Positions 1 to 64,000 of a stretch of 64,000 nt of DNA are shown here, in pieces. Under the pieces are notes generated by a model, which was not told the DNA's origin, did not search any database, and worked only from the letters and a program-made list of their open reading frames with translations. Each line of letters begins with the position of its first letter. Positions within the stretch are counted from its first letter, which is position 1. The translations under genes were made by a program, and so were the position numbers. The DNA comes from a virus (lineage: Duplodnaviria > Caudoviricetes): positions 31,087 to 95,086 of IMG/VR virus record IMGVR_UViG_3300032030_000041. The stretch is one strand, 5' to 3'.

Positions 1-186
1 TATACAAATATTTTGTATATGCCTAAAGTTAGGATCGTAAGCGATATTAACTTGCGATTGGGAGAAAGGGCTGATCCAACGGTGTCCGCGTTTGATATAA
101 TAGGGTTGCCGGAGACTGTCGGTGACGAATAGAATTTAATAGTTGAGATTTAGCATCTGGGAGAGGATTTGGATGCTGATATATGA
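1..186 (+). CDS. 3' end of probable tail-tube-like structural protein (partial; 2 in-frame TAG read as Gln)
   Basis: Frame 1 reads YTNILYMPKVRIVSDINLRLGERADPTVSAFDIIGLPETVGDE(Q)NLIVEI(Q)HLGEDLDADI-TGA. The PKxxIxS...GxxxDPxVxxF pattern resembles tail tube C-termini, and the gene lies just upstream of the tape measure gene. Confidence 0.5.
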
Positions 187-187
187 T

Positions 188-222
188 AGCCACTTTCTTG
201 CGAGAAAGTGGCTCTTTTTTTA
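188..222 (+). terminator. Intrinsic terminator
   Basis: AGCCACTTTCT-tgcg-AGAAAGTGGCT perfect 11-bp hairpin followed by a T-run. Confidence 0.8.
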
Positions 223-250
223 TTTTATGAGTAAAAGGAGATGAAAGGGA

Positions 251-3200
251 ATGGCTGATGCAATTTAGGTTCCAGTACGATTATAGATAGCGAATTTATA
301 GGACTTAGTGAAGAATCTATAGAGTACTTTGGGAAATTTAAAAATAGGCACAAAAGGTTATTAGGATGTTGAAAATGCAATTAAGAGAATTCAAAGTGAT
401 ATTGATAAACTACAGTTGCAGAGTTCTAAACCATTTGTTTCTGAAAAGCAATTTTCTACAGCGGATAAAACAGTATCTAAGTTAGAAGAAGATGTGAGTC
501 GTGTAACTTAGATGATGTCTCGTGTTAAATTTGGAGACTTAGAACTTAACAATACCCAAAAGGCGCAATTAAAAGATTTTGAAACACAAATTGAAAATGT
601 TAAGAAAGCAATTGAATCATTAAAGGGCGTCGCAAAAGCTGATTTTCTTGCTGGCGATATAGGTAAATTATATTCTGATCTTGACCCTGCGGCCGCAACT
701 CGATCTTTTGAAGATATTGGAAAACGTATTGATCAAGAAGTAGATAAATAGATACGAAGTGTTAAAGCGGCAGAAGATGCGCTAAAAGATTATTAGAATG
801 CATAGCGTGTGAATAACAACATTGATTAGTTTCTATCTGGTAAAAATGGATTAGATGCTAAGACAATGGGTAAGCAGTTATATGATAAAATCTTCTAGCA
901 AGTTTCTATGAAAAACGGAAATATGGTTACTCGTTTTACTGGAAAAGGGCGCAGTTTACTAGAAGATTATTTAACGCAATAGTATAGTTTAGATCCGGCT
1001 TTTGCCCATGATTTGGTAAGCGATAAGGCCAGCGAAGTATTAAAGTTAATATCAACTTCAAACGAAGCTTTAACAGCAAAATTATAGGCCATTAAGCAGC
1101 GTAATGCGGCGACTATTAATAAAAATTCTACAGCTAAGATTGCCGTAGATGAGGCATAGAAAAAACTCGATGATGCGTTAGCTATGAAGTAGACGCATAC
1201 TGATGCGGGAAAAACATTAGATGAATCTACTAGTAAGATGAATTCTGGACTAACTACACTAATTGAAAATTTTCATAAATGGCAGCAAGCTCAGGCTGCC
1301 GCAGCAGGAGCCTCTCCTGCTTTAACATCTAGTGTATAGCGTTTTAATTAGGAAATTCAAAATTTACGCACTAATTTAGCTTCATCTTCTTCTGAGTTCT
1401 TGAGATTACAACGTACTGCATCTAATTTTAATGCTATTAAAATGTCTATTGTTAATTTTATGGGCTTTAGACAAGTATTAAACGTAGTAAAACGAGGTAT
1501 TTCCGAAGCTGTTAATCATATTAAAGAACTAGATACTGTAATGAATGGTATTTCTATTGTTACAGATATGTCTACGAGTGATCTATGGGGTCAAGTTGAA
1601 GCCTATAGTGATATGGCGTAGAAATATGGTACTACTATAAAAGGTGCATATGAAGTTTCATAGATTTACTATCAACAGGGTTTGTCTACAAATGAAGTTT
1701 TAACATTAACAGACTAGACATTAAAATTAGCAAAAATTTCTGGACTAGATTATGCTACAACTACTGACTATATGACTACTGCTCTTCGTGGCTTTAAGAT
1801 GGAAGCAGAAGATGCGGGTAGGGTTGTAGATGTTTATAGTAACCTAGCCGCCCATACTGCAGTATCATAGGAAGAACTTGCAATTGCAATGAGTAAAACA
1901 GCTTCTTCTATGGAATCTGTCGGGGCAACATTTGAAGAAACCTCTGCAATGATTGGTACAATGGTTGCCGTTACTCGTGAATCTCCTACTAATATTGGTA
2001 GTGCTATGAAGAGTATCGCCTCTCGTTATGGTGAATTAACAAAAGATCCTACGATTTTAAAAGATAGTGAAGGCGAAGAACTAGTATTCAACAAAGTTGA
2101 TGCGGCATTACAGTCTGTAGGTATTTCAATGCATACTGTAGATGGACAATTCCGTTCATTTACTGAAGTTATTACTGAATTAGGAGAGAAGTGGGACGAA
2201 TTAGATAGCACACAATAGCGTTATATTGCTACTCAATTTGCTGGTAACCGTCAGCAATCTCGTTTCTTGGCTTTAATTAGTAATATTGATACATTTAAAG
2301 CAAATTTGGAATATGCTGAAGATAGTGAAAATACAGGTACTTTACAAGCTTTGAAATCACTTGATTCTATTGAAGCCAAAGCGGAGCAAGTACGTGTTGC
2401 TTATCAACAAATGTATACCTCCCTCGGTGCAGAAGAACTATGGAAAGATGTTCTTGACATCGTGCGCGGTTTTGTAAATACTCTTAATGGCTTATCTAAA
2501 CCAGGTGCTCTAGTAACATTGATTGATACTATTAAGACATTAAAAAATATAGGCATAGGTACAGTTAGTAAAGTTTCTGATTCATATTTTAATGGCAATG
2601 GTGTTCTCGGATGGCTAACTGGTGGTAAATATAGACAACAAATTTTAGAATAGGATAAGGCTAGAAAAGCATAGCATGAACCTTTAATGTCACATTTGTT
2701 TGGTGCCACTACACAAGCTAATACGGCAGTAGATAGCAAGCGCGCGGCAGAAGAAGGTGCCGCCGCAGCAGCAGAGCGAGAAGCAGCTGCTAATGAAAGA
2801 ACCGCCGCTGCAGCACAACAGGCGGCGGCTGCGAAATAGGAGAATAAGAGTGCGAATTCAGAAACGGCGACAAGTCAACCTCAATAGCCAACTACCGCAG
2901 TAGATTTAGCAACATAGTTTGCAGGAAACGGCGTTACCCAATAGTTAAAACGAAATTTTAATCTTAGCGGTGATATTGAAGCGATAAAAGGAGAGTTATC
3001 CAGTTCTCTTAATGCAGTTATATCTTAGACAGAAGGAGCAAGCGCAGCTTTAGCTAATGCTGGTAAATTAGGAGTTGAGCAATATTTAAATGGTATTATA
3101 TCTGGCATTCCGGAATTATCAGATAAGGCGGCTGAATTATCTGCAGCACTTGTCGAAGGTTTAAATATCAGTTGGCCATAGTCGGAGAGTCCTGTAAATA

Positions 3201-6200
3201 GTTTAAATATAGATAATTTAAAATCTCAAATTACAGAGTTTTCTCAAGCAGCTAATTTAGAGCCAATATGGATTGAAGCCCGTTTAAAATTTGTTGATGA
3301 AATACAGGCTTTGGATCCAACTATATTATCATAGATTTAGGAAGCAATTAATGCAATTGACTTTAGTTCTCCAGATTGGCAAACAGATTTTACCGCGGCT
3401 ATAGAGAAAATTAAAGAAAATGCAGCTAGTCTTGGTATTGATTTAACGCCAGCCTTCGAAAAAGCGGGTGAAAATGGTATTGCTGGACTTGTAGCTGGCT
3501 TATCTTCTGGGAATCCTGCCGCAGTTGCAGGTGAAAAAGGTACATAGGTCATTGAAGCATTAAAAGCTGGTATGGGCTGTCATTCTCCTTCTGTATTTGC
3601 AATGATTGCTGGTTAGAATGTTATTGCAGGTTTATCTGAAGGGATACAATCTTCTGCACAAGAAGCAGTAGATGCAGCAAATAAAGCAGGTACTTCTGTT
3701 ATCGATGCTTTAAAAGAAGCTATGAAGTTCGATGATAATAGTTTTGCGGCTTTCAAAGATAGCATACTTGCATAGATTGATTAGCTTGGTCCAGACGTTA
3801 GTGAAGGAATGAAAGCAAGTATGCGTCAAGTAACAAATAACTTGACATTTGAAGATTTTCTTGCAGGAAAAGCTCCTCCTGAATTTTATTAGTTTGCAGG
3901 TATGTATGGAAATGCTGTAATGCAATCTGGAGTAGCTTATGCTAAGCAGAATATTGATACAGCAGCATAGGAAAAAAGTGATGCTTTAGGCTCATAGTTA
4001 TTATTAAATGAAAATGGTTTAACTGCGGAGCAGCAAGCAGAGTATGATGCGAGAAAAAAAGCAATTACGGCTAAATATGATACAGAATTTAATGATTTAA
4101 AGAAACAAAGAAATTAGATTGAAGAAGAACAAGAAATTTTATCTTAGAAGAAGGCGAATTCTTCTTTATCTGAAGCCGAGCAAGCTAGATACGATGACTT
4201 AGAACGGCAGAAAGCAGAATTGACTTCTCGTATGGCTCAAATTAACGGGTCTCCACTAACCGCGAATAATTTTGGTGGCTTTAAAGGTCTTGAGTAGTAG
4301 GCAAAAGAAGCTTTAGATGCGGAATATAGGGCAGTCGCAGAAAATAATCAAAAATATAATCAAGGTTTAAATCGTGATAAAAATAGTATTACGGCTGATG
4401 CAGAGCGTGAAAAACAAAAAATAGAATCCGAAGGATAGCTAGCTGCAAATAAAAATGCTAGAGATTTAGAATATCAAGCAAGTCGAGATATATATGGAAA
4501 AGATGCTCGTGCTGTTTTTACTGAATTTGATAATCTAGTATAGAATCTTTCACATTAGCATAGAGAACAGGAAAAGGTTCAAGAAAGTGCAGCAGCATTT
4601 CGTGAAACTTATGGTACATCAACTCAAAATGCATCGGCTACAGCAACACCAGTGGATACGGCTGCAGTAGAAGCCGAAACTGCTGCAATTAATGAAAAAA
4701 CTGCGGCATTGGAACGAGAAAAATAGGCTCAGGAAGCAGTACCATAGACGCCAATAGATGTTACTGTAGATCCAGAAGAGGCTCAAGAATAGGGCGCTAT
4801 CGCTGGAGATGCTGCAGCTAGTGCATATGGAGAAGAGGTGAGCAATAAAAATGTGTCACCTTCTCCAATAAATAAGGGTGAAGCTGCAGAGGACGGTAAT
4901 GATGCAGGAACGACTGCAGGTGATAGCTACATTGCCGCAGTGCGTAATAACAATGCATCGCCATCTCCAATAAATAAAGACGAAGCAGTAAATGACGCTA
5001 ACGACACCGCAGCAGTTGCAGCTGATGCATATGGAGAAAAGGTGAGCAATAAAGATGTGCCGCCTCCTCAACTAAATAAGAGTCAAGCTGAGGAGGATGC
5101 CAAGGCTACAGCAGAACAGGCTCAAGCAGCAGCTGCTGCGGAAAAAGCTCAAGAAACCGCAGAACAAGATCAAGACGTTGTTGCAGAATTAGCAGAACAA
5201 GCTCAAGAAATTGCAGAACAAGCTCAAGAAGATGCAGAATCAGATACAGATAAAGGTGCAGAACAAGAGAAAAGCACTCCTGCAGAATAGTCATCCTCAT
5301 AGGATAGTTTGCCAGGAGCCTTATCTGCCGTTGCAGACACCGCAAAAGGCGCTGCTGCTGCGCTCTAGGATCTAGCTACTGCAGGTAAAGGAGCAGCAGA
5401 CGCAAATAAAGCAGGAGCAGAAGCGGAATAGGAAGAAAAAGATGCTGCAACTAGAAATGCTGAAGCTAAAGACAGAGAAGCAGAGGCGTCTAATGGTACA
5501 GAAGATGCTAAAACAAGAGAAGCAAGTGCTTCTGACCGTGCAGCAGATGCAGATAATCGCGAGGCAGGAGCGAGTGAACAAGCTGCAGCCACGAAAGGTG
5601 GTTTTGGTAGCGGGAATATAGGAGGTTTTTCTAGTACAAAATTAAGTCAATTAGGTAGCGGTCTTAGTATGCTAGCTGGGACTCTTCCAACATTACTATC
5701 CAAACATGGTGTAATGGATTAGAGATCTTCTGAAAGGCTTGGTGGAGGTCTGAATTTTGTTAGCGGTGCTGCTAAAGGAGTTGCTGGCTTTTTTTCTGGT
5801 AATCCTATGATGATTATTAGTGGCTTTATGAGCGTTCTTAATGGAATTGATCAATGGAACGAAGATGAAAAAGAAAAATTAGAACGTTTAACTAAAGAAT
5901 CTGAAGAGGCTAAGAATGAATCTTTAAAAGCTACTGGTGAATACAAAGAATTACAAAGCGCAGAAAAGAAACTAACTGATTTACGTGCTAAGAGGTATGA
6001 CAGCGAAGAAGATGCTGAAGCATATTAGAATGCCGTTAATGATTTAACTTCTAAATTTCCTCAGTTAGTTGCTAATTTTGATGAGGCTGGTAACGCTATA
6101 TTAGAAGAAACTGCACTTACCTAGGCTTTGACCACAGCACGTAAAGAAAGTGCATAGGCGGCCTATGATGCAGCGAAAGCTGAAGTAGCCAGAGCGAAAT

Positions 6201-9200
6201 AGGCAAAAGAGAATGCCTTGAGTGAAGCAAGAAATAAAATTACTTCTAGTTTAGACTATTTAGCTACTGGCCCAGATACATATGTTTCGCCTAAAAACAA
6301 TTCTGCGAGATATGCTAACTTACTTAATAATTCTTCATTAATGCAACGAGTTTTATGGGATAATTCGGGCGTATCAAACGATGCAAATTCAATAACTGAC
6401 TTTATAAATTCTTTTGAAAATGAAAATCTTGCATAGTAGGCATTTTTAACTGCGTTATATAATCAAACTAAAGATGGTGATTTATAGACATTTTTTAGAG
6501 AACATTAGTAGTTTGAAGGACTCTATCTTTCGACTGATGTCTTGGATGAATTATTGAATACTCCCGAAGAAGAAATTGGTCTTAAAGATAGCAATTTCTA
6601 GGAAGCCGTAGGATTTTTCCGTGCATTTCGTAATTTGGGTACATAGCGCAATGAAGCTACGGCAGAAGAACAAACAAAAGCTGCGAATGATATTAATCAA
6701 GCAATTACTCAACTTCATAATGATGCACGAGATGGAACGGGCGATTTAAATGCAGATTTAGAAAGTTTAAATAGTTTATTAACACAATATAGTGACGCTA
6801 AATACGGATTAACTGAAGATATTGCAAATGTACGTGATGCACTGAGTGGAGGTATTAGTAATCTTGATACTTTTAATAAAGAAGCAGCGCAATTACAAGT
6901 TGGTATAAAAAAATAGATTACTGAGAAATTACGGACTAATTTTGATCAATCGGCAGTAATTAACAGTAGTACTGGTATATTTGAATTAATTTCATCTAAA
7001 TTAAATTCTGATTATGAAGCTGCTTTAGAGTAGACGCCTGATTTAGAATTTGATGCTTGGTGGCTTAATACCGGAATGAACTTAGCTCAATCTTTAATGT
7101 CTTTAGGAGATAGTATTCTTAATCAAATGACCGATGCTTAGCAGAGTGAATTTAAGTCTATGATTAAGAATAATCGTTACTACAGTGCCGATACAGTTAA
7201 AAAATATTTAACAGAGCGAGGCTATTTAACCAACGAGGGGTGGGAAACCGAAGAAGGTAAGGCATTTAGCGACTCTATTGATTAGACTTTTGCTGCCCAA
7301 GAATAGGTACGAAAGGATTTAATTGAAAAATATGCGACACAAGGTACCAATTTATCTGGTATTCAAAAATTCCAAAATCGTATGTTGTCTTAGTTAGATA
7401 AAGATACAGCCACAGAAGCTACTCGCGCAATGTACAATGACATCATTAGTAAGTATGAAGATATATATAAGTATGGTGATGATTTATCTGCATCTTATGG
7501 TTAGAAGGCATTAATATTTACTTCTGCCGTAATGAGACTTCAAGATGAAGAGCGCATGTCTGTTTAGCAAGTTTTAGAGCAAACAGGTTATACTGCTGAA
7601 GGATTACGTGAAGCTGCTGATAAACTTCGTGAAAATAAAGATGATAATCTTACAGACAAATAGGCTAGTGATATTGCGAGTAAATTAGAAGCTATGGCAG
7701 ATACCATGCTTACTAATATTGGACTTACATTAGATGCTCAAATTGATGCTTTTGTTAACAATTGGTCAGATGCTTCTAAAAACATTTCTACTGGATTATC
7801 GGGCATGGATGCTACTTCTGCATAGAAATGGTTAACTGAGAATGCGAAGTATTTGGAAAAAGGTGGCTTAAAAGATCTAGATTTATCAGATTTAACTTAT
7901 GCAGATGGAAAATTTTATACCAGTATAGAGTAGTTACGAGCATATGAACAAGGATTTGCTGAAAATTATCGTGCACAGGTTAAAGCAGCTACTACAGAGT
8001 TAGATAATATAGTATCGAAAAATGGCTTAAAATCTACCGATCTTGCAAGTATTTCTGCAGAGGCCACAAGTTTAAACAAAGATTAGTAGACAGATATTAA
8101 TCAATTAGCAGCCTGGGCTTCAGAGATTGGTTTAACTGATTTATTTACATTTGAAGTAGATGAAGAAGGAAAATATACTGGTAATGCTAAACTGGCTAAG
8201 GGCACTGCAGAGGAAGCATACAAAGCCATATTAGCTAAAGCGCAAGAATTAAAAGAATCTGGAACACATGTAGACGACTATATTTAGAATTTTTATTAGG
8301 AGCAAATAGATACTTTACAAGATGCTATTGATGTAGGAGAATATCTTAGTTCTGAAACGCGTGGAAAGGATACTGAATCTCGTAAAACATTAGAAGATTA
8401 GATTAGCCGCTATTTAACTGCATTAGATGTAGCTGGAAAGTTACAATTACCAGAAAGTTATTTAAAAAAAGCTGGATCTGAGGCGAGAGAACCATTAATT
8501 AGAGAATATACTAAGGCGCTAATTAAAGATTTGGAAGCAGGCGGATTGCAAGCAGTACAAGCTTTAAAGACCCTTAATCCCGATGCAACTTCTGAAGAAT
8601 TAGAACAAGCCTATTCTTATCTTTTTACTGAATGGCAACAAGCATTTGAATAGCTTAGTTCTATTGAAGTTGGCTCACTAGCCACTGGTAAAGTTAAAGA
8701 TATTCTTTTCGGTCTTCATATGGTTGATGAAGATGGTGTCGTTAATGCTACTTTTGATATGGTAGAAGCTTATACGGCTATCTATACTGAAATGAAGTCT
8801 ACTGCTGGCGCAACTACTGCCGATCTGAACAAAACCTATGCTGAACTTCTTACTGCTAAAGACCAACGTAATATGGATGTCACAGAGATGCTCGAAAATG
8901 CGTCCGGAATGACATACGATGCATTAGGACAAATCCTAAGTCGTTATAATATTAGACTTGAGGACGCGTTAGATGATGCTGCTGGTTATGGTTTAGAGAG
9001 TACAGGCTTTGGAAAAGTTCGTTTAACCAATTGGGAAGCTTTTGCCAAGAAGGTATTTAAGACTGAAGATTTAGCGGCGATTGCAAATACGCCAGAGTAT
9101 ATTAGCGCTTTTAAGGCTTATAATGATGGGCTTATTGAGTTAAATAAAAATACTGAAAAGGTTATAGTAGATGAAGTTAAGTAGATTGAAAGTGCAAAAG

Positions 9201-12200
9201 AGGGAGATTGGCTTAATTTAACCGAGTTTGGGACTTAGTATGTTACGGCATTAACAAAAAGTATTAATTTAGGAGATTATCTTGATTTAACTAATAATGA
9301 TTTAGGGATCGCATAGAAATTATAGATAGAAGCCGAAAAATATAATGAACAAATTATTCCTAAATTAAATAAAGAGCTTAATAAATGGGGCGCAAAGTTT
9401 GAGGATGGTATTCTTAAAATTGGTGATAACGCTAACTTATTAGGCATTGCTTAGACGTTAGAATAGGCAGCACAATAGGCAGGCTTAGATATCGGCAGTG
9501 GACTCGAAGAAGTTAAAGATGCTGTTCTTAATATTTTAAAATCCTATGCTGAAGCTATTACAAAAGGAATTTCTGGTGGTTTAACTAATACAGAAATGAG
9601 TGATTTAAAAACCAAAGCCAGAGATTTTGGAATTACAGACCTTCAATTTGTAGAAACTGCAGAAGGATTTAAATTAGTAAAAACTTCAGCTATAGAATTA
9701 TATTCTGCTTTAAAATCAATTGATGCCTTACATGCTGAACAAGCTTTTGATGCATTAAATGAATCATTACAAAAATCAGACGAACACTTTAAAACTACTG
9801 GAGCTTTAATGGCACATATTGCTAGTCTTCGTAAAGAGTTATATGCGGCAGATAATCAGGTTTCCAGTGCTAGAAAAGAGTAGTATGAAGCAGAATTAGC
9901 AGTTGCAGAAGAAATTCTTGCTGTTCGTTCAACTACTGAAGATGATTCTTTTAAGTTTATGGATTAGGCTATTCCTTCTGGTTAGAACAATCCATTAAAT
10001 TATTGGGAAGGCTGGCAAAAGGCTTTTAATGCTATAAATGAAAGCAAAAAAACAAAGCGTATGGATTATACCGATTTCTATAATTTGATGACAGAAATGG
10101 GTAATCTTTCTGCAATGCTTGGTGGAAAAGGTATTTAGATAGGTAAAGATTTAGAAGTTAATTCACAGAATTATGCTGATTTAATTACTAATGCTGCACG
10201 TAATTTAACTACTACCGCAGATAATACCAATTTACAAGTTAATTTACCTGCAATCGATGTTGATTTTAGTTCTGCTGAAAATATGGTAAGTGATGTTTAG
10301 AGCGGTATCCAAGCTGTTGCAGATGACCAAATTAATATGCTTGATGGATTAATTGCATTATTAGAAACTATTGTTGCCATGGAGAAATTAAATGATATTG
10401 TCGGCGGCGGTAGTGAGGATAATGCAATTGATTTAGGAGATATTTTCCCTGAAATTCGTTTTGACGCTTAGGGCAATGCTATTAATCCAGAGGCGTTAAC
10501 ATATGTGGAAGACTATTCTGATTTTATTAAGTATATTCGTCAATAGGCCGTTCATAATGATGATTTAGCGAAAGCATTACAATCAATGAAATTAGATGGT
10601 ATTTCTTTAGCAGAAATTTTTGAGATGGATGCCACTACGCTAGGTAAAAAGGGATAGAAATTTGTTACTGCGTATACTGCATTACTTGAAAGTCTACGAC
10701 AAGCCTCTATATCTGGAGATTATGATGTAGATAATATTATGGCTAGCGTGAAAAACGTTTTGGCTGAATCAGGTTTAACTGATTTAACAATTGATACTGG
10801 TAAAGCTACATTGATATTCTCTGGCGGCACTATTACACAAGTTAATTGGGAAGAACCCAATACTGCAGAAGTAGTAGAATAGGTAACGGCTCGTTTACAG
10901 GTAGATACAGAAAAAGCAAGATAGGCTGTTATAGATGCCGAGCAAGCGTATGCAAAAGGTAAGGGTACTGGCGAATTAACTCTTCAAGAAGTTTTAATTG
11001 TTGAAGGTAAAATTAAAATAGATCCAGAAACAAAAGAATAGTCTATATAGGTTGGTAATAGTACTTATAAATCAAGTGATAGTAAGTGGCAAGGCGCGCT
11101 TGAAGCACAAAGTCTCCTTAAAATGGGGATAGATAGTAAAAATATATAGATAGAAGATGACCGAGCACTATCTACTGAGTATCATATAGGTAATAAATTC
11201 AATATTACTGTAGAAGCTAAAGACGGTATTACAACTATTACAGGCACTGGAGCATATGGTGAAACAATTACTGGTAATAATCAAGATGAATGGTTAAAGA
11301 ACTATATATCAAGTTTCCGTGAATATTCCTTAAAATATGGAGAAACAGAAGCAGCTAAATGGACTGATAGTTAGATCTTATGGCGCACTTTAAAGATTCG
11401 AGTCAATACAGAAACTAAAGTTATAGATGAAAAAGGAAATGCCATAGATCTTTCTAATGATGCTGCTCGTCGTAAAGAGCTAACTGATATTCGAAATTAG
11501 TTACAAGCAGGGATGTCCGCAAAAGATTTGGGATTTACCGACTCTGGTGACGGCAACTGGGTTAAGACCTTAGAAACTGGCGGAACATTAGTTGTTGATG
11601 GAAGTAAGATTAAAGTAGACGTAGAAGGGAATCCAGATACCGCATAGTTTACTTCAGAAATAGAGTCTAGTCTAGGGATTGATCAGGCATTAAAAGATAC
11701 TATTTCTGCTGGAATTACTGCGTCAATTCCTTCTCTAACTCAAGCCTTAAATACAATTGATGCTCAGCCAGTTCAAGACGTTGCAGCGGCAATTTCTGCA
11801 ATTGCCACTGATGCGTAGACTGCTGTAACTAATATCTAGAACTTAGCTACTAATTTAGCTCAATTACAAACTCTTTCTCCAGAAAATAGTACTGGACAAG
11901 CAGCACAAGACTTAATACCTTCTTCACTTGAAATCCCGCTTAAATTAAAATAGGACGATGTAACAGCAGTACAAACATAGCTTAAGTCCTTTGAAGGTGA
12001 AGCTAAAATTGATGCTGACACGAGTGATTTTGATGATAAAGCAGAAGAAGTTAAGGGCACCTTAGATACAATTGGACTCGGCGCTGAGGCAAAAATTACT
12101 GTAGTCGATCAGGCTTCTGTTATTTTATCTCACATAGTTTCACTATTAAGATCAATTAATAGCAAAAACATTACTGTAACTACTACTTATGAAACAATAG

Positions 12201-14815
12201 GAACGCCTCCTGCCGGAGGTTTTGAATCTGGGGCAAACAAGGTTATTACAAACTCAATTAAGAAACCAGGTAAGGTGACAGGCAACATTGGTCTTGCCAA
12301 ATCCAAAGGAACTCTTATGGGCGAACTTGGCCCAGAACTTGTGGTCTCCAACGGACGTTATTTTGTCGCTGGACAAAATGGCGCGGAAATGGTTGATCTT
12401 GCAGATGATGCAATTGTTTTCAACCACTTACAGACCGAATAGCTTCTAAAGAAGGGGATGTCCAATAGTCGCGGTAAGGCTGTTACCTCTGAAAAGAATG
12501 CGGTTGCATTCGCAACTGGTAATACCGGTCCTGCAATGGCTAGTGCTTCCGCGGCATTAGCTGCTTTAAAACAACTACGCGCAATGTGGGAATCTCTTAA
12601 AGAGGCTTCAGTATCCGACCTCGCCGGTGGCGGCGGTGGTGGAGGAGGAGGCGGCGGCGGAGAAGATTCCAAAGTCGTTGATCCTTCTATTTGGGTTGAT
12701 ACAGTTGAGCGCTGGTATAACCTAATGCAGAAGATTGCTAAGCTTGAGAAAGAAATTACACACGAAGAAACCTTACGTTCTAAACTACAATCTGACTGGA
12801 ATGCGAATGGCAACCATTATTATGCTAGCTAGAAACGTTCTCTTGAAGCTTTAAAGCAATAGATTGATGCATAGGAACAACTTAACCTAAGTCGCGAAGC
12901 CTATTACGATCAGCGTGTTGAAGCGCTAAAGAACTAGCCTTTCGGCAAGCTTATTGAGTTTGATAACGAAGGTTAGATGCGCTTTAAATCTGGCGCGATG
13001 GAATGGCTAACTGATTTAGCTGGTTTTGATTCCTATGGAAAAGCCAACTATACTGACGAAGAGAAATATAATATACTCGTAGCCGCAGGTTATGAGGATT
13101 ATATGAAGTATAGTGAAGGCGGCGAAATTAAGATGGATAGCGACAGTAACGGTGAAGTTACTGATGAAGAAATGCAATCTTTCTATGGTGAAGCTACAAA
13201 AGCTTTCTGGGACAAGATTGACGAGTATAAGGAAGCCACCCAGAGTCTTTGGGATTCTATTAAAGAAGGCGAAGACAGTATTCTACAACTTCAAGCCGAT
13301 CAAAATGATTTACTTGAAGAAATTCGAGACAACCAGATGGAAGTTGAAGATGCTGTACTTAAAGCAATTGAAGATATGCGTCAGCGTGAAATTGATGCGT
13401 TACAGGATGAGCGCGATAAGTTAGAGGAATCTACTTAGAAATATATTGATGGACTAACAGATGCACTTAACAATGAGCGCTAGATGTATGAAAATCAATA
13501 GCAAGAAAATTCTCTCAATTAGCAAAGACGTCGTTTAGCTATTCTACAACGTTCTGGTGGTAGTGCGCAAGATATCGCAAATCTTCGTTCTGAAATTAAC
13601 CAGTCTGAAAGAGAAAGATATTTTAATTTACAGCAACAACAAATCGACGCTATTCAGTAGGCTTCTTAGCTAGAAATCGAACGTATGGATAGTCAGATTG
13701 AGTTAATGACTGAAGCGCTAGATTACTAGAAAGAATATGGCCTACTTTGGGGTAACGTATATGAAGTTATGGAAGGAACAGCGCAGCAGATTACTTCTTT
13801 CATTACGAACGGTAATTCTGAGTTCTGGGCATTATCACCATTAGGAACTGCTGATAACGCAAATCAAACTTTATTTAAGGCGGAATAGTGGACTTCTTAT
13901 AGAGCGGATTTAAATAATGCAAAAGCTGGTATTGGCGCGAATGGAGTAACTGCAAAAGATATTAGAGATAATGTCGCATTGATGGTTGCAATGACACGCC
14001 AGCAAATGAAGAGCAACGACTATGCTACCTTCGATGAAGCTATGAAAGCAGAATTTGGCGCTGGATATGACCCAAGCGGTGCATATCGTGACTTATTTAA
14101 TTCTGAATACGATAAGCACGGAGATCTTACAAAAGCTACTGCAACTGCGAGAGCAAAATATGCAGCTGATAAAGCTGCGGCTGAAGCCGCGAGAAAAGCA
14201 GCAGAAGCTGCGGCGACGCAGGCTAGTTCTGGTGGCGGCAGTGGAGACTCCGGCGGTGGAGGTGGTGGAGGAAGCTCTACCTGTAATACCGCTTGTAGTA
14301 ATTCGTGCGGTACAGAGTGTACTAAACGTTGCGCAGCAAATTGCGGTGGAGGATGCCAAATTCTTGCTGGTGGTTTTACAGTAGGCTTTAAAACTATAGT
14401 AGGTGATGCCACAAAAACCGCCGCTAAAGCTCCTACTCCATTAGCTCAGCCTAAAAAGAAATCTGTTGGCGGTTATGCTAACCACGGTATTTATGAGCTC
14501 GGTGAACTTGGTACAGAAACAGTCCTAACTGCTTCTCAAACCAAGATTCTCCGTGACAACATTCTCTCTAACCGTCCAAATTCTCTCATCTCTCTACTTA
14601 AATCTTATAACGAAGGTTATGATGGAATTAATAATTCCGTTAGTGGCGTAACTCCTGTTGAGGATAATTCCACCATTATCGAGAAAGTTGAACTCAAAAT
14701 GGAAGTTAAACAAATTGCTAATGATTATGATGCTCGTCGCGCAGGCGAACAAGCACTTAACGAAATGATGCGTATTGCCCGTAAGACTGGCGCTGCGAAC
14801 AGTATAAGGAGGTAA
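251..14815 (+). CDS. Giant tail tape measure protein, ~4854 aa when TAG=Gln
   Basis: RBS-like AAAGGGA/AAGGAG then ATG at 251. The main ORF-track fragments (512, 1400, 1889, 2267, 4838, 5807, 6218, 8720, 9596, 12458, 12977, 13979) share one frame and are broken by TAG; the gene ends with TAA at 14815. TP901-type TMP domain at ~1450-2400 (ELDTVM...GSAMKSIASRY...QRYIATQFAGNRQQSRFLAL), a GCHSPS motif and GELGPE/GELGTE motifs. The frame was spot-checked, not read codon by codon. Confidence 0.9.
4802..5107 (+). repeat. Three degenerate 102-nt (34-aa) tandem repeats within the tape measure gene
   Basis: AYGEEVSNKNVSPSPINK / SYIAAVRNNNASPSPINK / AYGEKVSNKDVPPPQLNK. GCATATGGAGAA occurs at 4823 and 5027, 204 nt apart. 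Confidence 0.8.
14282..14356 (+). repeat. Cys-X-X-X repeat block (7 Cys) near the tape measure C-terminus
   Basis: CNTA-CSNS-CGTE-CTKR-CAAN-CGGG-C following a poly-Gly/Ser linker. Confidence 0.9.
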
Positions 14816-14822
14816 AAGGAGT

Positions 14823-16715
14823 ATGGCAGATATTGCAACATTAATGGGTAATGAAGTGGAGTCTTAGACTCCATTTCGTACCCAAGTTTATAAGGCGACG
14901 CATGATGGGCAGCTTCGGCTGCCTTTCATGCAGCGCTCTTTTATTAGTTTTTCCTATGGTGGAAAAAACATTGAAGATTTTAATTTAATTGCATACACCA
15001 GCGGCGATAGGATGGAAAAAGCTGGATACGCAGATTTTGAAGACCTAACAACTACATATGACACAATTCAAGGACAATTCTATTGGGGAACATATTTTCA
15101 TGCCAATACATTAAGTTTTACTTTGGCAACAGATGGTATAACTGAAAACGAATTAGATGAATTTAAACACTGGTTTAGGGCCGGTTCAATTAGGGAATTG
15201 ATACTAGCCGAGCATCCCAATAGGGCAATCCTCGCGCGAGTATCAACACCGCCGCAATTACATCTTCTTGGATTTAAGCAAGAAGTAGAAGTGCCATTTC
15301 AAATCGGCAGTGATGAAAATATTCATGCTGTTTCCTACAAAACTTTTACTACTGTATATCGCGGCGAAATTGATTTAGAGCTTGTAATGGACGAGCCTTT
15401 CTGGTATTCTGTGCAGAATATCTTAGGGCATTAGAATACACTAGAAGGCTATTATGAAGAAAGCTGGATTGATGCTAATGGTCAATTGACTACTATTAAA
15501 GATTCTAAAGATGCACTTAAGATTATCTATGAAGATAGAATACCCTTAGGTAGTACTACTAAAATAGATGTATTCTTAGGTGGCGATATTTACGCATCTG
15601 TTAAATATGAAATATGGGCACGTATCGTGGGTGAAACTAGTAAAGACCTATATGATAGTGTAATGGAAGACGAAGCATCTTCAGATCAAATGAAATTTGC
15701 TTATTATACCGCAACAGAGGATCGTGAAACTTATGACCCTGAAACCGGCGAATCTTTAGGCCCAGCGCCGACTACTGTATATTATCGGGGCGGGCGCATT
15801 TACAATGATGAAACAAATCTTGGCGCGAAAATCGGTGGTGCAGAGTTAACAGGTTCTAGTGCGCCAGTACAAGGTATTGAATTGCCTTATGGCTCTAATG
15901 CAAATCTCTATTATGCTGGTACTGCGCCTTCTCCTGTAAAGTTGCGCTTTACTCTTAAACCGCAAATTAGGTAGCAAGACCCAACCGGCACTGGACAAGC
16001 TTTTTATATTATTACGCCACGTAATTCACATTCAGATGGTACGCCCGCATATAATACTATTACTTTGCGCGCGAGTGCCTTACATGAATTTAAGTTCACG
16101 CTACCGACTTTTTGGTTAAGTTACAATTAGGTTATTGAAATATTTGATAGCGATGAAATTATGGCGCCCGGTAATGCTTGGCTAACTGTACGCGAAACTA
16201 TACGTGATACAATACGTCATCCAGTAGTTCGTGCTTGGGCCAATATGCTTCTAGATAAATATGATACCTTAAATGGAAATGGTATCATTGGTGATGCGAA
16301 TCGGTATCGCGGCGATTTAGAAGAAGGTATGTCAATGCTTATATGTGATAAAACGGGTGAACCATTCTCTGCTGAATTTAGTTTTGATGCGAAAACCGGC
16401 CTTGCGATTGGAAAGTATACCTATCGTGATTTATAGCAGGCACGCGCGCAATTACCCAATATTGGCTCAACAAGTTCATGGCGTGAGTGTTTAAATTTAG
16501 TTGATGAAACAAATTATACTACTTCACAGGAAGAAAATGTTGGAGATATGGTGCGGAGTTAGTACCTAATATTAGATGAAAGAAATGTTTTAGATGGCAA
16601 TTATTAGGTACAAGCTTGGGAAGAAGCGCATCCAGATTATGCTTACTTAATTACTCACGATGTATCTAATGGCCTCTAGGACTTACATTTTGAATTTAAA
16701 AACTTGTATCTCTAA
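14823..16715 (+). CDS. Distal tail (Dit)-like protein, ~630 aa with TAG=Gln
   Basis: RBS AAAGGAG and ATG at 14823. Fragments 14928, 15486 and 16161 are in one frame. N-terminal FISFSYGG...EDFNL...LVMDEPFWYS and C-terminal FKNLYL-TAA fit Dit, as does its position directly after the TMP. Confidence 0.75.
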
Positions 16716-16737
16716 GGAGCAAAAGGAGGAATAAATC

Positions 16738-19700
16738 ATGGCTGATGGATTACTGCATTATTATAATACGAGAGTACGCAGCTATGAGGTTTCTATTTGG
16801 ACACTTTAGGACAGATTCTTATCTGTCCTAAAGTGGTCTACTATGGATTGTAAAGGGTAGATTTAGGATGGATCTGTGGTTATGCGTGACGACGGAACGC
16901 AAGAGCTTACATTTTCTATTCCTAAATATTATCAGAACGGAGCATCTCGTATTGATAATCCTATGTGGCTACACCTTGAAAATTAGCCGCTAGAAGCCAA
17001 TATGCATAAGCTGAAGATTATATTTAACAAGAACACAGAAGATGAGAAAGTACTTGAATTTTTAGTTACAGAAGTTACTCATGATCATTAGAGTGATAAT
17101 ATTGATATTAGCGTAAAAGCCGAAGGATTGGCTTTTCATGAGCTAGGAAAACTAGGATATAAAATTGCGTTATCTGAATAGAATTATTTAGATGCATTAG
17201 ATGAATGGGAAGAAGAAGGTTTCTTGACTGAGTAGCCACTCAATAATATTTAGTTTTGGAATGATTTAGTATTCAAGAAGTCTAATGGAGATTGGAAATA
17301 TAATTGGACATACGAGATTCGTATGGATTGGTCTTCATTCAAGAATCCGGACGTGTTTTAGGAAGCTTCATATAGAAAGAGTAATATTCTATATGAAGAT
17401 GACTATGTATCTTCTTGGGAAGTTGGCGCCGATGGCAAGCTAGTTTCGCGTACTATATAGAATATGCGCGAAAAGTGCCGCATTATGGATGTATCAGAGA
17501 GCAATATTTATAATATAACGCAAGATATCGCTAAGCAATTTGGCGTTTTTTGCCGCTACGAATACACTCATGATAATAATTATTAGATTATCGGACGAAA
17601 AGTAGTTTATTATAATAACTATCTCTAGGATGTATAGGGACATATTGATTTAACTTATCCCTACAATTCTACAGCAATTACACGTACTGTAGATAATAGT
17701 AATGTTACTACTAAGATGTTTGTAACTGGTGTAGATTATGATTCTGATACTGTTACAATTATGGATGTAGATGCTAATAAGAGCAAAGAAGACTACCTAC
17801 TTAATTTTGATTATCTACGACAGAATTAGGGCATTACGGATGAATAGTATGATGAGATAGGATATTATGAAGCCGATATGCACACCCTTAATACAAACTT
17901 AATTCAAATCCAAGAACGCATTCGCATTGTACAGAATCAATTGACAGAAGCAGAAGCACAATTAACTATACATGAAAATGCAATTGATTTAGATCGTGAG
18001 CGTATGGAAGAAGCAGGTAAACTGCGCGCAGAACTTACTGGTGGCACTAATGTCATTCCTATTAACGGAACAGCGTGTACTTTATTATATAAAGCTGAGC
18101 GTGGATTTTATATTAATATTCGTTGGAATGGTTTATTACGCAATACTGTTAAGATATATCGTACTACAAATTATACAGGTTCTGACCGTTCATTTGATGG
18201 GCTCATTACCTAGTATTCTTTTGTCGCAGATGAATTTTAGAATGTAATTCGTATTGAGCATATTGCGGGCGCAGGCTTAGAAGAAGGAAATACATTATGG
18301 CTAGTAGGACAGTATAATCCGACTTTAGCATATGATAATATAGAGAAGATTTGGAAAACTCGTTTAGCTTATGATTTGGCACAAAAAGAGCTACTTGAGG
18401 AACGTATTCGGATACTAAACTTCTATCTATATGGCTGCCGTTTAGGTTTTGCGCGTGTAGATATCTCTTCTTTGCCAGAAGAAGAGGTTGGCGCACTGGG
18501 TATTGTTTGGGATGAAGATACCGATCCGTCTGAAGTAGAAACAGTGACACGTAGTGTACGTGTAGATGAATCTCGTATCTTAAACTCTGAAGAAGAGTTT
18601 ATAGATTGGGATTATGATTACTTTGGCTTATTGGATGAAAAGAAAGGTACTCCCGAGTTATTATACAATGAAGCTCGTCATTTAGAGAATAAAGCACAGT
18701 TAATTAGTGATTTTGAGAAGATGATGGGTCCGGCACTGCGTGAAGGCTATTGGAATCCTGAGAACTATCATGACTATGGAGACCTATTTAAAAAGAGTTT
18801 TAGCTTAGTAACAGCCTTAAAGCCTACTGTATAGACCTTGCGTCCAGATTCCGAAGATCATTTTACATGTATTTGGGACTATGAAAAATATTATGACAGC
18901 GAGACTCCTTTGCTATATGATACAGAGATTGCAGATAAAGTAGAATAGCATTTAGTTATAAGCTTGAAGGATTTAACAGCAGAAGGGCAAGATAAATTAA
19001 TTAGTCATTTAGGAGAGATTTGTTTTGTTTACTGCAGTCCGGCAAATGTTTCTACTATTCGTGAATTAAAAGAAAAAGGCTACGAAGATACTAGTGAAGA
19101 AATTATTGCGTTAGAAAATAGTAAATATTATAGTTATCAAGTTAATTCTGGATGTGAATTAGGATGGATAGTTACAACTAATATAAATAGCGCTGGTAGA
19201 GCTTCTTTAGAATTAGCGCTCATCGTTACTGGCGCGAAAGAATTGGATGATGACACATATAATTTCTTAGTAACAAATAAGTATAAAGTATCTTATGTTG
19301 ACCCAGATACTGAGCGAATAGTTACTAATCTAGTAACTGCAGACGCAGAAGCTCGTAGTTTTATTGGTTATCCAATATATAATCAGGATGGCAGTGTTAC
19401 CTGGGAAAACATTCTCACTGTTGGTGGACAAGCAAGTAGATTTTTAGGCACACGAGAAGTTTCTAATGGTGATTATGATAATAATGGTAGCACACGGCCG
19501 CCGACTCCATAGGAATATCAATATAAACGTGTATATCCGCGTTTATATTTTGATACACTAAAATTAAAAGAAAAAGCTCTAGAGATTTTCTAGAACTCGT
19601 ATTAGCTTGAAGAAAATAAAGAATTTTACGTACTTGAAGATGATAGATCTGAGGGATTGAATATAAAAGGAATTGGCTATTACGTTACTTTAAAACCTGA

Positions 19701-22269
19701 GACAATTCTTATTACCACTAAATCTAAGGTGGATTATACTGTATTATACAGTCTTTCTAACTTAGATGTTTCCATTTATTTGGATGCTATTAAAGTTATG
19801 AAAGAAAATGCTTTCCCGAAGGTTTCGTATGAAGTAGAATTAAGCTTATTAAATCCGGAGTTCGTACATACTGCTTATAATAGGCTTAATTAGGTTGTAC
19901 ATATCAATGATAATGATTTAAAGTTAGAAAATATTAGTGGATACATCTCTACTATTACGATGGACTTAGACCATCCATGGCAAGATACCATCGAGATTAA
20001 GAACTATGAAACGAAATTTGAAGACCTATTTACTACAATTGTCGCGCAAACAGAAGCAATGAAAAGTAATTAGGTGGGATTAGAAACAGCGGTATAGGCA
20101 TTTACTGCTAATGGACTAATTGACCCAGAAGTAGTATATGATAGTATACGTAGTTCTAATTTGAATCTTGCTTTCAACGCAGGCACATTAACTATAGATT
20201 AGGCTGATGGTATCTGGGGTACTAGCGATAGCGGCGTTGTTGCATTTCGTGGCGGCGGTATTTTTACTGCTACGGAGCGAGATACTAGCGGCAATTGGAT
20301 TTGGAATACTGGTATTCTACCATCTGGAATCAATGCTAATTTAATTACATCAGGTTAGCTAGATACAAATAAGATTAGAATATTTGCTGGTGACCAGCTT
20401 AAATTCCAATGGAATGGAGAAGGTTTATATGCCTATAAATCATTTTCAAATGAATATCTAAAGTATCTATAGAGTTAGGATGTATCATTCGTTCCTCATT
20501 CCCAGTTATTAGATAAGAAACAATATGTTGTATATAACTCAGAAGGTTTATTCCTTACAAGTGAAGCTGGTTCTTATATTATGAAGGAGAATGTTGGCGG
20601 AGAAGGTTATATCTATGAACGCTTAGACGATACTGTACATCGTGTCGAAATAAGCTGGAATGGACTTATTTTGCGGAATTGGGAAGCAAAAAAAGTATTC
20701 TATGCTGACCCAGATACAGGTAATTTAACATTAAGCGGTCGTATTGAAACACGTAGCGGGCATATTGGCGGTTGGGAAATTAATGAACACATGCTTGCTG
20801 GCGCAGGTATTCAGCTAATTAGTGGATCTGAGACTAATACTGTTAATAATGCTGGTATATATTTAAATGATAATTAGGATTTGTGTGATACTGTCACTAT
20901 TAATGGTTCTACGTATTATACTTATTATTATACCGATCCAGCAGATTCGCGCAGAAAAACATGCTATTTGAATTATTATACGCCTGGCGTCGCCTCTATT
21001 ACTTTAAATGGTGGTTAGTAGGTTTATACATAGCAATCGGTAATAAAGACTGTATCACCAAAGTTTGTATTTGCCGTTTCTACATATGATACTGATATTG
21101 ATGCAACTAGTACGAATACATATACAGAAGCAACGGCAACAGTAACTAATAGTGATACAACATTATATTTTGCTAAAACTTCAGGCAGTAAAACGCCTGT
21201 TAAGGATTCGCGTGGAGTAGTTATCGAATATGATTTAACCAATAGCGCGAATGCGGGTTGGTATCAAGCTGCAAAACAGGCCGATCCTTCTAATTATACA
21301 AATTATATTAATGAAGTATATGGAATGGATTATGTTTTAACTACGCTTTCTTCTTCCGCATTAACTTTAACTCCTTCAGTTGTAACAACTACAACATTTA
21401 GTGTTAGAGCTTCTTCAGGAGAAGCAAAGATATTAGCGGGTACTATAGGAAACTTCACTATTAATCGTACTTCTTTAACTGGTGGTACAATTGCTAATAG
21501 CGTATTCAACATTGATAACTATTATATGGCCGGTTCGAAGAAACATGCTTTTGGTGATTGTTTCTGCGATATAGATGCTAATAGCTCACAAGGTATATTT
21601 ACATTGACCCGTGTGGATGGTAGAACTGCAAATTTTAATATTGCCGCGATGGAAGCCTATTAGAATGCCGTCGCGGCTGCGGGTTCTATTACTTTAACAC
21701 TAGTAGATAATTAGGATATGACTGTAACTGCGACTGCAGTGAGCGGTAATGGCACAGTTGTAACAAGGACTCTTACTGTAGATACATGTGGAGATACGTG
21801 TACTGGTACATGTAAAGGCAATTGTTCAACAAGTTGCACCGGGGATTGTGGTAGCGGATGTTCTGGCGGCTGCGGTGGTGGATGTTCTGGTGGCTGTGAG
21901 GATAACTGTGATACTGGATGTAAAGGCGGCTGTGGCCGCAGATGTGAAAGTAATTGCTCTGGAAAATGTGGTAAGAATTGTACTGGTGGATGTATTGGGT
22001 ATTGTAAGGGCGAATGTCTAGACTCCTGTCTAGGTGGTTGTAAAGGAACCTGTGTTAGTGGCTGTAGTAATTCATGTACTGGTACCTGTAGTACCACTTG
22101 TGATCTACATTGTAGTTCAGGTTGTGGTAATAATTGTATGGGTTCTTGTAAAGATGGATGTGGTAGCAGCTGTACTGGCGACTGTAAAGGTAGTTGTAAA
22201 CAAGGATGTAAAACTGGGTGCTTGAGTACATGTACAGGAAAAAGTACAAAAGTACTTATTGACGGTTAA
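16738..22269 (+). CDS. Large tail/baseplate hub (Tal-like) or host-specificity protein, ~1843 aa with TAG=Gln, C-terminal Cys-X-X-X repeat domain
   Basis: RBS AAGGAGGA and ATG at 16738. Fragments 17878, 18376, 18964, 19657, 20581, 21325 and 21718 share one frame. Contains WNTGILPSGINANLITSG and GHIGGWEI motifs typical of minor tail proteins; third gene of the TMP-Dit-Tal order. Confidence 0.8.
21787..22233 (+). repeat. 38 consecutive Cys-X-X-X units (12-nt period)
   Basis: CGDT CTGT CKGN CSTS ... CKTG CLST CTGK with no break in register; X is mostly G/S/T/K/D/N. Confidence 0.95.
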
Positions 22270-22274
22270 TTAAC

Positions 22275-22320
22275 AAAAAAATAGCCCGGACGTTTAATAA
22301 CGTCCGGGCCTTTATTTTTT
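22275..22320. terminator. Bidirectional intrinsic terminator between the convergent gene arms
   Basis: GCCCGGACGTT-taat-AACGTCCGGGC (22284-22309) with an A-run on the left and a T-run on the right. Confidence 0.85.
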
Positions 22321-22712
22321 TACTCATCTTCAAGATTTAAGAATGGCTCAAGGAATGTAATATCAGTAGGTGTAAAATCTAGTTGTTCAATATCAGAAAA
22401 CTTAATAGGATCGGCTTCCACGGTTGTTTCTTCTGCGACTAGCTTATTCATTTCTTCTACAAATAGCTTCATATGAGCTTCATCAAACTGATATTCGTTT
22501 TTTTCATTCAATTCAAATGAGCCATCTTCTTTCTTCTTAGCATATTTTTCTAGTAAGCTATTTCTTACTTCATTATATGATGTAAGAACTTCTTCTAGCC
22601 TCTTTAGAAGACGACCAATACGAAATGCTACGCGTCCAGGCAACGCTTGATTACTTAACTTCTGTAATACTTCTTGCCCTTCCAATATATCGCGTAAAGT
22701 TACTCTAATCAT
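22320..22712 (-). CDS. Conserved phage protein (DUF1617-like)
   Basis: MIRVTLRDILEG...AFRIGRLLKRLEE...LLEKYAKKKEDG; ATG overlaps the upstream TGA (ATGA). Confidence 0.6.
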   Translation of the reverse strand: MIRVTLRDILEGQEVLQKLSNQALPGRVAFRIGRLLKRLEEVLTSYNEVRNSLLEKYAKKKEDGSFELNEKNEYQFDEAHMKLFVEEMNKLVAEETTVEADPIKFSDIEQLDFTPTDITFLEPFLNLEDE

Positions 22713-23458
22713 ATATCTTCTCCCCAAGTACTGTGTACTTTAATTTTATTACAAAAATATTTTCCAATGCAAATAGCATCGGCTTCATCTTCGGTGCAGT
22801 CCATTTTGTACCAAATCTTTACTTTGGCTTGTGCCTATTTTTTCTTAGACTCTCGATGGGCGTCACCATCATTCACGCCGCAGTAAGAACGCCATTCGCT
22901 GGGATATACTAAATCATGGTCTATACAGGCTTCAAATAGAACATCTAAAATTACGCCCTGCAAGTTTGCTAATGTTTGGAATGTTTTAACTTGCGCCTAA
23001 GTTTCTCTTTGTCCATACTTCTATAGCTAAATATTTTCAACCCCAACAAAGTCTGGCTCCCATTCCTTTAATGCGGCTTTAAGCCAATTTTTCACTTGAT
23101 TTATGCGCTCAGTAGCTGGTAATGTAGCACTAGTTTTGAAAGTACCATATCCAACTAACGTTCTATTATCATAAATAGCATATCCTGTAGTTCCAGTAGC
23201 TGCATCAAGAGCAAGAATACGCGTTGTATTTTCACTCTTTTGCGGCACTTTATTTTTTTTAACTTTATATGGATCACCGGCCATACAGATATCACACATT
23301 TTATGTTTGCGCCAATATTCAAATGTTTGCGACTGTGCATGACCCTATGGACACTACATTTCCAAAGGTGTTTTTAAATTTTTATACTCTTCACTAATTA
23401 ATTTCCATCCTTCAGATTCTAATGCGTTCTATACCGTATATATATTAATTTTAGCCAT
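22709..23458 (-). CDS. RuvC-like Holliday junction resolvase with N-terminal zinc-binding domain, 249 aa, 7 in-frame TAG
   Basis: ILALDAATGTTGYA (first catalytic Asp), VGVENI(Q)L(Q), PSEWR, EDEADAICIG. N-terminal CP(Q)GH...CDIC. Start overlaps the dUTPase stop (TAATG) and the TGA overlaps the next ATG. Confidence 0.85.
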
Positions 23459-24252
23459 TATACTCCGGTACTCCCGAAGCCGCCTTCGCCGCGATCGGAA
23501 TCCTCTAGATTTTCAACTATATTGGCCTTAAAACGGTAAGAAGGCATAATTAACATCTGGGCAATTCTGTCACCCTTATGAATGTACAAATTATCTTCAG
23601 ATGTATTATCATATAGAACGCCAAGTTCTCCACGATATCCGCTATCAATAAGTCCTACACTATTACTGAGTCTGAATGGTGTCTTTGCTCCAATGCTTGA
23701 GCGCGGTAGAATCATCGCTAGCCATCCTTCTGGTAGTTGAATATGTACACCAGTACGAATCTTATTACCATATGTATGAGCATTTAGATCAGTGTCTTCT
23801 AATGCATATAGGTCTGCGGCGGCATCGCTATCATGTGCATATGTGGGGACTTGGGCGCCATCATCTAACTGAATAGGTAATTCAATCGCATAAGAATGAT
23901 ATTTATCAAAAGCTGTATCAAAAATATTGAAAATCTTTTCAACAACGATATCTACTACTTTACGCTTATTTCCGGTGAAAATTTTATCGCCATATACAAT
24001 AGTATTTACAAACTCTTTGAGCGCGCCAGCAGAATCATTAGCTTCAGCCTTAGTTGTTCCTTGATTCTCTAGATTTTGTATAATCTGATTAACTGCTTGA
24101 TTTACTTTCTCTTGAGAAAGTGAGTCATTAATTCCTTTAATAATTGAATTGGTAGTTTCATCTGTAAAAATAGCATCATCCATTTCTGTGAGTGAATGAA
24201 TAGAATCTACAAATGATTTAATACCTGGATCCATTAATAATTCATCGTTCAT
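23458..24252 (-). CDS. dut: Trimeric dUTPase with ~120-aa N-terminal extension
   Basis: Motifs AAADL, PRSSIG, GLIDSGYRGE, GDRIAQ, RGEGGFGSTG. Confidence 0.92.
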   Translation of the reverse strand: MNDELLMDPGIKSFVDSIHSLTEMDDAIFTDETTNSIIKGINDSLSQEKVNQAVNQIIQNLENQGTTKAEANDSAGALKEFVNTIVYGDKIFTGNKRKVVDIVVEKIFNIFDTAFDKYHSYAIELPIQLDDGAQVPTYAHDSDAAADLYALEDTDLNAHTYGNKIRTGVHIQLPEGWLAMILPRSSIGAKTPFRLSNSVGLIDSGYRGELGVLYDNTSEDNLYIHKGDRIAQMLIMPSYRFKANIVENLEDSDRGEGGFGSTGV

Positions 24253-24263
24253 TTATATCCTCC

Positions 24264-24473
24264 TTAGTCGCCAAAGGTTTTTTCAGTAAGAACAATAAAC
24301 CATTGATCGACTATTTCTCCTTTAGACTTTTTTGTTTTAAGCGTATAGCTAGACTTAGTGAGGGTATACCCGCCAGAAATCTGCTGATCTTTAGCATCCT
24401 CAATCATACCCATAGCTTCTTCTTCGGTATCAACCCTATAAGTGTCAGTTGTCTTCAGTTTCAGCATCGCCAT
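24264..24473 (-). CDS. Hypothetical phage protein
   Basis: MAMLKLKTTDTYRVDTEEEA...KKSKGEIVDQWF; compact ORF in the operon. Confidence 0.6.
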   Translation of the reverse strand: MAMLKLKTTDTYRVDTEEEAMGMIEDAKDQQISGGYTLTKSSYTLKTKKSKGEIVDQWFIVLTEKTFGD

Positions 24474-24795
24474 CTTCTTCAATCTCCTTTGCTTTCTTTT
24501 CATTTAGTACTCTTAGTTTCTGAATTAAATCTATGTAATTAAGCTTTGCGGCAGTCTCATTAATCTCGTCAATCTGAGATTTTTGCGCCGTTTGTGCTTT
24601 CTTACCTTTATTCTTTTTAGCTAATGCACGTCTTTGCGCGCGATTTAGCTTGACGCCGCCATTGATTTTTTGTACTGTGAAATCAGTAATCTTCTTCATG
24701 ATTTCTTCTTCAGTATCTGCGCCAACGAGCTTTTCTGCTTTTGCATAATCCATCTTTTGGATTTCTGCAAAGCGTTTAATTAGATCATTTTCCAT
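24445..24795 (-). CDS. Hypothetical protein
   Basis: 116-aa ORF with RBS AGAGGT and an NRAQRR motif. Confidence 0.6.
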   Translation of the reverse strand: MENDLIKRFAEIQKMDYAKAEKLVGADTEEEIMKKITDFTVQKINGGVKLNRAQRRALAKKNKGKKAQTAQKSQIDEINETAAKLNYIDLIQKLRVLNEKKAKEIEEDGDAETEDN

Positions 24796-25280
24796 TATAA
24801 ATCTACCTCTTTTAATTTAACAGGCTCTTTTGGTGGCGTTGTTTCATGTTCATTCCAAAGAGTAATGTACCAATGAGTTGGATCGCCCTCACACTGTAAT
24901 TTATGCTCAATTCTAAAATGATTAAAGTTAATTTCAGGCTCAATGAAGGCTTCATCTTTTCCAGTCTTAGCACTACGCCAGAAATTATCGGCTTGGATAG
25001 TCCATTTTGACCAATGATATAGAGTAAGTAGTTCATAAACTTTTGGCGATAAGACTGGCATTTCCAATATCACTTTCCATCCGGTACTAGAATCATACTC
25101 TTCATAATATTGAGTAAGCTGATCAAAATAAATTTCACACTTTTCTTTACTGTCCCACAATCTATCATAAGCGGTTAATAGTATATTTGGAACTTCTTTC
25201 TTTCCATACCAATTTTCACGCAAATATTTCTAAATAGGATGCTCATCGTTTTCTATATCAAGTCTTTTAAAATATTTCAT
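24795..25280 (-). CDS. Hypothetical protein, 161 aa (single TAG at codon 17)
   Basis: RBS GGGAGGA then ATG at 25280, directly after the upstream TAA; in frame with ORF-track 24795..25223. Confidence 0.7.
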
Positions 25281-26315
25281 TTATCCTCCCGCATTTCGGT
25301 TATATCCGAATGTCTAAGTATCAAAAAATTCAATATAATATTTTTCAAGCTCAGAAAGCTTATCTTTATCACAATAAGTAATTATTTCAATTGACCAGTT
25401 CCAGAAACCAGTTTTCAATATTTCATGGTGTACTGCTTGATCTGCAATACTTTTAATGCCAATTGATGATTTGAAATGATCCGCAATTCGTTTCTTTACG
25501 TCAGTACTTTTCCCAATATAAGCCTTCCCGCTATCTAAATTAGTTAACTTATAAATACCGGGTTCTGCCTTGACTTCAATTCTCTTAAAAGTATCATCCA
25601 AATAAGGTTTTACATACTCTGCCCAAACTAGCTTTGATATAATGTCTGGATGCTGGACTTTCGCGGCAACAGTTGTAAGTAAGAATTCAATATCTTCACG
25701 ATACTCTTCTGGAAGCTATATCGTATAGAACAACTTAGCCTATTTATCTTTCTCATATTGTAGAAGTGGCTCTCTAGCACTTAAGAAGCGTTCTCGCTGC
25801 TGTTCTTCAAGAAGCTAGTATTCTTTTACTTTTCCCTATGCTTCTTCAATTTGCTCGGCCATCCATTTCTTCGCATCTTCAGCCTACTTATCGCATTCTT
25901 TTAAAGTCTTATCTAATTCAGCCTTCAGAACCGATTTCTTCTCATTAAATGTTTCATCCAATGATTCCTGGCGGCGTTGCCGCTATTCATCCATTAACTA
26001 ATCAATTTCCTACATACGTTCATTAACTAGATTATGATATTCGGCGCGCGCATCAGTTAAACTAGTTTGCGCGCTATCCAACTAATTTCGTATGTCTGTT
26101 AATTTCTAATATTCTGTATTATACTTAATTGTGGTATCAAGTAACTTACTCTCATAGGCACTGAGTGCTTTCTTTTGGAAGCTAACCTAATCTTTTGCTT
26201 CTTCAAGTTGCCGATTATATTCATTAAGTAAACCTTGATCAACTTGACGCTTCTGATAAAGTAAATACCCCAGAACTCCAATAATAATTAAGCAAACAAT
26301 CAGTATAGCAATCAT
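25281..26315 (-). CDS. Membrane-anchored coiled-coil protein with C-terminal GIY-YIG nuclease, 344 aa, many TAG
   Basis: N-terminal MIAILIVCLIIIGVLGYLLY transmembrane helix, a long charged helical region, then GIYKLTN...AYIGKS...KRIADH...EKYYIEFFDT(Q)TFGYN; the conserved GYN lies beyond a TAG. Confidence 0.8.
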
Positions 26316-26342
26316 ACCATCACCTTTTTCTCTTGATACTTA

Positions 26343-26371
26343 ATTATATCAGAATTCTGGGGAAATGTCAA
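26343..26371 (-). promoter_or_regulatory. Sigma70/sigmaA-type promoter
   Basis: TTGACA-17 nt-TATAAT with extended -10 TG. Confidence 0.85.
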
Positions 26372-26919
26372 ATATTTGGTTCTATAAGATTACTAAAAAT
26401 AACTCCACCAAATATATTACCAATAATTGTACCCAATAATGGAAATCCAATAGTACCAGCTGCAATCATATAATAAGCATCAGCAATGCAGTGGTTAAAA
26501 CCGCCAAGAATAAAACCCATCACACACGGAAAGCACATCCATAGTGGAGACTTTTCATATGTAGCAATTGACATTAGCATACCACATCCAATTCCCTTTA
26601 TCGCGGCTTCCCATATGGGTTGTGACATTTTAGTCGTGGCAATAGCTGCAGAAGCACTATTATGTGCGAGAAGTGCCATCAATGATACTCCTACTATATT
26701 TCCAAGCAAAACTATCAAATAAAAATACCAAGGATATTGCTTAGTTACCATAAATTGGATTTTGCCAGTAAATAGGTTTAGCTTATATATTCGAACTGTA
26801 AGTAATCCACATGAAAATAGAAAAGCGCCAACTATTGCGTTAGGAGCTGCTAGATACATCCAGCAGCCTAATGCAATTGCCATTCCGGCAAATATTGACT
26901 TATATATGTCCTTCTTCAT
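26368..26919 (-). CDS. Formate/nitrite transporter (FNT, FocA-like) family channel
   Basis: SIFAGMAIALG, LNLFTG, LLGNIVG, GIGCGMLM, GFNHCIAD, IIGNIFGG; about six hydrophobic helices. Confidence 0.85.
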   Translation of the reverse strand: MKKDIYKSIFAGMAIALGCWMYLAAPNAIVGAFLFSCGLLTVRIYKLNLFTGKIQFMVTKQYPWYFYLIVLLGNIVGVSLMALLAHNSASAAIATTKMSQPIWEAAIKGIGCGMLMSIATYEKSPLWMCFPCVMGFILGGFNHCIADAYYMIAAGTIGFPLLGTIIGNIFGGVIFSNLIEPNI

Positions 26920-27400
26920 AATATTTCTCCATATTAATTATTCGTTGGTTTGAAGAACCACGTAACGGCAATGTCGTATCTCTTTTATCCTGCTCATAAC
27001 GACCATCTATTAAGCAGGTAATATTATGTAAAATATGATCTAAAGTACGATTATCGCGCTTCTCTAATTCTTCCATTGTATAACCTGTCCATAAATAAAT
27101 TTTTAAATCTGGATAATCTAGCTTACACCAACCAATTAAATCCATCACATCTTCTAAGTTTTCATCGGCTAGTGGCTCGCCGCCAAGAATGCTAAGAGAG
27201 CGCATTACTCCATTCTTATTAAGCTTCTGCATAATCTCTTGGCGTATATCTAATCCATATTCCTCGCCATAATTAAAATCTTGTGCTTCGGGATTGTGAC
27301 ATCCGGGGCAATGGAAATGACATCCCGAAAAATACACAGAGAGGGAGATACCTGGCGCTGCCGCGGTATCATCCCAATAGATTCCTGCAATCTTACTCAT
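26900..27400 (-). CDS. nrdG: Anaerobic ribonucleotide reductase activating protein (radical SAM)
   Basis: SGCHFHCPGCHN CxxxCxxC motif, LGGEP, DGRY, RGSSNQR. Confidence 0.95.
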   Translation of the reverse strand: MSKIAGIYWDDTAAAPGISLSVYFSGCHFHCPGCHNPEAQDFNYGEEYGLDIRQEIMQKLNKNGVMRSLSILGGEPLADENLEDVMDLIGWCKLDYPDLKIYLWTGYTMEELEKRDNRTLDHILHNITCLIDGRYEQDKRDTTLPLRGSSNQRIINMEKYYEEGHI

Positions 27401-29691
27401 TAGTGTATATGCTTGACTCTTGCTTCAACTTCTTTCTGTTTGCCCCAGTTGAAAGCATCTTTATATGAGCCTGTTAAATAGCCAGTTACTCTACGAAGTC
27501 TTGAAATGTTCTTACTGCCGCACTCAGGACAGCTTTCACCAATTTCATCCTGATAGCCACAATCATTACACATATCTAGCGGCACGTTCAAAGCGAAATA
27601 CGGTATATCATGGTCCATAGCATAATTTACTATAGTTTCAAGCGCAGGAATGTTATTCTTTACACCAGAAGGAACTTCTACATATGTAATACATCCAGCA
27701 CTAGAATATCCAGTTAGCTGGCTCTCAATATCAATTTTATCAAATACAGAAATATCATGCCATACTGGTACATGGATACTATTAGTAAAGTATTCATGAT
27801 CAGATACATTTTCAATTTCGCCGTACTTAGCTTTAAACTTCTTCATTGCTGTGTAACAAAGATTTTCAGCAGGAGTGTAATATACTCCAAAATTAAGATG
27901 GTATTCTTTCTTAAACTCCGCACATCTATCTTTAAATAGTTGTTCGATCCTCTTAGCTAGCTCCATTCCTTTTTCTGTAGTATGGTCGCAACCAATTAAG
28001 ATTTGAAGCGTTTCCGCAAGTCCCAGCTGCCCAATAACAATAGTGCCATGTTTCAATGCTGAGCGGATACCTTCTTCTGGATGATAACCTAGCATTGTGT
28101 TATTTTCATACATGAACTTGGCGGATGCGGGAGACTGCTTACAAATCCATTCAAAGCGTTCAAGGAGCATATCTTTAGCTTCATGGATTTTTCTATTTAA
28201 AATCATCATAAAAGTTTCTACATCATCATAATCTTCTCTTGTCCAATTAGCAGGATGCTGGAAGTCATTAAAATGATGATCATTAATTGCTTTTGCTTCC
28301 ATTGCTAATGTTGGCATAATAATTGTAACGGGACAAATATTACCGCGGCCATCTTTACGTTGTGGATTTACGCCTGGCTCTGCATTTATGTCTGCGCCAT
28401 TCGCTGTACGGCATCCCATTGTGCTGAAATACGTTGTTGGATCATTTGGATCGTATCCTGCATTTCCAGACCAGTCAATATTAGCATAGTTGGGATAAAT
28501 ACGTTTAGCAGTAGATTCAAGCGCGAGTTGATATAAGTCATAGTTTGGATCGCCAGGTGCGCGATTAATGCCCTTTCCAAGTTGGAAAATACCACATGGG
28601 AATATAGGCGTTTTATGATATTTACCTACACCTTTTATCGAGCCTTCCAGCAATGCCTTAATTACCATACGGCCTTCGGGTAATGTACAAGTACCATAGT
28701 TAATTGATGTGAAAGGCAATTGATTTCCGCTGCGAGATTGAAGCGTGTTAAGGTTGTGATACATTCCCTCGACTGCTTGCTGAAGTTCGCGTTCTGTCAT
28801 ATCCATTGCATAATTATAGCATTTTTCACCATATGATTTAGCATCAGGCGAATCAATTTCTGGAATCCCATATTTAGGATTATATAATTTTACATCATAG
28901 TTATCTTTTCCAATCGTACCTTCTATATACATTAAGCCATCACGCATATGCTTCCAGAAACTTTTTCTCACATAAGGAACCATAGTCCAATCCAAATGAG
29001 TCGCACTAACGCCGCCAAACTGCATTAGAGATTGAAGCTGGAATATAACTGCCACTAGTTGAAAAGCAGTATTGATGGAATTAGCTGGGCGTACATCCGT
29101 TTGTCTAGTGTTAAAACCCTTTGCTAACAAATCATCAAATGGAATACTTAAACAATTATGCATACCTACCGCATAAGCACTTAAATCATGAATATAAATC
29201 TCATTATTCAAGTGATTATTTCGTGCCATATCAGACATGCAGAAATCAAGTGCATATTGCTTCATCATTTCATCAGAAGCTTCACCAACGCGGCCGCCAA
29301 ATGAATGTTCATCTATATTAGCATTTTGATTCTGTACATTAGAAGCTCTTAATTTTTCACTAATCGCGCGAATAAATTCAGTAGAGTTTGCGCGCATAAT
29401 ACCATGCTTATAACGATACTTAATATAAGCTTTGCCGACTTTTAAGTCATAGTCAGTTAGATAATCTTCAACTAAATCTTGAATGTCTTCTACGCCCATT
29501 AGGTCATTTGACTCTACAACCATTTGTTGTGCAATTGTTTCAACCAAATTAGCAATCTCGGTTGCATATTGTGGATAACCGGTTTCTTTAGGATATACCT
29601 CATGCCACGCCTTTGTAATGGCTGTTTCAATTTTTTCCTTATCGAATAATGCAAGTTCTCCAGTTCGTTTACGAATTTGTAAATCCATCAT
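27400..29691 (-). CDS. nrdD: Class III anaerobic ribonucleoside-triphosphate reductase
   Basis: N-terminal ATP cone (IRKRTG...FDKEKI), IYIHDL, TMGCRT finger loop, TPAENLC, Zn site CNDC...CPEC, glycyl radical motif RRVTGYL. Confidence 0.97.
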   Translation of the reverse strand: MMDLQIRKRTGELALFDKEKIETAITKAWHEVYPKETGYPQYATEIANLVETIAQQMVVESNDLMGVEDIQDLVEDYLTDYDLKVGKAYIKYRYKHGIMRANSTEFIRAISEKLRASNVQNQNANIDEHSFGGRVGEASDEMMKQYALDFCMSDMARNNHLNNEIYIHDLSAYAVGMHNCLSIPFDDLLAKGFNTRQTDVRPANSINTAFQLVAVIFQLQSLMQFGGVSATHLDWTMVPYVRKSFWKHMRDGLMYIEGTIGKDNYDVKLYNPKYGIPEIDSPDAKSYGEKCYNYAMDMTERELQQAVEGMYHNLNTLQSRSGNQLPFTSINYGTCTLPEGRMVIKALLEGSIKGVGKYHKTPIFPCGIFQLGKGINRAPGDPNYDLYQLALESTAKRIYPNYANIDWSGNAGYDPNDPTTYFSTMGCRTANGADINAEPGVNPQRKDGRGNICPVTIIMPTLAMEAKAINDHHFNDFQHPANWTREDYDDVETFMMILNRKIHEAKDMLLERFEWICKQSPASAKFMYENNTMLGYHPEEGIRSALKHGTIVIGQLGLAETLQILIGCDHTTEKGMELAKRIEQLFKDRCAEFKKEYHLNFGVYYTPAENLCYTAMKKFKAKYGEIENVSDHEYFTNSIHVPVWHDISVFDKIDIESQLTGYSSAGCITYVEVPSGVKNNIPALETIVNYAMDHDIPYFALNVPLDMCNDCGYQDEIGESCPECGSKNISRLRRVTGYLTGSYKDAFNWGKQKEVEARVKHIH

Positions 29692-29693
29692 TC

Positions 29694-29900
29694 TCACTTC
29701 CTAAATTTCTTCCCGCAATAGGGGCATTGACCTTGATCTGAAAAATCATAACTACCACTGTTATGAGGACACATATTTTGTAATTCTTTAATTTCATCTC
29801 TAATTACAAACACTCTATCTTTACGTTCCATTGTCGCTAGAGCGCTGCGTAATTCTTCGCTCAACTTTTGATATTGAGCATAAATATCATTTTCATTCAT
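29694..29900 (-). CDS. Small zinc-ribbon protein
   Basis: 68 aa, CPH...CPYCGK. Confidence 0.65.
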   Translation of the reverse strand: MNENDIYAQYQKLSEELRSALATMERKDRVFVIRDEIKELQNMCPHNSGSYDFSDQGQCPYCGKKFRK

Positions 29901-30982
29901 TTAATCCATCTGCCTCCCTTTTGTATTGATGTTAATGTCTGTTTAAATAAATTATCCTGTTGCGGATATTTATCTACTAATATTCTTGCTTGCTCTTTTG
30001 CCGCAAGTTTCTCAGGCACTTTTGTCTTTTTTGGTATCCGTTCATATATCGTTTGTTCTTCTTTTAAGGGGCTTTTAGTCCAGCCTGCTACTAGCTATGA
30101 AAGCTCGCGTAATGGATCATAACATCCAAGTGTTGGTTCTTCATATTTAAGCTTTATTGGAATCTTATTAGCCCAAAATGTATATAGCAAGTTCATTTTA
30201 TATATGAAATTCTTGTAATATTCAGTTTGATATTGATATGAGCCGCCAATAGAAAGAAAAATTTGTGAATTAGGCATAATTAATTCTAAAAACTTATTTT
30301 TATATTCTTTCATCATATATTTAGTCTCATTTAGCGGTACATATATATCTAAGAATACTTCATTACTTTTACTAATAATATCTGTTGTTCTAGCCGCAAT
30401 AAAATCAGATATTTTATGGAGCCGTAATGGATGAATAAAATTAATAGAAGATGGTTTATGCTCGCTAATATCTTCTATTATATCTTGCCATCCGGGCTAG
30501 AAAAAATCACGATCATAAATATAGAAGCGCTTTTGCCGCATAATTGGCGGTATTGGTAATTCCTTTTCTCCAGCAAAACGTCGGTAATAAGAATCTTCGA
30601 GTATATGATCTATATTTATTTCTTTTGCGCCAGCCTAATATTTTTCTTTTAACAATCGCCCATATATATTTGGTTTGGGCAATGTATAATCTATTAGCTC
30701 ATTTTGAAATGGTACATATTTCTTATTAGTAAAAGCTGATCCACCATATATTACATTAGTAGCCTACTTAAAGGCATCTGGTACTGTAATATAATTATCA
30801 TTTTCACTAAAGACATATATTTTATCATATCCAGTAAACTAAACCTCTTCAAGCCCAATAATACGGCAATATATATTTTCTTCATGTTTATAATATTCCG
30901 CGAGCTTCATAATTTCTAAATTAGGAGGCGGAAGAATGAGATCCGTCGCCTGCTGCCAATGTAAGTCTACAAGCCCTATCAT
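29897..30982 (-). CDS. Degenerate radical-SAM/B12-binding-like phage protein, 361 aa, 5 in-frame TAG
   Basis: MIGLVDL...PPPNLEIMKLAEYYK...YDKIYVFSE...IYGGSAF resembles the N-terminal module of phage rSAM-like proteins (IGLxDxD...PNLxLMKxxxYxK...GGTG). ATGA overlaps at both ends. No CxxxCxxC seen. Confidence 0.65.
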
Positions 30983-33900
30983 TCTTCTACCTCCATCCTT
31001 TCAGTCTGGAATGTTAATACTCCATCTGAATCTACATTTGTTATTTTAGATATTACCGGATAAAACGAATCCTTCCGTTTTTTCGGCACAAAGTCTTGTC
31101 CTCTTCGTATGCCTTGTACCATAAGAAGAGTCCCGCGCGAGAACCAGCTCTTTTCTAAAACGTGTTTAACACCATCGCTTCCTTTCTGAGAAAGCTGCTT
31201 ATCATATAAAGCATACTGATTCTTATAAACTTTTACATTTACAACTCCAGTAGGAGTCAATAATGTAACCGTATTTTTCATTTTATTCTTATCAATTACC
31301 GTGCCAATAATTCTCCGCAGGCGGAATACTTTAACTTCATTACCGTCTTTCCCTGTAAAACTATATTCTACTTCTGGCTCTTCAGGCAAACTAAAGAAGT
31401 CATCATAATCATGCGCTGCAGCCGCAAGCTCATGTTCATGGCTATAAAATGAAACAGAATCCATTTCCCAGTGTGAAATATTCCCACTCGCATACTTATT
31501 ATACATTTCTTGATATAATGAATCATTTAGTGCTCTAAGTACGGTATTCTTATTTTCTTTTAAATAAAGTCGCATTGGATCCATAGCCTTTTTATAAATA
31601 TTGTCCCACCGAACCTGCGGTATTTGTGTCCCATTATCTATTAAATCAGCACTAAAGTTATTTCCAATAAAGTTTACTGCGGCATCATTGAGTTCATAAT
31701 TATCACCATTTTTACAAGTCTTGAGAAACTTATTAAACAAGAATAATTTCTGATAGAATCTTAAATCTTCAGGAATCAAATTTTTATTAATAAGCATCTG
31801 CATATTTTGTAAAGTTAAACGCTCTTTATGGTCAGCTACCATTGCAATATAATCTGCCATAATTTCTTCTCGCGGCTTATCTACTAAAGAATCAAATGCT
31901 CCACATTTAATTAAGTTTGACATTTGAATCTTATTGACTTTTATTCGTTCAAGAAAATCTTGTAAAGATGCGAACGGACGCTGCGCAATAATGTCTTTAA
32001 TGATTGAGATTGGAAGTCGAGTAATTCCGCGTAAACCATATAGAATTGCATTATCTTTTACAACTGGTGTAAAAGTAAATGAAGAAGTATTAATATCAGG
32101 CGGCGATACCTTAATTCCATAACTATTGAATTTACCTATCGCTGATGCAACCTTGCCATAATCGACAGATTTGGTTTTTTCCTTTTTCTTATCTTCTTGC
32201 GCGCCTTCAATTACTTCATTTTCTTCTTCCCACTCTTCTAAATCTTCTTCATCTTCATCTTCATCTGGTGCATTATCTACTACAATAGAAGCTTCTCCAT
32301 CTTCATCATATTCAACAGTTTGAGAACCGCCGCTATCTACAATCAAGTTTGCAGTATTCCAGAAAATAATAGGAAAAAATCGTGCTAGATTCATCTCTTG
32401 TAATGCAACTATAGAATAGGCGTATGTATGGCTCGCATTGAAACCATATCCGCGGCTTAATGCAACTTCGACATTCCACACATATGAGCAAAACTTTTCG
32501 CTCAGCTGTTTTTCTTTTACTCGTGCGAAAAATTCAACTGTTAATTGCTCATACTCTTTTGGATTCTTCTTCGCTATACTCTTTCTTAACCTATCAGCCC
32601 ATTGTAGGTCCCAGCCGCCACATTCCGGCAACTGAACCAACTGCATAAACTGTTCTTGTGTGATGGACATTCCGTCTGATATATCTAATTCCCTATGCAG
32701 AAGTGCTCGTTCGTTATCAGTTAATCCATACTGAATCATTTCTTGCTCCCAATCATGCGGATGGAAACGAAATCTTGCATACTTATCCAGCGGGCTTTCT
32801 GCACCTTTTTCAGTCGCCATAAGACGAATTACTGAATTAAGAACTGCAAGTTCGTCAACATTTCTCGGATGAGTTAACGCAATTCCTCTTGTTCCAGATT
32901 GTTGTTCCATTTGAAACAAACTAACGATTTCGTGATTCTGAATCATATTCCACATTTTTTCATCATCACGATTTATTTTGTATACATTCAATACAGACTC
33001 ATAAGTTTCACGCAATGTAGGTTTCTTTTGTACATAACCCTGTTCTACCAATAGGTCTAGACAAGTATGGATTTTGTCAGCGGCTTCAACGCTCAGCAAG
33101 TCCATCTTAATTTCAGAAACATCTTCCAAATCATGCAATTCAAACTGAGTAATAATTGTACCATCAGGCGCACGCATCAAAGCGCTTGATTCTGTGAAAT
33201 CTTCATCTTTAAAAACAACGCCACCTGCATGAATACCAACGCCGCAAATTAATCCTTCAATACGACTCGCAACTTCCCATAATTGAGGATATTTGCTGAT
33301 TTCATTTATAAAAGTCTGATTCGGCTCAATGCCAGCTTCATCATCGCCATAATACATCTGTTTAAGTGTATAGCTTTGACCACGTTCTGCGCTAACAAGA
33401 TTTGCAATATATGATGCTTCATCTACATCAATACCTAATCCTCGTGCTGCTGTTAAGATTGCCGAACGAGATTTTTCAGTTCTAAAAGTTGCTACATTTG
33501 AAACTCGATTTTCACCATATACCTTTCTAAGATATTCCAATACTTGCCCACGGCGAAGTCCTTCAATATCAACGTCGATATCAAGGACGGAAACGCGAGA
33601 AGGATTAAGGAATCTCCAAGGGTACATCTTTGTCTTTTCGCGCAAGCAATTTATCTGTATAATATCCAAAGCATACAGAAGAACAAATCCGCCACCGGAA
33701 CCTCGGGCCGGAAGAACAATGCTACCTGCATTCCAACACTCATCTATAATCTTTTGAAGGTTTAAGAAGTATGCTGACCATTGCGCTTTATTTACTTGAG
33801 AAGATATCCAAGTCATTTCAAGACATTCATTTAATGCGGCATAAGCTTCTTCATTTTGAAGATCTTCATGCTTTTTAACTCCTTCAATTAATGCCCATAC

Positions 33901-34944
33901 CAATGTTTTATCTGCTTGATATTCTGAGTTAATAAAATTAACTAATGCTGGCATCTTATATGAATAAAAACTTATTTCTCGACTAGTAGCACCATGAAAT
34001 TTACGCCATGGAAGACTCGGAATTTTCAATGGCTTCAACACACTGAAATCTTCACATCTATCTTTAATCTCTTTAATTGAAGAATACGCAGCTTGAAGTT
34101 CGTCCTCACTTAAATATGGGAAAAAACTTCTAATTTCTTCATCCGACATCATATATGTTGTCGCGTAGAATGAACGAACTTCACGCTCACCATCCTGAGA
34201 ATTAAGAAATGCTTCATGAACCGCTGCATCTTCTGGCCGCCCATAATGACTGTCGGTTGTAATAATATATTTAATTCCTAGCTCTTTACTAATCTGTAAA
34301 AGTTGTTTATTTACAAATACTTGTTCTTTCCCATTTGAAGGTTGCATCTCTAAATAAAAATTTCCCTTACCAAATATATCTTCAATATATACACACCAAC
34401 GTTTTGCTGTTTCATAATATTCTATATCACCTGTATCCATATATTGAAGAAGGAATTTATCGAGCTGTGAACCTAAACATGCACTGCTTGCAATCAAATG
34501 TCCTTGATTTGGCTTTACGATTTCTTTCAGATCCGAATAATAAGTTGGACGACGCCGCATCTTCCGACTCATGTATGAACGGTTCCACGCGCGAGTTGAT
34601 AATTGACAAATTTGATGATATCCTTCAAGATCTCGCGCAAGCAGAATAAAGTGAAAATATCTATCTTTCGTCCTATCAAAATTTTTCGCATTTAAACCAT
34701 TTCGTGTTAAGTAAATCTCATTACCACGAATCAGCTTAAAATCCGGATGTTCTTTCTTAATTTTCTTATAATACTTTTCTGCCTTGATATAACTTGATAT
34801 AGTCTCATGATCTGTAATAGCCACACATTCATGTCCAAGCTGTATTGCAAGATTAAATAAATCTTCAACACGATTTGTGCTATCCCGTAAAGTTTCATTA
34901 CTATACATTGTGTGATTGTGCAAGCTTCCTGGATATTTATTCAT
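30979..34944 (-). CDS. dnaE: DNA polymerase III alpha subunit (family C)
   Basis: PHP domain (LHNHTMYS, AITDH, TTDSHY), RGSGGG, DIDVD, GIHAGGV, KMDLL, GYGFNASH, C-terminal OB fold; 1321 aa with no internal TAG. Confidence 0.96.
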   Translation of the reverse strand: MNKYPGSLHNHTMYSNETLRDSTNRVEDLFNLAIQLGHECVAITDHETISSYIKAEKYYKKIKKEHPDFKLIRGNEIYLTRNGLNAKNFDRTKDRYFHFILLARDLEGYHQICQLSTRAWNRSYMSRKMRRRPTYYSDLKEIVKPNQGHLIASSACLGSQLDKFLLQYMDTGDIEYYETAKRWCVYIEDIFGKGNFYLEMQPSNGKEQVFVNKQLLQISKELGIKYIITTDSHYGRPEDAAVHEAFLNSQDGEREVRSFYATTYMMSDEEIRSFFPYLSEDELQAAYSSIKEIKDRCEDFSVLKPLKIPSLPWRKFHGATSREISFYSYKMPALVNFINSEYQADKTLVWALIEGVKKHEDLQNEEAYAALNECLEMTWISSQVNKAQWSAYFLNLQKIIDECWNAGSIVLPARGSGGGFVLLYALDIIQINCLREKTKMYPWRFLNPSRVSVLDIDVDIEGLRRGQVLEYLRKVYGENRVSNVATFRTEKSRSAILTAARGLGIDVDEASYIANLVSAERGQSYTLKQMYYGDDEAGIEPNQTFINEISKYPQLWEVASRIEGLICGVGIHAGGVVFKDEDFTESSALMRAPDGTIITQFELHDLEDVSEIKMDLLSVEAADKIHTCLDLLVEQGYVQKKPTLRETYESVLNVYKINRDDEKMWNMIQNHEIVSLFQMEQQSGTRGIALTHPRNVDELAVLNSVIRLMATEKGAESPLDKYARFRFHPHDWEQEMIQYGLTDNERALLHRELDISDGMSITQEQFMQLVQLPECGGWDLQWADRLRKSIAKKNPKEYEQLTVEFFARVKEKQLSEKFCSYVWNVEVALSRGYGFNASHTYAYSIVALQEMNLARFFPIIFWNTANLIVDSGGSQTVEYDEDGEASIVVDNAPDEDEDEEDLEEWEEENEVIEGAQEDKKKEKTKSVDYGKVASAIGKFNSYGIKVSPPDINTSSFTFTPVVKDNAILYGLRGITRLPISIIKDIIAQRPFASLQDFLERIKVNKIQMSNLIKCGAFDSLVDKPREEIMADYIAMVADHKERLTLQNMQMLINKNLIPEDLRFYQKLFLFNKFLKTCKNGDNYELNDAAVNFIGNNFSADLIDNGTQIPQVRWDNIYKKAMDPMRLYLKENKNTVLRALNDSLYQEMYNKYASGNISHWEMDSVSFYSHEHELAAAAHDYDDFFSLPEEPEVEYSFTGKDGNEVKVFRLRRIIGTVIDKNKMKNTVTLLTPTGVVNVKVYKNQYALYDKQLSQKGSDGVKHVLEKSWFSRGTLLMVQGIRRGQDFVPKKRKDSFYPVISKITNVDSDGVLTFQTERMEVEE

Positions 34945-35273
34945 GATTTCACGTCCTTATCATATTTATGAATATAAAATTCACAAGGCACACAATAACG
35001 ATACATATTATTTATTGGATGTTTAGTGCATAATATACAATGAATCAGAGCATAACATAATTGATTATTACCGATTTTTCCAGTTTTTTGATTTGTAGCA
35101 TATTTAATGCATTGTTCCTCGGTTATATCATCTACAGTACCATTTATAATAGATAGCATTTCATTATAAAACGGATACTCCGACATTGTTTCATCTAACT
35201 TAAACTCATGTTGTATGAATCGTTTATTAAATTCTTCATCTTCACTACCTAAAAATGTATAACCTTGTGGCAC
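34941..35273 (-). CDS. Hypothetical protein
   Basis: GTG start after RBS GGGAGGA, just downstream of a promoter; Cys-rich C-terminus. Confidence 0.6.
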   Translation of the reverse strand: MPQGYTFLGSEDEEFNKRFIQHEFKLDETMSEYPFYNEMLSIINGTVDDITEEQCIKYATNQKTGKIGNNQLCYALIHCILCTKHPINNMYRYCVPCEFYIHKYDKDVKS

Positions 35274-35297
35274 TCTATCATCCTCCCATCTATATCT

Positions 35298-35326
35298 ATT
35301 ATATCATAAATTTTCTTATCTGTCAA
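35298..35326 (-). promoter_or_regulatory. SigmaA-type promoter
   Basis: TTGACA-17-TATAAT with TG extension; the -35 overlaps the recJ TGA. Confidence 0.85.
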
Positions 35327-37095
35327 AAATCATATTTGCTCTCGTCTTCCTTTAGTTCATAGTCATCAATAAATACTTGAACCGAAGTTTTCCCGTTAAA
35401 GACGTTTAGGTTGCCTCTACCGAATACAGTAAGAGTTTTTGTTCTATCTCTCATAACTTGCTCTACAAAATCTGAATCCTTAAAGCGCACATAATCAATA
35501 TTGTTATAAGAAATTTTCATACTATCCTTATTCGCGCCCATGGGCATCACATTCATTAGTGGAATATTTTCAATAACAATTCGTACTTCATCAATATGAT
35601 TTCCAAAAAACTCAGGATGGGAAGCCAAAGAAGCGATTAATTCATCATTATAATCTGATGCATTCAAGATATAATCTACCAAATAACAATTTTCAAAGTC
35701 TGCTGCGCTTAAATGGCTATTTGCGTAATCAATAAGAGATCCTACCTTATTTCCATTAAGACCCCACCCTGCAGCATTATCATGCCCGGCAGTATAATTA
35801 AGTAATTTACTATCTTCCAAGAACTGTTTAAAACTAGGCAATCCAGCAAAGTTTCCATCAGAACGGATACTTCCTTGCATTTCGTTCTTATTATTGCGGC
35901 GGCCAATCATTACAGGCTTATGATATTTGCTTACCACATTCATAGCAATTAAGCCAGTAAGTTCTTGTGGAATATTATCTGAAGCATCTAACTCTACAAG
36001 GATTATGTTATTTTCATCCAAGCAATCCTTTTGAATTTTAAAATCCACAATTCCTAAAGCTTGCTCTTTAAGTCGATCCTGTCGAGCTTTTGCATTTTTA
36101 CCTACGCGCGCGGTTTGCTCTGCAGCATATTCAATATCACCTGGCTTCGCGCCGCGTTTTGTGCTTTGCATAGCTTTATTTGGCTCTATAAAACAATAGA
36201 ACATTGTTTCTTTTTCTTCCGTTGAGCCTACTCTTGTAATAGCATTAATAAGAGGAGCAATATAGAAGGCAATATCAATTGGACTTAAACCGGGATATGG
36301 AGATATTGCTTTTTCTTTTAAAGAAAAAGATTGCGCTTCAATAAGAGTACGGAAGCCTTCATTATGTATATGTCGCAATCCTTCCATCATAATATAGTTA
36401 GTTTCTATATCTGTTCTATCCATTACATCCGCAATTTCGCCTAATGCAGCTAGATCTATATAATTATGCGCTTGATCAATGCCCAATATATCATCGAGCA
36501 CTTCACAGAATTTATATACTACTCCAGCACCGCATAGAGACTTGTTTGTATAATTAGGGGATAGCTGGTTATTTACAATAATAGTGTTTGGAGAATCTGA
36601 TATAACTGGATTCCCGTCTTGATCAAATTCTTGTTCATGATGGTCAAGTACAATTACATCAATTCCTAGTTCTCCAAGACGTCTATGTTCTTCTTTATCA
36701 TAACTACTTGAATCGGGACATAATACAAGATCATAGTCTGGATTATCTTCTAACCAGTCAATTTTATCATCTAATCCGTGCTGTTTATGAGTATGTACCA
36801 TAAAATGTAAATTTGCTTCTGGGAAAATATGCTTTATATATAACCACAGAATTGCGCTACTTGTGAATCCATCAGCATCGCAATCAATATTAAACAGTAT
36901 AGAGCTACCTTTCCTCAAATGATATAGTAGTCGTTCTGCCGCAGCTTCAATATTCTCCAAATTATATGGATCTAATTCACATGCTGATGTAGGACACATA
37001 AAATTTTCAATATCTGTAACGCCACGATCAGCAAGAATTTCATATAAAGCTTTGCTTGGATCGGTCGTATAGTTTTTCTTTAACTTATATTTCAT
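35323..37095 (-). CDS. recJ: RecJ-like ssDNA exonuclease (DHH family)
   Basis: DCDADGFTS, HG, DHH, LCGAGV, ALGEIAD, GSIRS, GHDNAAG. Confidence 0.92.
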   Translation of the reverse strand: MKYKLKKNYTTDPSKALYEILADRGVTDIENFMCPTSACELDPYNLENIEAAAERLLYHLRKGSSILFNIDCDADGFTSSAILWLYIKHIFPEANLHFMVHTHKQHGLDDKIDWLEDNPDYDLVLCPDSSSYDKEEHRRLGELGIDVIVLDHHEQEFDQDGNPVISDSPNTIIVNNQLSPNYTNKSLCGAGVVYKFCEVLDDILGIDQAHNYIDLAALGEIADVMDRTDIETNYIMMEGLRHIHNEGFRTLIEAQSFSLKEKAISPYPGLSPIDIAFYIAPLINAITRVGSTEEKETMFYCFIEPNKAMQSTKRGAKPGDIEYAAEQTARVGKNAKARQDRLKEQALGIVDFKIQKDCLDENNIILVELDASDNIPQELTGLIAMNVVSKYHKPVMIGRRNNKNEMQGSIRSDGNFAGLPSFKQFLEDSKLLNYTAGHDNAAGWGLNGNKVGSLIDYANSHLSAADFENCYLVDYILNASDYNDELIASLASHPEFFGNHIDEVRIVIENIPLMNVMPMGANKDSMKISYNNIDYVRFKDSDFVEQVMRDRTKTLTVFGRGNLNVFNGKTSVQVFIDDYELKEDESKYDF

Positions 37096-37105
37096 TCGTC
37101 ATTCC

Positions 37106-38227
37106 TTACCTCACTCTTATTCTAGTCTTATATAGTTGTTCAAAAACATCTTTACCCTTATCAAAAGGAGAATCTTTCTCCTCTAATAAATTATTTATAT
37201 CCCATATATAATAAAAGACCGCTTGGCCTGAATACTTTTTACATGCGTTTTCAATTCGCTTACGATATGCATAAGCCTTATCTGTACGCCAATCTGTATA
37301 TTCTTTATCAAAGGCAATTGTTATTTCGTTTGCGCCTAAGACATTAGTTAACAAATTAATTTGATACTTATTTATTTTAGAGCCGCAGCAAGCTACTGTA
37401 TTTGCCCATTCACCATAATAATCATCATCTAGAAGTACGGATTTTTCTCCTTCTACGATAATAGCGCTTTGGCGGCGACGAATCGCGGCTTGATGTTCAT
37501 ATATCCCATATAAATTAAAATGTAATGGATGTGCATACAACACATTACCAATCTGTATAGGACGATATTTTCCAAATTCTTCTGCCTCTTCTTTATCAAG
37601 CGTTCGCGCGCGAATGCCAACCAGATTCCCATTTATATCCAAATGTGGAATTGTAATCTTGTTTTGCGATAAGGAAAAACCAATATGAAACTTATCCATT
37701 ACCTCTGGCTTAATTCCATCTCGTATCCAAGTAGGATGATGATATGGGGTAAAATATGTTAACATAGATTTTGGATATGGAGTGAGTTGCGGTACGCTTG
37801 AATCAAACTTATATCGCTCTATATCAAAATCGGGTCTATATTTCTTTGTCTTAGATATAGTTAAATGTCTAATACATTTTTTTACATAATCAACCGCTTC
37901 TTCAAAGCTTACGCGATGATAATTAATTAACATAAATTTTTCATATAGTGTAAAGATTGACATCGCTTCATTACACTCTGTATAGCATCGAAAAATCTTA
38001 TTATTCTGATACCAATATAATTTCATTGATTCAGCTTCTTCAATAGGATTATGACAGATCGTAGGACATACCAAATATCCTTTATCTTCATAAACAGCAA
38101 CTTGATCGACTCCTAGGCTTTCTAGAAAGGTTTTTACATCATCAAGTGTAATGGAATTAATAATATCTTGTATGCTAATATCATAGAGGTCAAGCTCTTC
38201 ATCTGCCCCTTGTAAAGTCGTTAGCAT
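37106..38227 (-). CDS. dnaG: DNA primase (Zn-binding domain + TOPRIM)
   Basis: CPTICHN...FRCYTEC, ITIPH...LVGIRAR, IVEGEKSV, IAFDKE, KDSPFD. Confidence 0.88.
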   Translation of the reverse strand: MLTTLQGADEELDLYDISIQDIINSITLDDVKTFLESLGVDQVAVYEDKGYLVCPTICHNPIEEAESMKLYWYQNNKIFRCYTECNEAMSIFTLYEKFMLINYHRVSFEEAVDYVKKCIRHLTISKTKKYRPDFDIERYKFDSSVPQLTPYPKSMLTYFTPYHHPTWIRDGIKPEVMDKFHIGFSLSQNKITIPHLDINGNLVGIRARTLDKEEAEEFGKYRPIQIGNVLYAHPLHFNLYGIYEHQAAIRRRQSAIIVEGEKSVLLDDDYYGEWANTVACCGSKINKYQINLLTNVLGANEITIAFDKEYTDWRTDKAYAYRKRIENACKKYSGQAVFYYIWDINNLLEEKDSPFDKGKDVFEQLYKTRIRVR

Positions 38228-39828
38228 TCAAACTCTCCTTCCTATACTATAATCGGACGTTCAGAGCTACTTGCAAACAAATCTATCGGTTCATTAATTG
38301 GCTGATTCTCTGCGGTTGTAATAAACAAATCTTCTCTTTCTCCTGTTCCAAGATGTAATCTTGTCCAAATACGAACCATTTTATAACGACCTCGCCGCAT
38401 TTTATAAATATCAAGAATATGAGTTGGACGATTATCTAAAATATCTGGGGAAATTGTTCCTTCTCTTGCTGCAACTCTTAAACCAGGTAAAACACTATTC
38501 CATCCTTTATCTGTAATACGAGTCATTACATATCCGACATCTGCTTTATCTGCTACAGCCTTCGATCCACGAATGCTTTTTTCATCTTTAAAACGCATTT
38601 CCTCATCTTCACCCATTGCTAAAGCATTTACCTGCGTTGCAGAAAAAATAAAGATATTGTAATCTTTTGCCACTTGTTTTAACTGGTTCGCCATTAGCAT
38701 GAGTATTACATCTTCTCTGATGTTATTGCGCGAAAACTGTGCAATCATACTAGGAGTACTGTGTATATAATCGAAAAACACATACTTTACATTATCTACT
38801 GTTGCATACTTACGAATCGTCGCTTCAACATTCTGAAGATTCGGATCACTTATTTCTTCTATTAAAAAATACCCGCTATACTCTTCTATAATTTTTGCTG
38901 CTTGCTTGACTCTGGTATATTCACCAAACTCATACTTACCTGTTAAAATATGATCTTCGTCCACGCCAGAAACATATGCTAACATAATGGTCTGTACTTC
39001 TTCTTTATCCATTTCTGTTACAATAAATAAAACTTTTCTTGGCTGACGTGGTTCTCCTTCTGCCGTAATTTCTTCTATAAATGAGCTAGTTTTCCAAGAC
39101 CAGCGCTTTGGATAAGCCAAATGACAAGCATCAAATATACTTGTACGAGATTTACCAGCACTCGTACTTGCACTTTTTAAGAAAAAACATCCATCTCTCG
39201 CGCCGCGGCAGACTGAACTAAAAATACGCCCCTCCAAACTCGGCCCGATACTTGGCGATGTACGTAGCTCTTCAATTAATTCATTAATACCTTCAGCTGG
39301 ATCTCCTTTGAGACGGCCGCCATTTAAATATTCATTTCTAATCTCTGTATAGTTCTTTTCAACACTATTTAAAATCTCCTCCAGCGTTGCTTGTTCTAAA
39401 TGATCTTTAATTTGCTGTTCTTCTAATGGATTCTTTACATCTTTATCTTCAATAAAAAATTCACTTATATCATACTTTGCTTGCTGTAACTTCCTTAATA
39501 ACGAACATTTCTTTACTCTTGTATAATATAATTCAAAGTTGCCTAATGAAGCAGTTTCATATGCATTTTTTAAGAACTCAAGTCCATTTTCATTCTTATA
39601 GATTTGCAATGCGACTCCGCCGCCACGTTCAATTTCCTGATCTACTTCTATAACAGATAGCTCTACTGCTCCGGCCTCATATAATTTTCTTATTGAATTA
39701 AGACATACTCGCGCGGGTTTAAAATCAAAATCTACCGGTCTAATGTCTGGATATTCCAAAAATAATTGAGGTTTATATATTAAGCAACCGATAACTTGAC
39801 GATATGCCGTCAGATCGGAAAGTGTCAT
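38221..39828 (-). CDS. dnaB: Replicative DnaB-like helicase (ends at 38242 if TAG stops, 38221 if read through)
   Basis: Walker A STSAGKSR, FIVTEM, VFFDYI, SATQVN, IRGSKAVADKAD, KMRRG. Confidence 0.88.
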
Positions 39829-39839
39829 ATAATTCCCCC

Positions 39840-40328
39840 TTAATCATCAAATAAACCGTCATCCAAGCTAATTTCTTTTTTCTTTTTATTATTTTCTCGA
39901 ATAGGAACAACATATTCCTTCATTTCTGTATTGGCTACTGCCGCAGCGAGACTACTTCCTTCAGCCTTTTTTTGCTCTTTCCACTTACGCATATCTTCCA
40001 TATTGCGTGGATTTACTAAACCTAATGATTCGGATAATTTTTTCATCTTCTTTACATTATATATATAATCAAGACAATCAACAATCGAATCATCGGTGTA
40101 TCCATATGTGTTTTGAAGACGCTTACGCTGAGTCCAAATAACCGGGCCGGGCGCTTTAATTCCGAATATCTGGCATACTTTGTTCGCAAAACGTTCACGT
40201 GATTGCTTCTCTGCCAAACATTTTGGACAATACCAATTTGATGTTTTGCCTGTAACGGATGAATATTCAACTAGTTCAGTTTTCCTAAATTGTTCTTTAC
40301 ATCCACTACATTGTCTAGTTAATTTCAT
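39840..40328 (-). CDS. Zinc-finger protein upstream of the helicase (possible loader/accessory)
   Basis: CSGC...CPKC; first gene after the promoter of the helicase-primase-recJ operon. Confidence 0.6.
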   Translation of the reverse strand: MKLTRQCSGCKEQFRKTELVEYSSVTGKTSNWYCPKCLAEKQSRERFANKVCQIFGIKAPGPVIWTQRKRLQNTYGYTDDSIVDCLDYIYNVKKMKKLSESLGLVNPRNMEDMRKWKEQKKAEGSSLAAAVANTEMKEYVVPIRENNKKKKEISLDDGLFDD

Positions 40329-40360
40329 TCTCTTAATCTCCTATACCTATACTTTATTTT

Positions 40361-40389
40361 ATTATAGCATAGATTCAAGAAAAAGTCAA
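40361..40389 (-). promoter_or_regulatory. SigmaA-type promoter
   Basis: TTGACT-17-TATAAT with TG extension. Confidence 0.85.
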
Positions 40390-40421
40390 ATAAAAAAGGA
40401 ACAACACCAGAGTATTGTTCC
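40390..40421 (-). terminator. Intrinsic terminator
   Basis: GGAACAATAC-tctg-GTGTTGTTCC followed by TTTTTT on the - strand. Confidence 0.8.
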
Positions 40422-40507
40422 ATAAAACTATAATTTGCGGATGTACTTTTACCAATGGGAGGGCCGACAATTATACAACATCCATCCATTATGATGAAAC
40501 CGCAATT

Positions 40508-40654
40508 TTGAGCAGGTGAGGATTTAGCACCCCACATGACAGACCCAAATCTAATATATTGCCTTAGTATAATTCAGCAATACTGCTAACCTAATAGCTG
40601 TTCTCCTCGCTCATCTGTCTTGCCCTAACGTCTACCTATTCCGTCACTGCTCAA
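40508..40654 (-). ncRNA. tRNA-like RNA B (acceptor, D and T arms; long insert in place of the anticodon arm)
   Basis: TTGAGCAG/CTGCTCAA terminal stem; TG-ACG-GAATAGGTAGA-CGT D-arm; GTGGGG-TGCTAAAT-CCTCAC T-arm; ~90-nt middle containing a GACAGA/TCTGTC stem. Confidence 0.65.
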
Positions 40655-40671
40655 TTCATTATATAACAATT

Positions 40672-40773
40672 CTAAGCGAGTGAGGATTTGCACCTCACAT
40701 AGAATGCGTTCATGTAACAATCAGTATCATTCCTTGCACATGTCCAAGCGTCTACCTTTTCCGCCATCGCCGT
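40672..40773 (-). ncRNA. tRNA-like RNA A (no canonical anticodon arm)
   Basis: GGCGA/TCGCT terminal stem; TG-GCG-GAAAAGGTAGA-CGC D-arm; GTGAGG-TGCAAAT-CCTCAC T-arm. Confidence 0.6.
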
Positions 40774-40777
40774 ATAA

Positions 40778-41773
40778 TCACATAAGCTGCTTTACTTCAT
40801 CAATAAAATATTCAACCAAACTACTTTGAGAAGGTACTGCCTGACTTAGCTTAAAGTCCTCAGAACCGAATACCTTCTTAATAATATCCTTCATAATCAT
40901 CAAGTGCTGATCTTTATTCTCTTCGCCGCCAATTTCTAGATATTTAATCCAAATTTCCTTAGCTTCGGCCATTACTTCTGTAAATGGACGATCTTTAATC
41001 TGGGCAATTTCCGTATGGTCAGTTACTTCCGCGCCATCAAGCTCTACAGCTTTGTCAATGGCGTCGCCAATAGCATCAACCAATTCCTTATATCCAAATT
41101 TAATTTTTGGAGCGAGATACTGATAACGGCTACCTGCGAATATGGTAGGTGTAGATCTCGTATATAGATATCTCTCAGAAGTACCATCAGGATTCATCTG
41201 TACCTGTAGATAGCCAATAATATCTACTATAGAATTGATAATCGTATATGCTTGATTAGGTAGATCTGGCGCGACAGCAGTAATAGCTTCACCATCTTCT
41301 GTCCGCATTTCTGTCGGCTTTTCTTTACTATGGGCAATAAACAAAATACCAAATCCCAATAGTGTTATCTCGCGCCAAAACTCAGAAAATTCTGTCTTTA
41401 GCATATTCCAGCCCTGGCCCCATGGTACATCCCTAATACTATCTACATTTTCACGCTGGCAAATGTATTTTTCGCATAGCTGCCAAGCAATTGAAGCTGT
41501 ATCTACAACAATGGAATCATACATTTCTTTTGCCTGCGGCTTACGAAGCTGTGTTAGAACTTTCTTTGCATCAGTCCAACGTAGAATAGGAGCGCTACGA
41601 ATACCAGCTAGCGCATTAGTGCCTTGTTCAAAGTTCATAAACAAAGCGCGAGGAAGCTGACTTCCAAATGTAGATTTACCAGTCTTTGGTTGGCCATAAA
41701 TCAATAGGAACTTTCCCTTAAGGTCACGGCTAATCTTAGAAGGCTCCAAACTAAAAATATCAATATCAGCCAT
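40778..41773 (-). CDS. AAA-domain ATPase, Sak4/AAA_24-like recombination protein
   Basis: LIYGQPKTGKST, FEQG, IVVDT, GQGW, FIAH, VDIIGY; adjacent to the SSB-like gene. Confidence 0.8.
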   Translation of the reverse strand: MADIDIFSLEPSKISRDLKGKFLLIYGQPKTGKSTFGSQLPRALFMNFEQGTNALAGIRSAPILRWTDAKKVLTQLRKPQAKEMYDSIVVDTASIAWQLCEKYICQRENVDSIRDVPWGQGWNMLKTEFSEFWREITLLGFGILFIAHSKEKPTEMRTEDGEAITAVAPDLPNQAYTIINSIVDIIGYLQVQMNPDGTSERYLYTRSTPTIFAGSRYQYLAPKIKFGYKELVDAIGDAIDKAVELDGAEVTDHTEIAQIKDRPFTEVMAEAKEIWIKYLEIGGEENKDQHLMIMKDIIKKVFGSEDFKLSQAVPSQSSLVEYFIDEVKQLM

Positions 41774-41799
41774 TTAATTCACTCCTTTATATAATTGGT

Positions 41800-41909
41800 C
41801 CGGGGTTAGGCGCAAGTACATTCTTGCGCCCGTATCCCCTATCACATCGTAGGCTGTCAAGTGACCGTTTATGCTTTAATCACTCCTACCACCGGTGTTG
41901 GCCTACGAT
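41800..41909 (-). ncRNA. Structured intergenic RNA candidate
   Basis: Stem ATCGTAGGC/GCCTACGAT (41846-41854 with 41901-41909) enclosing GTGA/TCAC; second domain GGGG..GGCGCAAG-6nt-CTTGCGCC..CCCC; GC-rich within an AT-rich genome. Confidence 0.45.
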
Positions 41910-42811
41910 TACTCCCAATCATACTTCTTGGCATCAGCCTGAGAGCCGCTACCACCCTGTCGAGCCATCTTAGAACGAGCATCAATCTGCATCTGCTCAA
42001 TCTTAGCCTTACGCTGATTAAATCCTTTCTTAATCTCAGCAGGATCATAGCTGAAATCTTCTTCCTTACCTTCATCATCGCCGCCGGTAATAATTAGCTC
42101 ACGAACAAATGTAGTGGTAGTATCAGGAATATCTTCACCCCAACTACTACCTTCACTGCTGCTGCTAGTGACCTCGTGAGAAGTTACACGTACACGACCT
42201 TTTACAGTTAGAGTCTTATTGGTTTCCCAATTTCGAGAAACAAATTCAACTTTATCAGGAGCCTCAACAATAAAATCTAATACATCTAGTCTACCACCGT
42301 ACTGAACAATACCACCACGAACAACTAGACGTCCAGTAGGATCACCTTCACGATCAGTTTCATCGTGAATATCCATAATATATACTTCAGTTACGAAAGT
42401 CGCAACATCACCCAGCTTTGCAGGGTTAATAAACGAACCACGAATCTGGAAACCATTAATTAGATTGCCAGTACGAGATACGAAGTTATTCTCAGATAGA
42501 GTCGCACTAGTAATGCGTACCTGATCAGCCGCATCAACACCAACATTCTGCGCGGTCTTAAGTTCCTTTAGATCGACTAGGGACTTGTATGCAGGATTGG
42601 CCTTACCCGTACTAGTAAATGGAGTAGCGAAGAAACCAACCGGAATCTCACTTGTCTCTTCCTTACCATCAACGGCCTGAGTTACACGAATTGTAACAGT
42701 CGCGCGCTTATACTCACGACCATCGGCGAGTTTTCCCTCACCGAAATCAACATTCATTAGTTTACCAACTAGATTCATTTTGTTTTCACTTGGGATCATC
42801 AAATCTTTCAT
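41909..42811 (-). CDS. Probable single-stranded DNA-binding protein
   Basis: Beta-rich tandem OB-like segments and a flexible Gly/Ser tail ending in acidic-aromatic YDWE; next to the Sak4-like ATPase. Confidence 0.65.
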   Translation of the reverse strand: MKDLMIPSENKMNLVGKLMNVDFGEGKLADGREYKRATVTIRVTQAVDGKEETSEIPVGFFATPFTSTGKANPAYKSLVDLKELKTAQNVGVDAADQVRITSATLSENNFVSRTGNLINGFQIRGSFINPAKLGDVATFVTEVYIMDIHDETDREGDPTGRLVVRGGIVQYGGRLDVLDFIVEAPDKVEFVSRNWETNKTLTVKGRVRVTSHEVTSSSSEGSSWGEDIPDTTTTFVRELIITGGDDEGKEEDFSYDPAEIKKGFNQRKAKIEQMQIDARSKMARQGGSGSQADAKKYDWE

Positions 42812-42847
42812 GTGCTTTTCTCCTTTTATTTATCTTATATTTTTTAA

Positions 42848-43231
42848 TTAAAAACTTTCTTCTGCGGCCTTCTCCGCTTCCTTGGCGACCTTCTTTGCTG
42901 CTCTTTCCGCCGCGCGAGCAGCCTTAGCGGCTTCCTTCTGAGCCTGCTTCTCTGCTTCTTCCGCTACTGGATCATAAGCCAAGCCCGCTTCAGTTAGAGT
43001 ATGATATAGTACATTATGAGTCTTAGCCTTGCGAGTTTCAGTCGCGGGTGCATCTTCAACTACTTCAGTACGAGTTGTAATTGCATATTTCTTCTTAATT
43101 AGAGCATTCATCGCACCTGTAACAGACGCAAATGGAATGTCTAGAGCTTCTGCAATCTGTTTCTTTGTTAGTTCTTCACCATAATGTTCCTTCATGTAGT
43201 TTAGTGTTCTTTCACTATTTACTGTTGCCAT
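42848..43231 (-). CDS. Winged-helix DNA-binding protein with Ala/Lys/Glu-rich tail
   Basis: LTKKQIAEALDIPFASVTGAMNALIKK...LTEAG. Confidence 0.7.
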   Translation of the reverse strand: MATVNSERTLNYMKEHYGEELTKKQIAEALDIPFASVTGAMNALIKKKYAITTRTEVVEDAPATETRKAKTHNVLYHTLTEAGLAYDPVAEEAEKQAQKEAAKAARAAERAAKKVAKEAEKAAEESF

Positions 43232-43279
43232 ATTGTATTCTCCTTATATCTCGGGTTTATTTTCCCTTTTCTTTCTTAT

Positions 43280-43308
43280 ATTATAGTATAAATTTAGTTA
43301 AAAGTCAA
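43280..43308 (-). promoter_or_regulatory. SigmaA-type promoter
   Basis: TTGACT-17-TATAAT; the -35 contains the upstream TGA stop. Confidence 0.85.
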
Positions 43309-43697
43309 GTATTGGCTTCCTCAATTGTAAACTGCTCTTCCGCAATCTGCTGTGCGGCTTCATCAGTTTCTGCTTCAATAACCTTAGATAGTCTTGGCAC
43401 CAAATCTCCTTGATACCCAGCAATAGCCTTCTTTAGTGCTTCCATCCTATCTTGTAGATTACCTATAATTACATAGCATCCAACAAGTAGTTTAGCATAT
43501 TCTGCTTTGGTTAAGTTGCCATCAAAAGATTCTGCTGCAAGTTTTTCATGAAGAGCCTCAAAATCATCGCGCATAGTTTTTGCTGTTTCAAAGCCCTTGT
43601 TATCATTCTTTTCATAATCATAGTCCATTACTTGCTCAGCGGCAATAGCTGTCGCACGAGTAAGTTCTCTAAATAGTTCCAGATATTTCTTATGCAT
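43305..43697 (-). CDS. Hypothetical helical protein
   Basis: 130-aa ORF overlapping the topoisomerase A stop; RBS AAGGAG. Confidence 0.7.
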   Translation of the reverse strand: MHKKYLELFRELTRATAIAAEQVMDYDYEKNDNKGFETAKTMRDDFEALHEKLAAESFDGNLTKAEYAKLLVGCYVIIGNLQDRMEALKKAIAGYQGDLVPRLSKVIEAETDEAAQQIAEEQFTIEEANT

Positions 43698-45771
43698 TCT
43701 TTACTCCTTTTACCGCTCGACCGGTAATTTTATATGTATTATCTCCTACCCATTTAGCCTCTTTTACTTCCTCTTTCTCTGTTAATTTGATTGCCTTTAC
43801 ACCTTTAGTAAGTCGCCCAGTATATGCAATATCAGATAATGAGAAACAATTATAATAGTCACTAGAACTGATAATTGCTACTCTGTCATCATCATCGCTA
43901 CTTAGGATTACCGATACAAGTGAATCGCCTTCTTCGAGTTTAATTGCGGCCGTACCTTTTTTCGCGCGAGCGAGGTATTCTCCTACATGACTCTTTTTAA
44001 TAAAGCCATGTTTTGTTACACAAGTAACCGATTGGAAAGCATTAAAAGTACGAGTATCAATTAGAAGAAGCGGTTTTTCTATACCAATTGGGAAGATATC
44101 TGTAAGTTTGATATCCTTGTCATACTTAATTTTACTAAGTGATTCAGTATACATTTTCCCGCCAGAAGTAAACAAAGTTAAAGAACCAAGATTAGTAGTG
44201 AAGAGTTCAAGCTGTGCTTTACCACGCTTGCCTCTATTTACATCTTTCTTAATAACCTTAATTGAGCTTCCATTTTGAAGAACAATTACATCCTCTTCTT
44301 TAATTTCTTCTGGCTCTTCTTCATCGCCAAGTACATTAGTAATTTGTGTACGTCTGGCGTCACCAAATTTTTGAGATACTAGGTTTAGTAGTTCAATTAA
44401 TTTTTCATCCAAAGCGGTAGGTTCAGATAATAAGTGGTTACACTCCCCTATAAATTTAGTAATTTCTGCCAGTTCATCAGATATTTTTACACCGTCTAAT
44501 CGGCACAAGCATGATAGCTTCATATCCAGAATTGCATCGACTTGAGGATCATTGAATTTGTACTTCGCAATCAATGCCTTTTTTGCATCTGCGGGACTAT
44601 CACTACCTTTAATAATAGCAACAATATTATCAATATCAGCGAGCGCAATCAACAAGCCATTGAGGATATTTTCGCGCGCAAGAGCTTTATCAAGATCGAA
44701 TTGAATCATATTGCGCTTACATTGTCTAATATGTGCGATATATGCATCGCAAGCTTCACGCCATCCAAATACTTTTGGGAAGCGTCCTTGATCCAGCAAA
44801 ATCATATTGATGGAATAATGATTTTCAAGCATTGTATCATGATAAAGCTTAGCAATCATTTTATCAGGATTCTGCCCTTTAGAAAGATAAATACGAATAT
44901 CTGCTTCCTTCTTAGTATGGTCAATTACTCTTTCAATACCATAATCGGGGTCATCATTTACTAAAGATGCAAGCTGATCCATAACTGTATTTGTAAATAC
45001 ACCATATGGCAGCTCTGTAGCCTGCAGCATATTCTCTTTAGGATTAAATTTGAGGTTCGCACGCAAACGGATAGATTTGCCTTTTCCCACTCTTAGGCTT
45101 TCCTTTACTTCCGCGGCATTCGTAATAGTTCCACCTGTAGCAAAATCCGGCGCGCAATAAATATCATCATATGATACTTCTGGATTCTGAATAATCTTAA
45201 TAAGTGCCTGATTTACTTCTTTAAGGTTGAACTGAGGTACGGAAGTAGCCATAGCAACTGCAATACCTTGACAGCCATTCACAATATTCCAGTATCCAAT
45301 TGAAGGAAATACTGATGGAATTTGTTCTGTGCTATCATAATTGTCGTACCATTCTGTGATAGCATTTTTCTTAAGGCCATCAAACATAAAATCAGCAATC
45401 GCGCCCGCCTTCATTTCTACATATCGGGCGGCAGCATGACTATCAGGAGATGAAGGGTTGCCGTAGCTTCCTTGAACATCCTCAAGTGGGTAGCGACTGG
45501 ACCAAGGTCGAGCCGCGCGTATCAACGCATCATACATTGCTACATCGCCATGGACATATGACTGAGACATCGCGGCCGCAACACTCTTCTGAGCCTTCTG
45601 AAACTTATCCTTATGAGTGAGCTTGTTGGTAAACTGTGCATATAGACCTTGCCGCAAACCAATTTTTAGCATATCTCTAACATCTGGCAATGACCGTTCT
45701 TGAGCTATAGAAGCTCCGTACTTTAGAAATGCATCTTCAATGGTGTGCTGGAAATCTACATTCTTAATCAT
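43690..45771 (-). CDS. gyrA: Type II topoisomerase subunit A (GyrA/ParC)
   Basis: RSLPDVRD, HGD, AAARY (catalytic Tyr), GIAVAMAT, PDFATGG, TELPYG, QVDAILDMKL, short beta-pinwheel C-terminus. Confidence 0.93.
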   Translation of the reverse strand: MIKNVDFQHTIEDAFLKYGASIAQERSLPDVRDMLKIGLRQGLYAQFTNKLTHKDKFQKAQKSVAAAMSQSYVHGDVAMYDALIRAARPWSSRYPLEDVQGSYGNPSSPDSHAAARYVEMKAGAIADFMFDGLKKNAITEWYDNYDSTEQIPSVFPSIGYWNIVNGCQGIAVAMATSVPQFNLKEVNQALIKIIQNPEVSYDDIYCAPDFATGGTITNAAEVKESLRVGKGKSIRLRANLKFNPKENMLQATELPYGVFTNTVMDQLASLVNDDPDYGIERVIDHTKKEADIRIYLSKGQNPDKMIAKLYHDTMLENHYSINMILLDQGRFPKVFGWREACDAYIAHIRQCKRNMIQFDLDKALARENILNGLLIALADIDNIVAIIKGSDSPADAKKALIAKYKFNDPQVDAILDMKLSCLCRLDGVKISDELAEITKFIGECNHLLSEPTALDEKLIELLNLVSQKFGDARRTQITNVLGDEEEPEEIKEEDVIVLQNGSSIKVIKKDVNRGKRGKAQLELFTTNLGSLTLFTSGGKMYTESLSKIKYDKDIKLTDIFPIGIEKPLLLIDTRTFNAFQSVTCVTKHGFIKKSHVGEYLARAKKGTAAIKLEEGDSLVSVILSSDDDDRVAIISSSDYYNCFSLSDIAYTGRLTKGVKAIKLTEKEEVKEAKWVGDNTYKITGRAVKGVKNA

Positions 45772-45952
45772 ATTTTACCTCATTATATATTGTCTGTTCC
45801 ATTGCCCATTCTTCATCAGATATATGTTCTTTTGCCAATGCAATTTCAAATGCGTACTCTTCATCTAAATGACAGTAACCTTTTCGAGGAATTGGTTCAT
45901 CGTCATAAGAGCATGTTCCTTTGTGGTTATTGGGGCAACCGTTGCAATACAT
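45764..45952 (-). CDS. Small Cys-rich hypothetical protein
   Basis: MYCNGCP...C...CH; RBS AAGGAG, directly after a promoter. Confidence 0.6.
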   Translation of the reverse strand: MYCNGCPNNHKGTCSYDDEPIPRKGYCHLDEEYAFEIALAKEHISDEEWAMEQTIYNEVKYD

Positions 45953-45976
45953 ATTCTCACTCCTTTCTTTTTATTT

Positions 45977-46005
45977 ATTATAGCATAAATTTTAGAGATT
46001 GTCAA
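45977..46005 (-). promoter_or_regulatory. SigmaA-type promoter
   Basis: TTGACA-17-TATAAT with TG extension; the -35 contains the upstream TGA. Confidence 0.85.
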
Positions 46006-46763
46006 TTATTAAATATAGGATATTTATGATATTTATAATATCCGTCGTTGTCATTCATATCCGCTGCCCAGAAGTAGTTACATTGATATCCACCATGATT
46101 TTTAATATAATAAAAACGTCTTAAAAAGAAAAATTCAAAATGAGCATTAACGTTATCAGTATAATTATATAATATTTCCTGCATTAGAGAATCTTTAATG
46201 GATTTTAATCCTAAATCCAAGCAAAGAAAAATAGCATTTTCCTCTTTATACTGTTTGTTCTTAAATGGCATGACTTTAATTATATAAATATTATCTTGTG
46301 CATAATCAAATTGATATTTAAAATAATCATAATCTAATAAATTATGAATAGATAAAATTTTACATAATGTTTTATAATAGCTATCAGTCATTAAAGCTTT
46401 AAAGATCTTATCCATATTTTCATTTTCAAACGTAACATGGCGTGAATTAGGAAATTCTTTTATTTCTTGCAGCTTTAATTTTGAAGATTTATTTGGCCCA
46501 TTACCACGAGTCTTATTAAAACCATGATCATAGCTCTTATAATAATTAATCCAATATTGCTCTCTCTCATCTAATTGTTCTTCTTCGCAATGCTCAATAA
46601 TTTCAATACTCCAATCATTTAAATTATTTTGCATTATTTTATGCCAATCATCAGTTTCATCGTTAAGATGCTGTTCAAGACGTCGTACTACATTAATAGA
46701 TTGGCCAATATAATTCATACCAGTTGATTTCTGTGTTATTTTATATATACCGCAATAATTCAT
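46002..46763 (-). CDS. Free-standing GIY-YIG (homing) endonuclease
   Basis: CGIYKIT...NYIGQS...RRLEQH...LDEREQYWI...GFNKTRG; very AT-rich; lies between the topoisomerase B and A genes. Confidence 0.85.
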   Translation of the reverse strand: MNYCGIYKITQKSTGMNYIGQSINVVRRLEQHLNDETDDWHKIMQNNLNDWSIEIIEHCEEEQLDEREQYWINYYKSYDHGFNKTRGNGPNKSSKLKLQEIKEFPNSRHVTFENENMDKIFKALMTDSYYKTLCKILSIHNLLDYDYFKYQFDYAQDNIYIIKVMPFKNKQYKEENAIFLCLDLGLKSIKDSLMQEILYNYTDNVNAHFEFFFLRRFYYIKNHGGYQCNYFWAADMNDNDGYYKYHKYPIFNN

Positions 46764-46770
46764 ATTTATC

Positions 46771-48633
46771 TCAATTATTCAAAATATTAAAATCCACATT
46801 CTCAAACAAGAAGTCTCGGCGTCCCTCAACTTCCGTACCCATCAACATTTGTAACGACTCAGCCGCAGCTTCGACGTCATTTATAGTAAGAATGTCTAAG
46901 CGCCGATTTGTCGGGTGTAGCATAGATTCTTCCATATCATCTGCTACCATCTCGCCCAAGCCTTTGTAGCGACTCTGCTCCCATCCACTATGAGTTTTCT
47001 TTAGCTCAACAAGTTCATCCTCATCATAGGCATAAACATGCTGACTTCCTTTACTCAATCTATAAAGGGGCGCACGTAACCAACCGAGTCGTCCTTCTTC
47101 AATGAACTGCGGCATTAGGACATAAAAGAGTGTAGTAATAAGACACATGATATTGTATCCATCTACGTCAGCATCAACCGCAATCGCGACTTTTCCGTAA
47201 TTGAGCTTCTTACCATTATATCTGTCTTGAATGCCACATCCAAGTGCCATAATGATATCAGATACTTCCTGATTCTCCAAACACTCATCAAGTGGATGCT
47301 TCATCAGGTTCTTAACTTTACCACGTACCGCATACAGTGCTTCAGTTTTTACATCACGCGCAGGCATTAGGCCACCCAATGCGGAATTACCTTCACATAT
47401 AATAAGCATTGAATCTTGACCATGCTTTTCGCAATCCTTGAACTTATCAGAAGAAGTGACCTTACGCTTACGCTGTTCAGTTTCTTTCTTCTCCATATTC
47501 ATAATTGCTTCTCTCGCACGAGTTGCTGCGGCTTCGGCCTTTTCAATCTTCGTAAGCATTTCTACAATCGCATTAAACTCATTTGAGTGTTGAGTAGCCA
47601 TATCTTTAAGCGCATTGGAGAATGCAGTTGAAGCTAAGGTTCGAAGCGAAGCATTATTGATTTTAGATTTAGTCTGGTTCGCAAAAGAAGGATTTTCTAC
47701 CTTACAATTAATTACATAGAATAGGTTCTTGCGGATATATTCACCATCAAAAGAGGCGCTCGCAAGCGTATTAAACGTCTTGGTTATTGCACTTCTCGCG
47801 CCAGTAATTGGGCTACCACCTTCTGGACACCTAAGTCCATTTACAAATACATATGCAGTTTCGTGTTTAGTGCCCCACTGAAAAGCAATTTCTAGACTAT
47901 CGGTGCCATCAGAAGCAGATCCAGTAATAATACTTTTTTGTAATGGTTTTTGTACATTTTTCTTTACAAAATCTATAATGCCATTTTTCGCGCAATAAGT
48001 TTTTACATCATTTTCATTTGAAACTATAAACTCAATGCCTGGATAAAGATATGAAATATCTTGAATATCCTGACAAATTCGATTAAAATCATAACCAATT
48101 GGGCCATTTGAAAATACTTCTGGATCAGGAATAAAATCTATCCTAGTACCATTAGGATTATTACATGGTTCTTCGATATAATCCTTTAAGATTCCTTTTT
48201 CAAATATCGCTGCAGCCCGTTTGCCATCTCGAAAACTTTGAACAGTAAAACTTTTAGATGAAAGGCATACACAAGAACCGCCAATTCCATTTAAACCTGA
48301 AGCATTTTTATAGGCATCATGCGAAAACTTACCACCAGTATGACTTTTAGTAAATATAGATACTAGGACATTTTCGCCATTTTCACGAATACCAAAGGGT
48401 ACCCCACGACCGTAGTCACGCACTGTAACCGAATTATTACGCTCGTCTAGCATTATTCGAATTTGTTTCCCATATCCAGCCAGTGCTTCATCGGTACTAT
48501 TATTGATAATCTCTTTAAGTGCCTGATATGTTCCTTCAATATCATCGCTCCCAAGATACATCTGAATACGCGTGCGAACTCCTTCTCGGAAGGACAGGCT
48601 TTGTATCGAATTTACATCGTAGGTTTCTGCCAT
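46771..48633 (-). CDS. gyrB: Type II topoisomerase subunit B (GyrB/ParE)
   Basis: EIINNSTDE, DYGRGVP, HTGGKF, GLNGIG, ICEGNSA, RGK, DADVDG, RYKGLGEM. Confidence 0.95.
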   Translation of the reverse strand: MAETYDVNSIQSLSFREGVRTRIQMYLGSDDIEGTYQALKEIINNSTDEALAGYGKQIRIMLDERNNSVTVRDYGRGVPFGIRENGENVLVSIFTKSHTGGKFSHDAYKNASGLNGIGGSCVCLSSKSFTVQSFRDGKRAAAIFEKGILKDYIEEPCNNPNGTRIDFIPDPEVFSNGPIGYDFNRICQDIQDISYLYPGIEFIVSNENDVKTYCAKNGIIDFVKKNVQKPLQKSIITGSASDGTDSLEIAFQWGTKHETAYVFVNGLRCPEGGSPITGARSAITKTFNTLASASFDGEYIRKNLFYVINCKVENPSFANQTKSKINNASLRTLASTAFSNALKDMATQHSNEFNAIVEMLTKIEKAEAAATRAREAIMNMEKKETEQRKRKVTSSDKFKDCEKHGQDSMLIICEGNSALGGLMPARDVKTEALYAVRGKVKNLMKHPLDECLENQEVSDIIMALGCGIQDRYNGKKLNYGKVAIAVDADVDGYNIMCLITTLFYVLMPQFIEEGRLGWLRAPLYRLSKGSQHVYAYDEDELVELKKTHSGWEQSRYKGLGEMVADDMEESMLHPTNRRLDILTINDVEAAAESLQMLMGTEVEGRRDFLFENVDFNILNN

Positions 48634-48660
48634 TCTCTCACCTCTTTCTCTTTACATTTT

Positions 48661-48689
48661 ATTATAACATAAATTAAAAAAGAAGTCAA
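48661..48689 (-). promoter_or_regulatory. SigmaA-type promoter
   Basis: TTGACT-17-TATAAT with TG extension; the -35 forms the 3' arm of a terminator hairpin. Confidence 0.85.
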
Positions 48690-48708
48690 TTATTTAGTTG
48701 ACTTCTTT
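48676..48708 (-). terminator. Intrinsic terminator overlapping a promoter -35
   Basis: AAAGAAGTCAA-N8-TTGACTTCTTT followed by a T-run. Confidence 0.7.
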
Positions 48709-48926
48709 CTATGCTTCTTTTTCTTGACTTTAACATTATTACTATCCACATTAATCGTGTAAGGGCCAATTAGCTATTCTAAATTTTGTAGTACAGTTTT
48801 CAGTAAATTCGCATCTTCCTTAATCTTATCTCGATTAAAAGTTACATCAACTATTAGTTTTGGGTTAGTACCTTGTCCTCCCTAACCGGTAGTAGTAATA
48901 GTATAGTAATCTTCTAAATTAAACAT
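48690..48926 (-). CDS. Hypothetical protein, 78 aa, 2 in-frame TAG (not in the ORF track)
   Basis: RBS GGGGTGA; MFNLEDYYTITTTG(Q)GGQG...LE(Q)LIGPY...KKKHRKKSTK-TAA. Confidence 0.6.
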
Positions 48927-48950
48927 TAAATCACCCCAAATTCTAATATA

Positions 48951-49130
48951 TTAAATATTAATATTAGGAAAAATTGACTTTAGTTCTTCTTGCACATAAT
49001 TCAATTTATCATTCTATAATTGTAAGATATGAATAGCCAAACTTTGTGGCAAAACAATTTCAGTAATTTCATCATCAGATTTAATAATTACAGGGATGCC
49101 GCGAAATCTTCCAATATATCCTTCATCCAT
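48951..49130 (-). CDS. Hypothetical protein, 59 aa, 1 TAG
   Basis: RBS GGGAGA; MDEGYIGRFRGIPVII... Confidence 0.5.
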
Positions 49131-49131
49131 A

Positions 49132-49353
49132 TTATTTCTCCCAATTAATATCTACCGAACATTTATAATTATCTGGTAGACAATTCTCTGCGCGAGTATC
49201 CAACTTAGCAATACGATCTTGATAAGCGCCAGTTAGAATATAATGTTCTTTAATATTAGATATATATTCACCCTCATATTCGCGCGGATCGACTGTTTCT
49301 TCCCATGTATAAGTTACTGATACCTTAAGCTTCAAATTTGTATCCAAGTTCAT
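49132..49353 (-). CDS. Hypothetical protein (start uncertain)
   Basis: ORF fills the gap in the operon. Confidence 0.5.
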   Translation of the reverse strand: MNLDTNLKLKVSVTYTWEETVDPREYEGEYISNIKEHYILTGAYQDRIAKLDTRAENCLPDNYKCSVDINWEK

Positions 49354-49702
49354 CTACCGCCTTACTTACACATTCATATAATATATGAGTTCTAATAAGA
49401 CAATCTAGATAACGGGCCGGCGCAGCGTGAAAAGCATTCATCATATCATGAGTAAAATCATAACCAAATTCCTCTAGTGCGTCAATAAGGTCAAGGAGTC
49501 CATATCCAATATATCCAGCGCATGTATCTTCATCAGCATAATATATGCCGCCATTTCCTGTTACTTCATCTACATCCCATAGCTCATCGCCAAGCCGCTC
49601 TTCATACTCATCACGTGTCATTCCAGGCTCTGGCTCCATATAATTATCTACAATATATTTCTTAATATCCTTAACCATTTCTTCTCTATAATTATATTCC
49701 AT
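49325..49702 (-). CDS. Hypothetical phage protein
   Basis: MEYNYREEMVKDIK...DEVTGNG...LDCLIR; RBS GAGGTG. Confidence 0.7.
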   Translation of the reverse strand: MEYNYREEMVKDIKKYIVDNYMEPEPGMTRDEYEERLGDELWDVDEVTGNGGIYYADEDTCAGYIGYGLLDLIDALEEFGYDFTHDMMNAFHAAPARYLDCLIRTHILYECVSKAVDELGYKFEA

Positions 49703-49712
49703 CTTACACCTC

Positions 49713-51170
49713 TTATCCAAACGCAATCATAAGCGCATTAGTAATATGCCGAATAAGTTCTTTTGTATACTGCTGAGTTACTACCACCTTAGTAGAACCA
49801 AAAGGTGGATTCATGTATTGCTCATTATCTGGATCGGTAATGAGTGTTGCCTGTTTCATATCAAAGGCATGAAAACGCTTAATTGCGTCGGCCATATTTC
49901 TATAATCATTACAAACTGCATCTCCATCAAAGAGGATAATGTTATAATTGCAAGTTTGCGGCTTCTGCATTCCAAGAATAATGCTCTTCATATTGTCAGG
50001 GATCGAATTTCCGCCCCAAGCTGTCATCTGACGCTCTCGTACACTTTTGCAAATCTTCAATTGATGATTGATAAAAATAACATCCATAGAGAAGTTATGA
50101 TTTTTACGCTCGATGTTAGATAATACGGCAAGAATACCGTTCGTCAATTTTACATTATCACAAAAGCTACCTGAGCAGTCAATAAAGAGATTCAGATGGC
50201 AAGAGCCAAATTTATTATTACCCTGTACAGACATAGAGCGCTCAAAGTAACGATAGTCTTTTCGCGCGACAGCACGAGGATTAAAAACGCCGGAGTATGT
50301 ATTGATACCGCTTCCGCCGCTATTCTTCTTCTTAAAATTATTAATAATGGTTTCAGCAGTTTTCTGAAAACTATCGAGCTGTTCTTTTTCAGCGGGTTTA
50401 AGTCCAGCATCTTTAGAGAGCGAAGCGCCAACCATACGTTTAAGCTGCTCCATAGTCATTTCCAATTCTGCCAAGTCCTTGGAAGTCTTTTCCGCTGGAT
50501 TGCCATTGACCTTGCCCTGTTCTGAAGAAGGAGCCTCCTGTCCTTCGCCATTAGAATCACTAAACTCTTCAGGATGTTTTTCAAATTCATCCTGAACCAT
50601 GCGCCACAGTTCATAAATGGCATCTTCATAATTACCTACATCAATGTCACCTACGTCCCAACGACGTGAGACACGATTCAGCGTAGCGTAGGTTTTAATA
50701 ATGCGGTTAACTTCTTTCTGAACTGCCGCGGTGCCGAGACCAAAGCGCACAGCGTTAAAGAATGCACCTTTAGCATCAGTGGCTTTTGGCGCATGACCGC
50801 CATGAATATCATAAATCTGCTTACGAAAGTCAACACCATGATAATAATTTTTAAGTACGGTTTCGATGCGTTGATCTTCCATACAATTGTTTTGGAAATT
50901 ATTATCCAAAATCGTAGGTGTCAAAATAGCATGACTGACCTCATGATAAAGCATAGAACGCACTGCTTCTTCTTCGTCACAAGTCCCTTCCATTACTTGT
51001 GCGAAGCGGTAAGCAATGATAGGATAGGAAATAATAATCTTATCCTCAGTAACAGAATAATATGAAGTTTCTTCGTCTTTGACTAGCTCAAGAGGAATTC
51101 TGCGGCCAGTATACAGGCCAATTGGAAGGGTATCAACAATTGATTTACATCTAGCAAAGCTCAATTCCAT
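49713..51170 (-). CDS. VWA (MIDAS) domain protein with N-terminal HExxH module, partner of a MoxR-type ATPase
   Basis: YHEVSH, NCMEDQRIE, LFIDCSGS, GGN, ILFDGD. Confidence 0.85.
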   Translation of the reverse strand: MELSFARCKSIVDTLPIGLYTGRRIPLELVKDEETSYYSVTEDKIIISYPIIAYRFAQVMEGTCDEEEAVRSMLYHEVSHAILTPTILDNNFQNNCMEDQRIETVLKNYYHGVDFRKQIYDIHGGHAPKATDAKGAFFNAVRFGLGTAAVQKEVNRIIKTYATLNRVSRRWDVGDIDVGNYEDAIYELWRMVQDEFEKHPEEFSDSNGEGQEAPSSEQGKVNGNPAEKTSKDLAELEMTMEQLKRMVGASLSKDAGLKPAEKEQLDSFQKTAETIINNFKKKNSGGSGINTYSGVFNPRAVARKDYRYFERSMSVQGNNKFGSCHLNLFIDCSGSFCDNVKLTNGILAVLSNIERKNHNFSMDVIFINHQLKICKSVRERQMTAWGGNSIPDNMKSIILGMQKPQTCNYNIILFDGDAVCNDYRNMADAIKRFHAFDMKQATLITDPDNEQYMNPPFGSTKVVVTQQYTKELIRHITNALMIAFG

Positions 51171-51174
51171 TTTA

Positions 51175-52152
51175 TTACTCCATTCCCATAATAGCTTTTG
51201 CAAGCTGATCAGCAGTTAGTACAAATTCACGAGTTTCGGCACAACGGTCAACAAGAGGTTCCGGCAGTCCATAGGTCATACCACCGAGAGAAAGGTTCAT
51301 AGTTCCAATAATCTGGAATCCTTCAGCGATATGCACCGGCCGATTCTTATAGTAGAACTCAGTCTTACCGTCAACAATACCCTGCAAGAAACGTAGAGAG
51401 TCAAACGGCAGGAGGTTAATTTCATCAAGTACAACCTTGCGGCCTTCTTCCATGCATTCCCACAGAAGAGAAGGATTGAAATCGGGCTGTCCATCTTTAA
51501 AGATGAAATCTTCCATCAGATCGGAAGGAAGCATAGAACTATTACATACAATACAACGATTGTCTGCTTCTTCCTGCGCTAGAGTTGTCTTTCCCGTTCC
51601 GGCGCTACCGTAATAAATCTTCAAACGAGTATTAATGCGATCTTTCGGTTCACCATACTGCGCGATGTCATCAATAATCTGATTAAATTCTGCGCTCTGC
51701 ATCTTCTGACGAATTTCATTCGTGTAGGAAGAGTCCATAAGCGCAAAATAGTTATATACATAGTCACACGCGCTTTTTCTGTCCTTGCAAGCCATATATG
51801 CAAAAGTATTTACAAAGCGAAGAGACGGTGTAAATGAAAACTCAGTAAAGAAACTCATCATATGCTTTAGACCATTAGTCAGAATTTCTACTGGACTCTT
51901 CTTAGGCTGAAGTGCAGGTGTGGCAGATGAAAGGGCATTAAAGATATTCGGATACCGATTGTTATTTACAAGTTCCTCAAATACCTGCATCCGATCTGCA
52001 TATTTGGTTTCGCGCATAAGATTGTATAGGCTTTCATATTCATCATATTCAGGATGTGTATGATCGACAACATAGCTGACACCATTTCTTTCGCCATAAA
52101 AAGCCCCATCCGCAGTACGCTTGGTAATAGACATTTTTTCTGAGAGTTTCAT
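51175..52152 (-). CDS. MoxR/CbbQ-like AAA+ ATPase
   Basis: YGSAGTGKTT, VVLDEIN, IIGTMN, LPEPLVDR. Confidence 0.88.
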   Translation of the reverse strand: MKLSEKMSITKRTADGAFYGERNGVSYVVDHTHPEYDEYESLYNLMRETKYADRMQVFEELVNNNRYPNIFNALSSATPALQPKKSPVEILTNGLKHMMSFFTEFSFTPSLRFVNTFAYMACKDRKSACDYVYNYFALMDSSYTNEIRQKMQSAEFNQIIDDIAQYGEPKDRINTRLKIYYGSAGTGKTTLAQEEADNRCIVCNSSMLPSDLMEDFIFKDGQPDFNPSLLWECMEEGRKVVLDEINLLPFDSLRFLQGIVDGKTEFYYKNRPVHIAEGFQIIGTMNLSLGGMTYGLPEPLVDRCAETREFVLTADQLAKAIMGME

Positions 52153-52185
52153 TTATTTTCTCCTCACTTTCCTTTCTATATTAGA

Positions 52186-52214
52186 ATTATACACTAATTT
52201 TTATTAAAAGTCAA
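52186..52214 (-). promoter_or_regulatory. SigmaA-type promoter
   Basis: TTGACT-17-TATAAT; the -35 contains the upstream TGA. Confidence 0.85.
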
Positions 52215-52831
52215 ATCTTATATTCATCAAAAATTTCATCAAGGCAATCGCGCAGAAGATAACAGCGAACAGCAACATCGAGCGCTTGGGGTGTAATTTC
52301 AGTTTTAAACGCATCGCTAAAAGCTCTGTATGCATCAAGGCTCAGCGGCAAATTGCTGCTAAGACATTGAAGCGCAGTAGTACCTTGAGCATAACCTTTC
52401 GATTGATGATTACCTGTTACTGGAGAAAAAAATATATCCATGTAAAGATAATCACGATCTTCTTTTCCCTGATACCAATTAGTTATAAGATACCTTTTTG
52501 CCGCATGAATTATTTCTTTATGATAATCATAATGATCATGTTCCCATAACCGTTCAGTAGGAAAAATTGTTGAAGTAGAGTGTGTCATTGGAATTAAACA
52601 TTCATATATTCCAGAGTTTAAAAGAAATTCCTCATCGGCGTAAATCATATCTGCCCTCATGCCTTTAAAATTATTACGCAGATTTTTGACTTCATATATA
52701 GCACAATATATTATACCATATTTCCATTCATATACGCCTCTGCGCCGGCATTGCCGCGAATCAGAAGGTAAAAATGTTTTAAAGAATTCAATTACTTGGC
52801 TTGAATGTTTAGTAAAAATTAAAATTTCCAT
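52211..52831 (-). CDS. Hypothetical protein
   Basis: 206-aa ORF. The C-terminal VTGN...LDVAVRCYLL resembles the 49325-49702 protein (VTGNG...LDCLIR). Confidence 0.65.
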   Translation of the reverse strand: MEILIFTKHSSQVIEFFKTFLPSDSRQCRRRGVYEWKYGIIYCAIYEVKNLRNNFKGMRADMIYADEEFLLNSGIYECLIPMTHSTSTIFPTERLWEHDHYDYHKEIIHAAKRYLITNWYQGKEDRDYLYMDIFFSPVTGNHQSKGYAQGTTALQCLSSNLPLSLDAYRAFSDAFKTEITPQALDVAVRCYLLRDCLDEIFDEYKI

Positions 52832-52833
52832 TA

Positions 52834-53124
52834 TTAATCTCCCATTCTAACGCTAAATCCCTGCAAATCTAAATTAAAATCTGCTTTAAAATATTCTTGC
52901 ATTACATCATCAAGTTTATGTACAAATAGAGGTTTACTATGATCAAATTCTCCATAAAATAGATCTGCAAGATCAATAATACATAGGGAATCATATCCAT
53001 ATGATTCTGCTTTAACTTGAAGTGCGCGTTTATTAGTAGTAAGAATAATACCATCCGCTTCGAGCGCCATATCCATTAATTCCTTAGTCTTACCAGTGCC
53101 TTGCGGCCGAGCAATTATTTTCAT
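52834..53124 (-). CDS. Small P-loop-like protein
   Basis: MKIIARPQGTGKTKEL. Confidence 0.65.
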   Translation of the reverse strand: MKIIARPQGTGKTKELMDMALEADGIILTTNKRALQVKAESYGYDSLCIIDLADLFYGEFDHSKPLFVHKLDDVMQEYFKADFNLDLQGFSVRMGD

Positions 53125-53447
53125 TTATCGTCAATCTCCCTTACTTGAATTACATCAGAGTAGTCAAAGTGTTTTGTTACTTCATATTTTTCTACGAATT
53201 CTTGAGCTGGCATATCAGTAAGACGCACTATATATTCATTACGTTTCAATTCTAAATGATTCAAAGTAACCGCGGCAATCATACCTATAATAAAAGCAAG
53301 ACCGGCAATACAAGATATAATAAGGCCAATATATTCTGTATTATGAAGACAGGCCAACGATAAAACTACAACTGCCACGCTAATTCCCATTAAAATAAAA
53401 GTCCAGTTTGGCGGTCCGTAAATAGGAATCGTTTCAATAATTTCCAT
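53121..53447 (-). CDS. Membrane protein (2 TM)
   Basis: Two hydrophobic segments. Confidence 0.65.
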   Translation of the reverse strand: MEIIETIPIYGPPNWTFILMGISVAVVVLSLACLHNTEYIGLIISCIAGLAFIIGMIAAVTLNHLELKRNEYIVRLTDMPAQEFVEKYEVTKHFDYSDVIQVREIDDK

Positions 53448-53578
53448 TAAATTTCACCTCGTTTCTTAGAATAATGATAATCCGCCGCGTCGATTACAGT
53501 AATAGAGATGATAGCAATGATACAAATAATTGCGCCGATAATTGCACCAAGTTCAAGACCCTCAATAAAATAGCTCAT
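53447..53578 (-). CDS. Small single-TM peptide, 43 aa
   Basis: RBS AGGAGG; MSYFIEGLELGAIIGAIICIIAIISITV...; overlaps both neighbours. Confidence 0.55.
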   Translation of the reverse strand: MSYFIEGLELGAIIGAIICIIAIISITVIDAADYHYSKKRGEI

Positions 53579-53871
53579 TTATTCCTCCTAATACCACAGA
53601 CAGGACAGAATTCATCATTATCATATAGAATGCTAACAGTTTTACATTCGGGGCACTTATAGGCTAAGACTTCATCGGTAGTAATGGTTGGCGCTGTATC
53701 AATTACATTTTGCGCCTTCTCCATAAGTTCTCTTGCGAATTCAAAGACTCTCTCTTCATCGCATTCTTCCCAATTTAAAGAATATTCATTCATTAAATCA
53801 CGTATCATGCCATCTCTATCCATAGATGGCGCATTGAGGTCGCAGTCATCACGATAAATTAATTCACGCAT
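53575..53871 (-). CDS. Hypothetical zinc-ribbon protein
   Basis: MRELIYRDD...IDTAPTI...CPEC...FCPVCG. Confidence 0.7.
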   Translation of the reverse strand: MRELIYRDDCDLNAPSMDRDGMIRDLMNEYSLNWEECDEERVFEFARELMEKAQNVIDTAPTITTDEVLAYKCPECKTVSILYDNDEFCPVCGIRRNK

Positions 53872-53939
53872 GGTATCTCTCCTTCTTCTACAATGCACCA
53901 TTGTATTACTTCTTTTGTTACATCAAACATTAGACTGTA

Positions 53940-54242
53940 TCATTCCAAATAATTCCTTTCTCCATCGGCGCAGAAAAAATCATCCTCCTGCACTACCATT
54001 GAATATTCATAAAATGGACAATTGTCGAATTCTCGCTTCCAACAATCTTTACACCGGATAACAGGTTGTCTGTCCTCAATGGCAATAGCGCAGTTTTCAC
54101 AATTGTTCTGCTCTTTCAGTAGAGAAAGAGCATCTGAAATAGTTTGCCCAATCTTAATACACATTTCTGGAGTAACCATATTTGGATTACATAATACCGC
54201 TTTTGCGATATTCATATTTTCTATAATTTTCTCTCTGTCCAT
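53940..54242 (-). CDS. Hypothetical Cys-rich phage protein
   Basis: MDREKII...VIRCKDC...DDFFCADGER, a pattern common in Firmicutes phages. Confidence 0.7.
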   Translation of the reverse strand: MDREKIIENMNIAKAVLCNPNMVTPEMCIKIGQTISDALSLLKEQNNCENCAIAIEDRQPVIRCKDCWKREFDNCPFYEYSMVVQEDDFFCADGERNYLE

Positions 54243-54273
54243 TCATTTTCGCCTCTATTTTCCTTTCGTAAAT

Positions 54274-54302
54274 ATTATACTATAAATTTAAGATTATGTC
54301 AA
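54274..54302 (-). promoter_or_regulatory. SigmaA-type promoter
   Basis: TTGACA-17-TATAAT. Confidence 0.85.
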
Positions 54303-54346
54303 TTTTTTGATCTAGCGCCTTGGCGCGATAGCGCCAACCGGGCGCC

Positions 54347-54528
54347 TTTTTATTTTTTATATAATTTATATTTATTTATAGTATTTATATTTCTCTATTC
54401 AATTTGACCATACCCCTCTATTCAATTTGACTCAATTTCTATGTCAAATTGACTATACCCCTATATTCAAATTGACTATAGGTTCGAGTCAAATTGACAT
54501 AAGTATTTTTTATCTATGTCAAATTGAC
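54347..54528. repeat. Iteron-like array (6 x KTCAAWTTGAC) with adjacent AT-rich tract: putative replication origin or operator array
   Basis: Copies start at 54398, 54421, 54443, 54466, 54488 and 54518 (spacing 23/22/23/22/30); ~45 nt of almost pure A/T at 54347-54392. Confidence 0.75.
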
Positions 54529-54914
54529 TATAGGTCTGGCCGCGCGATAAAATCATAAAGAGGGCAACTTAATCCATCTTTATCGGTAACATTTTCATGC
54601 ATAAAGATAAGAAAGCCCTTTTCTATAAGTTCATTTACTGCGCGATTATAAGAAGAATCGCTAATGCCAGTTTTTGCTACTACATCTACTTTACTTAAGC
54701 CACCTACATATCCATCTTGATTAGAAATAAGATAAATATAAAGTTTAAAGCCTTTTTCACTTAATTCGCGGCTAGCATAAAATAAATCTTCTTTAAATAA
54801 ATCAGATATACGTACATCATTATTACGCTGCTTTTCGCGCACTTTCTTTACTCGAAATACTTTTTGATTCTTATTCAGACTATAATCTGAACTAGTTAAT
54901 TTTACATTTGCCAT
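54519..54914 (-). CDS. Winged-helix protein resembling replication initiators (ends at 54528 if TAG stops)
   Basis: LSEKGFKLYIYL...LSKVDVVAKTGISDSSYNRAVNELIEKGFL; the 3' end overlaps the repeat array. Confidence 0.7.
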
Positions 54915-54926
54915 TTGGGTTCCTCC

Positions 54927-55115
54927 TTATCGCTTAGATTGCGATATACGGCGGAAAGCTTCTTGAAACTCTGGTGAATCTTCAAATATCCATACTTTAA
55001 ATTCTGGATTATATTCATTTATGTCAGTACCTATAATTTTAAAGCCTTCACGCCTAAGTTGTAAGGCTATCCAACGAGTATATACTCGATAGCCTTTATT
55101 TTGTAATTTTGTCAT
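54927..55115 (-). CDS. Small hypothetical protein (DUF5659-like)
   Basis: VYTRWIALQLRREGF...NPEFKVWIFEDSPEF. Confidence 0.6.
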   Translation of the reverse strand: MTKLQNKGYRVYTRWIALQLRREGFKIIGTDINEYNPEFKVWIFEDSPEFQEAFRRISQSKR

Positions 55116-55294
55116 CTATGCTCCTCCATAATTTCTTCCATTTTATCTAGCAATTTTACCGATGGATTTTTTGTTCCTTTAAAAATGCGGCTTAAATGTT
55201 CTTGACTACATCCAATTGCTTCCGCAGCTTCAGTTTGATTCCATCCTTTATTATAAGTAAATAGTTCATATTGTTTTATAATATCTCGTGTCAT
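55112..55294 (-). CDS. XRE/Cro-family helix-turn-helix regulator
   Basis: GWNQTEAAEAIGCSQEHLSRIFKGTKNPS. Confidence 0.85.
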   Translation of the reverse strand: MTRDIIKQYELFTYNKGWNQTEAAEAIGCSQEHLSRIFKGTKNPSVKLLDKMEEIMEEHR

Positions 55295-55329
55295 ATACTC
55301 ACCTGCCTCTAGGACATAATTTAGGATAA

Positions 55330-55366
55330 GAAAAATATGACCTATCCTCCATAGAATAAGTCATAA
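55330..55366 (-). terminator. Probable intrinsic terminator
   Basis: ATATGACTTATTCT-atgg-AGGATAGGTCATAT (with G-U pairs) followed by TTTTC on the - strand. Confidence 0.55.
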
Positions 55367-55379
55367 TATAACCTTTGAA

Positions 55380-55898
55380 TTATATTAAATCTTTTCGTTC
55401 CATACAAAATTTTTTCAAAGCGTCGGGGCTTGTAAAAGTAAGTCCATTTAAATAACTTTCAGTATCAAACAAATATGCTACCTGTTCGCGCCGCCATTTA
55501 TCTTCTCTATACTTTGCAAGTGGCCATCCAAGCTCTACTGCTAATTCATCATCTGGGAGAGTTACTTGGTCTTCTAGATTTGGATCGAAAGGATCAATCT
55601 TTTCCCATCCAAAATCCTCAGAATAAGAGGCTGGATAGAACTCTTCAAAGTCGTCAGTTTCATTTATATAGCCAGAAACGCGACTAAAAATAAAACTCCA
55701 GCATCGAAATTTCTTTTCTTGTGGCTCAAATACCACAAATGAATAGCAGCTATTATCTTCCCAAAAAGGATTATCATCCCATTTTTCAATATGATCTACA
55801 CTATGAGGATCGGTTATAGTAAAAGTTTGTTCTGAATCATATCTGCCTACGAGGGTATCATGAATAGGAAAATTTTCAATACAATTTTTAAATGTCAT
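55380..55898 (-). CDS. Hypothetical protein
   Basis: 172-aa acidic/aromatic ORF. Confidence 0.65.
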   Translation of the reverse strand: MTFKNCIENFPIHDTLVGRYDSEQTFTITDPHSVDHIEKWDDNPFWEDNSCYSFVVFEPQEKKFRCWSFIFSRVSGYINETDDFEEFYPASYSEDFGWEKIDPFDPNLEDQVTLPDDELAVELGWPLAKYREDKWRREQVAYLFDTESYLNGLTFTSPDALKKFCMERKDLI

Positions 55899-56236
55899 TA
55901 GTAATCATACTCCACAAATAGTTTTCTATTCTTAATTTTATTCTGCTCCCATCCTAATACCTCATCGCGCAGTTCGCACAGTTGAGGTACAGAGTCATAA
56001 GTTCCGAAGTAATCACGATGAGTACAAGCAACCCTAATCATTTCTTCGAGTTCTTCACTGCCAATCCTAATAAGCTCGCCGGACTCATAATTCTTAGGTA
56101 TGAATGACCAATTCTTAACCATATCCCAATTTTTGCGCCAGTACATACGCTCTTTTATGATGTCAGAAGAATACCAATTTTCATCCTTAAATGCCTTATG
56201 ATTTGGCGCTTCTAATATGTAGCAATCCATTCCCAT
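55898..56236 (-). CDS. Conserved phage hypothetical protein (MGLD...YWRK type)
   Basis: MGMDCYI...MYWRKNW. Confidence 0.7.
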   Translation of the reverse strand: MGMDCYILEAPNHKAFKDENWYSSDIIKERMYWRKNWDMVKNWSFIPKNYESGELIRIGSEELEEMIRVACTHRDYFGTYDSVPQLCELRDEVLGWEQNKIKNRKLFVEYDY

Positions 56237-56268
56237 TACTCATTTCTCCTCTCTTTCTTTCTATAAGA

Positions 56269-56297
56269 ATTATACTCTAATTTTAAGAAAAAGTCAA
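56269..56297 (-). promoter_or_regulatory. SigmaA-type promoter
   Basis: TTGACT-17-TATAAT. Confidence 0.85.
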
Positions 56298-56325
56298 ATA
56301 AGAGGAGTTGAAGTTTCAACTCCCC
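56298..56325 (-). terminator. Intrinsic terminator
   Basis: GGAGTTGAA/TTCAACTCC hairpin just after the permease stop. Confidence 0.7.
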
Positions 56326-56330
56326 TTAAA

Positions 56331-57587
56331 TTATTTATCTTTTAATATAAGATTAAGTACAATACCTATAAGCATTGCGAGTGCAGTAGTTCCAATACTT
56401 ACAATACCAAAATTACATACTGCGCCGGAAACGCCTAGCGTTAGTACAGCTGCAATAATAGTAACGTTCTTATTATTATTCAAATCGATATTGCTATCTT
56501 TAATAGTACGAATACCAGATAGAGTAATATAACCATAGAGAATGGCGGCGCAGCCACCAAAAATTGCGCTTGGAATTGATACTAGGAAAGCCTGAAGTGG
56601 GCCAATAAATGCGGCAATACCCATTATTACAGCCGCGAGAGTAATTACATATTTGGAACAAATCTTACTAAAACCTGTAGTACCAACACTCTCACCATAG
56701 CTAGTATTTGGCATAGCACCAATAAGAGTACCAAGAGCAGTTGCGGCACCATCACCCATTAGAGTGTAGCCGAGGCCGGGTTTCTGTGTTAAATCGGTTC
56801 CAATTACAGCACTTAAGGCCTTATGATCTGAAGTATGTTCACAAATTGTAACTAGACTTAGAGGCAAGAACAGTAGTAGAATCTGTGGTAGATAGCTCCA
56901 ATCCCAAGTTCCAAAATGTAGGAAAGCAAAGTCAGGTAGTTGGAATAGTTTTACTCCATTAAATACACTAAAATCAATAATTGGAACTCCGCATACTGTA
57001 AGAATTGCGGCGAAAGCATACACAATTAGAATTGCTACTAGGAAAGGTAAGTTTTTAATAAAACCTTTTCCATAGTGAGAGATTAGCGCTGTAATAAGTA
57101 GTGTTAGCATTCCCAATCCAAATCCAATTAAACTATATTGTCCATTGATTTGGAAATAAGTAGGCAGGAATGTAGCTAGATTTAGGCCAATGACTGCTAC
57201 AATAGGGCCAATTACAACTGGCGGTAGTAGTTTGTTAATCCAAGCAGTACCAAAATGATTGATAGCAAGCCCAACCGCAAAATAAATAGCACATACAATT
57301 AAACCGCCAATAAATACAGCCAAATAATTTGGAGCAGTTCCAAGTGCGAGTGCTCCCATTACTGCGGCGACAAACGCGCCAGAAGAACTAATAAACATAG
57401 GACTCTGGCCGTGAGTAATTAGCTGATATAGAAGAGTACCAAGAGCTGCACCTAGCATAGATGGCGCAATAGGTACTCCACAAATCTGCGGGATTAGTAC
57501 GGTAGCAACGAAACAAGCAACAACCTACTGCATTGCAGCGACAAGCAGTCTTTTTGCAGGTAGCTTGTCATTAATATTATATAACAT
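56331..57587 (-). CDS. Uracil/xanthine permease (NCS2, UraA/PyrP-like), 418 aa, single TAG at codon 21
   Basis: RBS AAGGAG and ATG at 57587; MQ(Q)VVACFVAT, SSSGAF, PPVVIGP, EHTSD, GDG, PNTSYGESVG, GG...LYG. Confidence 0.9.
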
Positions 57588-57601
57588 ATTATTTAGTCTC
57601 C

Positions 57602-58015
57602 TTAATCTTTAAAATGTCTAGTTAATGGTTCTAAATTATCACTTACTACTGTTTCAGTAGTATAGTGCGGCGTATGACAATTATCTGGGTTAGTATAGTT
57701 CTAAGCGGTAACATTAGGGTCTACTTGATTTACATTAGTACAATAGGTAATAGAATCGGGATGAATCCTAAACATATTATCATCGCATGTAATTTTAGTT
57801 CTCCACCATTCATCGCATGGATTTACTGTAATCTTATTCCAAGAAGTAGAAGGTGAACAGTCACATTGCCTTACCCAAGGGGCATTGATGCGGCCGCAAC
57901 GAGGACATTCCCATCCTTTTTCAGCACTATAAGAGGGACTATTGTAAGTATAAGTTGTACTTGTACTAGTTCCTTTAACTGTTTCTCCAGTCTAAATTTT
58001 ATTTGTTGTTTGCAT
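57602..58015 (-). CDS. Zinc-ribbon hypothetical protein, 137 aa, 2 TAG (not in the ORF track)
   Basis: RBS GGAGGT; GWECPRCGRINAPWVRQCDC. Confidence 0.7.
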
Positions 58016-58018
58016 ATA

Positions 58019-58654
58019 TTACCTCCAATCTGATATGGCTTCGTCTGTTTTATTAGAACCATATTGTTCTTTTAGTAGCGGTAAAATTTCATCGAACGAA
58101 TTATGTAGCATATGATCTTCCGTAGCATACAAAATCATTCCATATAACATCTGATTAATGCTGAAACTTCGGCGCCAATCCTTCTCATTTAGATGATTGG
58201 TACGGATATCGAAATAATGGGCGTAATTTTGTTTATTAACTTGTGGCCAAATAATTTCATCCATTATTTTATTAAATGCTGCCGCGCGTGCTTCTGTCGT
58301 TTTAATAGTCTGTAATTCACTTAAACAATTAAGAATTCTATTACAAAAATATTTCCATCCATATAGAACGCCCATCTCGCACATAGTACCAATGGCACTT
58401 TGCTCTGGACACAAAACCGTATAATCACTATTCCATAAACGTTCAATATCTGCTTCACAGATTTTTTCCGCAAGATGATTATTTTCTTCTTCTGTCATAT
58501 TAGACTTATCATTGATTGACTTGTTTTGGACGGGACTATATACGTTTCCGGGAATACCCGCAGCTTTAAACTTATCATATTCTTCTTGGCGCGCGAGATT
58601 TGAACCATAGGTCATAATATCACCGCCTAAGTATCCGAGAGGTTCTTTAACCAT
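58019..58654 (-). CDS. Nucleoside 2-deoxyribosyltransferase-like protein
   Basis: YLGG, VYSP, DIERLWNSD, SAIGTMCEMG (GTxxExG signature). Confidence 0.75.
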   Translation of the reverse strand: MVKEPLGYLGGDIMTYGSNLARQEEYDKFKAAGIPGNVYSPVQNKSINDKSNMTEEENNHLAEKICEADIERLWNSDYTVLCPEQSAIGTMCEMGVLYGWKYFCNRILNCLSELQTIKTTEARAAAFNKIMDEIIWPQVNKQNYAHYFDIRTNHLNEKDWRRSFSINQMLYGMILYATEDHMLHNSFDEILPLLKEQYGSNKTDEAISDWR

Positions 58655-58811
58655 TCGTTTCCTCCTTATGTGTCAAATCCCACATAATATCATACATCTC
58701 TAGCTTAAAACCTTCTGGCTGTTCTTCTAGCGGTAGCATCCACCAAGCGAGTCCTGCATCTGGATGACGCTTAAAGTATTCGTCAATTAGCTGACCATAT
58801 AGATTTTCCAT
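58647..58811 (-). CDS. Small hypothetical protein, 54 aa
   Basis: RBS GGAGGT; MENLYGQLIDEYFKRHPDAGLAWW... Confidence 0.6.
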   Translation of the reverse strand: MENLYGQLIDEYFKRHPDAGLAWWMLPLEEQPEGFKLEMYDIMWDLTHKEETNG

Positions 58812-58835
58812 AATTTGTACCTCCATTTTTCTTTT

Positions 58836-58864
58836 ATTATATCACGAATTTAGAAAAAAGTCAA
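58836..58864 (-). promoter_or_regulatory. SigmaA-type promoter
   Basis: TTGACT-17-TATAAT with TG extension. Confidence 0.85.
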
Positions 58865-58865
58865 A

Positions 58866-58897
58866 TAAAAAAAAGAGGGACGCAAAAATGCGTCCCT
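58866..58897 (-). terminator. Intrinsic terminator
   Basis: AGGGACGCA-tttt-TGCGTCCCT followed by CTTTTTTTT on the - strand. Confidence 0.85.
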
Positions 58898-58901
58898 ATA
58901 A

Positions 58902-60137
58902 TTATACAGGAGGAACCATCAAATCGCACATGCGAGCTACATTTCCTCTCTCCGATTTCACCAATTTTACCGTGCCAAATAGCGGCTGCCCGCTCAAATG
59001 TTCCAGCATAGAACGAATTCCATTATTCTTCTCAAACTTACGATGATCAATTTGAGCAACATCGCCGCAGAAGATTAATTCGCTTCCGTCTTCAATACGA
59101 CTCATTAGCAGTGTTACAAGCTTATCATTCATATTCTCACATTCATCACAGATAACAATCGACTCTCGAATGGATCTACCACGAATGTGAGATAAAGGGA
59201 AAATTTCAATAACTCCATCATCTATTAATTGATCTAGTACATCTGGGCCGCCTAAGTGGTCTGCAAGTGGGCCGCCCCATATAGCCATCTTGTCCTTTAA
59301 ATCACCAGGTAAATAACCTATATCATTTGTATCTGCAACAATAATATTATTACGTACAAATATAAGTTTACGATATTTTCCCTTATGTACTTGTTCTAGC
59401 GCATATGACAAAGCGAGTAAAGTTTTTCCGCTGCCCCAGGCACTCGTTAATAGTTTAACACGAATATCCGGATTCTGTAATAAATCAAATGCCATTTTCT
59501 GCTCTAAGTTACGTGGACTAATTGTTTCCTGAATATAAGGATTACGTATATCTTTATACTTTAAAGGCCGATATTCTTCTCCTGTCCAAAACAGTACATC
59601 CTTAAGTTCCGTTCCTTCATATATCTTACAAAACTCATTAGTTTTGGCTTTTAGAATATTCATTTTGGAATCAGTATAAAGCATAGACATTTCTTGCTCA
59701 TTTGGATAATATTTAGCCCAGCCGCACCATTCTTCGGTTGGTGCTTTTCGGGCCGGAGCATAGGTGGCTATAAGATGTGGCATTTGAAGCGCAAATTGAT
59801 ATTGCGCCGCATCGCAGGTAAGAAAGATTATATCTATTTTCTCTTCTTGCGCGAAAATTTCAGCGGCAAGAATAATTCGATGGTCATTGATATTGCTTAG
59901 AAAATTATACTTCTTTAGCAGTTTATCTATCTTTTTATTATCATCTAATATAACTTCATATTTGCTACCTTCCATAATTTTACGAATGGCTTCACGCGCC
60001 AGAAACTTAATCTCTGGACTCTCATGCTCATTCCCTTTGATATGCTCTAGCTCACATAAAGTTAAAGGGCTGATGGCAATACGACCTTCAGCCACTCCAT
60101 GTAGAATATAAGATGTATCCGCAAAGTGTTTAATCAT
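58902..60137 (-). CDS. phoH: PhoH-family ATPase with N-terminal PIN domain
   Basis: DTSYIL, NDHRI, RNLEQ, WGSGKTLLAL, IGYLPG, IRGRS, DECEN, GDVAQID, SERG. Confidence 0.92.
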   Translation of the reverse strand: MIKHFADTSYILHGVAEGRIAISPLTLCELEHIKGNEHESPEIKFLAREAIRKIMEGSKYEVILDDNKKIDKLLKKYNFLSNINDHRIILAAEIFAQEEKIDIIFLTCDAAQYQFALQMPHLIATYAPARKAPTEEWCGWAKYYPNEQEMSMLYTDSKMNILKAKTNEFCKIYEGTELKDVLFWTGEEYRPLKYKDIRNPYIQETISPRNLEQKMAFDLLQNPDIRVKLLTSAWGSGKTLLALSYALEQVHKGKYRKLIFVRNNIIVADTNDIGYLPGDLKDKMAIWGGPLADHLGGPDVLDQLIDDGVIEIFPLSHIRGRSIRESIVICDECENMNDKLVTLLMSRIEDGSELIFCGDVAQIDHRKFEKNNGIRSMLEHLSGQPLFGTVKLVKSERGNVARMCDLMVPPV

Positions 60138-60739
60138 TTATCATCAACTCCATACAGATGGTCGAGCATTCCCAAATCAATTAGTTCTTGACCTTTTATG
60201 AACCATTGCTTTCTTGCGTGTGCATCGTACATCTCTGGAGTTATATTAGTATTAGCAATAATAAAGTCTCGAATATCTGCATCCACGCCTTTATTAAATT
60301 CCATAATGTCATCTGCTGTACGACTTTCACTGGATTCGAGTGCTACATAACCATCATGAAGTAGGACATAAGATGCGGGAAAACCATACCGAATTACATT
60401 CTCATTCTTTCCACCACCAGCAAGAATAATTCCTGCCATACTTGCAGCCATACCTGGTACTATAATATTTAGTGGTTTAGAATATAATGAAATATATTGT
60501 GCGAGGTAGAAGCCGTTAGCTACGCTACCGCCGCAAGAGTTTAGGATTAGTGTTACCGGATCGGTAGAATTGTCCTCTTCAAATTCTTTTAATGGAAGAT
60601 ACACTTTTTCTACAGTTGCATCAGTAACATACTCATTTAAAATAATAGTACGTTTATCTAGCAGCTGATGAAAGTATTGATATGTAATTGGATCAAACCC
60701 AAATTTCTCTACTTCACCGAATAATTCTTCTAAGTCCAT
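60134..60739 (-). CDS. clpP: ClpP-like protease subunit
   Basis: LDKRTIIL, LILNSCGGSV, GMAASMA (catalytic Ser), LLHDG (His). Confidence 0.8.
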   Translation of the reverse strand: MDLEELFGEVEKFGFDPITYQYFHQLLDKRTIILNEYVTDATVEKVYLPLKEFEEDNSTDPVTLILNSCGGSVANGFYLAQYISLYSKPLNIIVPGMAASMAGIILAGGGKNENVIRYGFPASYVLLHDGYVALESSESRTADDIMEFNKGVDADIRDFIIANTNITPEMYDAHARKQWFIKGQELIDLGMLDHLYGVDDK

Positions 60740-60770
60740 AAGTCCTCCTCAGCCTCACTAATATGCGGGC

Positions 60771-61904
60771 TTATTCAATAATTTTTGCGAGTGTGCAATC
60801 TTTCGGGTCAAGGTCACCTTTTCTCAATGATTTGAGAATAGGGTGGCGGATGGATATACCTTCACCATCAGAGTTTGCGCGTCGCTCTGATACCATCATT
60901 CCAGTAATTGTAACAGGCGTACCAATCCATTCTTTTGGATGATCACGCAAAGCAGTCTTAAACTCTTCTGTTAAGCCACTAACTTTACATAAAGGAATAA
61001 TAATATCGTCTTTATTATAAACGCCTACTTGAATTGCAGCAGGCCATTTATTAAAATAGTTTTTAGACACTGGTAGATAGGCGCCACCGGTTTGATACTC
61101 TCCAAAGTAGTCTCCCTGTACCAATTGCCCAGTACGACTATTTTCCCAAAGTTGCCAATGTCCAAGGTCATCTCCGTGATAGAGCTTTTCACCTTGCACA
61201 GTACCAGTAATAATGGCATCAATTTCAGAAGTAATTTCTTGTTTTACTTTAATTGTAGTCCATGCAGAACTGCGCTTACCGGGAGTATATAATACTCCCT
61301 TTTTATAACATACTGCGCCTTCGCCGCCACGACTTAAAATTGTAGCCACATCATCGAAGAAATGTTCATTCATTTCGTGAAATTCAATCCCTTTAACGAG
61401 AGGACTATTAATACGTCTCACAACCTCATTAATATAGGATACACGTTCTTCAATTGGCTTATCTAGAAATTCTACTCCGTCTAGTGCAAGTACGTCAAAT
61501 ATACGCCATTCTACTGGAGTCTCTTTCTGACGTGCAATTGCCTTTGGGGCTAAACAACGCAATACGGCTCCCACTGTGGCATCTACTCCACCAGGGATAT
61601 ATCCTTCTCCAAGTAGGACAGTTGTACCTTTTGTAAATGCTTTACATACATCTTCCCAGAAAAGTACTTTATCCTGTACTTCACCAAGGTGTCCCGTTGT
61701 CTTACTAATTCCACGAGTTTGTAGTACATTATCATCTGGAGTAATAATTCCACGCAAAAAATTACCATCAAATTTTTCACTCCAAATATATTGGCCACTT
61801 TCTGCGGCGGCCTCAAGCTTCATACGTTTCATTTCTTTAGAAACCGATGCTGTAGGAGCCCAATATTTTTGGATACCCAATTCGCGCCATTCATTACTGG
61901 TCAT
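60771..61904 (-). CDS. ATP-dependent DNA ligase
   Basis: SEKFDG (KxDG), LLGE, FDVL, EGAV, WTTIKVK, VSGL, IRHP. Confidence 0.9.
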   Translation of the reverse strand: MTSNEWRELGIQKYWAPTASVSKEMKRMKLEAAAESGQYIWSEKFDGNFLRGIITPDDNVLQTRGISKTTGHLGEVQDKVLFWEDVCKAFTKGTTVLLGEGYIPGGVDATVGAVLRCLAPKAIARQKETPVEWRIFDVLALDGVEFLDKPIEERVSYINEVVRRINSPLVKGIEFHEMNEHFFDDVATILSRGGEGAVCYKKGVLYTPGKRSSAWTTIKVKQEITSEIDAIITGTVQGEKLYHGDDLGHWQLWENSRTGQLVQGDYFGEYQTGGAYLPVSKNYFNKWPAAIQVGVYNKDDIIIPLCKVSGLTEEFKTALRDHPKEWIGTPVTITGMMVSERRANSDGEGISIRHPILKSLRKGDLDPKDCTLAKIIE

Positions 61905-61917
61905 ATAATTTTCTCCT

Positions 61918-62478
61918 TTAAATCAAATTTAAGTCTTTTAAAATTGTTTCTGCGCCATCTTTTAACTCTTCTAAGTCGCCTTCGTTATGTAATACATAAT
62001 CGAAACTATAACAGTCAAGTGAAGTTTCACTTGGGTGATTACGCTGATCGTCTGTTAGAGCTGGATTAATCCATTCCGTGCCATCTTCATTCTTGCGCTC
62101 AATTCTTACTGCTACGCAATTTTTAATACCTTGTAGCGCGATATCAATTTCATTGGGGAATCGCGCATCTGGTACTATAGCTACATCAAAATTATTATAT
62201 GGCTCAAAGGCTTGGATTAATCCTACAACAATTCCAGTCCAGAAATTGGGATGACAAGCACGTACAATATCCGTGCCAACCTGCTGTAATAAGGTTCTTC
62301 CTACTTCATCTTTCTTACCATCCCAATCCATGAAATCACGCAGGAACCATTTAAGCGCATCAGCGTAATGGATTAATAATACACGTTTTCCTTTCTTTTC
62401 AAGAGCTTCACGCATATACTGCGCGGTAACATCTTTTCCAGAACCAGATTTACCAGATAAAATAATTGTTTGTTTCAT
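61918..62478 (-). CDS. P-loop (deoxy)nucleoside monophosphate kinase-like protein
   Basis: LSGKSGSGKD, YADALK, RTLLQQVGTD, PDARFPNE, HPSETSLD. Confidence 0.8.
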   Translation of the reverse strand: MKQTIILSGKSGSGKDVTAQYMREALEKKGKRVLLIHYADALKWFLRDFMDWDGKKDEVGRTLLQQVGTDIVRACHPNFWTGIVVGLIQAFEPYNNFDVAIVPDARFPNEIDIALQGIKNCVAVRIERKNEDGTEWINPALTDDQRNHPSETSLDCYSFDYVLHNEGDLEELKDGAETILKDLNLI

Positions 62479-62666
62479 CGTCTTAGCACTTCCATTTGTA
62501 AGTTAAAATAGAACTGTAAAAAATCCTATTCCTCTTCAGAGTGAGCTTTAGTATATTCAGACAAGAGCTGCGTAGCGCGCTCAGGTGATAATATAGACGC
62601 AAGCCGCCAAACATCTGCGGCTTCTTGTCTTAATTTATCATTAATATTGGCAAATAGTTCAATCAT
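62475..62666 (-). CDS. Hypothetical protein, 63 aa, 1 TAG (not in the ORF track)
   Basis: MIELFANIND...EEE(Q)DFLQFYFNLQMEVLRR-TGA; the TGA overlaps the next ATG only if TAG is read through. Confidence 0.65.
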
Positions 62667-62982
62667 GTTTCTCACCCTTTTGAATTTTATTAAGAATATC
62701 AAAGAAAGCTTGAACTTCTTCTTTGCTTTCTAATTGATATTGGCGAATTTTCTTGGGCGCCAGTCTTTCATTATCTGCAGGCAATTCATATATATAGTAG
62801 GTTTCATTCTGATCTGCATCAATAACTCGCTTGGTAATTACCTGACCTGTGCGTTTGCTAACTAACTTAATAATAACACAGTCGTCTTCATAAACTTTTT
62901 CCATGTCAAAACAGTCAGTTTTCATTTCTCCTACTAAGCCTGCATACTCGTTGCGCCCGACTTCATAAATTTCATCGTTCAT
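62659..62982 (-). CDS. Hypothetical protein
   Basis: 107-aa ORF overlapping both neighbours. Confidence 0.7.
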   Translation of the reverse strand: MNDEIYEVGRNEYAGLVGEMKTDCFDMEKVYEDDCVIIKLVSKRTGQVITKRVIDADQNETYYIYELPADNERLAPKKIRQYQLESKEEVQAFFDILNKIQKGEKHD

Positions 62983-63490
62983 TGTCTAATCCTCGGAAAC
63001 TATCCTTTAAGTCCTGAGCTACTTCTTGAGCGAATCTATCACATTCATTATTCCAATAATTGTCAGCATGGCCTTTTACCTTTGAAAAGCTATACCAGAA
63101 GTTTTCAAAATATGGAATAATTTGAACCCATAAATCTTGGTTTGCGACATCTTCACCTTTAGAATTAACCCATCCATTAATTTGCCACTTGTTATACCAT
63201 TGCTGCTTATAACAGTTAATGGCATAAGCTGAGTCACTGTAAATAATGACACGTTCATTAGGATGCCGGTTGAGGCGTGCGTACTCTAAGGCATTGCGAA
63301 TTGCTAATAATTCCATTCGCTGATTTGTGGTGTCCTGTTCGCCGCCGCAAGCCCGGTATTGAAATTCACCTCCACGTAGGGCAACAAAGCTCCAGCCGCC
63401 AAAACGTATTTTGGCTAAACTTTTACATGACCCATCTGTGTAAATTTCTAAAGCTGCAATTTGTTCTGCACTACGTTTTCCTTGAACCAT
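62972..63490 (-). CDS. rnhA: Ribonuclease HI
   Basis: IYTDGSC, TTNQRMEL, YSDSAY, VANQDLW, KVKGHA, NNECDRFA. Confidence 0.95.
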   Translation of the reverse strand: MVQGKRSAEQIAALEIYTDGSCKSLAKIRFGGWSFVALRGGEFQYRACGGEQDTTNQRMELLAIRNALEYARLNRHPNERVIIYSDSAYAINCYKQQWYNKWQINGWVNSKGEDVANQDLWVQIIPYFENFWYSFSKVKGHADNYWNNECDRFAQEVAQDLKDSFRGLDNER

Positions 63491-63512
63491 TTTACATCCT
63501 CCTTTTTAATTT

Positions 63513-63541
63513 ATTATACACTAAATTAAAAAGAATGTCAA
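63513..63541 (-). promoter_or_regulatory. SigmaA-type promoter
   Basis: TTGACA-17-TATAAT. Confidence 0.85.
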
Positions 63542-63985
63542 TTATTTGAGGAAATCATTCTTCTCTAGGCGCTCTTTATAAAGTGCCTAAATCCATTCAT
63601 ATTCGGCATTGAATACGCCATTTTTATCCCCTGTCTTTTCTAAGAGCGCTTCATACTTATCATGAAGTTCAGCAATATGTTTGAATTCGTCATGAGAATG
63701 ACGACGCCCATTGCGGCAAGAGTTAGCGAAATCTAAAATTTCCCAGCGTATTCTGTCTTTTTCATTTGCATCCATATTATCCTATAAGTTAGTAACCTAT
63801 TTGGCTATGTTTTTAATCTTATCATTAATATCATGAGTTAAATTTTTCCCAATCCATTTGATAAAAGAAGTAATAGGATTCCACTTAATAGGGGTAATTT
63901 GGATGAAAACGGAGCATATTAGGAGGACTTGGACAAAATTGTGAACAAGCCAATCTAATATGCGCTCAAGCTATGCTTGATTCAT
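63542..63985 (-). CDS. Holin-like / lysis-cassette membrane protein, 147 aa, 4 in-frame TAG
   Basis: RBS GGAGGTG; MNQA(Q)...VLLICSVFIQITPIKWNPITSFIKWIGK...RIRWEILDF...YE...EWI(Q)ALYKERLEKNDFLK. Resembles a family I recall next to endolysins in Firmicutes phages; the holin function is not established. Confidence 0.6.
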
Positions 63986-64000
63986 ATGGGTCTCACCTCC

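What the first reader, a model, noticed from the sequence alone, without database searches (positions are those of the whole stretch)
1..64000. Phage with TAG reassigned to a sense codon (Gln; genetic code 15)
Seen: the main fragments of three long + strand genes share one frame each and are broken by TAG, including tandem TAG-TAG at 4295, 6434 and 6506. These genes have an RBS and ATG at the start and TAA at the end. Nearly all intact genes end in TAA or TGA. TAG sits at positions where Gln is expected (RuvC ENI*L*, TMP STQ*RYIA, permease MQ*VV). Read-through restores conserved C-termini (GIY-YIG GYN, holin-like NDFL) and ATGA overlaps. Established: TAG-to-Gln recoding is known in gut phages such as Lak and some crAss-like phages. 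Inference: this example infects a Firmicute. No suppressor tRNA, synthetase or release factor is visible in this window.
Basis: partly seen in the sequence, partly recalled or inferred. Interest (0 to 1): 0.8.

Follow-up and report, generated by a model that had tools for sequence, protein, structure and literature searches.

The report
Rumen phage reads TAG as glutamine
This is about half the genome of an uncultured sheep and goat gut phage that reads the stop codon TAG as glutamine in its virion and other late genes; that is a known trick, but close relatives of the same lineage read TAG as glutamate or keep the standard code.

Summary
With TAG read as sense, the window gives a 4,854-aa tape measure gene (123 TAG), a 630-aa gene (8 TAG) and a 1,843-aa tail gene (35 TAG). 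Each has an RBS, an ATG and a final TAA, and none has an internal TAA or TGA.

Six comparisons all give Gln at TAG: distant portal homologues, four cultured standard-code phages, standard-code members of the same clade, a complete standard-code relative, codon exchange with close relatives (TAG with CAA/CAG), and a goat-gut strain that has CAA where the window has TAG.

TAG density is 18 per 1,000 codons in the virion block and 1.3 in the replication block.

The contig is a fragment (95 kb, about 54% complete) with no tRNA. Complete relatives (182-190 kb) carry a tRNA array headed by an unusual 85-88-nt tRNA(CUA). They have no release factor, GlnRS/GluRS or GatB.

The phage belongs to the SPbeta/E3/EF1-like siphoviruses of Bacillota, so it is a new member of a known kind (code 15 phages).

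The surprise lies in relatives, not in the window. Three clade members read TAG as Glu with a different tRNA(CUA), and others use the standard code.

The parts
1..186 (+). 3' end of a 294-aa virion structural gene (phrog_2729) that starts upstream of the window; 6 in-frame TAG in the whole gene
251..14815 (+). Tape measure protein, 4,854 aa, 123 in-frame TAG (40% of its Gln-type codons), tandem TAGs at 4295, 6434 and 6506. PF10145 covers residues 454-665 across five TAGs. Short Cys-X3 block near the C-terminus.
14823..16715 (+). 630-aa gene in the distal-tail-protein position, 8 in-frame TAG, no family match
16738..22269 (+). 1,843-aa tail or host-recognition protein, 35 in-frame TAG, C-terminal Cys-every-fourth-residue tract of about 160 aa (weak phrog_6085 match)
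22709..23458 (-). RuvC-like Holliday junction resolvase, 249 aa, 7 in-frame TAG; the PHROG match is full length only after read-through
24795..25280 (-). 161-aa unknown gene, 1 TAG near the N-terminus
25281..26315 (-). GIY-YIG homing-endonuclease-like protein, 344 aa, 12 in-frame TAG
29897..30982 (-). 361-aa unknown gene, 5 in-frame TAG; its start overlaps the dnaE stop by 4 nt (translational coupling)
23458..24252 (-). dUTPase gene. It is TAG-free, as are the FNT-type transporter (26368-26919) and NrdG (26900-27400). NrdD (27400-29727) has one TAG, upstream of its table-11 GTG start. All are interleaved with the TAG-bearing genes.
30979..56236 (-). Replication and nucleotide-metabolism block compatible with the standard code: PolIII alpha, RecJ-like, DnaB-like, AAA_24, gyrase/topo IV A and B, GIY-YIG and others. 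It has almost no in-frame TAG.
38242..38244 (-). TAG at the end of the DnaB-like gene. It is followed at once by the RBS (AAGGAGAG) and ATG of the next gene, with a back-up TGA 7 codons later. It probably acts as a stop before the code switch, and it is conserved in relative G003.
56331..57587 (-). Uracil/xanthine permease, 418 aa, one TAG at residue 21 inside TM1. The table-11 ORF would lack the first 43 residues.
57602..58015 (-). 137-aa unknown gene with 2 in-frame TAG
62475..62822 (-). 115-aa unknown ORF with 2 in-frame TAG
63542..63985 (-). 147-aa gene (phrog_37604) with 4 in-frame TAG

Best explanation
The window is the right-hand two thirds of a 95-kb fragment (about 54% complete) of an uncultured ruminant-gut siphovirus of the SPbeta/E3/EF1-like lineage. 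Its full genome is probably 140-190 kb. The phage uses genetic code 15: TAG is translated as glutamine, and TAA and TGA remain stops. Recoding is concentrated in genes needed late: packaging, head, tail, the giant tape measure, and a few nucleases interleaved in the replication operon. Replication genes are readable with the host's standard code, and at least one seems still to end at TAG. The inferred model has three steps. Early genes are read by the unmodified host ribosome. A phage-encoded amber suppressor tRNA(CUA) then accumulates. It lies in the part of the genome missing here and heads the tRNA array of syntenic relatives. Only then can TAG-bearing late genes be completed. No phage release factor, GlnRS/GluRS or GatB was found in the clade, so charging must rely on host enzymes. 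Shown: the TAG-sense frames, Gln as the meaning, the early/late partition, and the suppressor in relatives. Inferred: that this phage carries the same suppressor, the timing, and the charging route.
For: Frames: one open frame each with 123, 8 and 35 TAG and no internal TAA/TGA, with RBS, ATG and TAA. The 4,856-codon open run compares with at most 283 in shuffles.

Family matches span the TAGs at full length: portal phrog_2739 38-492/501, phrog_4088, phrog_4051, PF10145 2-201/201, RuvC phrog_827 3-158/161.

Meaning of TAG:
- Against 130 distant portal homologues the summed log2-odds over 8 TAG columns is Q +13.8, next H +0.3, S -5.6. Controls for Q, S, L, Y, E, K and W recover the right residue.
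- Against four cultured standard-code phages, Q is opposite 29 of 160 aligned TAGs, against 5.5% background (p = 1.5e-8).
- In clade members with 0-3 in-frame TAG, Q is opposite 68 of 140 TAGs.
- Against the complete standard-code relative G009, Q is opposite 30 of 128 TAGs, against 3.7% background.
- Codon partners of TAG against G001/G003 are CAG 25, CAA 20, GAA 7, TCG 4, with no TAT, TAC or TGG.
- TerL columns alternate TAG with CAA/CAG.
- Goat-gut strains have CAA where the window has TAG at 3890-3892.

Partition: TAG per 1,000 codons is 18.3 in the virion block, 9.4 in the mixed block and 1.3 in the replication block.

Machinery: relatives G001-G004 (TerL 78-97% identical) carry 18-26 tRNAs including a conserved tRNA(CUA). 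The window's right end is 90% identical to G001 and G003 sequence that lies 28-31 kb from that tRNA.

Published precedent: Borges et al., bioRxiv 10.1101/2021.08.26.457843; Peters et al., PMC9523058; Babkin et al., PMC10607447.
Against: No suppressor tRNA is present on this contig, so its presence in this phage is inferred from synteny only. The conserved tRNA(CUA) of the relatives is atypical for tRNA-Gln: 85-88 nt, a 19-nt variable region, missed by Rfam tRNA, and a weak tRNA-Sec-like score. Its amino-acid identity cannot be read from sequence. A minority of TAG sites align with E, S or K. There is no peptide evidence. The RNA-library contigs that cover the TAGs do not prove transcription.
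Confidence: 0.9

Rival explanations
1. TAG is a sense codon here but stands for another amino acid (Glu, Ser, Leu, Tyr or Pyl), not Gln.
For: Sister genomes of the same clade read TAG as Glu. The relatives' suppressor has a long variable region like class-II tRNAs and scores weakly as tRNA-Sec. About 11% of TAG partner codons are Ser and 11% are Glu.
Against: For this genome and its closest kin every test gives Q first by a wide margin: portal log-odds Q +13.8 against S -5.6 and E below the listed top six, Q 6-fold enriched against E 1.4-fold in comparison with G009, and no TAT, TAC, TGG or TTG exchange. The same tests give E for the Glu-type genomes, so they can tell the two apart.
Confidence: 0.04
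2. The host itself reads TAG as sense, so the phage needs no machinery of its own.
For: No suppressor, release factor or synthetase lies on this contig.
Against: The replication block avoids TAG 14-fold relative to the virion block, which a TAG-sense host would not require. A TAG sits exactly where the DnaB-like gene's stop is expected. Relatives carry their own tRNA(CUA). A complete standard-code member of the clade exists. No bacterial lineage with TAG = Gln is known to me (background knowledge).
Confidence: 0.03
3. The TAGs are damage or artefact: a decaying prophage, sequencing or assembly error, or RNA editing to CAG.
For: None beyond the fragmented appearance under table 11.
Against: There are 166 TAG and no TAA or TGA in 7,327 codons of the three genes. 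The same TAG positions recur in dozens of independent assemblies from several studies. Contigs from an RNA library are identical to the DNA across the tandem TAGs. Substitution patterns show purifying selection (mostly synonymous or conservative changes).
Confidence: 0.01
4. Low-efficiency natural read-through by host near-cognate tRNA-Gln, without a dedicated suppressor.
For: No suppressor is seen on this contig.
Against: A protein with 123 TAGs could not be completed at the read-through rates typical of near-cognate decoding (background knowledge). Relatives encode a conserved tRNA(CUA) whose stems covary.
Confidence: 0.02

Closest known systems
phAss-1 / proposed 'Phassvirus' group of human-gut siphoviruses (Babkin et al. 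2023, PMC10607447; OQ749652)
   Same: Large siphovirus-type genomes with TAG read as Gln in TerL, portal, tape measure and tail genes. They have a long tape measure (3,149-3,209 aa), large tRNA sets with tRNA(CUA), no dedicated synthetase, and kinship to Enterococcus EF1-like phages.
   Different: TerL is only 33% identical. This clade comes from ruminant guts, its complete genomes are 162-190 kb, its tape measures are 4,854-5,511 aa, and its suppressor is an atypical 85-88-nt tRNA.
Stop-codon-recoded gut phage clades of Borges et al. (bioRxiv 10.1101/2021.08.26.457843), especially 'Agate' (large genomes, cattle representative, members with codes 11, 15 and 4)
   Same: Standard-code early genes, recoded structural and lysis genes, suppressor tRNAs, Firmicutes or Bacteroidetes hosts, and changes of code over short evolutionary distances.
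   Different: Membership in Agate could not be tested because their genomes are not held here. No RF2 was found in this clade. A TAG=Glu state is not described in that paper.
Code-15 crAss-like phages validated by metaproteomics (Peters et al. 2022, PMC9523058); crAss-like phage cr113_1 (NC_055896.1)
   Same: TAG = Gln. cr113_1 carries a 91-nt tRNA(CUA), annotated tRNA-Gln, with the same anticodon arm and variable region as this clade's suppressor.
   Different: They are unrelated podovirus-like Crassvirales of Bacteroidota. The acceptor end differs: C1-G72 and A73 in cr113_1, against U1-A72 and G73 here.
Cultured SPbeta/E3/EF1-like siphoviruses of Bacillota (Geobacillus virus E3, Enterococcus phage VRE9_4, Brevibacillus phage Sundance, Alicyclobacillus phage KKP_3916)
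   Same: TerL is 30-36% identical. The portal (phrog_2739) and the order of PHROG families in the virion module are the same, and all have a very long tape measure.
   Different: They use the standard code (89-97% ORF cover under table 11). Their tape measures are about half as long (about 2,440-2,670 aa).

Membership tests
Genetic code 15 (TAG=Gln) stop-codon-recoded phage | In-frame TAG in otherwise intact conserved genes, while TAA and TGA still terminate | tested here: met
Genetic code 15 (TAG=Gln) stop-codon-recoded phage | Homologues that use the standard code carry Gln opposite TAG more than any other residue | tested here: met
Genetic code 15 (TAG=Gln) stop-codon-recoded phage | TAG exchanges with CAA/CAG like a synonymous codon among close relatives | tested here: met
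Genetic code 15 (TAG=Gln) stop-codon-recoded phage | Phage-encoded suppressor tRNA with anticodon CUA | tested here: inconclusive
   Absent from the 95-kb contig, which is about 54% complete. Present in syntenic relatives G001-G004.
Genetic code 15 (TAG=Gln) stop-codon-recoded phage | Recoding concentrated in late or structural genes, with early genes readable in the standard code | tested here: met
   (18.3 against 1.3 TAG per 1,000 codons)
Genetic code 15 (TAG=Gln) stop-codon-recoded phage | Peptides with Gln at TAG positions | not testable with these tools
   No proteomic data available here
SPbeta/E3/EF1-like large siphoviruses of Bacillota | Homologous TerL and portal and a collinear virion module with a long tape measure | tested here: met
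SPbeta/E3/EF1-like large siphoviruses of Bacillota | Bacillota host | not testable with these tools
   Indirect only: all 128 GenBank phage records with a TerL match are listed under Bacillota genera or as uncultured; one Clostridia-MAG contig
Proposed genus 'Phassvirus' (phAss-1) | High genome-wide nucleotide similarity to phAss-1 (genus-level threshold, background knowledge of ICTV practice) | tested here: not met
   TerL protein is only 33% identical
'Agate' clade of Borges et al. | Placement in their TerL phylogeny | not testable with these tools
The genome size range and cattle origin are compatible.

The most novel reading that the evidence does not exclude
This phage is the Gln branch of a single ruminant-gut siphovirus lineage in which the same stop codon has three states: a stop, Gln or Glu. 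Each sense state comes with its own tRNA(CUA). The Gln-type genomes have an atypical 85-88-nt tRNA with U1-A72 and G73. The Glu-type genomes have a 74-75-nt tRNA with G1.U72 and A73. Both share one anticodon arm. The two meanings could differ only in whether the host amidotransferase GatCAB accepts a suppressor that was first charged with Glu. I found no report of TAG=Glu in a phage in the library searched.
Probability: 0.45. Interest if true: 0.8.

Novelty: new member of a known kind. Interest (0 to 1): 0.5.

Why it matters
For the window itself, the result means the contig must be annotated with table 15. Otherwise the tape measure, tail, portal, terminase and several nucleases fall apart into fragments. 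Two PHROG families that match the two halves of TerL may be such fragments.

For the field, the lineage offers a natural three-way comparison within 50-80% protein identity: TAG as stop, as Gln and as Glu. Complete genomes exist for each state, and each sense state has its own suppressor tRNA. That makes two questions directly testable: how a phage picks the amino acid for a captured stop codon, and how fast the choice can change.

The tape measure genes (4,854-5,511 aa) are about twice the length of those in cultured cousins. By the usual rule of about 1.5 Å per residue (background knowledge), they predict tails of about 0.7-0.8 µm.

Tried and rejected
IMG/VR relatives were used instead.
- High ORF cover with TAA as sense (91.9%) was rejected as an artefact of AT-rich DNA. 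TAA ends 56 of 93 ORFs in the genome.
- TGA recoding in relatives L021, L044, L046 and L054 was suggested by ORF cover and then rejected: no TGA lies inside any homologous alignment. These are standard-code members.
- The ARAGORN 'tRNA-Phe(AAA)' at contig 1102-1175 is not matched by Rfam and was treated as doubtful.
- PDB sequence search with the RuvC-like protein gave no hit.
- A similarity search with the Glu-type tRNA(CUA) gave only weak tRNA-His-like hits and says nothing about identity.
This was not pursued.
- The careful maximum-likelihood TerL tree did not finish, so only the quick tree is reported. TerL of L054, L061, L063 and L071 aligned only in part and was left out.
- Contigs from the RNA library cover the TAGs but cannot show transcription.
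- No structure prediction or complex prediction was run, because none bears on the question.
Full report
WHAT IS IN THE WINDOW

The window is bases 31087-95086 of a 95,086-bp virus record. The record has no terminal repeat, and CheckV estimates it to be about 54% complete. G+C is 37%.

Under table 11 the + strand between 251 and 22269 breaks into short ORFs. With TAG read as sense it gives three genes:
- 251-14815: 4,854 aa, 123 TAG
- 14823-16715: 630 aa, 8 TAG
- 16738-22269: 1,843 aa, 35 TAG

Each gene starts with ATG behind AAGGAG or GGAGG, ends in TAA, and has no internal TAA or TGA. The tandem TAG-TAG at 4295, 6434 and 6506 are in frame. The TAA/TGA-free run of 4,856 codons compares with at most 283 in shuffled sequence.

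Cover by ORFs of 100 aa or more rises from 71.0% to 95.6%. The rise seen with TAA as sense is an artefact of AT-rich DNA.

The first gene is a tape measure protein. PF10145 matches over its full length at residues 454-665, across five TAGs.

On the - strand, TAG-bearing genes are interleaved with TAG-free genes and often overlap them by 1-4 nt.
- TAG-bearing: RuvC-like resolvase (7 TAG), GIY-YIG endonuclease (12), a 361-aa unknown (5) and a 161-aa unknown (1).
- TAG-free: dUTPase, an FNT-type transporter and NrdG. NrdD has a single TAG, which lies upstream of its table-11 GTG start.

From 30979 to about 56236 lies a replication block with almost no TAG: PolIII alpha, RecJ-like, DnaB-like, AAA_24, gyrase/topo IV A and B, and others.

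Upstream of the window, the same contig has TerL, portal and head and tail genes with 1-8 TAG each. Their PHROG matches are full length only after read-through.

WHAT TAG MEANS HERE

Six comparisons were made.

1. Distant portal homologues. I aligned 130 homologues (26-43% identical) from an exhaustive HMMER search and scored the 8 TAG columns. The result is Q +13.8 bits, next H +0.3, S -5.6. The same scoring recovers Q, S, L, Y, E, K and W for columns where the query has those residues.
2. Four cultured standard-code phages (Geobacillus E3, Enterococcus VRE9_4, Alicyclobacillus KKP_3916, Brevibacillus Sundance). Gln is opposite 29 of 160 aligned TAGs, against 5.5% background (p = 1.5e-8). The sites include conserved ones in TerL (276, 419), portal (155, 272, 460) and tape measure (656).
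3. Clade members whose virion modules have 0-3 in-frame TAG. These have true CAA/CAG Gln opposite 68 of 140 of this genome's TAGs.
4. The complete standard-code relative G009. Gln is opposite 30 of 128 TAGs, against 3.7% background.
5. Codon partners. Against the close relatives G001 and G003, TAG pairs with CAG 25 times and CAA 20 times. GAA follows with 7 and TCG with 4, and TAT, TAC and TGG never appear. TerL columns alternate TAG with CAA and CAG.
6. Strain variation. An independent goat-gut assembly covers 3800-7800 at about 98.6% identity. It keeps the tandem TAGs and has CAA where the window has TAG at 3890-3892.

TAG = Gln is therefore well supported. Artefact and decay are excluded.

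EARLY AND LATE GENES

TAG density per 1,000 codons is 18.3 in the virion block, 9.4 in the mixed block and 1.3 in the replication block. TAG makes up 37%, 21% and 3.6% of Gln-type codons in the three blocks.

The DnaB-like gene has a TAG at 38242-38244. It is followed at once by the RBS and ATG of the next gene, and a TGA follows 7 codons later. The arrangement is conserved in G003. This is what a real stop looks like, so TAG probably still terminates before the switch.

The partition is not absolute. The permease at 56331-57587 needs read-through at residue 21 to make its first transmembrane helix. That TAG aligns with His of E. coli UraA, not Gln.

The most abundant virion proteins have 0-1 TAG: the 372-aa phrog_4088 protein and a 318-aa phrog_2729 protein. 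They use CAG almost exclusively for Gln.

MACHINERY

The contig has no credible tRNA. It also has no release factor, GlnRS/GluRS or GatB, and neither do its complete relatives.

A TerL search of IMG/VR gave 69 related loci. Complete relatives are 182-190 kb with terminal repeats and carry 18-26 tRNAs.

In G001-G004 the tRNA array is headed by a conserved tRNA with anticodon CUA. Its features are:
- 85-88 nt long and 59-67% G+C, in a genome of 38% G+C
- an invariant anticodon loop CUCUAAA
- a 19-nt variable region
- pair 1-72 = U-A (A-U in G003) and discriminator G

Nine of its 23 base pairs show compensatory changes. Rfam's tRNA model misses it, and it scores weakly as tRNA-Sec (34 bits, below the threshold of 47).

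Its only look-alike in GenBank phages is a 91-nt tRNA(CUA) of crAss-like phage cr113_1, annotated tRNA-Gln. The two share the anticodon arm and variable region, but the acceptor end differs.

The window's last 4 kb are 90% identical to G001 and G003 sequence that lies 28-31 kb from this tRNA. I therefore infer that the missing part of this genome carries it. That step is inference, not observation.

WHAT KIND OF PHAGE

TerL is 30-36% identical to TerL of large siphoviruses of Bacillus, Geobacillus, Enterococcus, Brevibacillus and Alicyclobacillus. The order of PHROG families in the virion module is the same as in Enterococcus phage VRE9_4.

Runs that hold the sequence come from sheep, goat and bovine gut metagenomes. 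Relatives' tRNA arrays contain the Rfam families ROOL, cow-rumen-3 and cow-rumen-4.

A 90%-identical permease contig is binned with a Clostridia MAG from a water buffalo. This is weak evidence. A Bacillota host is likely but unproven.

COMPARISON WITH WHAT IS KNOWN

TAG=Gln phages with standard-code early genes and recoded late genes are established. The sources are Borges et al. (10.1101/2021.08.26.457843), peptide proof for crAss-like phages (PMC9523058), and the phAss-1 group of related siphoviruses with 3,149-3,209-aa tape measures (PMC10607447).

This phage is not a Phassvirus, since TerL is only 33% identical. It may belong to Borges' 'Agate' clade, which has large genomes, a cattle representative and several codes. 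I could not test that.

The verdict for the window is a new member of a known kind.

WHAT TURNED UP IN RELATIVES

The same tests gave a different answer for three clade members: L059 (genome G006, 163.5 kb), L061 (G008, 172 kb, terminal repeats) and L063.

- In standard-code clade members, the majority residue opposite their TAGs is Glu at 30/56, 63/107 and 31/71 sites, with Gln at only 3, 8 and 5. Twenty-four other loci give Gln.
- Among the three, TAG pairs with GAA 136 times and GAG 30 times, against CAA 16 and CAG 6.
- Scoring against the 130 distant portal homologues gives E +15.0, +8.2 and +4.1.
- Against G009, G008 has Glu opposite 126 of 283 TAGs (background 8.7%) and Gln codons opposite at most 9.

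G006 and G008 carry a different tRNA(CUA). It is 74-75 nt long with G1.U72 and A73, and it shares the exact anticodon arm of the 86-nt tRNA. An exact-pattern scan found it in only three IMG/VR contigs.

G009 is complete, uses the standard code (89% ORF cover under table 11) and has no tRNA(CUA). In a quick TerL tree, Gln-type (25 rows), standard-code (3 rows) and the one Glu-type row that could be included (L059) are interleaved inside one clade.

I found no report of TAG=Glu in phages in the library searched. The Lak study noted some TAGs aligned with E but read them as Q (PMC8346664). The library is not exhaustive.

One possible link rests on background knowledge and is untested. Most Bacillota make Gln-tRNA by charging tRNA-Gln with Glu and then amidating it with GatCAB, which is reported to recognise the U1-A72 pair. 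A suppressor that GluRS accepts would then give Glu or Gln depending on that second step.

Noticed in passing
L059, L061, L063 (relatives; genomes G006 and G008); tRNAs at L147:13845-13919 and L148:8570-8643: Three members of the same phage clade have in-frame TAGs that align with Glu, not Gln. Glu is the majority residue at 30/56, 63/107 and 31/71 sites. TAG pairs with GAA 136 and GAG 30 times, against CAA 16 and CAG 6. Against G009, Glu is opposite 126 of 283 TAGs. They carry a different, 74-75-nt tRNA(CUA). I found no report of TAG=Glu in phages in the library searched.
   Followed up: partly
L102:5503-5588, L103:5157-5242, L105:3528-3615, L106:3546-3630 (relatives G001-G004); L145:591-681 (crAss-like phage cr113_1): The suppressor of the Gln-type relatives is an atypical, G+C-rich 85-88-nt tRNA(CUA) with a 19-nt variable region. 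Covariation supports its stems, Rfam's tRNA model misses it, and it scores weakly as tRNA-Sec. An unrelated crAss-like phage has a tRNA(CUA) with the same anticodon arm and variable region, which suggests horizontal spread. Its charging route is unknown.
   Followed up: partly
window 251-14815; G001 1625-18160 (-); G003 80547-96602 (-): The tape measure genes are 4,854, 5,511 and 5,351 aa. That is about twice the 2,440-2,670 aa of cultured cousins and longer than the 3,149 aa of phAss-1. They predict tails of about 0.7-0.8 µm if the usual 1.5 Å per residue holds.
   Followed up: partly
window 21787-22269 and about 14225-14356: The 1,843-aa tail protein ends in about 160 aa with Cys at every fourth residue. 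A shorter block of the same kind sits near the C-terminus of the tape measure protein. Only a weak match to phrog_6085 (unknown function) was found.
   Followed up: no
L103:16551-17130; L105:7192-7337; L103:7910-8053; L106:3635-3779; L102:4394-4456, L103:4710-4775, L105:3087-3150, L106:3086-3153: The tRNA arrays of relatives carry ROOL RNA (266 bits), cow-rumen-3 RNA (in G004 directly 3' of the suppressor tRNA) and cow-rumen-4 RNA (0.4-1.1 kb upstream of the suppressor in all four genomes). None of these is on the window's contig.
   Followed up: no
contig 24461-25579 and 29378-30334 (upstream of the window; L002:6461-7579 and 11378-12334): The probable major head and tail proteins (372-aa phrog_4088 and 318-aa phrog_2729) have 0-1 TAG and use CAG almost exclusively for Gln. 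Their neighbours carry 6-8 TAG. The same holds in G001 and G003. This may mean that suppression is costly for the most abundant proteins.
   Followed up: no
L002:1069-2961 (TerL, upstream of the window): The read-through TerL matches two separate PHROG families of unknown function: phrog_15503 at residues 51-247 and phrog_24618 at 391-624. These families may have been built from table-11 fragments of recoded phages.
   Followed up: no
No Rfam family reaches even E = 0.05 there.
   Followed up: partly
L054, L061, L063, L071 (TerL region): TerL aligns only in part (334-397 residues in one piece) in these four relatives. The gene may be interrupted there, for example by an inserted element. This was not examined.
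   Followed up: no

Follow-up and report, generated by a model that had tools for sequence, protein, structure and literature searches.

A cysteine ladder at the end of a phage tail-tip protein is a likely substrate of a radical-SAM/SPASM peptide maturase

The genome record IMGVR_UViG_3300032030_000041 (hereafter G000) spans 95 kb, or ~54% of the genome, and the window analysed here is a stretch of 64,000 nt within it. The phage is large, uncultured and from the sheep/goat gut. In the window, a tape-measure gene is followed by a 630-aa gene and then by a 1843-aa gene, the order seen for siphovirus Tal (Table 1). We named the 1843-aa product a putative Tal, or tail-tip protein, from gene order alone: its N-terminal part had no sequence match in Pfam, PHROG, NCBIfam or the PDB, and the 630-aa gene at the Dit position had no family match in Pfam or PHROG. 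The first ~1130 residues of the tail-tip protein are kept in related phages of 165-190 kb. The gene is open under translation table 15, in which TAG is read as Gln, and contains 35 in-frame TAGs.

Table 1 Features of the window discussed in the text, with the evidence for each.
Feature	Position (nt)	Strand	Evidence
Tape-measure gene, 4854 aa, 123 in-frame TAGs	251..14815	+	PF10145 PhageMin_Tail, 109 bits
Short ladder, 7 Cys at period 4, C-terminal part of tape measure	14282..14356	+	Follows a poly-Gly linker
630-aa gene, distal-tail (Dit) position	14823..16715	+	Gene order only
Tail-tip gene, Tal position, 1843 aa	16738..22269	+	After tape measure and 630-aa gene; strong ribosome-binding site AAGGAGG before ATG
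Pre-ladder segment, ~aa 1619-1683	21592..21786	+	Holds last two in-frame TAGs and ATG 21718
Cysteine ladder, 38 Cys	21787..22233	+	Count; TIGR04114 and TIGR04117 scores; PF27846 in homologues
C-terminal tail, 11 residues, then TAA (22267-22269)	22234..22269	+	Translation
Bidirectional intrinsic terminator between late (+) and replication (-) blocks	22284..22309	.	GC-rich stem of 11-12 bp, T runs on both strands
NrdG, only radical-SAM gene in the record	26900..27400	-	Fer4_12 (131.9 bits) and Radical_SAM; adjoins NrdD

A preliminary description of this DNA had reported that the 1843-aa protein ends in 38 Cys placed at every fourth residue, and our recount agreed: 38 of the 51 Cys in the protein lie at period 4, between residues 1684 and 1832. 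The positions between them are largely occupied by Gly, Ser, Thr, Lys, Asn and Asp, and the ladder Cys are encoded by TGT (n = 34) or TGC (n = 4). The same description had ascribed the regularity to selection on the Cys register rather than to slippage, because the DNA units were diverse. Consistent with this, the twelve-base units are all distinct (37/37; mean pairwise identity 49%), and Tandem Repeats Finder detected a weak 42-nt array and nothing else in the ladder DNA. Because every unit differs and only this weak array is present, the period is maintained in the protein and does not reflect recent slippage. The shorter ladder in the tape measure lies in a variable insert flanked by conserved tape-measure segments.

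Profile comparisons assigned the ladder to a defined repeat class. The 183-aa segment that contains it matched TIGR04114, a family of CXXX-repeat radical-SAM targets, with 28.9 bits (cut-off 20), and scored 18.6 bits against TIGR04117; with the whole 1843-aa protein as query, no TIGR04114 match was returned. A phrog_6085 match covers residues 1635-1741. In an alignment of ten tail-tip homologues (five at 74-79% identity and five more distant), the Cys columns are invariant or almost so, while the number of Cys ranges from 18 to 49, and PF27846 is present in the homologues. By sequence, the ladder is thus a member of the CXXX-repeat class (TIGR04114/PF27846). TIGR04114 and TIGR04115, which the preliminary description had named, are therefore real families that fit this locus. 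Its label of a candidate new system did not hold, as the CXXX-repeat family was already defined computationally in TIGRFAMs/NCBIfam. Our literature searches on CXXX repeats, phage-encoded RiPPs, phage ranthipeptides and Cys-rich tail fibres found nothing on a CXXX-ladder system. A tblastn search of deposited phages with the ladder segment gave no match, probably owing to low-complexity filtering; when a small CXXX protein served as the query instead, a single unannotated record was recovered. An AlphaFold2 model of residues 1555-1843, built with no alignment, was unusable (mean pLDDT 35).

The preliminary description had found no intact SPASM maturase in the window and had taken NrdG to be the dedicated RNR activase; across the 95-kb record, NrdG is the sole radical-SAM gene. 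NrdG lies beside NrdD (PF13597, 494 bits) and has no SPASM or TIGR04115 match, and on these sequence grounds is not the ladder maturase. Neither a SPASM or TIGR04115 maturase nor a TIGR04116-type helper gene is present in the window or in the rest of the record, which covers ~54% of the genome.

We found 30 relatives of the phage through its polymerase, one of which (G031; complete, 188 kb, 95% polymerase identity) had a TIGR04115 match. The G031 maturase scores 324.7-336.6 bits, just below the family cut-off of 350, over model positions 2-359. Its gene contains eight in-frame TAGs, and code-15 translation revealed intact radical-SAM CX3CX2C and SPASM Cys motifs. A 92-aa gene that lies directly upstream and overlaps the maturase start is a putative helper, with a weak match to TIGR04116 (14 bits, E 0.008, positions 3-89 of 90). 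Both genes are conserved in G061 and G063, whose maturase orthologues are 82-84% identical to that of G031. In all three genomes the slot has the same order: a ~650-aa tail protein (phrog_5302), a 91-aa gene, a CBM5/12 gene, the helper, the maturase and a 112-aa gene. Among the scanned neighbours of these three maturases we detected no peptidase or transporter families, the matches being the phrog_5302 tail protein and CBM5/12; TIGR04119 had no match in five records. In the ladder-less relative G037, both flanks of the slot are kept and exactly the helper and maturase are gone, and the two genes are likewise missing from the slot in G033, G034 and G036, which also lack the ladder.

Within the clade, ladders occur in G000, in G031 and in two fragments (G057 and G059), and in no others of the 30 relatives. 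The preliminary description had pointed to co-occurrence across related phages as a check on the maturase link. Nineteen of the relatives are at least 90% complete: ladder and maturase are both present in one of these and both absent from the other 18, with no discordant case. This within-clade profile comprises a single positive complete relative and few independent events. G032 (90% polymerase identity, 75% complete) was considered as a further negative, being without ladder and maturase, but its slot region is missing too, and it is thus uninformative. Searching for related loci with the tail-tip protein alone returned none, and searching with the ten-sequence alignment returned 13 loci, with no new complete ladder-bearing genome among them. 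Two further relatives bear on the substrates of these enzymes. In G063, the maturase occurs together with ladders in the tape measure, where two Cys blocks occupy the site equivalent to that of the 7-Cys block of G000 (the G031 tape measure has an unrelated insert there). G061 encodes a further maturase, which has a small CXXX protein of its own next to it; this cassette lies beside the orphan helper-maturase pair.

G000 is collinear with G031 from 26 to 126 kb of the latter, and the G031 maturase site is at 181.8 kb; the slot therefore falls outside the G000 record. Extrapolation from these relatives suggests that the present phage also encodes the maturase. In the probable source run, we detected contigs, not tied to this phage, that are 81-92% identical to the G031 maturase.

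The association extends to unrelated phages. All 30 of the unrelated phage records with a small CXXX protein also carry the maturase (above cut-off in 28), and the distance from the small CXXX gene to the maturase is at most ~1.5 kb in each of the six records measured. In the phage record L025, the pair sits amid baseplate and tail-fibre genes. The radical-SAM/SPASM link made in the preliminary description thus holds in relatives and in other phages, but not in the form of a maturase in this 95-kb record. Our literature search found no paper in which a TIGR04115 enzyme is characterised. After TIGR04115, the relatives' maturase best matches the families of the PapB ranthipeptide maturase, the SCIFF maturase and QhpD. 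Enzymes of all three types form thioethers (PMC11002830). PapB installs six thioether rings on repeated Cys-X3-Asp motifs, and QhpD, a radical-SAM/SPASM enzyme, forms Cys-to-Asp/Glu thioethers in a subunit that is kept in a protein complex (PMC11002830). By this family kinship, the ladder Cys would probably be converted to thioether cross-links.

Together, these data suggest, with a probability that we put at about 0.68, that the 38 Cys form the C-terminal module of the tail-tip protein, made with it as one chain, and that this module is a substrate of a phage TIGR04115 radical-SAM/SPASM maturase that probably forms thioethers. In the proposed mechanism, the tail-tip protein and ladder would be produced late in infection, with TAG decoded as Gln. 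The maturase would act on the ladder with its ~90-aa helper, both encoded in a second late cluster of tail-fibre genes at a distance of ~80 kb, if the arrangement of the closest complete relative applies. In the anaerobic host cytoplasm, the enzyme would turn the ladder Cys into a series of thioethers before or during tail assembly, and the product would be an appendage that is covalently stapled, resists protease and reduction and sits distally on the tail tip. The short tape-measure ladder may receive the same treatment. We consider the odds even that this extends to the ~180-kb amber-recoded rumen phages as a group, i.e., that they place dozens of thioether staples in the tail-tip protein and in some tape measures, on fast-evolving ladders of 10-49 Cys.

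The ladder could instead be an unmodified Cys-rich domain, which would hold metal or Fe-S clusters, or become disulfide-linked once released, as a metallothionein-like or disulfide-rich fibre, with no maturase involved. Cys set among Gly, Ser, Thr and Lys do resemble those of metal-binding Cys-rich proteins, and in addition to the maturase-free 95-kb record, the fragments G057 and G059 have ladders and no maturase in their available parts. We nonetheless regard this reading as unlikely, since it does not account for why ladder and maturase strictly go together in complete relatives, why a conserved slot shows a clean indel of just two genes or why the association is 30/30 in other phages, and since the segment scores within a radical-SAM target family. 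Furthermore, known metal sites have CXC or CXXC spacing, while the spacing here is strictly CXXXC, and no metallothionein family in Pfam or NCBIfam matched the ladder. Repeats recognised by enzymes typically show the pattern seen here, a strict period (4, through 38 units) with the residues between the Cys free to vary.

Alternatively, the relatives' maturase might act on another target (for example, a peptide of the host or a small phage peptide that escaped detection), and its co-occurrence with the ladder would then be hitch-hiking in one sub-lineage. That the clade has just one positive complete genome is compatible with this, and the second maturase of G061, with its adjacent small CXXX protein, indicates that such enzymes can have other substrates. 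We think this improbable, however, because a six-frame search of G031 revealed no Cys ladder besides that of the tail tip, which is therefore the only candidate substrate in that genome. The eight in-frame TAGs of the G031 maturase gene further suggest that it is co-expressed with virion genes, and the gene is located amid tail-fibre genes. Finally, G063 pairs the maturase independently with tape-measure ladders.

In the preferred reading, in which the ladder is a maturase substrate, ladder and tail-tip protein are also one chain. The gene has its last two in-frame TAGs at 21661-21663 and 21712-21714, just ahead of an ATG at 21718. The preliminary description had joined the ladder to the tail protein by TAG read-through, and comparison with relatives supports that junction. 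Full-length homologues in the protein collection are single proteins of 1808-1994 aa (47-79% identity) with C-terminal ladders. The codon that corresponds to TAG 21661 is CAA (Gln) in G057, TAG in G031 and AAA in G059, and the G059 junction before the ladder consists of sense codons throughout, with no TAG and no ATG. Independent translation of the ladder from ATG 21718, as a 183-aa protein of its own, is thus very improbable, even though the ORF 21718-22269 is intact under table 11, its ATG lies directly behind the last TAG and free-standing small CXXX proteins are frequent in other phages: this ATG has no Shine-Dalgarno sequence at a usable distance (neighbouring genes have AAGGAG 6-10 nt upstream), no promoter-like site lies upstream of the ladder ORF, the G031 ladder itself contains two TAGs, and the ladder is not preceded by the conserved N-terminal domain that small CXXX proteins have (hhalign probability 0.3 against residues 1455-1687).

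The system most similar to this one is the CXXX system of TIGRFAMs/NCBIfam (targets TIGR04114, equivalent to PF27846, and TIGR04117; maturase TIGR04115; and TIGR04116), which is known from comparative genomics and for which we found no experimental paper. Long period-4 Cys runs are common to both, the segment scores above the target-family cut-off, and in the nearest complete relative a TIGR04115-type enzyme has a small putative helper directly upstream. Here, however, the targeted part is the C-terminal end of a virion protein of 1843 aa, together with a tape-measure block, and not a small enzyme-adjacent peptide; the enzyme of the relative is ~80 kb from its target, and all genes are gated by TAG recoding. 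The phage cassettes of small CXXX protein and maturase (phrog_6085 and phrog_1802) share the ladder module, the maturase family and the tail-fibre/baseplate setting. Their substrate is a protein of ~200-240 aa with a conserved N-terminal domain that is absent from the tail-tip protein, and their enzyme is close by (within ~1.5 kb in the six measured), whereas gene position makes the carrier here a structural protein of the tail. The new elements are thus that the ladder is fused to the tail-tip protein and the tape measure, and that the maturase gene lies far from the gene for its target.

Better characterised enzymes differ further. PapB, which makes freyrasin, ranks second among the families matched by the relatives' maturase, but at 147-178 bits the match is far below the PapB cut-off of 340. 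The residue four positions past each ladder Cys is the next Cys and not Asp, so the acceptor would have to differ from that of PapB. No leader or core peptide, peptidase or exporter is evident here, and unlike the short leader-core precursors of classical RiPPs (sactipeptides and ranthipeptides), the ladder ends an 1843-aa structural protein. The quinohemoprotein amine dehydrogenase enzyme QhpD (TIGR03906) is among the matches of the relatives' maturase, but it makes few cross-links, in the small enzyme subunit QhpC, with no repeat ladder and no link to viruses. Among virions, the HK97 capsid is stabilised by chainmail, in which autocatalytic Lys-Asn isopeptide bonds cross-link the capsid. Covalent post-translational stabilisation of the virion would be common to both, whereas the proposal here is enzyme-driven radical chemistry in a tail appendage.

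These comparisons suggest that phages of this clade chemically staple part of their own tail. If so, the chemistry of radical-SAM peptide maturases, known to act on small secreted peptides and on a single enzyme subunit, would also stabilise phage tails covalently, and this would be the first RiPP-type radical chemistry used in building a virus particle. G031 offers a clean test case, in which the sole possible substrate is a tail structural protein, avoiding the doubt over virion presence that attaches to small CXXX proteins; in addition, it provides a defined and expressible pair of substrate and enzyme for the uncharacterised TIGR04115 family. Stop-codon recoding may thereby be connected with the simultaneous expression of an enzyme and of the structural protein on which it acts, and the length of the ladder would evolve rapidly, as a trait of the end of the tail that touches the host. 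The region beyond the ladder also varies: G031 and G059 have a ~165-aa Hint/intein-like domain in place of the 11-residue tail.

Under table 11 the + strand from 251 to 22269 breaks up into short ORFs; when TAG is read as Gln, it contains three long late genes. The last encodes the tail-tip protein (assigned to the Tal position by gene order), in which 38 of the 51 Cys, at residues 1684-1832, are spaced exactly four residues apart; we call such a run a ladder. Because all twelve-base units of the ladder DNA are distinct (37/37; mean pairwise identity 49%) and Tandem Repeats Finder reported a single weak 42-nt array, the four-residue period is kept at the protein level. The preliminary description of a 38-Cys, period-four ladder was correct in every detail checked.

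Coordinates of the late genes, ladders and terminator in the window
Feature	Position	Strand	Remarks
Tape-measure gene	251-14815	+	4854 aa, 123 TAGs, PF10145 domain
Second ladder, in tape measure	14282-14356	+	7 Cys at period 4, preceded by poly-Gly linker
Gene between tape measure and tail-tip gene	14823-16715	+	630 aa, TAG = Gln reading
Tail-tip gene	16738-22269	+	1843 aa, 35 TAGs
38-Cys ladder	21787-22233	+	followed by 11 residues and TAA
Bidirectional terminator	22284-22309	.	3' of tail-tip gene

The tape measure has 5351 aa in the complete relative G031 (G031:80550-96602; L163/L170) versus 4854 aa here. At the rule of thumb of ~0.15 nm of tail per residue, the predicted tail would be ~700-800 nm, among the longest predicted. 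Within the C-terminal part of the tape measure lies a hypervariable insert site (window 14150-14500; L154:1108-3012 of the relative G063; G031 ~80900-81420). In this phage it contains the 7-Cys ladder; G063 has two ladder blocks at the site, and the G031 insert, ~170 aa long, is unrelated.

The 183-aa ladder segment scored 28.9 bits against the CXXX-repeat target family TIGR04114 ('tSAM_targ_Cxxx'; cut-off 20) and 18.6 bits against TIGR04117. A further match is to the unannotated phage family phrog_6085, and the database homologues of the segment carry the PF27846 tag. The CXXX-repeat family is a computational TIGRFAMs/NCBIfam definition, and in the literature searched no paper, whether experimental or on phages, dealt with it. 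As a portable module, the ladder occurs on many kinds of carrier: proteins of ~200-240 aa with a conserved N-terminal domain, tail-fibre proteins (collagen-like and other), F5/8-type-C, CBM and laminin-G proteins, bacterial OB-fold proteins with a signal peptide, and proteins of 140-160 Cys. One set (P0078, P0082-P0088, P0091, P0097; 447-589 aa) has twin-arginine-like signal peptides, ladders of 40-69 Cys and, in some members, OB-fold matches; these proteins, one of them from an NCBI source, look cellular rather than phage-borne. In another group (P0063-P0068, P0071; ~1600-1800 aa), ladders of 99-163 Cys, the longest found in this analysis, lie behind PF09479 (Listeria-Bacteroides repeat) domains.

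Tail-tip ladders vary from 10 Cys in G059 through 22 in G057, 26 in G031 and 38 here to as many as 49 in database homologues. A Hint/intein-like domain of ~165 aa, beginning with Cys, ending in HN and matching PF14890, PF01079 and TIGR01445, lies 3' of the ladder in G031 (L137:997-1530), G059 (L139:~1600-2097), P0022, P0070, P0073 and P0076, and is missing from the window and G057. This C-terminal domain may cleave itself off, in which case every mature protein would terminate with the ladder, as it does in this phage.

The record of this phage (G000) is a 95,086-bp IMG/VR contig judged 54% complete. It gave no match to TIGR04115, the radical-SAM/SPASM maturase family, or to SPASM, and its sole radical-SAM gene is NrdG, adjoining NrdD; the earlier observation that the window has no intact SPASM maturase holds across the whole record. 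With the polymerase gene as query we recovered 77 related loci, of which 30 records were screened for TIGR04115; complete genomes of this clade are 165-190 kb. The sole match was in G031 (188,358 bp, polymerase identity 95%), whose maturase (181833-182933; 324.7 bits, 336.6 bits as protein) has 8 in-frame TAGs and intact CX3CX2C and SPASM cysteine motifs. Among these clade records, a pattern of six Cys codons at period 12 was found only in G000, G031 and the short fragments G057 (polymerase identity 96%) and G059 (86%). Of 19 relatives with a completeness of at least 90%, 1 has ladder and maturase together and the other 18 have neither. Collinearity with G031 126015-26051 extends over G000 1197-95086, which places the maturase site within the ~87 kb that the G000 record is missing.

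Small CXXX proteins used as queries recovered 56 unrelated phage loci, and TIGR04115 was present in all 30 of the records searched (28 above the 350-bit cut-off), with 14/14 among those at least 90% complete. The link to a radical-SAM/SPASM maturase proposed in the preliminary description is seen in G031 and also in these unrelated phages. Maturase and CXXX gene lie 0.07-1.4 kb apart in the six records measured. In the complete 58.8-kb phage of locus L025, the order is tape measure, hub with NlpC/P60, baseplate J, Tail_P2_I, tail fibre, 104-aa gene, maturase, CXXX protein, two unknowns and tail protein phrog_5302. All sampled words of our tail-tip gene are present in one sheep-gut sequencing run, which may have supplied the record, and parts of it in goat and sheep gut runs. 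In the first run, contigs 81-92% identical to the G031 maturase (one of 1354 nt at depth 26) show that the clade's maturase genes occur in that sample; for this phage itself they give a weak hint of a maturase.

The maturase occupies a fixed slot in the tail-fibre cluster. In G031, G061 and G063, a ~650-aa tail protein (phrog_5302), a 91-aa gene and a 135-aa protein with two CBM5/12 domains precede a ~90-aa helper, the ~430-aa maturase and a 112-114-aa Lys/Glu-rich protein. The helper overlaps the start of the maturase and has a weak but full-length TIGR04116 match (E 0.008). Four complete, ladder-less relatives (G033, G034, G036, G037) retain the first three genes of this order, up to and including the CBM gene, and none of them has the helper or maturase; in G037 the Lys/Glu-rich gene follows the CBM gene after 106 nt, and other genes follow in the remaining three. 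Helper and maturase have thus been inserted or deleted as a two-gene unit, always at one position, and their presence tracks the ladders. The two-CBM5/12 protein directly 5' of the slot (L135:670-1074 in G031; orthologues L147, L153, L176-L179) is conserved in all relatives examined, with or without maturase.

G063 combines the helper-maturase pair with its two tape-measure ladder blocks, at a variable insert matching the window's site. In G061 (L147:9723-14204) the conserved first pair has no adjacent target, and a second pair, 52% identical to the first, lies just downstream and is alone followed by a canonical 237-aa, 33-Cys CXXX protein. Both arrangements fit an enzyme acting on a distant target, and the tandem pairs of G061 suggest a division of labour in which one enzyme serves distant ladders and the other the adjacent protein.

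At the level of sequence, the ladder, its fusion to a gene in tail-tip position and its family membership are established, as are its co-occurrence with the enzyme in relatives and the late, TAG-dependent coding of both. We infer that this phage possesses the maturase, which would modify the ladder. The nearest named families of the maturase are PapB, SCIFF maturase and QhpD, all thioether-forming (PMC11002830), so the product would be a set of thioether links. QhpD provides an earlier case of such links, placed in a subunit retained in a protein complex. In the PapB motif Cys-X3-Asp the acceptor lies four residues on, whereas in the phage ladder that position is the next Cys. Speculatively, the tail tip could carry at its distal end a stapled rod or knot that resists reduction and protease, which would be sensible in the rumen. 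A purely metal-binding or disulfide domain is possible but leaves the co-occurrence with the maturase unexplained. That the maturase hitch-hikes with another substrate is unlikely, since G031 in six frames contains a single ladder, the 26-Cys run closing its tail-tip protein, which would be the enzyme's phage substrate, if any. To the CXXX-repeat family this locus adds ladders fused to a tail-tip protein and tape measure, an enzyme encoded far from its target, a syntenic slot at which presence and absence separate cleanly, and a complete genome (G031) that offers no possible target except a virion protein.

A separate 183-aa ladder product is conceivable because ATG 21718 comes directly after the final TAG, but it is unlikely. 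All three late genes have AAGGAG(G) 6-10 nt upstream of their starts, whereas ATG 21718 has only AGGA, a single base away from it, and no promoter-like site was found upstream. The G059 junction into the ladder consists of sense codons throughout, with neither TAG nor ATG; the codon aligned with TAG 21661 of the window is CAA (Gln) in G057 and AAA in G059, and is likewise TAG in G031; and G031 has two TAG codons within its own ladder. Database homologues are single proteins (1828-1884 aa, 74-79% identity) with the N-terminus in common and C-terminal ladders of 34-49 Cys; more distant ones have 18-26. These data support the fusion by TAG read-through proposed in the preliminary description and argue against separate translation. 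ARAGORN found no tRNA gene in window 1-64000 despite the heavy TAG use of the late genes, and thus no amber suppressor tRNA lies within these 64 kb. In the replication block (-), 7 TAGs occur in a RuvC-like gene with an HNH-like N-terminus (22709-23458) and 1 in NrdD (27400-29727); NrdG, dUTPase and polymerase have none.
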